Below, piece by piece: positions 1 to 64,000 of a stretch of DNA of 64,000 nt (its first letter is position 1; the number at the start of each line of letters is the position of its first letter). The stretch covers positions 33,083,626 through 33,147,625 of the forward strand of contig CM074516.1 in assembly GCA_037379345.1 (NCBI GenBank). The letters run 5' to 3'. This DNA comes from Perna viridis (lineage: Eukaryota). The notes below the pieces were generated by a model. It did not search any database. It was given only the letters and a program-made list of their open reading frames with translations, and had not been told where the DNA came from. Both the position numbers and the translations under genes were made by a program.

Positions 1-591
1 GCCTGGCTAAAGCTTTAGTAGGATTTCAAATATCAGAAATGACAAGGTCCATGTCTTAAATCATCTAAGATTGGAAATCCATTTAATCATCAACACTTTG
101 TCATAACAATCCAAACTTGGCTTTACAATAAACTACCAGGAGAATAATTTCAGTAAGACCTTCTTATGGCTTCAGAGAAAGTTTTTCTAATCCTAAAGAA
201 AATGAACATCCTAAAAAGCTTTAGCCAATCTTATATGTATAACTACACTACAAAAGTGATGAAAATTCATGAAGAATCTTTCTGCATATCTGTACACAAT
301 CATAGTTCCATTTTAGTCACACTTTTAGTCTTCTAAGTTTCTGAATATAAACTTTTCATAAAACAGCTCAACAAAAATTCACCAGAAAATGTCTTCTTCA
401 AATTAGCATTTCTCTTTCCTTTAGCATTTAGCCAACAAAAAAAATTAGCTGATCAAAATAACTTAAATTTTTAAAAAATGAAACTGAATATCTACATCTA
501 CTATTCCTCAATTGAAACACATGTAGTCATGTACAGTACAAATCAGCAGAAAGACCCTTGATGAATTAATTGTCACATTAACATGTAATAC

Positions 592-681
592 CTGGATTTT
601 CTCTCCAAACAGAGAGCAACTGCCGAAGCTGGTATCCCCGTAGCATAGGTAGCTAGGCGGCAGTAAGAACCTGTAAGTTTT
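592..681 (-). CDS. TMEM135: TMEM135 coding exon 3 (gene presumably continues beyond the left edge)
   Basis: tttcAG acceptor, GTATTA donor, 90 nt, phase 2 at both ends. Encodes (R)KLTGSYCRLATYATGIPASAVALCLERKS(R) (human: [31 protein letters not shown]). I could not find exon 4 in 1-590. Confidence 0.92.
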
Positions 682-972
682 CTGAAAGCAACAAGTCGAT
701 CCAATTTTTTTTTTTTTGGTATTTCTACATGCATCTTGAAGCAAACAACTCCAGTCAACCCACTGACCTATTTTCTTTTTCCTTGCTGACCAGTCAGTAA
801 TAAAAATGGTCATGCAGAAATCCACAAGATTCAATTTTGGGTTTAATCAAACAAAATATTATGTGACTCCCAATGTCCTTGCATTGCAAATTAAAAACAT
901 TGTTTTCCTAAAAGATTTACACAAAGCTTTCCCAAAACAATAGCAGAGTGTTCTTTGTACATTTAAACATTA

Positions 973-1171
973 CTGCAAAAGTACTATTGTTAGTGGGGTA
1001 CCAATTTTCATGGTTTTCATGGGAAGGCCAAACCACGAAATTTGGTTCCCAACAAAAAGGAGATTTCTTTGATACTGAAAACATTAAAACCATGAATTCA
1101 GGAATCCACAAACTTTTGTTTCTTCTCTTATCAACGAAAATTGGTATCCACGAATTAAAGTACTTTCACAG
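973..1171. mobile_element. Tc1/mariner-type MITE (~200 bp) in TMEM135 intron 2
   Basis: TA on both flanks (971-972, 1172-1173). Imperfect ~40-bp TIRs: CTGCAAAAGTACTATTGTTAGTGGGGTACCAATTTTC versus the reverse complement CTGTGAAAGTACTTTAATTCGTGGATACCAATTTTC. Confidence 0.75.
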
Positions 1172-1439
1172 TATTTCATTACAAATGCTAATAAAGTATG
1201 TGTCAATCTGTGGGAATTATTGTCTCATATGCATTTACCTCCACATATTTCTATTTTAGACAAACTGAAAAATTTATGTTGATAGGAATAAAAGTGAACA
1301 CCAGTGAGAGTGCAATAGAGAAATATTTCAGACATCCAAGGATTTAAGAATATTTTTTATTTATTTAAACTAAATATTTCAGATCCATTAGTTCAGCTAT
1401 GACCATTTATAATTATAAGAATGTGAACGCCTGCTAGGC

Positions 1440-1801
1440 ATACACTCACTTGTACAGGCAGTTGATATAATACAGCAAGCAAAATTACAATATACACCTT
1501 ACATGAGACCACAGACTAAATTTGAAATCAATCCAACTACTGGAAGCTGAGATTTTTATGATGAAAACTGTCTGAATCTTTCCATATTGTGAAAAGTGGC
1601 ACAGAACAGGAAGTTGATATCTGACAGCACCAAAAATGGCTTGCAACATTTGCCTCTTCTATACAAAAATACACAACAAATTTGAAATCAACCCATGCAT
1701 TGGGAGCCAAGATGATTGCAACAAAATTCAGATGGAAAGAGGCAATGACAGATGGCCAAGGTGATCAAATATACCTACCACTCTATGAGTGGGTGTATAA
1801 T
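1440..1801 (-). mobile_element. Degenerate Helentron-associated (HINE-like) non-autonomous element
   Basis: Two diverged ~160-bp units (tttgaaatcaa at 1521 and 1681) and a terminal hairpin atacctaccactctatgagtgggtgtataa. The left boundary is approximate. Confidence 0.45.
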
Positions 1802-2017
1802 TTAATTATTGGTATATTAATATGGATTGGTTTGATTTAAATGTCAATTTTCAAGAAAATCAGGGGCAAACCTATCATTAGCTAGAAAATAACAATGTTT
1901 TTATGACTTTTGGTCATTATTTCCTAAATTGAATGCATGTAATAAACTGATTCATGGAGCTGCACAGGAAAAACTATTTACTTTTCTTGCTTTTAATAGT
2001 AGTTTATGTAAATCTTT

Positions 2018-2172
2018 GTACATATGTAAATACATATTCATGTACACATATAAAATGTACATATACATGTACACATATAAAATGTACATATACGTGTACA
2101 TATACAAAATGTACATATAAATGTACATATACAAAATGTACATATAAATGTACATATACAAAATGTACATAA
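2018..2172. repeat. TGTACATATA-based micro/minisatellite (~29-bp higher-order period)
   Basis: Repeating tgtacatatacaaaa/tgtacatataaa units. These produce the spurious CTY/MYI ORFs. Confidence 0.9.
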
Positions 2173-2252
2173 ACATTACAACAAGATCAAACTTTCAAAT
2201 ATAGTTTCATTAGACCTCAATATACTCTATCTTCTCAGTACTATAATGTTAC

Positions 2253-2380
2253 CTCCATACACAAAAAAATGTGATAAAAAGAGTTCCATTAGTTGTTAAG
2301 AAGACCACAGATCTGGAAAATAGGGCTGGATACGACTTCATAAAGTATTCTTTGTTTTTTCCTTGTACAACTCCAGCAAT
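2253..2380 (-). CDS. TMEM135: TMEM135 coding exon 2
   Basis: tttttcAG acceptor, GTAAC donor, 128 nt. Encodes IAGVVQGKNKEYFMKSYPALFSRSVVFLTTNGTLFITFFCVWR (human: [43 protein letters not shown]). In frame with exons 1 and 3. Missing from the ORF track. Confidence 0.93.
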
Positions 2381-2549
2381 CTGAAAAATAAGGACATATT
2401 AATTGATAAATGTACATGGAAGCCTGACATCATACAAAATTAACATGTACATTGTAGTGAAATGTGTAAGGTATATATAGCCAGCCTTAATCAGCTGCGC
2501 TAGGGTGCTAACTCTTAAGCTCAGTCAGTTAAGGCGCTGACTATCTGTT

Positions 2550-3090
2550 TAATATATGTGCAGAAACAACTGGCCTGAAGATCAATGCTGAGACACAGTT
2601 GATGATGTTTTATACTGAGGAAGTATGACAAGCTCTAATAATGGCATCACAAAAGATCTCAAGGCCACATTATCCAAAGCTGGATCAGTCTTCGCAAGAC
2701 TTCAGCCCATCTGGAAGTTAAAAAATTATAGTAAAAGAATCTGCTATATTGGTCAAAGCGCAGATCTAGACTTGATCTGCAGAAATTGGATGTATTTCAA
2801 AACAACTGCTTCCAACGAATATCTTGGCCATAGAAGATCAGAAACAAGGTGCAACCACAGAACTTAAAAAGAGACAATTATTAAGATGGTTGGGCCATCC
2901 ATTTGCCAAATATGGCAAAATGACAGACTGCAAAAGGTGACTTTCCAATGGTCACTTCCAGGGAAAAGAAAGCAGGACAGGCCCTGTACCACCTGTAGAA
3001 GAACAGTTCTGTCTGAGATACAGGAGACACTAATCATCTTGGGACAAACACAACATGTAGCAAAACAATAGAGGATAATGTAGAAATCAT
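2550..3090 (+). mobile_element. Decayed RTE-clade LINE, 3' RT fragment
   Basis: Frameshifted peptides GLKINA, KDLKATLSKAGSVFARLQPIWK and DRLQKVTFQWSLPGKRKQDRPCTTCRRTV resemble the RTE C-terminal GKRxxGRPxxTWRRTV region. Confidence 0.75.
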
Positions 3091-4149
3091 GCTCTTCATA
3101 GTATCATTTCTAAGCATTCATTTATTCCCAGGCCATTGTAGCACTGTGCTTTGCACTGCTATCAATTTTAGCACTATGTTATCTGAAATGAATTGTAGTA
3201 AGAATGCACTATGTGCCATAATTTGGAAGATAAACTTATAGAGTTGAGCTTCGCCAGTAAGCACCATGCTATTTTTCAAATTTATAAGGAAAACAGAGAC
3301 ATTGTATCATGATAATACATGTACATGTACAAAAATGTACTGAGTAGATGTAATACTTTCTGTGTGAACAAAATGTATAACAAATATGATGTATATGATA
3401 AAGTATGTACAAAATCTTTAACCCCTGATTTTTCAAGGCTTTAAGCTGAGAGCTGCTATTTACACACACTACCATTGTAACGTCTAAGCCACTAGCCTTG
3501 TGCCAAGCTCTGTCAGCTTTTCAAACAGTCTCACAAGTTTTGTCTACCAAAGAAAAATTTAACAACAATATCTACCAAAACTTAAAATTTTATTGTACCT
3601 TGTTGTGCTAATGGAGACTACCATTAGACGAACAAAATGAATGTGATAAACTGTAAATGTGTATGTACATTTACTAAACCTGCCAGTCTGAACTAGATGG
3701 AGCTAAGTAAATGCTGTAAATCTATTGCCTCATGTGAAAATACATTTCTATATACAAATTGTACAATAAGGTCAATGTCAAATCTCAAAATCTTGCATAA
3801 ACTGAACTTGGCAAAATAATACATCATTACATTCCAAATGTAGACAATATTAATAAAAAATTCAGCCATTTACATTGCTCTCAACTTATTCTCAAGGTAG
3901 GAAAGCTTATGCTGTTTCTCCCAATAAGACAAAACCTCAACTGATGTATGGTGAGTGACTTGTTGACACTTTGGTCTTTCTTTTAAAAAAGGCTTATAAG
4001 TATTGTTCACAATTTATTTTTTTATCCAGAGTGCTACTGTGGAAAGAATTGAAAAATGAAAGACAGATTTGTATTTAGTTTGCTACATTTGTGCTTCTGA
4101 GTATATTATGATGCATATATATTATCAAAATTTTCTATTGTGTGTTATG

Positions 4150-4365
4150 CAGTGTTCTAGGATTTTTCAGAAAAAGAGGTTATCTCGGGAAAAATCCATA
4201 TAAAATCAACTTTCCCACAGTCAATGACTGCTTTCCTAACAAAACAAATCCTTACAGCATATGAAGTTTTCAACTTGCCACGGGAAAGTGTAACTAAGTA
4301 CCTAACTTTCCCTGATCCAAATTTCACTTGCCTGGGTAACGGGAAATTGGAATCCTAGAACATTG
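4150..4365. mobile_element. 216-bp MITE with 14-bp TIRs and a 6-bp target-site duplication
   Basis: Ends CAGTGTTCTAGGATT and AATCCTAGAACATTG. GTTATG lies directly on both sides (4144-4149, 4366-4371). Confidence 0.75.
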
Positions 4366-5597
4366 GTTATGGTATTAAAAAAAAACTTATTTCAGTGCAG
4401 GAATAGTTGAGCATTATATTTTGATCATTGTTTTTCCACTAAAAAGGCTTTCTGTTGTAAAAATTGTACTCTTTACTCTATACATGTGCACTTCCTCTGC
4501 ATTTCAATGGACACTTATTGTGAATTCAAATAGGCATGAGGAGACTTACAAGCCTTTACCTGGTATCACAACTTCAATGGCATTACAGTTTAATGGGTGA
4601 TAAAGACTTTCCTTCTGACTATTCTTTTTGACAAACTGCCTAGATTTTATCAGTTCAGTTACATGTATTTTATCATTACCTTCATTAACAACCATTTAAG
4701 TAATGTTTCATATTTCATGTACATTTCCTCACATTAAAGGACTGCCTTTTATTTTTGCTGTACATGCAGAAATTATTCATTGCATTTTGTTTCCCTTCCT
4801 GCCTTCAATTTTGGCAATGGCCCTTGTCCATACATTCTTGGACGGGGAGCATCTTCATGACAGAAATGTCCCATTCCTTACAGAAATATTGTCAAACTTA
4901 TCTGGTGTCTGGTGCCAAAGTCGATCAGTGATTTTTCAAGGTTTTGTCATTATAATGTAAATATTCCATCATTGCATGTGTTAAAAAGTACTTCGATCAG
5001 TGCTAATGCATGAGATGTTCTTCAAATTTGACTTTCTACAAAGTAGGACCACTGTGAATTGACATGTTTCACATGAAAGGATAAAATCGTCTGACCAAGA
5101 CTTACTACCTTGTGATTGCTGTCTGGAATGGCAGCATTATGACTTAAAATGTACCAAAACAATCTGTCTGGATGTGCAAAAAATAATCTTTCAAGTTTGT
5201 TAAATGTATATTTTTTCTTCTTAATTCTGAATGGTTTTTAATCGATATTTGTTACATCAGATACGATTGACTCAAACCTGATGTGTGGACGATTAGCCTT
5301 TAGAGTCTCCCCATCCACGAATGTATGGACGAGCATATCATAATTATTTTAACAACAGTCAGAATGATTTAACTCTTAATCTTCTCACTGTAAGTTTAAG
5401 ACTTCATTAGAAATCTTATAACTGAAGTATACACAACACAGCCAGCATGAAGCAATCAAAAAGAACCCGTTGTCTAAGGGCTAAAAACCGTTTCCCCCAT
5501 TGAGTAAAAGACTACAACCGATCAAATTGTTACTACAGAACAGATCAAAGTTTACGTCTTATCAGCATCCAGTTGTCAAACAGGATTTTACACTCAC

Positions 5598-5750
5598 AGC
5601 ATATAAAGAACCATATATTTTAACTGCTTGCTTAAACACCTCCATCATTACATCAAACGACGCCTTTTTGCATGAGGGTGTCCATGTATGACCTAGTTCA
5701 TAGCAAGAACAAGTTATTTTATCGGACAAAAGTTTGCCGAACACCGCCAT
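5598..5750 (-). CDS. TMEM135: TMEM135 (transmembrane protein 135) coding exon 1
   Basis: Encodes MAVFGKLLSDKITCSCYELGHTWTPSCKKASFDVMMEVFKQAVKIYGSLYA, matching the human TMEM135 N-terminus as I recall it ([23 protein letters not shown]...LKIYAPLYL). 153 nt, followed by a GTGAGT donor in phase 0. Confidence 0.95.
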
Positions 5751-5786
5751 ATTTGTTTGGTGTCATGTGGGTTATCAACCGGAAGT
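5744..5786 (-). promoter_or_regulatory. Housekeeping-type TMEM135 proximal promoter motifs (ETS/GABP site; YY1 site overlapping the ATG)
   Basis: CCGGAAGT at 5779-5786, about 30 bp upstream of the ATG. CCGCCATATT (YY1 consensus CCGCCATNTT) at 5744-5753 spans the start codon. Confidence 0.55.
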
Positions 5787-7565
5787 AAACAAAAGCCATG
5801 CTACTTTCACTTTCGTTTAACTTAAATTGCATGTTGTTATAATTTAAAGACCCTTTATATACGATCTTTACCGAACTATGCACGGAACGCTGTATTTGAT
5901 AGTTTATTGTGTAGTCCATGGTCCATTTTCCCTCGAACTATAACTTCATAATGTATAAAACTACAACTTAATAACAATATCCGACTAGAAAGTTTTTAGT
6001 TAAGAATTATTCAAATACAAAGTCTGGTACCTCGACTGATTTAACACTTGGCCTAACATATTGTCTTTGAAAGACGGGATCCAGGGGATTCTGGTGATAT
6101 TTAATAAGCAAAATGATCAAATGATAGCTTATAATCTCCTTTTTTTTTAAATATTTGGATCAGGGCTTGGATGATCCATTTTGGGTCTAAGCTAATTTAC
6201 AAGTACATATGTGAGGTTTCTATCGAAAGAAAAGAAACGAAACAGTGCCGAATCGAAATGAAACCAAACCGTTTCATTTCGTGTTTTAGGCAATTTTGTT
6301 TCGTTTCTTTTGCTTCGTTTTTTATTGGAAAAGTTGTCATTTTCATGTGTAAAATTGATTAAAGTGGTAAATAACGTACTAGCAACTCCCCCTTTTTTTC
6401 TTAGGGACCCCGGCTGGTACCCATCCTATACAAAGTGTCTAGATCCGCCCTGTATGCTATCTAGAATCTTTCTCAAAATACAGTAGATGGTATAGAAAAT
6501 GGCTGTTCTTTATGTCAATGAAATGGAAAATATGTGTAGCTGCATTCCCGATGGGAATACATGTATCACCATGAATGAAAACGCTGTTTAGATAATTCAC
6601 AAATACAAAACTTAAACATCTCCAAAATAAATACATGTATCATCAGCGTATTTTTACTTTTTTTCAAATTGTTATAATTTTATTATAGATAAGCACATTT
6701 AGAAAATATGCTGAATTATTGTCATTTTGAAAATTAATATATTCACAAATCCAATTCAGATTCTAGTCCCACTTATAATGTTACCGATAAATCTGGACTA
6801 ACTGATATAACAACACGGTTTGTTTAAAATTTTAATGTTGGAGTGAACACAATACAAAATGTTAAAATGTTTGATTACGAAGAAGATATCCCCTAAAAAT
6901 TAATCTGAAAAGTTTCGTGTGGTAAAAATTGTGAGTGTTAATTTACATTCCATGCGATAATTTTGATCGAGCCAGATACATGTATTTTACCGAACAACCA
7001 TTATTCCCTCCTAACAGCCATATATTGCAATTTAGCAAAAATATGGCCAAAAGTTTCGAGGCGCATGCGAAATGCTCTAACTAGAACTGCAGAGGTTGAA
7101 TTTGATAATTGAAGCAAAACAATACCGGGCCTTGCTAAATGAGAATTGCATTGCTTCAGCTTGCAAAGTATACACGTATGTCAGTGGGGAACTGAACAGG
7201 GGATTCGGGATTATAAAAATCTGTTGTATTATATAACATTATGTATAACAGATCATTGAAGATGTGAAAAAATAACTAAGAATCATACAAAAACAAACGG
7301 TACTGCAGAGTAAATGACCCAAATCCGGGCATCACTAAACGATTTCAAAAGATCATTATACTATACAAAAAAATAGCACTGTTATTCATTTGTTTTAATT
7401 ACTCAAACCAGAAGCAAGAGAAAATTCCTTACAATCTAGTTAAAATTGGACCCATTAATTGTACCATTCAGTTACTGCATTGAAATTCCTTACTAAGTCA
7501 AGAACCGAAACAAAAAGAAACGGTTTTCGAAATAGTAGTTACTAAAACGCGAAACGAAACTTTCG

Positions 7566-8460
7566 GTCGGCATTCCAATAGGAACAAATTGTGCTCCTTT
7601 ACTAGCTGACCTATTCCTTCACTCTTATGAGGCTGACCTTATAGCTGATCTGATCAGAAAGAAAGAATATCGTTTGGCTAGATCCTTCAATCTCAGTTTC
7701 CGCTATATAGATGACGTATTATCTTTAAACAATCCCAATTTCGGGGATTTGATATATCGCATCTACCCAAAAGAACTTGAGATAAAGGATACTACAGACA
7801 CTGTGAAGTCAGCATCATATCTTGACATACACTTAGAAATCGATGGTAAAGGAAAACTATTAACCAAACTTTACGACAAACGTGATGACTTTTCATTCAG
7901 AATTGTCAACTTTCCTTTCATCTGTGGCAACATCCCTTCGGCTCCTACGTATGGAGTGTTCATATCACAACCCATACGTTATGCCAGAGCTTGGCGAAAC
8001 TACGCAGACTTTTTGTATCGCGCTAGAACTCTAACAAATAGGCTTCTGGAACAGGGTTATGTTGCTACAAGATTGAAGTCATCACTACAGAAGTTTTATG
8101 GTCTTCATCATGAACTCGTGGATCGTTATGGTGTATCCATCAGCACCGTGAAAACTGATTTATTCAACGGGTCATGGTTTTCCTTTCCTCGTTTGTCTAC
8201 CCCGGATTTGACTTTTTATGAGAAACTCGGCGGGTGTTGCTAGAAAAGCAGAGGACGCTTATCCTACCGGTGCACCTGGTCCATGCTCCCAGTTTTTAGT
8301 GGAGTCCGAGTTGCTCATTTATTTTTGTTACTTCGTATATATTACTTTAGTTACTTTATGTTCTTTATTGTGTATGTCTGTTTTCCATGTATGGTCTTTG
8401 TCCCTGGATTACATTCTTTTGATTACCGCTATAACCTTGGTTCCCTTGATTACTCTTTGA
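7566..8460 (+). mobile_element. 5'-truncated Penelope-like retroelement (probably Naiad-type): RT C-terminal half plus 3' region
   Basis: Uninterrupted frame 7566-8243: VGIPIGTNCAPLLADLFLHSYE...FRYIDDVL...SASYLD...TKLYDKRDDFSFRIVNFP...YGVFISQPIRYARA. It has the PLE RT motifs and no C-terminal GIY-YIG domain before the stop, consistent with the permuted-domain clade. Confidence 0.85.
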
Positions 8461-10859
8461 AATAATTGTCCCTTGTACATATATTGTTTATCTTTCTGTA
8501 GCTGTTACACCTTCTCGTAAGTAAAAACTTTGATGTATATACCCGTTACTGGTTTCATTTCAGAATAGCAGCATTTATAAAAATGGAACCTGTCTTGGCG
8601 TTGGACTGTTATGCCGGAAGGATATATACGTTCTTTTATTTTTGACCAAAAAAGACACATGCTTACCGCATATTTATCTGAATGGAAACAAATGCCAAAT
8701 CAAAGGAACTAAAAATGACAGCTATTTGAAAACAAAATGTGTATTTATCATAATCCTTCAGATTTTTAGTTTGACATCGGAAGGAAATGACAAATAAAAA
8801 TAGAACTGTTCTAGGATGCAATTTACCAGGAATGGTGTTACTGCTATCTATTTGGCTGTCTTGCCAAGTGATAAAAAGCTAAATGTTATTTTAAAACTAG
8901 ATATATCTAGGATTATATGTGAAAAGAGTTGTATGTAGGGCTTTAAAGTGCATGGTTAGCGTTTCCATCATACCTGATTGTTAAAATATTCGGCGTTTAT
9001 GTTAATGAAAGTGTCTCTGTACTTAGGTGTCCAGAAACTACGCACTTTTACATGATACAAAAAAGTGTCTATGCGACAATGTGTAGCATTTGAGCTTTAT
9101 ATAGCTTATCATTAGCTAGATGAGAGGTGAAAGAATTTCGTGCAAATTTCGATTTTCGTGCAAAAATTTAAAGACAAACTGAATATCATCATAAATTTCA
9201 ACTTTGTTGTATCCAACTCTTTGATTTAAATTCACAATTCTGATAACGAAATGAGTGGATCACACTTCTTTCCTTTGATCTCATCCCTATTTTTTTGCCA
9301 TTTGACGATTATTTGAGGCCTACAAATTCAAACAATCGATATAAATTTATTCAGTACTTAAGTAGCAGTCCGCCTAAGAATCATGCAATTTTCACTGAAA
9401 GTGATTTATTGATGTCCGACATTTTATCCAAATTGACTTTAAATCAGTTGGATATATAAGAAAAACAATGAATAAAATGAGAAAATGAAAAATGATTTCA
9501 CCGTTATCATAGCAACAACCACGCCTTAGCAACCACCAATTTAGGGCCTAATAATCACAAAAATGTCACAATTTGAATGTATTTTTTATATCTAATGGTG
9601 GAAATTTACCAAACTAAATAATTATATTAATGAAGTGTGTCTTATGGAAAACAATTTACAATAAAGTACAAAGCAATCTGATTGGATAAGATCTGGTTAC
9701 CATAGCAACCAAATTTCTCAATTTTTGACAATTTGAAATATACAAAAATAGGCTATGTTCAGACCCGTTTTGCTAACAAGAGCAAGAAGATATTATCCAA
9801 ATATATGCATGGATGTGTAGTAGATGCTCTCCACTGAAACATATCAAAAATAAAAATATGTAACATATCTTTGTTTTTTGCTCATTTGGACCTTAAATCG
9901 CCCCCATAAAGACTTTTCTTCTTCTTAACGCTTTTCATACAAACTTTGTCCAGACAATAACTTTTTTGTCTTTTGACTTAGACTTCTAATATTTGGTATG
10001 TTGGTATATCCTCTCGGGGCAAAGTGTCGTGTATCAGAGTGGGTGACCTTTGACTTTGACCTTTAACCTCAAGGTCAAATAACATACATATTTTGGCAAA
10101 ATATGATACAAAATTTTGTCTGTGCCATTACTTTTTGGTCTTTTTACTTAGATATCTGACCTGTTTGACATTTAAGTAAATTACAGTATAATGTAATTAT
10201 ACTTTAAAGTATAATGTAAAGTTAAAGTATAATGTGCTAGATTAGATGACATTGGCCTTTGACTCCAAGGTCAAATGACATTCAAAATTTTTGCCAAATA
10301 TCATACAAAACTTTGTCCCGGCTATAATTTTCTTTTGTCTTTTTACTTAGACATCTGATATTTGGTATGGGGTATGTTTTCTCAAGGCGAGGCGCCTCGT
10401 ACTAGATTGGTTGACATTTGAACTTGACCCTTGACCTCATGGTCAAATAACATATCAACTTTTGACTTGATGTGTTAATGAGGACAGATGTCATATGACT
10501 GATACTAAATTGTTTTTTTTTATTAATTTCTGAATTTTGAGGGAATTCAATCAGACCCAAGACTAATATTTCTTGTTTTTGTTTATCAACTCTTGACATT
10601 TTATCCCACTTCCATTTTTTAACTCCTGTTTTACTGAAATGCACATCTTATCAAAATGTCCCAGGATTACATTCTTTTGATATCCGCTAGAATTTTGGTT
10701 CCCATGATTACTCTTGTAAACATGAACATGTAGGTTCTTGTTTTCAGAATATTTCAAAATGTTTTATATTTTTTTTTGTTTAAACATAATGTCACAAAAA
10801 ATGGCTATGAGACAGGCTAAGTTAAAATTAACTGAATAGTCAAATGCAGGAAACGCTTT

Positions 10860-11268
10860 TAATAGCATTTTATGACCTGAACCAGAATTTTGCTGAAGGC
10901 AACAGTTTTTGAATTATTTAAAAAAAAACTCTTCTGACCCCTATGTTCCATTTTTAATATAGACAGCCATATACATTTTTAATGGATTAAAAAACACAAA
11001 ACACAAGTCATTTCGAGCACAATACACTAAAGAATTAATACGCTTTATTTCCATTAACTGATCTTAAATGGTCTTAGAGAAGAAGATTTTCAAAATTGCA
11101 CATGTATATGTGGAAAAATTAAAAATTGGTTCAGGATCACGGATCATAAATCCCAATAGTCATTTTGTGCACAATTTTCAAGAGGAGGAGAATTTCGAAA
11201 ATTTGTCGATGAGGAGGGGCGCCAAGTGATGGCATAAGCTTACTTGGGCTTTGGCAAGGAGAGCTAAA
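10860..11268 (-). mobile_element. Partial HINE/pearl-like non-autonomous Helentron element
   Basis: Head ccaagtgatggcataagcttacttgggctttggcaaggagagctaaaa and a body similar to 12125-12417. Confidence 0.65.
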
Positions 11269-11827
11269 AATAACAAATGTTTGTTAATGGCCTGTTACCC
11301 CACGTCTATTACTTGTAGCTGTCTAGAAACTATGTGAGAACCAAACATGGGTAACCTAAAATTATACATTTCATCTTGTCGTGGCATTAAAGAATAAATT
11401 GCATGATTGTAAAATGCGAACTACTTTAATTCGTAGTCAACAAGTTTACATGATCTTTCTACTTATTATTGCCCATACATGAGATCAGAGGTAAATTTTA
11501 ATGGAATGTAAAATATAGGTTGCAGACTTCGTTTGGATGCTGATTCAATATCCTAATGTATCCGTATATGACTTCAGTTATATAATCCTGCCTTTTATAT
11601 TTAAAGAGGTATGATATCAAAAGTAATAAATCGTGATGTTTTTTTACAAAAAAAAATTAAGTTTTTTGCCTTCTTTGGCATATTCCTTTATATATTTTTC
11701 CCTATTTTCAACTATGCTGGAACACAGACATAAACATGTAGGTAGATTTATAAGAGAAATACATTTAGAAGGACCTAGATAATAAAGGAATTAGAGTGTT
11801 GAATCAGATATGGAAAAAGATTGCAAC

Positions 11828-12417
11828 AACTAGAGGCTCAAAAGAGCCTGAATCGCTCACCTGGTTAACCATTTGCTTATTTAAAAAACAATCCCAACGG
11901 TCAATTTGTGTGGGATACCCTACGGAACATTTATGCCAACTTTCATTGAATTCTGTGCAATGGATTTTGAGAAGAAGACTTTCAAAGTTGCACATGCGAA
12001 AATACACAAAAAAAAACTGTTTCAGGGGCCGTAACTCCTACATCAGTTGACCAATCGTTTAGAAAATTTTTGCATAGGTCGATCTCATGATGCTGAACAA
12101 TTTTAATTTTACCCTATGCCAGAAATTTGCTAAAGGCAACGGTTTTTAAGTTATTTGCAAAACACTGCAATCTGACCCCTATGTTTTATTTTTAGATCAG
12201 CGGCCATGCTTTTTCATGGACCAAAAATTCCAACGGTCATTTTGTGCAGAACACCCTAAGAAACAATCATGCCAAGTTTAAAACCTGTCACTCCAGTCTT
12301 AGTTTCAGAGGATTAGATTTTTTAAAATTTGTCCACGACGACGTCAATGACGACGACGATGACGACGGATGCCAAGTGATGGCATAAGCCCACTTGGCCT
12401 TTGGCAAGGTGAGCTAA
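11828..12417 (-). mobile_element. Full-length HINE/pearl-like non-autonomous Helentron element
   Basis: On the minus strand it starts TTTAGCTCACC with a GTC microsatellite and ends GGTGAGCG (subterminal inverted repeat), the hairpin AGGCTC-TTTT-GAGCCT and CTAGTT. No TSD; T-rich insertion site. Confidence 0.8.
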
Positions 12418-12709
12418 AAATGAAATTTAAAAAAGATTTTTGAAAATGATTTTTATAGGTATTAGAAAAGATTGCAACAAAATAAAATTGAAAAGAGATT
12501 TTTGAAAAAGTAAACAATGGCAACAGACAACTACAACGAACACAAAGTGACGGCAATAGCTCACACTGATCTTCGTCCCAGATGAGCTTAAATATACGAT
12601 GAGAAAACCAACCTGTTCTAACTAAATTCTGTTATTCAGAATGTTAGTTTAAAACGCCAGACTTTGATTAATTTAAGTTTTAATTAATCTAAATTAAATA
12701 TCATCTATT

Positions 12710-13172
12710 GGAACAAAATGTACACTTGACTTGTAACGTATCAGTGTGAACTTATCATGTCATCTGCAAGCGTTTGGAAAAAAGTCCTTCAAACGATTAT
12801 TTCTGTAAATTTTGTTCAAGGCCCGAAATTTCGGTAAAATCATCGAAGTGAAACCAAACACAAATTTGTAACTTATCACGGTTAATTTATAACAAATATC
12901 ATGTCAATATCTGCAAATGAATGTTCAGAAAAAAATGTCAGGAAAACGGTTATTTCTGTGAATTTTGATAAGTACAAAGCCCGTAATTTCGGTAAAAATT
13001 ATCTAAAAGTAAACTTGACCTTTAACTTATCATGGTAAACTTATTAACCAAAAAAATATTTCAATATCTGCAAGTGTTTAAAAAAAGTCCGGAAAACTTA
13101 AGATGGACTGATGGTCAGACGGACGGGTCAAACACATTATACCCTGTGCAACTGCATTGCGTGGGGTATAAT
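12710..13172 (-). mobile_element. HINE-like element of a second family
   Basis: Head hairpin attataccctgtgcaactgcattgcgtggggtataat, gacg/gatg microsatellite, and ~150-bp internal repeats (aatttcggtaaaa at 12827 and 12985). Confidence 0.6.
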
Positions 13173-15843
13173 TATTCAAGCTCAGAGTTCTTTTCCTTTG
13201 AAATTAAGAGAACACATATTCCATAACAGATGTAAAGGATTGGTACTTCAGGTTTTATAATCCCATACCAAATATCAGATATCTAAATGAAACGACAAAA
13301 CAATTTTAGCCCAGACAAATTTTGTATGGTATTTGGCCAAAATTTTGTATGTCATTTTATCTTGGAGTCAAAGGTCCAGGTCAAAAGTTATCCTATCTTG
13401 AACATTACACTCTACCTTAATGTGATTTACTTACATACCAAAAAATCAGATATCTTGGTAAAAAGACAAAAAAAAACAAGATGGCCAAGACAAAGTTTTT
13501 ATGGTATTTTGCCAAAACTTTTATGTTATTTGTCCTCGCGGCCAAAGGTCAAGGTCAAAGGTCACCTACCTAAAACATTACTCCCTGCTTTGGTGTGATA
13601 TACTTTAATGCCAAAGATTATATATCTAAGTAAAAAGACCAAAAACATAATGGCACAGACAAAATCATGTATCATATTTTGCCAAAATTTGTATGTTATT
13701 TGACCTTGAGGTTAAAGGCCAAGGTCAAAAGTCTCCCACTCTGGTATGCAACAATCTACCCTGAGAGGATATACCAACATACCAAATATTAGAAGTCTAA
13801 GTCAAAAGACAAAAAATGTTATGGTCTGGACAAAGTTTGTATGAAAAACGTTAAGAAGAAGAAAAGTTCTTACAGGAGGTGATTTTGGGTCCAGATGAGC
13901 AAAAAACAAAGATATGCTACATTTTTTTTATTTGTGATATGTTTCAGTGGAGAGCACCTACCACACATCCATGCATACATTTAATTAATATCCTCTTGCT
14001 CTTGTAAGCAAAACATAGGGTCTGAACATAGCCTATTTTTGTACATTTCAAATTGTCGAAAATTAAGAATTTTGGTTGCTATGGTAACCAGATCTAAACC
14101 AATCAGATTGCTTTGTACTTTATTGTAAATTGTTTTAATATAAATTGTAATATAATGATGTAGTTTGACAAATTTCCACCATTAGATATAAAAAATACAT
14201 TCAGATTGTGATGCTTTTTGTGTTTTTTAGGCCCAAAATTGGTGGTTGCTAAGGAATGGTCGTTGCTATGGTTACGGTGAAAACATTTTTCATTTTTTTA
14301 TATTAATTCTTGTTTTTCCATTAAATCCTTCATATTGCAAGTCAATTTGGTTCAAATGCCTGACATCGATAAATCACCTCCTGCATGATTCTTAGGTGGA
14401 CTGCCTTTAAAATACTTTGATTTTGATTGTGTTTTTGTGTTTGTTTTGTTTTTGTCTTGTTTTCATATATTTATTGTTAAATGTGTTAATTATGGTAATT
14501 TAGAACAAAATACGAATTGAAAATATCTGATGTGTGGACCGGATACGACGAATATTTTCGCAAAATTATGATAATGTCAAAACAAGTAGGTATAATTAAC
14601 TTATGTTTGGTCTAATTAAACTGAACTTATTTTTCAATGTGACAAATTATATGTAAAACAAGTGCTGTGATATCTTGTTAAAAAAAACATGACTTTAAAA
14701 GTCATCTCGATGAAGAGTATCGCTGTATCGAACTCCTTTGATCCCAGTGGTATGACTGTTTTATATTGTAGATGCTTTTAGCAAACAATAACTTTACCTC
14801 TTTCGTTTTGAATGTTTGAAGCAATCAAATAAAATCAAGTACAATATAAAATATTTATCGTAATTTATTTTCTTGACTCTTTCAACCTAATTGTTTCTAA
14901 TCTGTCGTATACCGCGAGAAGTAATATCAACATATAAAGCCCTGTAGTAACATTTGGTAGCATTCACGTGTTAGTTGTTCTGTAACGTATTGTTATGGAA
15001 AACGCATAGAAAAGTTTTATTTCTTTCTGAATAGCTCCAAAGACCAAAAAGAAACACCTATGTTTCTTAATATCCCTGATCATATTGGAACGTTTTTTAA
15101 CTAATGTCAGAATAGGAGTAAAGCATTGTCGGGCACTAATCCCCTTAATTAGTAGGGAAGATGTTTTCTTTCCTAAGTAATCCATCAAATATAAAATATG
15201 CAAATTTCTGGATGAATTCGGTGGTTATTATAAAACCTCTTATCATAAGTATCGAAACCGACTTCTTTCAGATTACGGAAATATCATATGAAATTAATTC
15301 TAATACCTCCTCTGTCTTTCTGTAGAATAAAGGCAAAAGATTGCATGTAAACGTATTTAAACTGGAAAACAGGAGAAAAGGCAAAAGTAGCACTTGCCGT
15401 GGAAACCACAAAGCTTATGAAGGAATACGGACTTTTCGTCGGATGTTAAAGAACATCAAAGAAGCTAAAGTCCTTTTGATTTATGTCTTAGAATAGAACA
15501 AAGTAAACTTGTACGGGAAAATCCAAAAGGAGACGAAAACAGAAACAATGCATCAAATGGTTAGATGGTAATTGAAAAAATGGAAATGTGAAAATCGGTA
15601 AAAGTCTGTAAAAAGAATGGGACTTTGGTTTTGTGTTTATGGTTTGAAGGTTCCTTTTCATGATCATTCGGTTTCTATATCTATCATATGCCATATTAAA
15701 CACTCCTTTTAATTTCTTAGAAGTGGAAGGTCTATTAATGTCGTGAAAGGATAATTATAATTACTTTATCTTGGATAATAATAATATTTTTTTCTGTTTT
15801 GTTTTCCATGTCGGCCGAGTACTTCGGCTAGAGGCTGGCTAAC

Positions 15844-16021
15844 AATCTATCTTCTGAAGTCGGTACCATCCTAAGTTAAAGTATGCAGGAACATACTTCC
15901 AATCTATCTACTGAAGTTGGTACCATCCTAAGTTGAAGTATGCAGGAACATACTTCCAATCTATCTACTGAAGTTGGTACCATCCTAAGTTGAAGTATGT
16001 AGGAACATACTTCCAATCTAT
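15844..16021. repeat. 57-bp minisatellite, ~3.1 near-identical copies
   Basis: Units start at 15844, 15901, 15958 and 16015. Confidence 0.95.
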
Positions 16022-18949
16022 TAGTAAACAGGAGTAAAACAGAAAATTTTCTCCAAAAGCAGTAAGTTGTACTCGATCATGTCTTCCTTAAAACAATTCT
16101 TTATTGCATGAGAAATAATAGTGGTACAAATCATATCGTGCATAATGTTAAAGCTTTTTATAATATACATTTTTTATCAATCTTGTTTCATATTTTGTTC
16201 CTTCATGTTTTTCTTTGTGCGTTTGTGCGTTTGTTTAATTGTTTGTTTTTCTTCTATCTTTACTGTTATAAGTCATTGTATCAGAAAAATATTTCGTATT
16301 GTATACATTGTACATACAACATGTATTTTTTTTTATTTTTTTAATGTTGTCTTCCGTCTTTTATCAAACAAACAAAAATATGCGACTATACGGTAATTCA
16401 CTTAAACTATATATAAACTTTATCTGTGTTTAATATATCCATGGAAATAATATACTTATAGACTAACCTCAATGACATTATTATTCATTTCACTCTTTAT
16501 CATAATCATATTTTTGTAAGGATGTTGAATTACTCAGATTAAAAGCAGTGGATTAGAAATACAAAAATACCAATTATATATATATTTTGCTCATTTCAGT
16601 ATGCTGTGCACGTGATTTAAGAAGTGGCATTATTTCTATCTAGGAAGATCTAAATTCAAAAATAGATAACATTGTGTTTTGCCCCTTGTTTTGCCGTTAC
16701 TTTACGAAGTGACGATTTATGACACCATTACTGTGATCATTTAACGGACGTCAGCATATTTACGATGTCTTAAAACAAGTTTAGTTATGTTGGGTATTAT
16801 TTTCATTTTATTATTATATATTTAATTGTTCAAACGTTTCAAGTACAGTTAACTTATGAATTATTCATGCCTCTGTATTAACCCAAAAGATAATTTTAAT
16901 ATTTTTTACCATGTTTCCCATAATGATCATTGTATTTTAAAATACGAAACTATTATTCATAATTTCAAATACGATGTATATATACATAAAGTGCACTGCT
17001 TTCAGTTTTAATTTTCCTCAAATTCCGTAGAAAAGCTCAAGCATTTCACATATTTTGATTTCCTATAATTTTTTAGCTGATTGGATGTTGGAATGTTTTA
17101 TTTTATACGGATATATTTTCATTAAAACATCAAAAAATATTTTATTTGAAAAAAAATACATGCACTCACAAAGGCAGAATCTGGCATAATAAGGAAAATA
17201 ATAATTTCCCTATAAAATGGGAAGAGTTGCTTTTTTCATTCGATGGAGATTTTTTTTATTATTGAATCTAAAAATAAGTGATATACATATACAGTTATGA
17301 GCATTTTTCAACTATGCTTAATTGAGTAAAGAAAAGATATAATAATCATATCAACGGAATTGTAGGTGAATTCTTATCATTTGCGGTGCACTCTATTTCC
17401 TTTTTACATTTTAATCAACGACAAAGTAAAGCTACAAAAAGTACATGTTATTTTAACATTGACGGATTTTAAAAGGGGCGGGCGTTAGAAAAGGAAAAGT
17501 GCAGAAGTTTGGCAAATGTGAGCAAATATTTTGCTGAACCCCCTTTTTAAAATAAATTCCTGGATCGGACTCGGACGCCATCGGGCGGGCTTCACCTTTT
17601 AAAAATTTCTGAGTCCAACCCTGTTTAATGAGCCATTTGTATTCTTATTACATAATGATAATAGAATTTTGAATGATTCAAATGTTGTTATTATGGTCAA
17701 TTCATTTTCCCAGATACATTATGTATATCAACTTTCCCGTAACAGTGTCTTAGGTGAATATCGAATGATTCTAAAGGAAAGACCGAAAACCATTCTTATT
17801 CAGTTTAATAAATCATTAAACAAAAACTTAATGGTGTCGTTTTTGCTGTTATCAATACAAAATATTATTACTAACTAGTATATTGTGTTTTGTATGATAC
17901 TTAGGGTTTGCATATTCTATACTTGTTGAGAACCTGACGCGAAAAAGTTACTTTCCAAATAATTAATGAGGATTAACTCTCGACCTTGTCCTGCATCTGT
18001 CAGTTCTAGCGACCACAATTGTTCATGCCATGAAGGAACATATGGATGAAAGTTCTTTTTATTCAGATCAGGAGATTAAAAAAGAAAACCCGTTTTGTCT
18101 GTATGCGCTGCAAATTGCAGATGCTTTTAAGATGATATTTTAATGACCAGGACTATTGTCATTTCAGGTCTGTTTGAATTTATAACTCAAAATAAGGCTG
18201 GTAGAGGCAATTATGGCAGATTTACGCTTTGTATGTTTTTGTTTTTTGTATTTGTTTTGTTTTGTTTTTGTTTTCGTTTTACTTTATAAAAATTATTTAA
18301 GTTTCTATATAGCGTATCTAAATATACACATAATTGTAGTCTCTTGACAAACGACAGTACTATCAACATTGGGGATTTTGGAATTAACTAAAACAAAATA
18401 TTTACCAATATTTATGCTCCAGTTGTTGCTATAGTTACTAAAACTTATAATTTATAGATGATAGTGATTCCGATACTTGGACCTGAAAGTAGTATATTCT
18501 ATACGAAAGATATGTCTGGCATAGAATATAGAACATAGCAAAAAGTAGGAAAAATGATTCATGCCCAGAACCCATGAAATGGAAGTCGTTGTCCTGTTAC
18601 CCTGATGACGACCTCATTTCATTCGTTGATTTCCACAGCTTATTTTGTAACAGTGAATACACCGAGGGCGAAAACCAGCATAATTCATGATTTGCAATTC
18701 TTCCTTGACACTTGTTTTCTCAAGAGAATAATACTCTTCATGTAACTAAATAAAGAAAAATCACTGTTAGAGCGATTACCCCCCCCCCTCTTTCCCTAAA
18801 AATGGAAATTCAGAATCAATGTATTGAAACATAGAAAACTACATGACAATGGTTGTGTCCTTATTGTATGACTTATAATGTACCGTATGTTCTCAACTCG
18901 CATAGGAAGAATTTATCTTACATATGATGGGGACATAACTTTTTGTAGG

Positions 18950-19410
18950 TTTAAACTGGTCTGGAGCTGGCATGTCAGTTAACTGCTAATAGTCCTTAGT
19001 TTGTGCATTTGTGTAATTTATATTCAGTTTCTTTATTTCTGTTGTAAAAAGTTACTCAGACCTTTCTGAATTGATTTTATGTGTTTAATTTGTAACTTTT
19101 TTACATAGTGGCCATGGGGGTGGTTGTGATCACGCCTAAGTACTTCAACCCCGCCGCATTTTTTGCGCCTGTCCCAAATCGGGAATTTCTGGCCTCTGTA
19201 TTTTCACCTTTAGTTTTCTTGATTATGTTGGGGCAACTCTATTGCCGTACCTGTGTATAATGATGCCTTGGGGCCAGCTGCAGCCAACCCTGTGGTGTGA
19301 GGGTTTCCTCGTCGTTCATTGAAGACCAATGAGTGGCATTGGGCTGACATTTTCATCCTGATGGGGTTGTTGTCTCTTTGACATATTCACCAAACCTATT
19401 CTCGTTATGA
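18950..19410 (+). repeat. GC-richer interspersed repeat remnant, possibly a retroelement 3' region
   Basis: GC-richer block resembling, from memory only, an abundant bivalve repeat (aaccccgccgcattttttgcgcctgtcccaa...gttgttgtctctttgaca). No coding motif is visible. Confidence 0.4.
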
Positions 19411-22400
19411 AAATAAATTACTGCAACAAATACTAGTCTGAGATGGAACAGGTGCTCCGATAGGGAAAGCATCTTCAGCTTTTCAAGAAAATAATCGAAT
19501 CTAGTACGTATAGTAACTGGCAAAAGTAAAACTATAAGGGATGAATCTTGAAGTAACTGCTGGAAACGGATAAATCTAAAAGGTTTGACACGGTACATAT
19601 AGCTTCCTCAAACTCAAACTCTGTTAAAGATATGAAAACTGAGTATTGTGCAGGGAAGATAATTTTACAGGTGACATACACTATTAAAGTTAGGATTTAG
19701 TTATAAACAAATGTAAAATTCATCACCGACAGTTTATAGACAGAATGTAAGGTCATTTTGAAAGACAATTGGTATGACCCATGCTGTTAGAAAACTAACA
19801 TTCAGCACGTTGTTAGAAAACTACAGCTCTAATAAACGCAAAAAGTACTTAATTGGTATATCAATGTAGAATTGTTTGTATTGAAGGTTTTGTTTTTTCC
19901 TGTCTTGTTTCGGTTTTTGGTTTTTGTTATTTTTTTTTTGTTTCGGTTTTAATATATATATATATACATGTGTGTGTTTGTTTGTCATTTTTTGGAACCC
20001 TTGTATTGTAATTTATGGGATCACAATCTCAAATAAGTGACTTTTCTATGTCATGTATATATATATATTATCTGAAATGATGAAGACATGTCATCCAAGA
20101 AGAAAAAAAATAAATGAATTTATTTCTTTAATTCAAAAACATATTGCGTGTGATAGTAAAGACAGGGCATTGTATTCTGTTCTTTATCCAGACATCTCTA
20201 CTCTGAGTTGACATTTGTCAAGAATCAAGTGACTCGATCTAAAACAGACTGTACTGGTCATGGACTATGAAGGCGCCGGCAGCTTATTGTATGGAAGGTT
20301 GAAATTTTATGATCTATAAACATTCACAAAAGGAGAAATTGTGAAAAATCTGTGTTATCAGATTTTTGAGAATATAATAATATTAATGGTACGTCTCGGC
20401 TTCTATTGTTATACGGGTAAGGTCATGCAATGTGTCAGGGAATTAATCCAAGTCGGAGAAACCTACCCTTATTTATTTTCACAAATCAAAATGAGGATCT
20501 GGAGGCGCATATACATGTATAAACATACAAAAAAGTTTTGGACGTCAGTGTTAGACATTCAAAAGATTTATACAAATTCTTTTCACTTCCTTTTTTTATT
20601 TTCTATCTGTTTATATCACAAGGTAATCTATACGTTACCAATGTCTGTTGTTTCGTTTGAAATTAAACCAACAAAGGTAAACACACACACACGCACACAG
20701 AGTTGGGACCATTTCTATTGAACAATTTAAAACAATGCATTTGGGTTGAGGTCGTTGTTCGTATGTGTGTATGTGTGTGAACATTTCCTTTTTATTTCAT
20801 AAGAACAAACGCTTTGGGATACCCTAGTTTGTCTGGTTACAATAAGATTATAGTATTAACTAGTGCGACCTGCATTTTCTTGCTTAAGACATCCACTTCG
20901 ATCTGCAGATTCACAAACTATGCCCGCCGTTAAAAGACACAAACAAATGAAACAATATAAAGTACAATGCTATAGTATCTATATCAGAGGACACATATTT
21001 TAGGTAATAAAAACATTCACGGTAGAAATATAACCAACTACCACAAAGACAACATTGTCAATGTTTATGTGACCCTATGTCTTCGGGTTGAATGTTTTAA
21101 ATGATTATCCACATGGCTTCTTCCTCAAGGATAATTGAACAAGCACAAAACTATTTGTATGTACCCTCCAAGCCTTCTGGGTAGCCCCATTTGTCAAATT
21201 TATAATATACTACCCCTCAATAGAATTATGCCTTATTTTAAGACCTTGGGTGATTTATGATTAAGTGTCAGAGTGGATAATCTGTACTTGTCATCTTAAG
21301 GGAACAAAAACATCAAGTTTCAAGTACAATAAATCGTTAGAAACAGGCAAAGATCTCCATGGACCGAAGTTATTAAAAAAAATCACAAATTGAGATTTTT
21401 TTCTGTTATCCGACTTTTAACTATTCACGAGCTGGTTTAACATCCGAGTTGAGAATTGGTAATCGTAAAAACGCAGTTGAAAATTGTGTTTTTGTACGAA
21501 AACGGGTCGTGATGTAATTAAGATGCGGGGAAACTAGATAACAGAAAATCCAGTTACCTCTGCATTTTATTCAAATAATGAAAAGGTACTGTTAATCCAT
21601 GTAATGAACTTAGATATCCACATGTTATTAGGCCAGTTTCTCTAGGATTTAGATTTTTCATTTTAATTTTGGCTAAATTGAAACCAACACCAGATAACGA
21701 GTAGCGGTATTTTCTGCAAGTGAATTGAGATTGGACTTCAGTAATGCGTGCAGCATAGATTTACTTAATCTTAACAACACCTATATTGACTGACGTTAAG
21801 TGCTATCTATCGTAAATACTACGCATATCATAGAAAGTGCCATATTGGAATCAACTGTCTAGAATAGCTGCATTTTATTTCAGAGCATATAAGCTTGCGG
21901 GTTAATACTTGGTATATCAGGAAGTTGTTGTTAGGCCTGCGAAATATCGGCAAAACAAATACCGAAGCCTCCGCACTTGGATAATTACGTCTAAATCCCA
22001 AAACATGGCCTTAACGTGATCACAGGAAACAAAGATTGGTGAGTGCATTGACATACTGAAAATACCACTGCACTTGATATGCTAATAAATAATCTTGCCT
22101 GGTTATTGTACGGAGTTGTATTTAAATGGTCGTCTTGACTGATTCCTCAATGGTGCTATTATGTAGAACAATTATCCGAGTCATCAGCCATTCAGCTGCT
22201 GTAAAACAAGCTGAAAGGAATGTCCTTTTTCAGTAAGATTAAATAATTATGAGTTATTATAATTAATACCAACGTCTGTGGGCTCTTAACAGGGAAGTTA
22301 CTGATCTATTTGTCAACGGTTATTAATAAATGTATTCATCCTTTATCGGGAACACACTAAAATCTGAAGTATTGCCGGAAGTATTCAACTTCCATATAGA

Positions 22401-25014
22401 AGAGACCAGTCTGTTTTTAAGACGTGTATCCGAATATATACATGTACGTGTCATATTTAAAAATCTTCTATTTATGGTTTTCAAACGTGCAGGGTTTTTA
22501 GCTTCAACTATTATGTTAATTGCAGTCAATTAACAACCCATGTTCTTATTTATTCTTTTTATATTCCTTTGATTATATCTAAATCGCACCTGTTACCGCT
22601 AGATTCTTATTGAATAAGTATCGTTGTGTTGGTCTAAATAAATTGAATACGGAAATTTATTTTTAAAAAATCTGACCTAACGCAAAAATAACCATTGTTG
22701 ATAACAACAAAAATTATCAAAACGAGGGAATAAATATGTACAACAAATTTCTTGGTACGACACAGTCAGTCATAGGATCAAGAATGACCTCATAGTAAGA
22801 TGAATTGTCAGTTTTTTTTCCCATTTGCCATCATTATCATGTCCTAAAGAACAAACAAACTTCTATATACATGCACCCAACTTGTTTCAATAAAATATGT
22901 ACTTCTAAAATACGTACATGATAAATTACCAAAAAACAATTACATTGTTCTAACAACGAACATTCAACCATTGGCATTCTTAGCTTATCTGGAGGTCAAT
23001 CTAACATTTAAATAGAATGAAAGAAATGTCGAAATGGGATCCAACTCATAACGAGCACAGACAAAAGATACCTTTATGAAAAACAGCCCAACGTTTACTA
23101 GAATTATAGATTTTACACCTATTTCGTCTGTACATAATAATCTGACGTTGTCAAAATCTGTATCAGATGGCCTTCGCCGTGTCAAACCCGGGTATTTATT
23201 TGCACATAATTAATGATCACGTGATCATATGATTTGATCTGTGACTCTGGGGGTCGCTGGAAGTTTTTGACACCTGTGATTGTAATGAAGCTTTATTAAA
23301 TTGATTACCTTAAAAGTAAATGACATTTTAATGACTTTAGTTTCGAAGAGATATCTAGCATGCAACGACATTTTCTCAGGGGAAAGAGCATGACATTTGA
23401 AGTTTAACACTGTCATTCGAAGAACTGTACACAGTCAAAGCGAAATTAAGTGAAACAAAGTAATAAATAATAAAAAACAACAACTAAACAAACAAAATGA
23501 GTAAGATATTTGTGAAAACCCACAATTCTTTTATAGGGACAGAACACGATGCAATATGGCACGAACCATTAACATCCTGACTGATACCCCGGTTCACAGT
23601 GTTTGCCAGATACATCATATGGCTATACAACTACATGTAAATAGCATCCAATGGACCATTCCCAATGACACCACAACCTCATGAAATTTAAGCAGTAATT
23701 AAGGCAAAGACGTACCATTTAGAATTAAGCATAGGGACACAATAACCAAGTTTTAAGAGCAGTTGATCAAAGGAAATTCTGCTTGAACTACGTATACAGT
23801 CACAATTTGGGAGTAAAATGGAGAAGTCACCAGTTTCAAAGATGAACAACGTCAAAGCAACCAAAATTGAAGAGCAGTAACTCAGTGCATCCATAGATAG
23901 AAGGATGCCCACAAAGATATCTATATCTTTATTTGTCAGTGATCCAAAGTTAATCGGGAAACTTGTGGAAACGAGGCATCACATAAAATCATTTATCCCG
24001 AAACTAGGCTTTTTACTATACAGATTCAGAGTGTCCATTGCTGTATTTGTATACACACGTTGTTCTACAATATCGTCTCCTGTTTAGCATTTTTAATATC
24101 TAAAGCAGAAACAGATGAAAAAGATTTAGGGATGATTCCGAATACGTCTAATTATACATGTAAGAAATGGCATAAAAATGATACGACATTCTGCGTATAT
24201 TGAAGATGTTTCATTATTTGCGAGTTATACGATAAAAATAAATGTATTAAAATTGCTGCAATATATAAAGTTCATTTATACTTGCCACAAAAGCGACAAA
24301 ATAGCTGACTGTTCTAAAACTCCAACAAGAAGATTTGATACTTATACAGATACCTATGAAAACGAAATCATAATAAAGAATAAATACATCAATGAAAAAT
24401 TCAAATGTCAAGGCAAACTGCTGTAACCAAACCTTAAAATAGAACTTTCTCCTTAACGTATAATATTTGGTAATGAAATGACATTACTGTTTGATAGCGC
24501 ATGCTGCCAGATCATATATATGTACGTGTGTTTACCAGACACTTACACACATGTCAAAATTGATTTTTCCTAGTACATATGTATTGAAAATAAGTCACAA
24601 AAACTTGATTTGTTGTTTTTTTTCTGTCTAAAATACAACCGTCTCCATTGAACGTTCCACGAAATATTAACAGATGTGGTCTATGTTTTCCATGTTTAGA
24701 ATTATTTCGGATGCCATTAGAAGACCAAATGAATTATATTTGTTAGTTTTGGAAACTAGCAAAAATTTTCCGGTGCCCTTCTTTTAGATGCAGCCCTCTC
24801 ATATGATTGATACCGCCCTTGTTTTAATTACAACTCATACTCTGATGAAACATTGAGAAAAAAAGCACGAATGTATGATGAATAATTGATGAATGTTTGG
24901 AAGTAAATATGATCTAAAACAAATACATTCCGAAACAACAGCAATAGGAAATATAAATAACTTGTTGTTAATTGAGACATATCATATTATGCACATGTAT
25001 ATATCATTATAAAG

Positions 25015-25600
25015 AATCAATTACATATGTCATTACATAGGATTCATTACATATGTCACAACATAGGACCAATTACATATGTCACTACATACCCATTACA
25101 TATGCCTATTCGACCAATGTTACTTTATTTGTTAAGTGTACTAGTATACATAGGACCCATTACATAGGACCCATTACATATGTCATTACATAGGATTCAT
25201 AACATATGACCCATTACATATATCATTACATAGAACCCATTATATATATCACTACATAGAACCCATTACATATGTCACTAAATAGGACCCATTACATATA
25301 TCATTACATAGGATCCATTACATATATCACTACATAGAACCCATTACATATGTCACTACATATGACCCATTACATATGTCATTACATAGGATCCATTACA
25401 TATGTCACTACATAGAACCCATTACATATGTCACTACATATGACCCATTACATGTCATTACATGGGATCCATTACATATGTCACTACATAGAACCCATTA
25501 CATATGTCACTACATAGAACCCATTACATATGTCACTACATACCATTACATACGCCTATTCGACCAATGTTACTTTATTTGTTAAATGTACTAGTATAAT
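25015..25600. repeat. 26-bp minisatellite (cccattacatatgtcactacatagaa) with a 450-bp higher-order duplication
   Basis: Many near-identical units. A unique ~45-bp segment gcctattcgaccaatgttactttatttgttaa occurs at both 25104 and 25554. Confidence 0.92.
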
Positions 25601-28600
25601 TCGACAAGCAGGTTCAATCAACTTTTTATCAGATAACGAATTTGCTTTTTGCATGTCATTTGTTACATGTACATTTGTGTGAAGTGTAGTATTTGCGCAT
25701 TTAGGTAAGTGTTCAATGATAACCTTAAATTCTTGATTTTAAGTTTTACATTTAATTAGCATTTAATGTGATCAATTAATCAACTATTGCAATTTAAAAC
25801 ATCATGAAAAAAGTGTCTGTGTGTAACGTATTGCCAAAAAATTGACAACTCTGCCTGGGTATAAACCTTAGAAATAATTCGAGAATAAAATATCAAATGA
25901 ATGGTTGGTGCACATTACTTTTTTTATCACCACCCGACAAATACTTTGACACGTATTTTGGCAGAGATTTTGTAAAGTAGGGACGAGATTTAGAATGGAT
26001 ATATTTGTGAAAACTAAATTTGAAGCATTTCATATTGGTTAAAATTGGAAATTGATTAGAAAAAAAAAAACAATCGTTAAACTCCATTCATCATTATTGA
26101 ATATATGTTGGAAGAAGTTTTTGAATCACGTTATCACACCAGTCCAAGTTTCTATCCTTATTTTATAACATTCATTAGTGGCATGAGAAAGCATTTAAAG
26201 TTACCAGAAGCGAGTATCCAGTTTATCGACCTACCACATAGAAACACAATGCAAATGTTCCCTGTAAAATTGGCTACTATTTATAGAAATTTTATCAAAT
26301 ATGACATTCCGAAAAAAGACAATCACCTTATAACATCCGAGCAGATATTTTGTTAAACAAATACTATAATTGAGTAAAATACGATTATCATCAATGATAA
26401 ACAAACACAATGAGTTAGCTAATTTGATAATTACGTGTACCTGTCATAATATAAGGCCCATTAATTACTATTTCACACAATAACTTAAACAAATATTTAA
26501 TCGACAATCATTTTATTCTATTTGCTTTATTTGTTCTTCGTGGTTTGAGAGTTTATTAAAGATGATGTTATTTCTTCAAATAAAAATGATCTGAAATTTA
26601 AAAGAAAAACTTGAACACGGTTCCTTACCAAAACTTCTGATAGTTTTGAAATTTTTACATTCACCAAAACAATGGATTTACAGTTGATTAATCGATTTTC
26701 ACTTTCTCTGTGCGTTTTCTAATGGTTTCTATGTATTGACTTTTTTTGCAATCGGTTATTCTTTTACATTGTAATAGTTTTGGTTCGGAGTGTTAGCAAG
26801 TCCAAAAATTTAGCTTTGAGAGCATGCAAGTGTAGATATTACTAATGGCATCTGATGTGTGCATACAGAATCGCAATCTTGTTTTGGCTGTCGTTAACAG
26901 ATCGCCACAGAAAGACTGACTTAATACACTTTAGAATAACAAACGAGAGTCTTGCTGGATATCATCACCACTAAAAAGTCCATGCGCATTGACTATATAT
27001 GATTTGTTAAATATACTTAGGAACAAACCAGTTTCGTGAACACACAGTCAAGCAAAAATGAAGAGTCTTATATATGAAACGATGGTAAAAAGAAACACGA
27101 AGAAAAGGACATCGTTGAACTATATAAAAGTTGATGGTAACTTTGGTGCTTGTGTCAACTTGATCCCGTTGTCTGTTAGATGATGTAATCAGTTTTGCCT
27201 AAATAAGCTACATTGACCAATCCTCCTAAAATGTTGTTTTATCAGAATAACATTGGTTACTTACTACTGATAAAGCTGATATCTATAATAGGTGATATAA
27301 GCAGACCATAAATCCATAAAAGGATTGACAACTGAAACATAAATTATTTTTCCAAGGTTGCTTGCTTCTATATTCCTTAAAAAATAATGTTGTACCTATA
27401 CTCTGCAAAAAATGAAGAATTCGTCAATGCGGCGTTTTTAGGCAAAATCGGCAATACCATATAATAGGCAACATGAATTGACACTAAAACCGCACCTATT
27501 CCGAGAGTTTCGTGTATAAATACTGAAATAGTTCGTTGCAAGGTTATCCATACCAAACAAAAAAAAATAAATATTTAAAATTTAAATTTCAGCGAGAAAG
27601 TTACAATTATACTGGAACACACGCACTGAGTAATTATAAACATGCAAGTATAATCATCAGAAAAACGTTTGGTGATACTGACCTTGTTAGAAAATATGAG
27701 ATCGCTAATTAAAGCTCAACAAATCAGTCTTCACACGAGAAAAGGGTACTGAGTGTACAGTAGTGCCTTCTCATGGAACTTTTATTAAAATATACTTGTT
27801 AATGGAAATCAGAAACTATTGCAGAAACTCTATTATAGATACAAGACTCAATATTTTATTACAGTCTCACCACATGTAAAACATGACAAATATACAGTTA
27901 TAATAACAGCAATTAAAATTACAAGTGCCATTCTATTAAGAATAATGACTAACTTTAGAATTAAAGAATATATATTACATTTATCACAATAAAATACACT
28001 TATATTTAGTAATATAAAAAAAGTATTCCTTTTACTTAAAATATCAAAGCAGGTCTTGGCAACCATATATTAGCAATTATAGAAATTCGCAATAATTGAG
28101 AATATTCAATGTTACTCTTAATACACAACTGCAAATGACAAATAGACTGCTGAATACTGTGTTTAACGATGACCAGTCATTTTATAACAGGCTCATCCAA
28201 GGTGGGTTGGGGGGGCACATGGCACCCTCTTGTACTCGAACACTTTAACAGCTTATAAAGAAGATTATAGGAAATCACTATAGTGTGTCCCTTTGAGATA
28301 AGCCAACGCCCTCTTTATGGAATTTCTTAATCTGCTACACTTGTGACTCTCGCTGACAAAGCGCCGATTTGCATTTATCATCGAATGATAACGTGTAGAT
28401 TTTGTACACATATCCTTTCTACGCCTACCATATAAAAAATGAAAACAGAAAAAAATAAAACGTTTAACCTTCGACATAACGAGAATTTGAACACGCTATC
28501 ATATACAGCTTCTTTGTGAGGAGTACTTGCCCATTCAAGTGTCATGCAAAGTTTCCTTTCATGACGTTGTTATTGAGGAACTCGGTATAAATGATTAAAA

Positions 28601-31108
28601 TGCAACCTACCGTATTTGGATTTAGTAACCTATCAGTGTTGTAAAATGTAATAAAAAAAAATGGATTAAGGACTCCATCCGTTCAGATTTCAAATACCTC
28701 AGCGAAGCCTTTGTTGCACATTTTTGCAGCAATTGTTTTGAAACACGTTCATCATTCTTACTTGGGTCTATACTTTCAAAAAGTACTGATTTACGAATTT
28801 GTGGTAACCTAAAACCTATCATTGCACGTTGTTTATGCATAGATATCAAAATGCAGTATGAAATCACGCCATTTTTATTACTTGATATACTGATATTAAA
28901 AAGATTTCATAATTAAACAAAGAGGGTCTCATACGAAAATAAGGACTAAATGTGCAACTTAATGCATGCATATTGTCAAAGGTATTTCATATAATACTGC
29001 ATTGTGCACATCATGCAACATATGTCTGCATTTCAGTGTGGAATATGACACACTGCAAAATATTGATGCCAAAAACCTCCTCATCCGTAATTTGTCAGCT
29101 ATTTTTAACAGAGTTTGTCTTTATATAAGTATAGTGATGATGTATCGTTCTCAATTATCCAACGGCTGTAGTACAAACATAGAATTATCTATGCAGAGTC
29201 ATTGTAAACAGACAGCGGTGCTTTGTCTGAAAATGGAGTAATTTTTACCGAAAAAATTCTGAAGTACCAAGTATACATGGAATATATTAGCATTTACAGG
29301 TCTTATATCTAAGTGTTTGTTGCTGTTATACTGCATGTTGTCAAAATAAATGTAAATTGTAGAATACTGCAATATTTGAATGCAATTAATTTACCCATTA
29401 ATGTAAAGTCTCATTTCCTGCTGTTCTTATACTGACGTGGCATTTGAAGTGTCAGCTAATGCATAATAGAAAACTGAATTGTCTTTCATAAAAAAATCTG
29501 ATATCTTTTGTTTTTGTTTTTGTGTCTTTTGTTTGTCTTTCTTTGTTTTACTTCAAATAAATTCGCAGTTAATTTCCGAGTAAATATAATAAAATTGTAT
29601 ATTTTTACTAACTATCGAATATTAGCCTAAATGTGATAAAAACCGCCAATACAATTTAGAATAAAAAATTGTGCGCCAATACGGGATTAAGCCGTCTAAT
29701 ATGAATTTTACCGGTCAAATACGAGATTTAGCCGTCCAATACGATTTTTACCCGTCCAATATATCACACTGACCGGGCTAAGCTCAAATTGGCCTAGGTC
29801 AATATGATGTACTGGTCAATGAATTATGGTATATTAATTGCATAAGTTTTTCCATATTGGCTGCGCTATAATACTATATTCTTGAGGGTGGCTTTCCAAT
29901 TTGAAATACCCCACGCAATAATAAATACCCGTATCTTCATGAGCGTATAATCATTTATAGATACTACCGATTACGAATGGATTTATATACAGTGTTCGTC
30001 AATAGAAACAAAATCAATGGACCATAACGAGATAAATTTCTCGTCTTTGTCATCAATCTTTTAATTATGATTTATTCTGACTTTTATCGTATAAATGTAT
30101 TAAAAGTCAAGCGATTTTGATCATTAATTTTTACCTGTTGTGTTGAGATAGAGTCAATATTAGTCTGCAGTGAAGAGATATACCCGAGAAAAGCCTTATC
30201 GAACGAGACAGCGGTAAACGAATCAATTTCACAACTTCTTGGTTTAAAACTTGAAATATGACTCTGACAAGTCTGTAATAGGGTTTTATTCAAATTTTTC
30301 ACTCTTTAGTTTAGTTGCACTTCTGACTGTTAAGTTGAAAGGAATAAATGGTAGTTCAGGTGTCGGGAGTATGTGAGTATCGTTTCATCTAGCTGCAATA
30401 AAATGTATGCAATTTTAAATGCAGATTGATTTTAATTGATTTTGACACATTATTAGATAAAATAGTGTGCACATGTAGTCTGTATTGTGTTTTTATAATC
30501 GAACTCTTTGGAAAAAGTATCCACTGAATGTTTTCTTTTTAAGTACCCTATTTTTTCTCCAGAATACTAGTAGCATTTTGTTATTCGCTTGCAATGTTAC
30601 ATAAAATTAATTATTCAAGCAGGGGAATGTCGTAAATAGTCGTCTCACACCAGGTCAACGATTCCAATATTTGGTTTTGTGTCCGGTTTGACTATTACTT
30701 CTGTGTGTGGAGGTTCAGTATCCCATTGTTTTGATTAGGTTTTTCAGTTTTGGATATACCCTCAAAAACCACTACCCTTGAATTCACTTAAAACAGCATA
30801 ATCTTACAATGGAAGACTACATTTTTTTCAAGACAAGACATAATATAAAAATCAAAACAAAATGTCAGAAGACAAGAAAGCTATGTCCGAAAACAATGAC
30901 AGAAGCCTAAATACACCAGATTAAGATATAAAAAAAACTGCAACAGAGCCTGATAAAAGAATGCAACAACTTGATAAATCCCCTTTGATCTTATCTAGAA
31001 AGGAAGAAACCTGTTCCGAGAAACAGTACAATATGCTCTAATGATAATGTTTTTGATGACCCGTCAACGATATGTGGATGTGCTAGATTTTTGCTCTTCG
31101 AATCATGA

Positions 31109-31243
31109 NNNNNNNNNNNNNNNNNNNNNNNNNNNNNNNNNNNNNNNNNNNNNNNNNNNNNNNNNNNNNNNNNNNNNNNNNNNNNNNNNNNNNNNNNNNN
31201 NNNNNNNNNNNNNNNNNNNNNNNNNNNNNNNNNNNNNNNNNNN
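31109..31243. other. Assembly gap (135 N)
   Basis: Run of n characters. Confidence 0.99.
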
Positions 31244-32099
31244 TTAAAGTTGGTTGTTGTTGGATTGTGAATTATTACAATCAGAAGTTGTAATACAGAC
31301 CATACAAACAACCTGAAAGTGAAGTTTGACAGTCGTTGAAGGAAATCGAATGCAACTTACTGATTGTTGTTGTAAAATCTGGTTTCAACCTGCAAAAAGA
31401 GAAGAAAAAACCGTCGTGATAAAACCGTCCGTCAATTCGAAGACGCGACAAATATATTTGCGACACCAACTCTTATAACCATTATTTTTTTTTATCGATA
31501 TCGTCGAAACATCTGTATATAATATCGCTTGCCTCCTGTGACATGTGCAAAAGAGCATGAAATAAGTTAATAGTCCCTTAAATGGTTTTGATTAACCCAT
31601 CAGTTTTAACTATAATTATATCGTGGCACGTACAGAACACATTTATCAAACACCATATGCGGAGATTTCATAACTGATATCTAACATACGAAATATGCGG
31701 CCTCAAAATATGTGTGAAAATGAAATGGTCATGCAAAAAAGACTTTACTTAATTAAGACGGATGGGTCTAAATATAAAATATAAAACATACACACGCAAA
31801 GTACAGTGCACTTTTACTTGATTAAATAAGAGAAATTTTTCTCTATTTTAATTATTTCAATTTTATATGAACTTGGTTCTCTCAGCTACCTGAATAATGT
31901 TCTAACAACATTTTATTATTGGGCTTACCTAGTGTGGAGGCTAAACATCGACAAAACAGTACTGAAGCTTCAAAATAAAATGTAATTCAGAAACATCTTG
32001 ATCCCAGTACATTATCAAAACGTGAAAACAGGAAACAGTCATGAATCCACAATGAATAAATGATAGAACAACATATAACTGCACATAAAATTTAATTGA

Positions 32100-32335
32100 G
32101 GGTCAGAAAAAAAAACAAGACGGCAAACACAAAACTACAAAACACTTGCAATAGGAACCCAACGAAAACCCAGGATAGATATTAGGTGCCCCTTAAAGCA
32201 CGTTCTAGTCCGCCAGCGCCACCCGTCATAGTGCAATGGAGTTTTAAAATCCGGTAAGAGTAAAGTTCGGTCGTTGTCAATCCAGAAGACGTGAAGTCTT
32301 ACTGAAAATATTTTGTCTCATCTGCAAGATTATCT
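32100..32335 (-). repeat. Remnant of a PLE-associated 3' hairpin repeat
   Basis: Minus strand ATGACGGGTGGCGC...GGCACCT resembles 8228-8315. The flank tcaatccagaagacgtgaa is shared with the copy at 60710-60870. Confidence 0.55.
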
Positions 32336-32500
32336 AAACTACTTCCGTTAATTGAGTAAAAGGCAATATGGCTATCTGAAACAATGAACATAAAAGCAGC
32401 AACAACGAAAACAAAGATAATTATAATAACATTTCATTGCAACACCAATCTGAACCTTATACGATTGTAAAAATAAGACTACAAAAAAAGGCCCAAATCA

Positions 32501-32624
32501 AGGAGATTTACAAGCATTCGTACACCAATGACTGATAGTATATTTAGGAGATTTACAAGCATTCGTACACCAATGACTGATAGTATATTTAGGAGATTTA
32601 CAAGCATTCGTACACCAATGACTG
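32501..32624. repeat. 45-bp tandem repeat, ~2.75 identical copies
   Basis: aggagatttacaagcattcgtacaccaatgactg at 32501, 32546 and 32591. Confidence 0.95.
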
Positions 32625-32866
32625 TATATTTCTTTATTAATTAAAATAAACAATAATCTGGAACAAAACAATTATAATAGGATGAAGCATTAACATATTC
32701 AGGAATTTGTTAAATCTACTTCGAAATCCAAATTTTAAACAGTCTGCTTTGTCAATAATTGTACAGCTAGACATCGAATAAAGATTCAAATTGAAAAGTT
32801 CTTTGGAATATTGGGTCCTTGAGAGTTAAAGCAAAATACATTCCTATTGCATTAGCAGTTACTTAA

Positions 32867-33079
32867 GGAGGTAGACCTAGGGTAAGAGAAACAACTCTTG
32901 CAAATCATTGGAACGTTTGCATTCACCATTTTACATTGCCTTCATGTAAGCATCAAAGTAACTTGAAGTGATTTTAATTCTGTTTCAAAGGAAAGCTTGA
33001 AAGGCTTGGGTGAAATTGAATATGATACAAACATATGGCTGATGTCAAAAATTATGTTCCTTATCCTTGGTCTACCTCC
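32867..33079. mobile_element. 213-bp Kolobok-type MITE
   Basis: TTAA at 32863-32866 and 33080-33083. 20-bp TIRs GGAGGTAGACCTAGGGTAAG / GGAGGTAGACCAAGGATAAG with RR...YY termini. Confidence 0.85.
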
Positions 33080-36000
33080 TTAATGCAGAAAGATTAGCAG
33101 CAAATCGCGTTTCGCTATACCGTGTATACATGTAAATTGTTGAGAGGAGACCCTGTATTTTATAATATCATACTGCGGCTGATCTTACACTTGGGTACCT
33201 CCAAAATGACAACATTAAGTTACACATATACTGACACTTGCATGCCATATTTATCAATTTTTAGCGTATCGTTACCCCGACCTCTTTATTTAGAATATTA
33301 CTCCTTATATGCTCATGAAATAGCATGCAAGTAATTACCGTCAAATCGAATCACATTCAACTCTTTTAAGCAGGAACAAACACCGTGTACATAATCATCC
33401 TGTGTGTCCCTGACGATTTTGTAACATGAAAATTCATGCATGCAAATTTTAATTGAATCATGACGTCATTTCATGCTAGGTTTACTTCACCGTAAAGTAC
33501 ACGCCGCAAACAACGGTTAACGTTTTTACTGGGTGGCTGTTGCGTTTAATGCTTGTCCGCATAAGTATAATAGAATAATAATCCCAAATGTATTACCTGA
33601 ACAAGTAACATAAATTCCAAATTGACGGGTGGGATCAACGCCATATTGATTTTCTTTCATACTTGAAATAAACACGGAAAGAGTTTTAGTGTCATAGCTA
33701 GATCTTTTAAAATTACGTTAATTCAGATTGTTTTATATTTCCAGTTTATTCTAAAAACTTCATTGAAACAGATCTTGGAGCTGAGTTCTACTGTATGATT
33801 GGTCTCTAAAAATATTTTGTTCGTATGCTTTAACAACAGAAGTTGAACATAATGCGCTATAAGACCGTTTGTGGTTAATGTTACACAAATCGCATTCAAC
33901 TAGTAATTTTATACATTGTACAAATATCTGCACTGTCATCTTGCATGATTGGAGATACTAAGAGAACGCATTCTACCTTATGTAGCAAGTACCACGCAAT
34001 CTTTGTACCACGAAACAAATGATATCGACTGTGTATAACAACCATGCCAGATCATAAACTGTACGCATTTTATTCGTGTGTATCTTGATGCATAACATTC
34101 GATATAGATCAAGGTATACAGAACAACAACTGATGGTCACATCCCGGATACGATTTTAAAATTAAGATACCACTGCCATGGATCTCTAAAGTATAGTCTC
34201 TCTCAGATAAAATGGTGTGTTTTCCAAACCCAAACCGTTCTTAATATATACAATATTTCTAAGCATTCTAGAAGCTTTTATCTTAAGTTTGATTCTAGAA
34301 CATAATAGTGCATTGGCTGTCCAAAGTTAGAAGGTAGACGTAGAAAAACATTATCCAGAATATGCAACATATAAGGAGCTTCGTTGTTTTGTTTCTGCTC
34401 CAAATGAATGTTCCGTCGCTCGAATCTGCTCTGGTCGGATCTTTCCTAATCCTTTTATCATTACTATATCATTCAATTATCATTCAATGTACTCAGAACC
34501 CTCGATCGATGTATACTCGTCGTGACGTCACATCAGATCGATGGATTTCATTTCAAAGCGGATATTGTTCAGCAAAGAAAAATCTCATTAATATATAAAC
34601 CTAAGCGAAAATGCCTGCTTTCATTGGAGTAAAGAAGTAATTATACAAGCTTGTTACCAGCATTGCGTGTGCTTTTACCCAGTTAATTGGTAAAAGACCA
34701 TCCGTTGCAGTAATTAAGGGTTCTACGAACGTGATCGATTTTTGAAATTGTATTGGTTCAATTAAGACACGGTAAATTAAACCAAATTCATCATATTTTT
34801 TATGGTGAAGCGTATAAAGGTACTTCTATTCAATAAACCGTAATATCTTATTGAAATGAGTTACAACTCCGTTGCACTATGGCATTGGAAATTCTTCAAC
34901 GTGTTTACATCTTTTAATGCTGAAATAACATTCCAAAGTTATAATAAGAGACACATGTTGCACATCAATACGATGTCCATTGTAAGCAACACAACACTTT
35001 TTGACCCACTAATACATAATGTCAAAACAGTGTACGAATATAGCTAAAGATTAAGTCCTAACCATGACGTGTAATTAAAGAAAACGCACAAAAAAAATAT
35101 TTCTATTGAGATAAGCTACAGAAACGACAAAAATAGACATGAAAATGTAGACAGAACATCAACACAAGGCATGAGGAATTCGGACCCCAATCAAAATCAT
35201 CAGAATGGCCCATTCGGTACTTAGTATTCCAAACAAGAGAAAATGTTTTTAGTGAATTGCCATATCAGCTTATATTTTCCCATGCATGCACATTACTACC
35301 TTTGAAGAAATATGTCACTGGCTATAAGTAAAATGTACGATGTACTCATCAATAAATATTCTTCTATGTCAACTTTTTGGCGATTGTAGTCTATATAAAT
35401 GTATAATATCTCAGTCTTCTTCTATAGAGTATCAGAAATATACATTATGACAAATCTTAGTTTCAACTATAATAAACGAGAGAGATATAAAGTGCAGAAA
35501 ACATACGCCAAAAATTAAAGCAAACACACAAAAAAATAGACCTCATCAAAACCTTGAACACGATTCTGTTGCACAAAAAGTTGCAAGAACAATGTCAATT
35601 TATCTTAGAATCGTAAAATGCAGGGAAAGGACAAAAGAGAAGGACTCCTTCATAATAGTTTTCTATATTTAAGAATGACACTGTTGAACAGCAATTCAAC
35701 AACTGATAAGACAGGAACAACCATTCAGATAAACGACAGGAGTTCTCAAGATGCATGATAAACTCTATCATCAATTTGAAAAAGGTCACCGCTCTAGACA
35801 TTAAAGAATATCAACCTGCATAGCCAAATGACAGTCCTACTTCAACCATTAGAGTTAAACAATGCATATATGTAAATTAAGTTCTTAAGCCAAAACAATT
35901 CCCTTTTAAGGCTGAAAGCGCAATAGCTCTATATGCCTACACTTATCCATTCCATAATCAAGATTACAATGAGCGTCAAACTATGAAGAGGTTCTGGAGT

Positions 36001-39000
36001 TGCAATAATTGCAGACTCAATCATATTCTACAGTCGGTATACCGATTGCAGATGATTAGATTTCGGAACGATGCAGTACCTAAGCTGCTACGTGTAGTTA
36101 CTATACTTGACTTCTTCAGGTTACATTCAACAAATATAGCCTACCTGCAGAATCCCCACAAGGATATTCAAGGTAGTTAGTACCACAGTTGTCATCAATT
36201 TTTAATGCGTCAAAAAGAAGTACAATAAAAGGGTCACAGGAAAGTTATTAAATATCAAGGGACAACACCAAGAAAAAAAATAATTAAAATACCATGTAAC
36301 CAACACGAATTTTACAATGTACGACGTCTACATTTTAAGAAGCACTTTTTTTACAAATGTCATGTGTGACTTAAAGAAGTACTGTCCTGATGGTCAACAT
36401 TGTTAAAATGTCTCAAATGAAATGGAAACGATATCGCCTTATACTTCCTCTGTAAAGCTTTAGTGATTGGTAATATATCGTATATATGAGATATATCGTA
36501 GTCCATATCGAACTTTTCCTGAGAAAAACGAGTTATGAATTAAAACAAATTGTTTTTTGTCAACTGGTTTATGTAGGTACGTGTATATATCACAAAATGT
36601 ATTCTTCGAGACGAATGCGGCCTAGCATAAGATATAAGTATAAGCGAACAGGAGGCAAAGGACATGTCTCAAATGTGACGAAAACGCCATTCGTGTGTAA
36701 ATATTTGAAGCCGGAAGTAACAACAATAGCAAATATAGGCACTTGGCATCAATCTATCTGCACCGTGTTTGAAAATTTGTCGTCAAAGTTTGTCACAAAC
36801 ATCTCGTCCTTGGTGTCAAGATAAACTTAGATAATACCGGCCACAAAAACCACGTGGTTGCCGAGCAGCCGATGGTCTCGGAACCATCTCCACGAGGGCA
36901 GGGTTTAAAAAGAATCAATAAATGATAAATAGAGAGCTTTTGAAACTTGACAGGATGAGATAAATAAAATTAACAAGTTCATACCTGATTATTTTTTCTT
37001 TTTATCGGGGTCGTTCTTTGATGTCCCCGTGTCTTCCGAATACCTCCGGAATTAAGCGACGTGACCTGAAGGAAACGTAGCCTTACAATTCAATATCTGA
37101 ATTGTGATGAAAATAACATTAATAATATTCGTTGTTCAAAAACAAATGGCAACAATACTATTTAGGATGAATGGTATTTTAGAATGAATATACACATGAC
37201 AAATAGCTTTAAAAGGACAATGATATTTGTCTAAGGGGTCCGTCGACATTATTGAAATGAGATGTAAAAGTTTCTACAGCTACTGTTATAATTTTCTTAA
37301 CGATTTCGCAAAGCAGTATCAACGAACTCTACAACCAATCAAACACACAAACAAACAAAAAAAAAAAAACCAACAGCAAAAATCAAGAACGATAAAGTAC
37401 TTCGTCAAACGTCAGGATGACACCTAATAATGAAACCTCAATAAAGATTAACCAGAAACTGCTTGAATACCAACACGAATTTCATCACTCTCTTACCAAA
37501 GACACCTTTTATCGTTGTAGGTGAAATATTTGCTCAAGTTATGTCGGCAACTGGAAACACTAACGTTCATTTAAAAGCAAAAATTAGCTGAGTAGCATAC
37601 GTATTAACCAACGTAAATAGTTTTAGCGGAATTTAGACTTTTACTCTTAACTTGACAGCCGGCATATCTATGTAAAACGTGTTATTGCCACTGATATTAA
37701 TTTTTTTTATTTGAAATAGTATATTTAGTGTAATAATTGTACCTTAAATTGCTAGATAAAGTGAGCCTTTTCTCAGTCTGATACAGATCTTTTCTGAGTT
37801 GCTCAAATTACAGTACTGGTATGAGTATGTATGTGTAATCTGAGCTATATGCTAAAGATTAAGACCGATTGATTCTATCTGCGTCACTAACAGATCTAGT
37901 AGCATCCCCGTCTGCCCGTCCGTCATGCTTAGGAGGTACCTATGTGACATCTATAGCTAAAATATTATTCAAACCTTGGAGAGTGTTTCAAAACGGTGCC
38001 TGGCTATAAACAACTTAGGCCTATGGACTTCATTATAGAAAAGAATGATGAACTCTCGGACTTGTTTGATATAGACTCCCAGGACGTGGAATGTGAAGAT
38101 TGCCTACAAAAGAAAAATAATGATGTTATAAAAAGTGATTAAATTTGTTTTATAGAAAACTTATTGACAAATCCCAACGTGTCAAATAATTAAAACAAAT
38201 ACATGTAGAAACTATAGAAAGCACTTTGCTATCTAAATCCACAGAGTAAATACGATTCAGTCTCGACAACGAAAATAAATTATGGACACACAAAACCCAA
38301 TCTACAATCTTTTTTAATCTTTAAATAAAAATGTCAAAATTTAAACTACCCTAATTTAAACATAAATATATAAGGTGAATAGTTTTCTATGTCTTTTATT
38401 CTTGAGGCATTTTTCCTATAAAGCATAGTTCAGTTAACAGTATAGGACACATTGTTTGTGTGGGATAGAACTAAATCTAACCACACTCATTGTATACATT
38501 CCCTGGAATTAAGTGACAAGATATATTCTCCTTCTTTCTATGCATTTGTATTTGTTAAAACAAAATACCCCTGAATTTGTTACCTAACAGACAAACCTAA
38601 AATCTAAATGAAACAAAACAGGAAAGATATATGTAACAAGACGAACATTTTTGTATTATAGAAGTATTCTTAGTTTACTTTTTATAGCGTACGTTTATAT
38701 TCTTTGCCTTTTTGATAGTAAGTCGACTGTATATACACGTTTTTCTGTAGTGTATGAGAACTTTATGTATGGATTGTCGCTTAAGAAAAATAGTCGCAGA
38801 AAAATAAATGTAGCGGTCAGTGTTTACAAGCGTTTCTCTAAAATATTGCAATGTTTACGGTTATCTTAGGAGTGTTCCGTTTATTAATTATCTCCAGCTT
38901 TGATTGAAAGGAGCGATAATTAAAAGACAATAAATGAGGGCCAAAAGTTAGGATTCATAAACCTAAATCTCACCAAAAGATTCAGATGAAGCAGTTATTA

Positions 39001-41412
39001 AAATCTACTTTACTTATGTATTGATAAGCAGCTTAATAAACGTCAAATCGATTATGCGCAACCCTATTGCTAGATATACACATGTATGTGGTCATTCTAT
39101 TAGCCTCATGATTTCAGTCATTTTAAGACTCATAAAAGATGCAAAAAACCCCATCATCAAATCCATTAAATTTTTCCTGTAGTCCGAGAAAAGTGAAAAG
39201 TAAGTTCATGTGTAAATAAGATGGAAACATCAGAGTAGTGCCAGTGTTAGTGTAGTCGCTGATGACCATTATAGTGCCTTAAGGACCTTATATACTTTCA
39301 CTAGATTGATCTTTTAAACTTTGCTTTTAGTTCGTCTTTTCTTTTTCATAAGTTAAATAAACACTGTAAGTCGGTGTATTTGAGAAATAGCTGAGTCGTG
39401 CCACGGCAGGGTGGTAAATAGTCAAGTAAACACTAGGCGGACAAAGATTTTCAATTAATAAAAGTGACAGGAGTCCTTTTTAGTTTGTTAGCGTTATGTA
39501 AACAAGACTTAAACTTAATTGTAAACAACTCTTATCACCTTACGGGCATACTTAAATATCAAAAATAAAATGCTGGAGATTTTAAGTCCCGATCTCATTG
39601 GGTTGAAAAGGGCTATTTTGAAAGGAGTTTTCTACAGGCCTTGACTCCTTTACGTACATGCAATATTTATTTTGGCCAACAGAATCAAGTTGTGGTCTTA
39701 ATTATTTTGCTTTAATATTTTTCCATGTGTTAAATCTCTATACCAAACGCTTTTGAAAAAGACAACAGATTAGTGTCATAACTATAATTTGTCAAGAAAA
39801 CAAATTGTTTGAACAACAGTGTCCCAACAAGGAGAAAGCAAATTGTAAAAAAATTCTGAGTTTGAGTACCAAGCCACTTCTGTTGTAGAATGTCCATATT
39901 TTTATAAACATGCATCTATATTACCATTCGTATATACAACACACTGTCTGGTATAATACAGCAAAAACTACTTATAAAGATAAAGTCGTCACGTTTATAT
40001 TTCGAAACAAGAATTGTCTTTCTACTTTTGGGTAAAATGTTTTCTTAAATAGAGCTTGACACAGTCATACTAGACTCTAAAATATTTCATGAAACTAGAA
40101 TAAAACCGCCTGTTGCTACTGGAAAAGTAAAATAAATCATTCATTACTGACTGAAACAATATTTTTCATCGTTATAAACGGTTATGGGAATAACACTTCA
40201 GCGCTTAATTAGAAGGAAAGCTTACAAACCAAGTGATACAAATATACAGTTTTCGACAATGTTGTGCTTCAGTTACATTACACGTATGTAATGGCAATGT
40301 TCTCTCCTCGGATTGTACAAACTTGTATTCGAATTTCCAAGACTGTTCTGAGAACTTTTATGGCTAGAAATGCATTAATTCGTAATCAAAAACAGGAAGG
40401 AGAATAAAAATTTGGATGGATTGATTTCTTGTCAATCATATCTAAGCATGCGCGATCAATACGAATGTTTCCGGTCGCTCGGAAATCGAAGGTATCAGTT
40501 ATACCCATTAAAGAGACTTTTACCAGTTTATGAGAACTAGCACTGATGGTTTCAATGAAATTTCGTTTTTTTTTAAATCGTTGAAGGCAAATAAATGCTA
40601 TATAGTTACATTATAACATTGAAACCCGTTCAAAGTGATGACGTACATGTACTGTATTTGACAATTTCCAATTTCTCTCATTAAATCATACGAATGGAAC
40701 AAAAAACTATATGGACTTTTTTAAAATTCCTAGCATCCCATAAAACAATCGAATGGTATCTTGCTTACATCATGTTTGTGTACTCAAATAGTGTTTCCCT
40801 TCAGTAATGATTATGTATGATAACAGCAATACCTTAGTAACTTACAGAAACAATCATTTTAACAGCACTGGGTGGTGCTCAATGACCATACCGATGGCCT
40901 ACTGTACTACATGTATCAAAAGTCCAACACTGAGTTTTACAAAGGACAAGTTGATATTCTTGTCTTATGTCCGCCTCACTGGAGCCCCCTATGACTTTAC
41001 ATTTGATAAATTACAATATGTAATATTTAACATGTAGATATAATGTAACAGATTTTCAAAGCCTAATCTCAGTGAAAATTTTTATAGTAATACCGAAAGC
41101 ATTGACACTTATTAGATATTTTGCATTGGCTCCATGGCTTTGTACAACTCTTTATTTGTAGTCAAAATTGTTTTATCTTGCATGACAATAATAGCATCGT
41201 TTTGGACTGCAAAAGCATATATTTCTAACAAACCCTATTATAGGTATCCGACTTATCGGGAAGAAAACGAAGAAAAGCACGAAATGACCAAAAAAATATT
41301 TAAACGTTCAGATTTGTACCTTCTGAAATAAAGAATTTGACGGCATTTGATGTTTTGCAGTTCGTATAGAACATACAACAAATACCTTCAAATATCAACA
41401 TATATAATAATA

Positions 41413-41573
41413 AGCGGATCCAGGGGGCTCCGGGGGATCCAGTCCCTTTATCAATTAGCAAAATTATGAAAAAAAGTATTTCTTGTGTGTAACAGTATGC
41501 ATTGAAATATGTTATCATGGATTTTTTGTGTCCCCGGGTGGGCTGCATCTGGCGATTCTCTGAATCCGCCACT
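41413..41573. mobile_element. Short GCGGATCC-type inverted-repeat element (degenerate relatives near 6075-6452, 17460-17620 and 46100-46240)
   Basis: Ends gcggatccag and ctgaatccgccactg; internal G/C runs. Confidence 0.5.
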
Positions 41574-44500
41574 GATAATACAGGAAATTCATAAAACAGG
41601 AACATCAGAAATTCAGCATACCCTCTCTTCCAGTCCGAGTCAAACGCCCATGATACTGGTAACTCCCGTGATTAAAATGAATTTTGTGTATAAAGGTGAT
41701 TTTTCAGGGATTTATCAATGTGTAATTAGTCTAGGAAACACGTAAATCAATTATTATAGTATTAAGCATTTCCAGTAAGTTAAACTCTACATTTATCAAG
41801 TCTATTTTCGTGTTAAAAGTCAATGTAACTATTAAGATTAATTAATGGTGTACAAAGAGTTCGAGCCAGATTATGGTTAATGACGTAAATGGAGGGATAG
41901 TGATTGTATAGACTAAAATAAGACTGCAATCTACAAGTTGGTTTGTTTATTGTATTTTCTCGTATATATGCATTCAAACTTGAAAAGGGATTTTTGTTAT
42001 CTCTGAGAAAGTATATGCAGGCTGCGAAAATTATTCATCTAAAAGAAAACAAGTCCGGGTTCAATTTAGTGAGCAAAAGTCGTAACATGAAATTTAATGC
42101 AAGTCTTTTCCAAAACAATCAAAACATTCCTTAGTACGAATTTGGGGAAGCTGTTTTAAGCATCGTTAGAGTTTTAGAGTTCTCCATTTTGAAGTTATAT
42201 GTTACTACATTAAAAATGTAAGGTCAGTCCCTGACTTCACCATCCGTCCAGTGACTGGAATGAATTTATATATACTATGGCGCCAAATCTTTTACCGATA
42301 TCGTGAAGCTGTATCAGAAGAATTTGATAAATGCGGATTAGAACAGCCTTGTTAAAACCGTTTACACGCCAGTGAAAAACAGAAGACAGGTGCAGTGTAC
42401 TTATTTCCGCTACGCATGTGCGACTGCGTCATGTTCAAGAAAAAACAGTAGCGTAATTATATTGGAAAGGTCAGTAGGCAGTGACCTGGGAACTTTTTAT
42501 CAGATCTGAAAACCAACAAATGGAGGTTAGGGAGATAAGACAACAGCCTAATTAAGCTTGCCAGTATTTATAGAATAAGAATGCTCCAAACATTGCCTAG
42601 CATACCCCGAACAGATAGGAAATTATACAGTTTTAGCTCATCGAACACGATTCGCTAATAAGCCATATGGGAGATGATAATGACGTGGTAAGACTACTAC
42701 TTGCTGGAAACGTTAAGGACATGACTAAAACAGTTTCATGATGAAGTTCTTTCTACAACGCACTGTATAATAAAATTCCTGTCTATCGTTCTGCTTATTT
42801 TTCGAATTAGTCATTAAGCACGTAAGGTATACTGACTACGTATTATATTTTTAAAAATTCTGTTAGAGTACTCAGATCTGCCATAAATCTGTTTCCAAAG
42901 ATGATACATATGTGTTTTGTATGGTATATGGATTTGATTTCCTGGAAACAACAGTTTACTTTGTTTCTGTTTCTAAATACATGGAACATAATCAAAGACA
43001 ACTTCCGTTATGCATTTTATAATAGTGTTCGTTACTATGTGCTACTAATAAACTGATATTCAGCGTTCATGTGCACCCTAAAACCCTTAATTGTTCTACA
43101 GATCGACCATGAATGTTTGAACAAAACCTTGCAAAAATCAAAAGACTTTAACAACCTTTATTGTAAGAACAATGCAGACCAAACTGTATAGCTATTTGCT
43201 ATTCGAGAAACACCTCCGGACCATACGATATGTATTTGTTCAGCGTGCAACCAGCAAAAAAGAAACAGTGCGAAAATTGAGCGTAGATATTGACCAAACC
43301 ATCGAAGCTGTTTGCATTGAATTAAATTTCTAAATTGCGGTTGGTTTCGTGAGTGATTACGTTTATGTGATCGATGGCCAGGGTCACTGGTGCACCTTTG
43401 GCAAGATAATTATATGACACAGGACACAAATTTGCGTACTTTTGTTCGCAGCCACTTTGCGTAACAGAAGGTTATAGGGTTTGTCATTTTTTTGGCCCAT
43501 TGATGGAAAGAAGGGATCGATTTTCTTCTTAAAATCTTGTAAAGATTCATCGAATAGAATCATAAGCTGTACTTGATGGTTCGGAAATACAACTGGAGCA
43601 CACAGCTAGACATTTTCCCCTTCAATAAATTCAGAGTATTACTTGCAATAGCAATTTATTGAGAAGAATGGAAGTTTTATAGAAAATACAAGCACGTTAT
43701 TTTAACCAGCGTTACAACACAGCGGTTTATTGAATTGAAAAGTAAAACAAAATTTGTCAATATTTGCTAAAATCGATCAATGGAGTTTTTAAATTGAACC
43801 AAGATATAACGGCTTTGGGACGTCGAAAGTTTGTTCTTTCAAAATTATAAAGATAACGACTCTAACACGAAAATATATGTCAAAAGCGGTAGATAAGGGT
43901 AATCATAACGCAGTGAATCATGGCTTTTCAACACAGGCTAATCTTAACACACCAAGACAGGCGATAAAAAACAATCTCCGTATTTTTCATAAAACTCTGT
44001 CAGGTTTTGTTGATGTATGGAGACGTATAACCTAAGGAACCCAGATTTATCGTGCCAAAACAATTTTCTTGGCAGAACATTGCAAAACACATCGTGACAA
44101 AAGCAATGTGAAAATATTCTTCACTTCATCACTGAATGTATGGAATTGTTTTCGCAGACGTTCAAAACATGTCAACGTAGTATTATGTTTCATTCAAGTA
44201 ATATTTCATAATGTAAGTGCAAAGGATCTGTAATTGTTCCTCATTACGCAATTGTGCATCGCGGTATGCATAAGCATGATAAGACATGCATGCATGCGAA
44301 TGGAAGAGGTCTCATTATGTGGCTATCCCTGCTCCGTTGTTCACTCATCATGCAGTATGTCACCAAAAAGTTAATTACGATAATAGATTTAATGAGCCAG
44401 TCATACAGTGCATCAGATTTCGCTTGTAGCTTTGGGTTGGGAGTTGTCTGTATTATTTTCCATTGAATATGTTATTTATGTTCCCTCATATACATACACT

Positions 44501-47500
44501 ATCGTTATTTACCATTTCTTTTTTCTATATCCTCCATTCAGTATTTAATAGTTTTCGGATCAGAATATACAACAGCGCAAACATACCAGTGACTGCAACG
44601 GGCACAATAATGAAATATAAGTAATTACATTTACAATTAGTGATATTCATTCTAAAATTGTCCAAACCAAACAGTATTTTATATGATTTTTAAATATTTT
44701 TTCGTTAATAGAATTAAAAATAACCTTCAACGAAACCATAGCCAATTTACAGTGTAAACAATATGACCCGATCAATGTTAATTTGATTTGAATCCGGGGG
44801 GGGGGGTGGGGGGTGGGGTACCAGGATCAAATAGTTTTTCCTGGATTTTATTTACATGATCATTTTCTTATTCGACATATTTCGGTCCGTATACCCCTCT
44901 TTATATAGATCTTATCAAAAATGAAATAGTTATTCCACCCGTGCAATCTGTTCTTGTTATAAACTCGGTGATAAATGAACTAGATGCAGTTTCCGTTGAT
45001 ATATCCCATCATCCCAATGTATAAACAATCCTCAGCCTAGAAGCACTCGATGTTCGACGTTTTGAGTAAGTGGGCACTTGTAACTTTAGTAATTCTACTA
45101 ATTATATACATACTATTTGCATTATCATTGAATAAGTGCTTTTTGGTACCTTCTGAATCCTTATCTCCTTTTCAGCAATCACTTATATACTTGTTATATC
45201 AGAGTCTTATCCTGTTTAAAATACTCGTAATATCTTTTTCATGTTTGAAATAAGATCCGAAATCTTTTGTTTGTAGTAGCAGTATGAAATCAGTTCCCTT
45301 TAGTTCTTTTACGAAAATGCTTATCTGGTTATCCTCAATGTGAGATATAATAGCTACATGTATTTAGTTTAAAGGTAGAAATTCTATCTTTAAGTATACA
45401 TTCTTCTCATACATGCATACATGTATTGTATAGATTTTTGTTTGCGTGTTGGTTAGTGCCTCTTCGGCGAATATCGTAAAAACTAAATGATATGGTATAT
45501 GTGTTAACATGCATATTTTTATGTCCTCCGCAGGAAAGATATAGATGTATATGTGGTTCAACCTGCAAATATTTTACCTAAGTTAGCGCTTTTCACCGAC
45601 CGTGGAGTTGTATTTTGGTTATATCTGTACTCTTGTACTTGATCAACTTTGCTATACCATCAATGTCACAGAATTATAAAACAATGTATACCTTCACACC
45701 AACCTTACTTGTATGATTACTGCACATTTACATCGTGTATTTAGATTATAGTAAACTAATTTTGAGGTAGTGTATTGAAGGACTATACAAAGCTCTTAAC
45801 TCATATATTTTAAAGAAAACATTCCTAATTTTCCCCTCCTAATCGGAGAAGGTATTTCTGCCATTAATTCTTATCGGTTTAGGTATGTAAGAAGTCAATA
45901 ATTATATTGTTAATCAATTCTGTCAAGATTTGGCAAGTTGTTATGAATAATGTTCAGAGTGTTTCCGATTTTGTTTTGGCATAACATGAATAGTTAACAT
46001 TATAATGCTCAACTATTTGGGAAATCTGGACTAAGTAACGAGCTAATCGTTGTGCACCACACATGTCGGTTGTGACTGTATGATCAAGTATACCTTAAAG
46101 GCTCAGGATATTTTGAAAACTGCGGGAGAGGATTCCGGGCATTATTTTGCTCATTTTTACCAGAATTTTACACAAAATTAGCAATTTTTTCAAATAAAAA
46201 GGGGGCTTAACCCCGGAATCCCGCTTCGATTCGCCACTGCCTTTTATGTAGAGTCCATAAATTACTCATCAGTCAATATTTCTATGATTTTATAAAAGAT
46301 ACTTGGTACCGCTAGTCTTGATCGCTGCTCAAAACTTATTTCACATAAGATGTTTCCGAGCTGAAGATACAAATCTTTTTTTTTAAATACATAACTGAGG
46401 TACAAAATTAATATTTCATGTACATGTATATTCTAGAAACTCACCATTTAACAAGGTTGAAAGGAATTAACCTTAGTATGTTGCTTCTACCTTTGACCTT
46501 GAAGGTGGTTGATCCCAAGGTGAATTTTGCACTTATGTTGAGTGAACTAAAGTACCCTTGCTTAGTGCCGTCCGGTTATAAGTAATAAAACATGGCGTCA
46601 ATTGGCACTGCATTCAGCGGACTGACAGCTTTATGGGACTCCATAATCAGTAGTTAGCGGACTGACAGTATTATTGTTATATTACCACACTCCCCGCTAC
46701 ATGCATATGGTTATAGTAATCATTTCTCAAATATTTACTCAAATCCATAAACCAGAAAAAATGTGTGTATTGCTTCTACAGAAAAACACAAATGATTATT
46801 TTGAACCAAACGTTGTTTAAGAGACAAGGGAATGCGAAATACATTTATCTCAGGATAGACAATGTGAAACACAACTGATTTACTTTTCTCTGTGAATTCT
46901 CCAGCGCATATTTGAAAGATGCTCGTTCTTAATCAAATATCAGCCAGCCATGGTTTCAGGAATAGAGCTCCACGTGCACAAGTTTTACATTTGCCGATTT
47001 CTCTCGCCCTTTTTTAAAAAAAAAAAAAAAAAAGAAAAACGAATATGTTGTATGCAGAACATTAGGCCTTTCACATTCTTGTTTTACAATCAACAACACC
47101 TATGGCCATAATGCTAATGTTAAATGTATTGAATCGTTGCTCACATTTTTGTGTTGATTTCCGGTTACTTTTCTAACCGTTCGTTCTCACCATACTCACT
47201 ACTCCCTATCATATCATTACTTCATCAATTGGAGGCTGCAAATTGTATGAAATTTTACCAGTAATGAAAACAAGTAACCCCCAACTTAATCTATGATGAA
47301 GAAATAACCTCATTTCAAATGTTTTCCTAAGAGTTCCTTTTATTAAAGCTGAACAATATTTAAAAATCTCCTTACAAATTTATCATTCTCGCAGCGTTAC
47401 TTAAAGTTACCTAACTATTCGGAAAGGATTTGTGAGACAGTAATAATAATACAACCATTATTCCAAACGAAAACCTTATACAAGGCGCTACAATAAAACA

Positions 47501-50500
47501 TCTCAAATGTTTTTAATTTGATTGTGTAAAATTTATGCTTTTTCATTTAGTTTCATGTGTCAGGCGATTAAACGCTTTCCTCCCTAATATTTTCTATCTT
47601 ATTGTGTGGCAGAATGTTACGTAGAATTTTTCACTGTGTACAGTTAATCGTTTTTATGAATGCATTCTTGTTTCAACAGTGATAAAAGTTAAATATGTTG
47701 CAATATTTTTATTTTGGCTGTTATCGAGAGTGTAGTTAGTTCACCCAATATCAAATGACTCCATCAGATGTAGTTAAGTAGACATAACTACATATTTTCG
47801 TGTATAAAACAACCATAACAGTTTTTAACAGTGTTTTCTTTCATTTCAATGTTTTACATACTTGTATTAATGAACTGAAACGAATTAACCGCTTTTTCGA
47901 AAATCAAGTCAAGAAATTGATTCCGAAAGGAGACATTAACTGGCCTAAGAGGCCCACTCCACTGATTGTCAATTTTCTACTTTATAATCAACCATAGTTC
48001 GGCCGCCTATGATTCAGAAAGGAAAAATTTTGTTTCACATTTCATGACCCATCGGCGTCAAAAAAGTTCATCGATAAAAAAATACTCTTTCTTCTTGATT
48101 GTAAATTAAGAGGACGGTAGATGCACATAGTACTGGTCAAAGGTTGTAATTGAATCAGGATATGAATTACGTACGTTGTGTTTGGGTATAAGACCATCTG
48201 GGAAATAGATAAACCGTCCTGCTTCAAAGCGCGGGAAGCCATAGCTGTGGTGACGTCGATGACAACAATTTTGTTTGACGCATTTAGGCATGTCGGACAT
48301 GCATGAAGCATGGACAGTCAGGTAAATGTATGACTTTCTACGTCAAATCAATGTGTTCTTTTATCATAATGTGGCCAAAAAAAAAAAAAAGATATCAGTG
48401 CAGACAAATTAAAATGTGCTACCATTTCTGGTGTTCTAGAATCACTCGCCATTCCACTTTTAACAATGATGGTAGTTGTGCAGTTATATAGTTGCTACAA
48501 AACTGTCGAGTCTATATGTTCAAATAAATTATTACCCAATTGTTTGTAGTTATAAAATATAATAGGTAGCCATTAAATCGTAAAATACTGATGATCATAA
48601 AGATAAATTATAGCCCTTGAACAGGTCTTAAACATCTTAGCTAAGTTATGAGGATGGAACGGAAGTTGAATCAGACCAGGCTGATAAAACCCATCTGACA
48701 TACCTAGTATATTATATCAATTTTGGGGTGGACTCAACTCGATAGCTCGTTTGAGCTTTTGTGACACAAGAAGGACGTTAATGTATAGCTTGGGGATAGC
48801 TTGATTTCGAAAGACTAGAACATTCTTAATTTTAAACTTATTTCTTACACTGAATACATTAAGACCGTGATTAATTTTTAGTTAATGATTGTTTGTAATG
48901 TACATTTCGTACTGTGGAAATAGCAAGTTCTTTAGTAAAACGCGTATAGCCTTGGCTATAATCATCCTTGATAAACGAAGAAGGCATTTGTTGAACAAAA
49001 TTCTCAGGCTGAGGGGTTTGAGTATTAGGTTTAGCAATCCTTCAGCTATTCTACCCTTTGAATGACTTCTACCGAGGAAAAAAAAATCAAAATTTTTATA
49101 ACAATATTATAACATCTTATATTTCGTTGCAAGTATAATTAAAAAAAATAATACTTTGGCACTTCATATAAGAGATACGTAGAATATAACTCAACATATT
49201 CTTTCCATGTTCTGCACCCATAAAACCCTAAACAAATTTGACATTCTACACCCCAAACCAGTCAAACGGACAGATGGAAAAATGAAACTTACAACCGTGA
49301 GGAAGAAATCGACATAACCTGTCAGTTATTAAGGCTACGTTTGCCATGTTATAAATATGTTAAATGGATAAAACAGATTTTTCTATCAATTAAAGTGACA
49401 AGAGGAACTTACTGGTTTTTAGGGCAAGCTAAAAGCTTGTTTTTAAGCAGTAACTAGTTCCATAGTAATGCATTCATGAGAATTTCACAGTATGGAAACC
49501 TAGTCAAAATTCTTGTCACTTCATACACGTAGAAAAATATTTCATTGGTTAGTAAATGATTATACTATATATTGAGATTGTATATAAAGTGTGGTTTATT
49601 ATTTTTTTCATTGAACATTTTTAAACATGAAGTTAATGATTGTTAATGCTTCTATATATCAATCCCTTCTTTAAATCAGTTTTTGTAAAGAAAAGAGGTC
49701 AAATCAAAATGAACCACCTGAAGTTATTCATAAAAATTTTACATCGAAACAACAGAAAATGATACCAGACCTAATATTTGGCTACATGATTTTAGCTGAC
49801 AGTTTAATTTAACTCAACCAGATCTATGTGTGTATAGTAAAACTTCGTCATACTGAAGTAAATTCATAATTTATATTGACAACATGTCCCAGAGTGCGAT
49901 TAAAACATAAGTGTCAATTATTGTAATTCATATTTTAAAATGCCCATTCAAATAATGAAAGAATGACTATAATATTTCATCAGTAATTCATTTCAATTAA
50001 TATTTCGAGATGACATGAGATTTTAAGACATGATTTGGAAAGCTGCTATAGCATATTGAAATGTATTTAAAGACACAATTTTTACAACTTCATAATTCGG
50101 TTAATGTTACAATAATTCATTATGACATTGATAGAAATAGAGATTCAAATCTCCATAAAATTGATGACATCATTATTGTTAAAATCTGTAATAACATAAT
50201 TATTGATGATTATTTCGCATTTAAGGGATTAAGAGTTGACTTTGTTAGGGTTGCGAATTAACTAAACAAGCAGGAAAACTTAGAAGACACTTTTTTTACA
50301 GAAAACAAAATGTCCTATTAACTTATGAAGGAAGTTTTACTGATAGGAGTACTGTTGATACAATATGAATGGAAATGTGTATCTTGGTATAAAATACGAG
50401 GCCATAGTAACCCTTCATCGTACAGGAAGTATTAACTTTTAACATCTAATGTTCATCATTTTCACAGAGAATTTTCTAATCCCTTTGTTTACATGTAACA

Positions 50501-53342
50501 TATTTTTCTAATTTCAGCTGTACTTGAGAATTACAATCTGGTGCTTAGACATAAAATTGAAATTGGATATTTTTTTCTGAAGACTAACTGGGGGATCTTA
50601 TTTACACCTAGACTCTGTTTAGCTTTACCAACAGATAAAACCCCTAACATTCTAAGTGTGATGTGCACAAGCTGGCCTTTAAATTAAGATACTGTAATAC
50701 TTATTTTTCCAATCTATATATTAATCATGTTAACATAAATATTTGAAAATTATATCCACTAAATCCTATTTCTTTATTGTATTGTTGTAATCTCGAACCT
50801 ATACAAAAATAATAAATATCCTATTCCTTGGCCCTTTCAGCGGGGTTCACAAAATTGTTAGTTCAGTGAGTGTACGGGCGTCAAAAAAGACACCTTAGAA
50901 ACAACACATTTTCGTGGTTGGACAGAATCAACTTTGGTTTTAAAAAGACTTGGAAAGGTAACAAAAATAATTCTACTAGTCCCAGTGACACCAGGTGTGT
51001 ATTAAAGTACTACTCAAATTAAAAATCATGCATTGAATGATCAACGACTTGGGCAATTTAAAAATTTTCATCAGAGTTGGGACAATTACATTATAGCAGT
51101 CCTAGATAGCTGAATCAATTATGACATGAAGTATCTGAAGTTTCATCTTCATTAAAAGGGGATAAAGCATGTTAATTGTGTAAATAGAATAACATTTTTA
51201 AATTCCCCTAGGTTTAAAGTAATCAAACTATATATAAAATTATTTTCTCAACAGAAAAACAAGGAGTCTTTAAACCTTTGAAAACTACTTGAATGCATGA
51301 TTTTTAAACTAAGTAGTATTTAAACCATTAATAATAGCAACCTATTATATTCTATAAGCAATACATTATCTAGTGTCAACATAATCTGATACTGAACCTT
51401 TTCCATGCCTGTCCCAAAGGCTAAAGCAATAATTATATCTGTTTAAGGTTTCTGTCTACATTTTCAGTGGTCCTAACTTGTAGAGAATCATATCTTAATT
51501 TATAAGTACAAGTATATAAAGACTTGATCCATTATATCTAAAGTATCATGAAGAAATATATGACAGACACTGGTGAAACTCAGAAAAGATAAGCCATAAA
51601 CTAGACCACGTTTTGTCAAGTAGTAACCTTAAACAGACATAAATGTTGACTTGGCCTTGCAAGAGGTTGAGATTTTGGGTATGCTAGAAAAACTAGTAGA
51701 CAAAGATCATTATTTTGACATATTTTATCTTTGACCATAAATAACAAGTTAAGGCAAATGAACAATAATTCGGGATATTGAACAATGTGAAAAAATGAAA
51801 AATAATAACATAATATGCGTTCTGGTTGAACAAATGACAAATGATAAGAAATTATTTATGGGATCATAAAACAATACCAACATTTTAAGCTGAACTTTTT
51901 TCATTACTTCACAGAACTGTCTCGGATTACAGGTAATAAACGTTACTTATCCAATTTTCACCTTTTTAAAACTGGTTTTAACATTTAATATAATCTAAAA
52001 GTTAGAAAACAGACTAAGTAGCAAAATAGATTGATTAAACCATGCCTAAGACTTTTTAAATTAAATTGTTTTTCAAATTCATCTGCATATTTTTGTATTT
52101 ATGAAACCAAGTTGTTCCAAGTGATGTAACCTTTTAAAACCAATTATGCCATGTAAGAAATTACTCTGATTAAGACCGTCTCTAAATCCAGGGAGGGAAC
52201 AGTTTTGACTCCAAACATCTTAACAAGAAAAAGTAGATAGAAACTGTCTGACAAATCCAATTAAAATACTTTTTCAAAAATTGGTTAACTTCTTGAATCA
52301 ATCATGCCGATGAAGAAAACGGTTCTGACGTTTTACAATCTTTCATTTGTGGCGTTGCTCAAGCTTAAATTCCCAAATGAAAACAATTTTACACAAACTG
52401 CACTTAATAAACTAGATAATTTGTTTTGTGTAAATAAACTTGATTTACAACGAAGTTTTTATTCAGATGTTGCAATTATTGAACCTAACGTTCTTATTTG
52501 AACCAAGAATTCTACTCTAAATTCCAAAATGTATTGAATATAATGTTGAAAAATGAGTCCTATTGATTTCCATTACTAAGTAAACAAGGGAATGAAAAAT
52601 TAGTCAAAATTCCATTGAATCTTGATAAAACTTGCAATATTGACAAACTCGCAAGACAGTTTCTAAAACAAAACCTGTTAAAAATTTCCCCAATTTTACG
52701 AGTTAAACATGGCATGTATGTTTATAACTAGATAATAAAGACCTATTACCCCACAGTTCTGTTCAGTAAATACAGTTACACTAAAAATGCATCGCATACC
52801 ACAGCGCGAGACGGCTAGATTAGATTTCAAATCTTCAGGGAGAACTTAAAGAGAATTTTTTTTTAACTTCGTTAATGGACTTGCATGTTATATACTGCCA
52901 ATCTCTAAAACACAAAATATAAATGTCAGTTACAACCAAGAAAATGCGGTAATAAATCTTTAACGAAAACTCAGCTTGAGACCCTTTCCTGTTTTTGTTT
53001 TTCTATAACATCCATATGCACATTTCCCGCTGCTTGGTAGTATGATTTTAATCCTAAAGATTTTTAAAAGATGAACATTTTATCATGAATGAAGGAAATT
53101 TGAACACAATCAACTCAATGAGAAAAGCTTTGATTTGACATAATTTCTCGTTATAAAGATAATACACACACAAAGATTACCCTTTTTCTAGTTTTGTTCA
53201 ACACACATATGTTGAATCGAGTATTTCACACAAAATACGTTTAACAAATATGCGACATCACAAACATAAATATAGCCCAGCCGTTTTAACATAACGTAAA
53301 TAACAACAACGCAACTACGTTATAACCTTGTAACGTAGGTTT

Positions 53343-55130
53343 CTATACTATCGTCTCACTATCTGCTTTAATGTATCGTTTCGTTTTGTCCACTCTAATT
53401 GCCCTGTTCTGTTGTTTAACTGGAATTTGTTGGTAGTGATGTTGTGGAACGGTGTACTCGTAATGTTTTCGTTCAGGTTTTTTGTTGGAGCACAATTTTC
53501 CTACGAAATTTCGCCACGAGTTTATTGTTTTCGTGCACCAAATCCACATACCACTAGTAATTCCTACGACTAAGCACATGAATATTTTTAACATAAAAAT
53601 TTCAATCTTTGGTGAACTATTGGGATAATATTTCGAATACCACGATTCTCTGTTTGTGTATTCATAGAAATAACATGCAATTACACATGCAGCTGGAACT
53701 GTATATAAGACGGAAAAGATCCCTATTCGGACCATAAGCACTTCCAATTTATCTGTTTTCACCCCATCATTCCTTACTTGTTTTCTGATTCTAAATAAAG
53801 CTACAAATCCCGCGACTAGGAAAGTTATTCCAATAAAGAGGTAGACTAGTAAAGGCGCTATTACGAAACCTAACAATGTTCTTGGGTTTTGGTTTCCTAC
53901 GTAACAAATACCAGTCAATTCGTCAGCATCAACGTCTCTCATGACTAAAATTACGATTGTTTTAATTGCTGGTACAGCCCAAGCCGCTAAATGGAAGTAA
54001 CTACTATGAACTTCGATGGCCTCATGGCCCCACTTCAGTCCAGCGGCTAGAAACCATGTAAATGTCAAAATGACCCACCAGAGTGAGCTTGCAGTTCCGA
54101 AAAAGTAGAGTAATAGAAACACTATAGCACAATCCGTATTCTCTAGTCCCTCTTGAATTAAAATCCCTAGGGAATTCTGTGGGTTGGTGACTGATGGGTC
54201 TGTATCACAGGCGATGGATTCTCGTCCTGCAATGAGTCTTACAATAAATGCAATACTAAAAACATTGAAGCACATTGACAGAAAAATTATAGGTTTCTCC
54301 GGATAACGAAATCTATGCGTCTCGATGGCATACGTTAGTATTGTAAATAAAGTGGATACAAAGCACAGCCCGGCCCAAATAGCCATCCAAATATCGGCGA
54401 AGTATTTGTCCTCGGCAGTAAAGGCGTCGTCATACCCACACTGTAATGCACAACGGTCAGTTCTGTTGATGTACGTGTACATTTTGCTATGTTTATAATC
54501 CATACATTTTAATTTACTTAGAGTGTTCCAGTCTGTGTGAAGGGACGGCATGAGCTGAGTTGGGTAGATTCGATTTCCCCCAGGTCGCAGGTTCCCAATG
54601 TTATTCTTATTACCTCCTGGTTGGTTCCAAGGAGGGATGCCTCCTGGTCGAGGCCGACGGGTTGGAACATCGTCTTCTTCTCCTGGTCCATCCATACACA
54701 TGTTATTTTGATCGTTCTTTGGTGGAAATTTTGAGCAATTCAGTGCCGCGGGCCACGGAAAACCAAACTCATTTAGAACTGGCCTGCATCGTTTCTGAAC
54801 ACTGAGACACATAGGTCTACATGGCCCAATAGGTTCCATAACTTTTTCAGTACACATTGGAACGTATACAGAACACAGAAAAAATTTCAGTTGCTTTGAG
54901 CACCCGTATTGAATCAGTGGTGTAAATGTTTGAAGTTGAAGCTCTGCATCTTGTTGTAAATCATGTCCGACTAAATTCGGCATACCCGTAACGTTATATC
55001 CCAATCCCTTACACATGTCTATTCGGATAGGGTCACATTTCCTGACGATTTCGGTCCCAAATGAATAAAATCCCTTCGGCAGGAGTGCACAAATAAAGCC
55101 TGTCAGCACCACACGTGTTATGAATTCCAT
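53343..55130 (-). CDS. FZD4: Frizzled-4 Wnt receptor, 595 aa, intronless CDS
   Basis: Hydrophobic signal peptide from M(EFITRVV) in a GCCATGG Kozak context. The 10-Cys CRD ([47 protein letters not shown]...) is very close to vertebrate FZD4. 7TM domain with [12 protein letters not shown] and [12 protein letters not shown], KTxxxW motif (KTINSW), and PDZ ligand ETIV (human FZD4: ETVV). Confidence 0.97.
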
Positions 55131-55299
55131 GGCAATTATTACCAGTAAATTACATAAGTTGCAATTAATAGTCTTTAATATCTGACTGATCACTTAAATG
55201 CGAATTAAATCCACATAATGTTCGTTACTTCTCCTCCCATCGCCGTATGCTTTAAGTAAACACTTCAGCATAACTGCACAACGTTTTCTCTGAGTGTAA

Positions 55300-55690
55300 A
55301 TCTTTGATAAATATCAGCCAAGTTTAGATCTAGCCTTCACAAAATGCCATGTGAAATAAACTCTATCTTTCCTCGTGTTGTTCTATTTAATCTGTGGATA
55401 AAATATCGTTTTAGCTTAGAAAACAGTGCATGCCAACAATCAGGCCCTGCCGGTGTTGGATTTCACAAACAGTCGACCCAATCAGCTGTTTTGTTATGAT
55501 TGCCGGCTCCTCCCCGCTTCACTGCTTTACGATCCGTTCCAGCTATCAATCACAACTGCCAATCATTCATAAATGTCCATGGATTATCGTCACTAGCAGG
55601 ATATTTATGAATAAAATGAATCTTCCTTTGTTACCAATAATGGATTCTTTTCAGTCGAGTTATTTACTTATGTTAAACCAATTCTGGCCT
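55300..55690 (-). promoter_or_regulatory. Putative FZD4 proximal promoter
   Basis: TATA-like TTAAATAG on the minus strand (~55383-55390), CCAAT boxes (~55478, 55559, 55634, 55678), a GC-box-like tcctccccgc (~55508) and a TCF/LEF core CTTTGAT (55302-55308). Confidence 0.4.
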
Positions 55691-58600
55691 TTTGTTACGG
55701 GTCCTACGTTCTTATTCAGAGTAAATAGCTTTAATAATAACTAGATCCAACGGTGTTCGTGCTAAATCATAAATTACGGAATGTCAGTATGTCGTCAATA
55801 TAACACAAACAAACCTTCTTTAAAGTTTCCTGTCGCGGTATTAATTATATACACATGGCAGTTCAAAAATCTTTCTTTTCATATTATTTACCTCCGTTAT
55901 GGTGCTAGTTGTTTCACAATCCCGTTTATATCAAATTTACAAAGTCAGTGCCCACAGATCCTGTGAAGGTATTAATTATCCAGATGACAGTTTAAAAATT
56001 ACTTTTTACGGTGTCCCTTTCATATTATTTACCTGAATTTCGGTGTTTGTCACTTTCACCTCCTATTTTAACAGCCAAGTCATGAATTTATATAAAAACC
56101 TCTTCACTTATCAAGAATAAATATAACTACACTGTGACACTCTCAGATGTATGACATTTGTCATTTGTTTTGCTGCAGGTGTAATTCTCAAACAACTTAA
56201 TCCCTGTCAAGTTTAATTAAATCATTATAATGTAACAACGTCTCCTGTGTATAAAAGTCCATGTCGTTTTAAACCACAGGAAAATAAACGCGGTACAAGC
56301 CCTCTTTCTAGTAAAGCGTGATGCAAAAGTAAAATAGGACTTGTCACTATCCAGTGCCTCAACGACTAAAACATAGTTAAGACCTATTCGTAAATCTTTA
56401 CACATTGGAAACGCTCTCTCGGCCCGCTTTTTGAGCGTTGACTCTCGGTTTTGATACTTGTGGTTTTATTTGAACCACAACATAACCTGCACACCCATGG
56501 ATAAATGCATCAGAAAAAAACCACAACGTCCTGTGAATGTGTGTGTCGACATCCGATAATACTAATGACTTTACTATAACTGACCATGAATATTCTCCAT
56601 GTACAATTTACTTTTATGCTTTCTCATTAAAGACTATATCAATTTCTTCATGCAGTATATTTCCATGTAGAAACAATAGAGTCAATAAATGCAAGTCCAC
56701 GTTACAATACAGTGGTGAGAATAATTTTCATTACAACATCTGTTCTAGATAGAAAGTTTAACAAAGATGTAATTAATTCCACAAAATTCCATCTGAATAA
56801 ATTAGATAGTCGGACATCTGTTGCTTCTGACGACATTAAACTGATACTCTATCTATCTCTGTTGACAGCTTATTCTCACGATATGCAGTCCATAAGTCCT
56901 ACAGAGTTATAGTTCCTGATTATGGTTACTTGCTCGCCATGGGCAAAGGGAAACAACACCTGTTCAACAATAACAAGCAACTATTTTTATTCAGTTCTTA
57001 CTGTCAAACTGTTTGCATATACTAATACTTACTAAATGATCACATTAAACTTATGTATAGTTTTTCCAATAATCAATCGCAAGTTGTTTTTAATACATTT
57101 AAAGATTTAAAAAAGTATTTGTCAAACGACCAAGCTCTTGGAGAGAAGATACGTTCGATTTGATTTCGACCGCTTGATCAATTATAATATTTGCTTACAT
57201 CATGACAGCCAGTACCCATACTACTAACATTACAGACAATAAAGTACAACTACTAATATCTTTTATTGTATTCTAAACGGTATTTATTTCCCCGATGTTA
57301 AAACAATGTAATTGAAATTTCACATTTATCAATGGAAAATCTCTAGAGAAACGAGTAAATAGGATATTTTTATGCTTTTGCCAATAAATAACAATCAATA
57401 GAAATAAATCAAGTTTATAAAACAATGAATGTCTCTCAACATATCTTACGATAGTTTGAGAGTAAAGTATCCATTCTATTGGGAAATGATACCGCTAATA
57501 TGTTCTAACTCAGAATTCCCAGAGGTTTAAACACAAATATGACTTCAGTTTTTCTTTTTGTTATATATAACTATATACCAGTTTATGTATTTTCTCAAAA
57601 AAAAATGGACCCCGTTTGAAAAAAAAACCTGTTCAAATTAAATTATAGTTTACAGCTTTTATCATTTTTATGACCTATTCGTGCAAATGGTACCTTCAGC
57701 CTGATCACTAGACTCGCTAAGGAATATGCGCAAATGAGAAGATTGATTTCAGATTTCCAAAGAAGCACAAGTTGTAGGAATTATATTTAAGGAATAAAAA
57801 CTAAATAGAAAATCGGCCATACATGTGTGATGTTTCTGTAGTGTTGCATCCAACGGCAACGTTTGAACAAGATACTTATCTCCAGAGACATCTTGTTCAT
57901 ATATACATTTTGTATCTGTATACTTGTAAGGGGTATTGATGGAAAACAGGAAAGACAGAAGACACGACTACAAATGTACGAACATTAATTTTCTTATGTA
58001 GAATAAGATGGTGTCATGTCAATAGGGTTAGCAAAACCTCAACGAAACCAAAACATCAAATTATTTAAAAAATACATAGAATGAAGACATTAAAGGGTTT
58101 AATTGATCAAGATGCATATGAAACAAAGAAGATATCAAAAATATCAATAAATAATAATCCCGACATTATTGTCATAATCCACAGACGATGACGGTGTGTG
58201 TAAGAATATGATATCAGATAGAAGATTTTTACAAGTTCAGTACAACGTATGCTTAACAGACATTAGTTTTCGTCGAATCTAGAAGAATACACAGAAGAAC
58301 AAACAGTTGTTTTATCCACACTGATCATTTACACATAGTGTTATAATCTTCTTCGAAAGAAAATAATAAGTAGAGATCGACCAAACAAATGTGATGTTTG
58401 TGTAGTGTTAGCACATGACTCATTGGACAATGGTAGTATTTGGAAAAAAGACACATTGTTGCAAAGATATCTTGGTAATATAACTGAATTCTTATTATAG
58501 ATTGAAAATTTGGAAGCCGATGAAAAGCAAAACAAAACGAATTCAAATAGAAAAAGAAACAAAAAAATATGGTTTATAAATTCAACTAAACAAAATGATC

Positions 58601-59356
58601 AAGTACTAATAATAGTGATGGAAGTAGTTAGAACAAATACATAGAACTTTAAGTTGTTTTTGGAAATATATTCATGAACGAATTAATTCAGAGCTAGGAA
58701 CCCATCATAATTTCGAAACTATTGTCATCATCACCGGACGCAGGCGTAGATGTTTCAAGAGTAAAACATCGGGCAAAAGATTTATATTATTTTACTGCTA
58801 CGTATCCTTTGTGGAAATTATTTGTCTTCGACTGACTAAAAGATCAATCGAAAAAAAGCAGACAAAAAACATTCCTTCTAACAACAGGATTACATATCTG
58901 TATGCAGTATCTGTTTATAAGACTCCATTTTGTTCCCTACCCATTGAATTAAAGAAAAACTTGGATCCCACCAGGGACTCTCATAGATTTCGTGGTCTAC
59001 GAAATGCAAGAACAGGTGCTTTGTAAAAGATTTTGGAAAACTTATGATGTGTTAGAATGTCTTCTCATTCAGTTGAAATAGATCAGCCGTAAAAGACTAC
59101 TTACCACTGAAATGTAAGTTTATCTTTGTTTTTTTTTATTCTCGAAGCAATTTATAACGGCTTATGCTGTAAGCTTGTTCAAACGTCTGTTTTTGTAAAG
59201 TTACTTGTAGCCACATGATATGAAAAGTGAGATGATGCACCTTATTTGAAGAGGTTGGTTGTATGTTATATTTTAAATAAATTATTTGGGTGACAGTTTG
59301 TTTCAAAGAAAAGAAATAATGACTGTCGGTGAATTTACACAAAAAGCAAATCGAAT

Positions 59357-59610
59357 ATATATACATGCAAACGTCTCAGAATGTGACGACTCTATTCGCT
59401 ACACTACGCCATCGGATCAAACCGATACAGGGAAGATGATGTAAACTTATAGAAGGGTCTGAAAAATTCCCAACGACGTTAGAACTGTCAAATATGCGAT
59501 GCAAATTTTTGGTCGTTCCCTCTGCGGGACTCGAACTCGTACCGCTCTGACATCTATGGCAACAACGCCTGCACAAAGTCCAGCGCCCTAGACCACTCGG
59601 CCAACTAGGC
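59357..59610 (-). mobile_element. tRNA-derived SINE-like element
   Basis: Minus-strand head GCCTAGTTGGCCGAGTGGTCTAGGGCGC with an A box (TGGCCGAGTGG) and a B box (GAGTTCGAGTCC), followed by a ~150-bp body and a (TA)n tail. Confidence 0.75.
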
Positions 59611-60948
59611 TATGTACTAAAATATAGCTTTCGCTGGCCGGGTCATTCCTCCTCATAGAATTAAACTAGGGATGTAACTTAGTACACGAAGTAGTACGGG
59701 ACAGTTCATCTAGGTGTTATTATGTAGAATAGAGGATCAAATTAATGATGCATGTCACAACAAATCAATATTATACAAACGTCTCAGAATTTGACGACTC
59801 TATTCGCTACACTGCTCCATCGGATCATATTGATACAGGGAAGATATGTAAACGTATAGAAAGGTCTGAAAATATATATATATATATATATCTCTTAGAC
59901 ATTTTTTGTGGTAATGCCGAGATGACTTCATGCTTCCATACAAGGCGGGTTGTCATTACACATTGTAACAATTGCATCACAAGTCAAGTTTAGAAGTTAC
60001 ATCACACATTTTGTGATCACGAAATGCGGAGACTATAAATATAACTATTTTTGTGGGTAAGAATTCATGCCAAGGATAGTCCAATTTATTATAATTATCA
60101 TCAATTAAAGCAAAGGAGAAAGCGTTCAACAAAATGTTAAATACAAAAGACTACCTAAAATGACATTGATCTGGCCAATAAAAGTTTGGTATGAATATGC
60201 ACAGTGTGGATAAATATGTTCATTTTTCAAAGGGCTACGGCCTTGCAAAGATAAAATATGAAGCGTTTTTGCAGCCAAAAAGAAGCTGAAGAAAAGTGTC
60301 ACAGAATGCTTAATGTTCATGCTATTTTTACAGGGTCTCGTGGAAAAAAAGAAATTGAAATTCTCAGCATATATATCATGATTTGCCAAACTATCATGTC
60401 GAAGCTGGTAAAGCATTGAAGACGACCGGAAGTAGAACGTCAGTACCAACAAGTGTTTTTTTTTATGGCTAATATGAAAACTGTATTTGAATTCCATTGA
60501 ATAAGAAATGTCGGCAAAAAGAATCGAAAATCAAAATGGAAGGACAATTCGGAAGAGGCGTCAGAGACTAAGTACATGATATAAACGTGAAAACAGGTAC
60601 CAGATACGATTAACATACACAATGTAGATACAAAAATAAGATATGATCTCATGTAAAACGTAATGATAAGGAAAATATGACAGCACTCACACACACAGAG
60701 CTTTTGCAATATGGATACCCACGAATACCTGGAGTGACATTAAATGATCCGAAAGGTTTAGCATGACCTGCTCCACTAGCGGCATCCGCCAAAAACCGGT
60801 TATTATCAAGTATTGGTAGGTAATCAATCCGGAAAGACGTGAAATTTAACTGAAGATATCTTGTTACATATTCATCTTCATCATATCGTTAAAAAAATTT
60901 GTAATGACGACCATTTAACTGTTGCAGGGGTAATACATATCAGTTCGT

Positions 60949-62178
60949 ATGGAGGCATGTCTTAGCGAAATCAGTGAATGAATGAAATTAAACATGCTGA
61001 ATTTAATCATGACAAGACCGAACTCATTATATTTACAACAAAACAACGCAGAAAAGACTTTGTCAATTGTAGCATATCAGTTTTGACGGGTACATAGTAA
61101 ACGAAGCGTCAGTAGTCAAAAACCTAGGCGTGTTTTTCGATAAGACCCTGAACATGGAGAAACAAGTTAGTACAGTATAAAAGTCTTGCTTTCTACAAAT
61201 ACGCAACATAGGGCGTATAAGACAATATATAAACGACGATGCTTGCAAAACCTTAGTAAATTTTTTAGTGACATTACGTCTATACTACGGCAATGCGCAG
61301 CTGTATGGAATAAACTCCAGCAACATCAACAAACTACAGCGAGTACAAAACACTGCCACTCGATTGATATCTAGAAAATGCAAGCACGACCATACAACAC
61401 CGGCCCTAATCTCACTACTTTTGCTACCAGTGCAACATAGAAGTCGGTACAAAATCTTACTGTATACCTTTAAGACACTTAATAAGTTGACACCTGTTTG
61501 CCTGCAAGATCTTGTGAGTGTATACCATCCAACTCGAACTTTACGATCTGAAGATTACAGACTCTTAACAATACCCCGAACTCGAACGAAAATGTATGGC
61601 GAATGCAGGTTTGACAATGCATCAGCAACATTATGGAAAGTCTCCCTGATAATATTCCTCATGTGTTATCTATAGATATTTTTAAGAAACTTGTCAAGAC
61701 TCACCTTTTTAGACTAGCTTAAGGTGACAGTATCTGAGTGTACATATTGCGTCTTCTTGATTCTCAGTTAGCTTTTACCCGTACAATGTAAATAATGTGT
61801 TTTTTTTCATTTTTATCTATATTTGCTCTTTTTACCGTAATTTTTTTTTTATGTAAATGTAGATAATTTGCAATTTCTCAACTCTATTTTGATATTCTTA
61901 TTCTTTTTTTCATTAAATTTGGGGCGTGCTTGCCTGATATTTTTCCCTGTTTGATATATATTTTTAATTAATGATATTTTCATAGTGTTATATATTCAAT
62001 GCATTCATATCTTGTTAGAAATGTTTAACGATGAATTAATTAGCTTTGAAAATTTAACTTTTCCCGTTGGATTTTGTATTATTATACGTTTTATTTATTT
62101 ATGTAGTATTTTCTGTATGTATTTAGATTTTCCAGCGCTTAGAGAAAATTTAATTAGATAAGCGCTTAATAAATAATG

Positions 62179-62214
<36 letters not shown>
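60949..62214 (+). mobile_element. 5'-truncated L2-clade LINE (RT C-terminus, 3' UTR, (AAT)n tail)
   Basis: Decayed frame ...DKTELIIF...VKNLGVFFDKTLNMEKQV...QIRNIGRIRQYI...KLQRVQNTATRLI...HTTPALISLLLLPVQHR.... The 3' end has agcgctta...aagcgct followed by (aat)n. Confidence 0.9.
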
Positions 62215-62215
<1 letters not shown>

Positions 62216-63099
62216 CACTAGGCTGAACATACTTCCGCATTAATTAGAAGCTTATTTGATTATATTATTGCAAGTTTGGGTAGATGCAATATAAGCAGTC
62301 TTTGATGAAAATGATGAGTGTTGTGAATTAGACGAAACGCTCAATCAAACCATCATCGATCTCTTTTTTACATTCCTTTTATTGACGTATGTGAATTTCT
62401 AATAGATGTATCTTCAAATATTATGTTACAAACGCATTGTTATGTAATGTACTTACATCAGGTTGTTTGCCGCATTCTTTTTAAATGTCTGCAATTTATA
62501 CACAAATGTATGTTATCATTTGCTTATTAAGCACTTCTCTGTCTGGTTGAAAATGTTTACACTGTAAATACAGTGATATATCTTTACTTAATTGTCAACT
62601 GTGATTTGTTTTTTACTGCAGTTTTGATGATGCGACTATTTTTTTTAAATTTTTGACAGGATGGATTTCGGTGTAAAAAAGTAGCAGAAAAATGAATTAA
62701 TAGAACATACAAGAGTTAAACAGAAGAGCTCAAAATGCATGACCAATTTACATTCTTCAACTGAATGTTTTTGATTCTCTAGTGAGGCAGTAGAAAACTG
62801 TTAATTAATAAAATTATCTACTCAGCATTTGACATAGACATGGACTTAAGAATATTTCTTCGCATCAAAGTTGAGACACAGTTCCTTATAGAAGTTTTTG
62901 CCCTTGAAAGGTAAACAATAAAACATTTTTTCCCCAATATCTTGGATCCTGAAACACACAGGACGAATCTATAGTAAATGAAGGAAAAAAATAACTATTT
63001 AGCGTTCGATCAGTGGCATAGTCTATAGGACAGGTAACTTTCCATCTTTGCTTTTCTCTATCCCTAGATTTTTATTTGAATCAACATGTAAAACAACTT

Positions 63100-63650
63100 T
63101 CACATCAAGTATACACTGTACTTTTCTAAAGGTTCAAAATGGATATGGACAAAAGATTTATAAGAAGTTGAAATATCATAGGTTTTAATGCTATTGTATT
63201 CCTTAATTTACGGTATCCAGGAAATCTTCAGAATTCAGAAGATCCACATTTAATTAATACAACTGCGGGAGTAACCAGTTCGGTAGGACCCTCTTTGACA
63301 GCTGTGAGTGTAGAAGTTTAAAGTTTTTAAAGAGGTTTGGTAGTACATTTGCAGATCCAGTTATGTAGCGTTGTTTGTATGAATTCGTTTTGAGTTTAGG
63401 AATTCGGTATATAGAAGGTAGATCACAATCATCGTCTAGAGAGACCAAAATAGGATAATAAATAGGAAACAGAGATTAACTGCGTACTCAAAGTAGCGAA
63501 CTGAATAAATTACACTTGCATATAAAAACTGGAAAAAAGGAAAAGAAGACTCCACAAAAAATATGTCTTGCAATCTGACATCCCCAAAAAAAATTAGGTG
63601 CTGCAGAAGGGTAAGCAAGTCCTTTTTTTAGCCAGCGACACCCGTCACAT
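63100..63650 (-). mobile_element. Decayed Penelope-like RT fragment with an upstream copy of the element's 3' hairpin
   Basis: LPSIYRIPKLKTNSYKQRYITGS (cf. LPxLYWIPKLHK) and IKTYDISTSY (cf. FDFSTLY). Hairpin GTGACGGGTG...GCACCT at 63594-63648. Confidence 0.7.
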
Positions 63651-64000
63651 CGCAAGTAAGTCAAGTCCGGTTCGAGTCCAGCTACAATAATGTTACTCTA
63701 TGACACACTTTGTTAAGTGTAAAAAAAGTCACATCATAATCGATGGAACAATCTAGGTACGATATCAGTTGATTTTACAGAGTAACTTTAACTTTGAAAT
63801 GGTGAAATAGTATCCAAAGCAAAAATATAATTTATTAAAAACATCCAGAATACGGTACCGTGAGGGAGCGTGACAATGCAATGTAAAATACTTGCACATC
63901 AATCAAGACAAACTTATCGTTTAACAAAACAACTACCTGCATTCACTAATTACACTCTAAAAATAATCAAGGCTGATGTGAGTAGTGTACATGACAACCG

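Follow-up and report, generated by a model that had tools for sequence, protein, structure and literature searches.

Human FZD4 and TMEM135 are neighbors on 11q14.2, where they lie head-to-head, and both genes also stand side by side in the stretch of Perna viridis DNA analyzed here (64,000 nucleotides of contig CM074516.1, hereafter the window). This raises the questions of how old the linkage is and of what may have kept a Wnt receptor gene next to TMEM135. A sequence-only reading of the window had proposed an ancient regulatory block that survived a local inversion, with FZD4 enhancers in or near TMEM135.

Identity of the Two Genes

The three TMEM135 exons (Table 1) have lengths of 153, 128, and 90 nt that preserve the reading frame, and a tblastn search with Mytilus TMEM135 recovers them in collinear order at 81%, 63%, and 45% identity; the remaining gene, which would include the C-terminal Tim17-like region, runs past the left edge of the window, in which the 5′ exons only are seen. 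The first two introns, of 3,217 and 1,571 bases, are short and depleted in CpG, which would reflect gene-body methylation of a housekeeping gene; the interval towards FZD4 is not CpG-depleted (observed/expected ratio of 0.81 vs. 0.17 in the TMEM135 body), and this contrast fits that between housekeeping and regulated genes. Exon 2 has the same boundaries as the piece of TMEM135 that is spliced into a hamster gene model, P0093; these boundaries are common to the window and the mammalian locus.

Table 1. Position and main characteristics of the features of the window.
Feature	Position	Strand	Characteristics
TMEM135 coding exon 3	592..681	(-)	90 nt, GT donor, AG acceptor; PF15982 no match
TMEM135 coding exon 2	2253..2380	(-)	128 nt, GT donor, AG acceptor; PF15982 E 2e-4
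TMEM135 coding exon 1	5598..5750	(-)	153 nt, 51 codons, GT donor; PF15982 E 6e-11
CpG-depleted TMEM135 gene body	1..5000	.	CpG o/e 0.17
47.6-kb interval	5751..53342	.	no host gene found, repeats and transposon remnants
Assembly gap	31109..31243	.	135 N
Smaller downstream block	51317-51391		
Block 1.5 kb downstream of FZD4 stop	51677..51834	(-)	81% over 160 columns, E 5e-35; distal UTR or enhancer
Block downstream of FZD4 stop	52705..53230	(-)	72% over 569 columns; probable 3′ UTR
FZD4 coding sequence	53343..55130	(-)	intronless, one ORF, 595 aa, ATG to TAG
Block upstream of FZD4	55138..55868	(-)	76% over 750 columns vs. L001; putative 5′ UTR and promoter
Smaller upstream blocks	55969-56046 and 56076-56128		conserved vs. 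L001

The Frizzled ORF matches the Fz (PF01392, E 2e-33) and Frizzled (PF01534, E 5e-127) Pfam domains, and combines a CRD containing the ten invariant cysteines (C32–C145) with the Frizzled 7TM region; its coding sequence lacks an intron, in contrast to the vertebrate gene, which has one. Compared with PDB entries, the protein scores 701 bits against FZD4, vs. 475 for FZD1, 462 for FZD5, 457 for FZD7, 319 for FZD3, and 314 for FZD6, and the CRD part alone gives 218–231 bits against FZD4 and 151 against FZD10. Among the best 120 of 2377 protein matches, all the Frizzled rows named to subtype are Frizzled-4. In a Frizzled tree of 65 rows, whose outgroups include four rows labelled FZD1/2/7 via PDB and none labelled FZD9/10 or FZD5/8, the FZD4 clade comprises 29 rows (SH-aLRT 100), and the window protein is nested among mollusc FZD4s; a position outside the Fz4 clade had been named beforehand as one outcome that would speak against the proposed ancient block. 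The signature described for the FZD4 subfamily consists of 1C-R-0C, KTxxxW, and a C-terminal ES/TxV (PMC4669655), and the window protein carries, in columns placed by reading of the alignment, the R (G in FZD1/2/7-like rows), a third outer loop without the cysteine pair, KTINSW, and ETIV. Best matches, tree position, and signature residues together identify this gene as a true FZD4. In Platynereis, fz4 expression is restricted by stage and tissue.

The Interval and its Conserved Flanks

The TMEM135 ATG and the FZD4 stop codon are 47,592 bases apart and both genes are on the minus strand, in tandem; the earlier description of two adjacent genes some 47.6 kb apart is thus borne out by ORFs, Pfam matches, splice sites, and tblastn. 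A bidirectional promoter was rejected for this genome, as the genes are tandem and separated by that distance. An intervening gene is unlikely: there are 335 N-free ORFs of 50 aa or longer, 159 of them with a GC content of 34.5% or higher, and a scan of the first 150 of these 159 in order of position returned only TMEM135 exon 1 and one chance match (E 0.007), with the proviso that short exons slip through such a scan, in which the ORF with TMEM135 exon 3 scored nothing. An Rfam search gave no matches. Two retroelement fragments are present that had gone unmentioned in the earlier reading, and they are not host genes. The interval may represent a candidate regulatory landscape of FZD4.

The gap within the interval is bridged by no listed contig among four runs (at most three samples); all left-side contigs end at 31108, and three runs show low cover immediately to the right of the gap, although a hole in the contigs proves nothing. 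The flipped, tandem orientation depends on the join across these 135 N holding. A faulty join, formerly a threat to the whole linkage, bears on the orientation claim and no longer threatens the adjacency.

The sequences flanking FZD4 are 72–81% identical to those of L001, the FZD4 locus of a related bivalve, whereas four-fold degenerate sites are 36% identical (66/183), with 29% expected by composition. All these blocks lie within about 2 kb of the gene and would move with it; therefore, they do not explain the linkage. For seven FZD4 loci that are more distant, the flanks gave no match to the non-coding DNA of the window. Wnt feedback through two TCF-like sites upstream of FZD4 was also considered and rejected, as the sites are absent from L001 and occur at about background density.

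Linkage of FZD4 and TMEM135 across Animals

Two proxies were used to follow the linkage in other genomes: the equal size of the source records of both genes, and the order of accessions, which stands for gene order and carries no strand. Every one of the 17 lophotrochozoan species that both searches named has FZD4 and TMEM135 on records of equal size, some of them small scaffolds such as those of Lingula (251 kb), Ruditapes (578 kb), Capitella (708 kb), and Lymnaea (1.2 Mb), and the same holds for the starfish Acanthaster, the hemichordates Ptychodera and Glandiceps, Octopus vulgaris, and O. bimaculoides. In 7 of the 12 pairs open to comparison, from a limpet, a brachiopod, two annelids, a nemertean, a starfish, and an acorn worm, the accessions directly follow each other or are one apart; the former applies to Patella (SNE40_019485/6), Capitella (ELU03626/7), Owenia (CAH1798577/578-581), Lineus (XP_064629514/515-517), and Acanthaster (XP_022082154/155-156), the latter to Lingula and Ptychodera. 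In O. vulgaris, the accessions run from a C-terminal TMEM135 model through an N-terminal model and six others to FZD4, and the 5′ end of TMEM135 therefore faces FZD4.

The association looks looser elsewhere. The identifiers are far apart in 4 of the 12 pairs (Tubulanus, O. sinensis, Pinctada, and an amphioxus hybrid, 636 apart in the last), the TMEM135 of B. floridae is on a 120-kb scaffold of a size unlike that of the FZD4 contigs, and in the teleosts Anguilla and Scleropages the records of the two genes differ in size; in medaka, FZD4 is beside RAB38, in the place of TMEM135. The gene models of some lineages show other genes joined to TMEM135 on its 5′ side. The ecdysozoan look-ups returned FZD4 from a millipede and TMEM135 from Artemia and Daphnia, with no same-species pair; no pair was recovered for a cnidarian, and a sea-urchin FZD4 candidate carried no name. 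A Mytilus FZD4 accession was not found in the one cluster examined of four mytilid-like ones. A comparison of 22 TMEM135 proteins with 78 Frizzled loci from metagenome contigs gave no matches at E 0.01, a result of little weight as the ten FZD4-clade loci among them have flanks of at most 10 kb.

By these proxies, FZD4 and TMEM135 behave as a microsyntenic pair, namely two genes that are not paralogues and that no more than four others separate in four or more major lineages, the records being those of a mollusc, brachiopod, annelid, nemertean, echinoderm, and hemichordate, with mammals taken from papers. Absence from related and intermediate taxa had been set as the observation to be feared; instead, the linkage is found in the 17 lophotrochozoans, the starfish, and two hemichordates, and the adjacency very probably dates to the protostome–deuterostome ancestor, more than half a billion years ago.

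Relation to Known Ancient Gene Pairs

Conserved ancestral microsyntenic pairs (CAMPs) form a known class of 595 pairs, and shuffling gives 0.015 pairs conserved in four lineages per genome (Irimia 2012; PMC3514665). FZD4–TMEM135 is not named in the main text of that work, and its supplement of 595 pairs may list it; hence, the pair is a new-looking example of the class that may already have been catalogued. Among the papers listed in literature searches, none deals, by title or abstract, with FZD4–TMEM135 synteny in invertebrates. The Harmston 2017 supplement is without any FZD text and Schmidbaur 2022 without either gene, and both are uninformative on the pair.

Genomic regulatory blocks of ancient origin, such as those of Otx and Islet (Irimia 2012) and the 156 pairs of Touceda-Suarez 2020 (PMC7530604), resemble the FZD4–TMEM135 pair in joining a regulated developmental gene to a bystander, in the long gene-free interval, and in the loss of the bystander from one copy after genome duplication. 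They differ in that their target is a transcription factor; FZD4, a Wnt receptor with restricted expression, fits a developmental regulator broadly but falls outside the 2020 definition (PMC7530604), in whose supplement TMEM135 has no matches. The visible TMEM135 introns (3.2 and 1.6 kb) are also short for a classical bystander. Another relative may be Block 2882 (ACAT1-RBBP4/7-REPS-macro domain), classed as ‘Bilateria novel’ by Robert et al. 2022 (PMC8851819), in which one member is a Frizzled whose annotation text in Saccoglossus and Mizuhopecten is FZD4-like. This Frizzled bears the label FZD9 in that work and may correspond to FZD4; TMEM135 appears in none of the 35 listed rows of the block, nor elsewhere in the supplement as listed.

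What May Keep the Pair Together

The mammalian locus contains the same two orthologues as neighbors, at a similar spacing (about 80 kb in human vs. 48 kb in the window), but the end of FZD4 that faces TMEM135 is the 5′ end in mammals and the 3′ end in the window. A mouse chromosome 7 interval covers the whole of Tmem135 together with the 5′ part of Fzd4, and both genes are co-deleted in FEVR patients. In a human promoter-capture preprint, FZD4 is a candidate target of the glaucoma locus ‘TMEM135’, through a loop that the authors call unvalidated; the variant and the FZD4 promoter are 79,569 bases apart. In the hamster, gene model P0093 offers a hint of a further FZD4 flip.

Several explanations can be weighed against these data. 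Neutral retention, in which an ancestral adjacency persists without selection in slowly rearranging genomes, helped by a common ancestral chromosome, agrees with the slow-evolving lineages of the tightly adjacent species, with the apparent loosening or loss of the pair in teleosts, possibly amphioxus, and lineages with genes fused 5′ of TMEM135, and with the proximity of ACAT1 to an FZD4-like gene in one hemichordate and one scallop, as if the region were simply quiet; it is rather improbable given near-immediate adjacency in six invertebrate phyla and mammals, set against a background of local gene order reported to be scrambled almost completely. A classical block, with FZD4 enhancers inside downstream TMEM135 introns beyond the window, would follow the Irimia/Kikuta model, and the retention of FZD4 alone in medaka is reminiscent of a bystander lost following genome duplication. 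Human TMEM135 introns, moreover, are very large. Nevertheless, the two introns visible here are short and CpG-depleted, and the human variant, 79.6 kb from FZD4, presumably lies just upstream of TMEM135 and not inside it, so that intronic enhancers are an unlikely reason for the linkage. The earlier proposal is thus partly supported: orthology and ancient adjacency are well supported, whereas the visible TMEM135 introns do not resemble those of a classical bystander.

Two further readings concern the orientation. If the linkage is real and the tandem arrangement an artefact, one side of the gap being inverted or mis-joined, the unbridged gap and the low cover beside it would be accounted for; however, the non-round gap size suggests a read-pair estimate and not an arbitrary join, and a random mis-join would hardly recreate a neighbor known from other molluscs with the 5′ end of TMEM135 facing FZD4, which makes this a distinctly unlikely account. 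Very unlikely, in turn, is an ancestral head-to-head pair co-regulated through shared promoter elements and decayed in the mussel: ancient pairs are most often head-to-head, and this orientation is also the best conserved among them (PMC3514665), and the FZD4 5′ end points towards TMEM135 in mouse and human, but the distances (47.6 kb in tandem here, about 80 kb in human), the opposite CpG profiles, and the lack of TMEM135 matches in a supplement listing 52 co-expressed head-to-head pairs (PMC7530604) all argue against it.

The explanation that best accommodates these observations, to which we give about an even chance, is that the pair is kept by the reliance of FZD4 on distant control elements on the 5′ side of TMEM135. 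As a tissue-restricted developmental receptor, FZD4 would use elements in the long interval 5′ of TMEM135, in a control region that reaches as far as the TMEM135 promoter region and may take it in, and a break within the interval would sever the gene from them. FZD4 itself would be a compact cassette (about 5 kb in the window, including the conserved flanks) able to invert in place and remain within its landscape, because enhancers work in both orientations; the outcome would be head-to-head genes in mammals and tandem genes in the window, the 5′ end of TMEM135 still being towards FZD4, and TMEM135 would act as a bystander or boundary and not as a co-regulated partner. This regulatory-block mechanism is plausible, with one indirect support in the human promoter–variant loop and with enhancers as a prediction. 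The strongly conserved FZD4 flanks in the related bivalve, the restricted expression of Platynereis fz4, and the CpG contrast also speak for it, and the short, CpG-depleted TMEM135 introns, the pairs with distant identifiers, the teleosts, and the published block without a TMEM135 row speak against it. Its wider form, a bilaterian-wide block around a signalling receptor instead of a transcription factor, anchored at the promoter end of TMEM135 and with an FZD4 cassette flipped more than once, is tentative and, taken as a whole, doubtful.

Significance

With about 600 such ancient pairs already catalogued and a mechanism that is conjectural, the weight of one more pair is limited. If constraint holds the pair, however, it indicates the place that a Wnt receptor's control region has occupied since the bilaterian ancestor, and provides a natural test of the inversion of a target gene inside its own regulatory block. 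On evolutionary grounds, it would also favor FZD4, the familial exudative vitreoretinopathy gene, as the target of human variants that map to TMEM135. In the wider, doubtful form of the explanation, the human trait signals filed under TMEM135 (glaucoma, heel bone) would act via FZD4, through an architecture more than 550 million years old.

Gene content of the window

The coding ORF, the exons and the domain scans agree with the sequence-only reading that FZD4 and TMEM135 are the only genes found, both on the minus strand and 47.6 kb apart (47,592 bases from the FZD4 stop to the TMEM135 start); FZD4 has the higher coordinates and is therefore upstream of TMEM135, in tandem. The TMEM135 exons, whose splice sites are canonical and phases compatible, form the first part of the gene, and Mytilus TMEM135 matches all three in collinear order, the identity of exon 1 to Mytilus also being recorded as 84%. 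Among 335 N-free ORFs of at least 50 aa, 159 were selected by GC and 150 of these were compared with Pfam; neither this nor the Rfam scan of the window revealed another notable host gene, though short exons can escape such scans. An ETS-like CCGGAAG, one of five in the window, occurs at 5779-5785, some 30 bases upstream of the TMEM135 start codon; such sites are typical of housekeeping promoters.

Genes, repeats and mobile-element remnants in the window
Feature	Position	Strand	Description
FZD4 coding ORF	53343-55130	minus	single 595-codon ORF encoding Frizzled
TMEM135 exon 1	5598-5750	minus	81% identity to Mytilus TMEM135; Pfam PF15982 match
TMEM135 exon 2	2253-2380	minus	63% identity to Mytilus TMEM135; Pfam PF15982 match
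TMEM135 exon 3	592-681	minus	45% identity to Mytilus TMEM135
Inverted arms	9365-10464 and 13338-14404		about 1.1 kb, 80% alike, internal sub-repeats of about 170 bases; presumably a foldback or DNA-transposon remnant of about 5 kb
Reverse-transcriptase fragment	7539-8243	plus	234 codons, truncated, YIDD motif; Pfam RVT_1 at E 0.076 only; taken to be Penelope-like
ORF	61181-61675	plus	164 codons; Pfam match weak, unrelated; presumably a LINE ORF2 C-terminal end
Interspersed repeat	32860-33060		very high copy; summed contig depth >10,000 in all four runs
Tandem array	2031-2180		period 27
Tandem array	15843-16021		period 57
Tandem array	24999-25542		period 26
Tandem array	32501-32624		period 45

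Identity of the Frizzled

Structure scores, phylogeny and motifs place the receptor inside the Fz4 clade, as had been proposed. Among solved structures FZD4 is its best match at 701 bits, no other full-length Frizzled exceeding 475; for the CRD, FZD4 gives 218-231 bits and FZD10 151. A 65-row tree comprised the window, 18 FZD4 proteins and those metagenome loci (46 of 78) whose ORF reached 430 aa; four outgroup rows were labelled FZD1/2/7 and none FZD9/10. In this tree the receptor sits within a 29-row clade (SH-aLRT 100), nested among mollusc FZD4s. It also groups with pteriomorph bivalves, which together with the 84% match of TMEM135 exon 1 points to a mytilid-like bivalve. It also carries the FZD4 subfamily signature and terminal motifs as set out in PMC4669655.

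Linkage in other animals

Linkage was read from protein records by two proxies, identical size of the longest contig and order of identifiers. Both protein searches name 17 lophotrochozoan species, and in every one of these the contig sizes are identical: the molluscs Pinctada, Pecten, Ruditapes, Mactra, Mya, Dreissena, Patella, Littorina, Babylonia, Lymnaea, Biomphalaria and Octopus sinensis, together with Lingula, Lineus, Tubulanus, Owenia and Capitella, four of them on scaffolds of 0.25-1.2 Mb; Haliotis was left out, its FZD4 and TMEM135 rows coming from different species. Cluster look-ups add matches in Acanthaster, Ptychodera, Glandiceps, O. vulgaris and O. bimaculoides, and a mismatch in Branchiostoma floridae, with TMEM135 on a 120-kb scaffold; sizes also differ in the two teleosts found in both searches. 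Identifiers could be compared for 12 pairs: five (Patella, Capitella, Owenia, Lineus, Acanthaster) carry consecutive ones, in two (Lingula, Ptychodera) they are one apart, in O. vulgaris six others lie between, and in the remaining four (Tubulanus, O. sinensis, Pinctada, an amphioxus hybrid) they are far apart. Numbers are distant in O. sinensis yet close in O. vulgaris, a sign that widely spaced identifiers do not by themselves place the genes far apart; consecutive identifiers on one contig are hard to obtain without adjacency.

With mammals, coverage extends to molluscs, brachiopods, annelids, nemerteans, echinoderms, hemichordates and vertebrates, the invertebrates by record proxies. Absence from intermediate taxa, which would have spoken against an ancient linkage, was thus not what the proxies gave, the 17 lophotrochozoans, starfish and hemichordates all matching. 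In Irimia et al. (PMC3514665), shuffled genomes contained 0.015 pairs each conserved in four lineages; chance or convergence is therefore very unlikely for FZD4-TMEM135, and the adjacency was very probably present in the protostome-deuterostome ancestor.

Gene models with a GPCR, ADAM protease or MFS transporter fused before TMEM135 occur in other lineages, suggesting different 5' neighbours in some of them. Models P0275, P0285, P0349, P0381 and P0399 include fusions to a 7TM receptor, ADAM proteases and MFS transporters (twice), and a Ptychodera TMEM135 with an extra C-terminal domain lacking a Pfam match; they are probably annotation fusions exposing adjacent genes.

Orientation and the assembly gap

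Given the TMEM135 strand, the mammalian pair is head-to-head. The human glaucoma variant chr11:87,035,111 is reported 79,569 bases from the FZD4 promoter, and the mapped mouse interval is described as taking in the entire Tmem135 gene plus the 5' part of Fzd4. The order of the O. vulgaris models places the 5' part of TMEM135 toward FZD4. The constant seems to be the side of TMEM135 facing FZD4 and the variable the FZD4 strand, the invertebrate strand being known from the window alone. Of the altered orientation proposed earlier, the tandem order stands for the strands as assembled, while the inversion itself, like the relative orientation, depends on the join at the 135-N gap (31109-31243). 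Among the contigs listed from four sequencing runs none bridges this gap, all ending at 31108 or starting at 31244; an artefactual tandem orientation is quite improbable, and would be compatible with any of the other readings. Right of the gap, at 31244-32500, run X9 has a 1,059-base contig where the three other runs show little or no cover; this may be a presence-absence variant, although holes in cover are no proof of one.

The hamster model P0093 (MEJ1272794.1, Cricetulus griseus) has TMEM135 exon 2 spliced onto the FZD4 end on one strand, which requires a tandem order in that assembly and conflicts with the head-to-head order of mouse; a second flip, rearrangement in a cell line or an artefact could each account for it.

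Constraint, CpG pattern and maintenance of the pair

Compared with L001, an FZD4 locus of a related bivalve, four-fold degenerate sites of FZD4 are 36% identical (66/183; 29% expected), the upstream flank is 76% identical over 750 columns, and downstream blocks at 72-81% extend up to 2 kb past the stop. These alignments show clear constraint on the flanks and a cassette, compact and constrained, that spans about 5 kb; such proximal elements give no reason for linkage, because they travel with FZD4. Upstream non-coding sequence of the clam-like loci L002, L004 and L007 is 66-72% identical among themselves and not conserved with the window.

CpG observed/expected is 0.17 in the TMEM135 body, 0.82 at its start, 0.81 over 7-49 kb, 0.41 over 49-52 kb and 0.88 in FZD4. 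Since invertebrate genomes have known mosaic methylation, this contrast would reflect a housekeeping gene that is methylated next to a regulator that is not, with no second methylated gene body between. The local depletion at 49000-52300 (0.41), downstream of FZD4, overlaps conserved blocks, has AATAAA sites within or near it (52463, 50778, 49600), and may mark a long methylated 3' UTR.

Candidate distant FZD4 elements, located in the gene-free interval on the side of the TMEM135 start, have about an even chance of holding the linkage; they would oppose breaks between the genes, and the interval landscape would tolerate a flip of the FZD4 cassette. The sole outside support comes from promoter-capture maps in a preprint, in which FZD4 is a candidate target of the glaucoma locus named 'TMEM135'; its authors describe the link as unvalidated. 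The classical regulatory block, with FZD4 enhancers within TMEM135 introns, is rather improbable, introns 1 and 2 being short and CpG-depleted in the window. In medaka, FZD4 reportedly occupies the place held by TMEM135 in tetrapods, so that after duplication the block can do without the TMEM135 gene itself; this is consistent with bystander loss but also with weak constraint. Neutral retention of the pair is unlikely, and decayed co-regulation of the two genes very unlikely.

Significance of the pair

Irimia et al. (PMC3514665) catalogued 595 ancient unrelated gene pairs, many read as regulatory blocks. The literature searched gave no text on the pairing outside vertebrates, and their list may well include it, in which case the linkage is already known. 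Further sources are PMC7530604, PMC8851819, bioRxiv 10.64898/2026.03.12.711121 (PMC13015409), PMC8306649, 10.1101/2021.09.22.461410, PMC12294924, PMC6470186, PMC6408821, PMC5585340 and PMC9023564. In summary, the feature is real, with support beyond what the sequence-only reading could draw on, and FZD4-TMEM135 is an ancient, widely kept gene pair.
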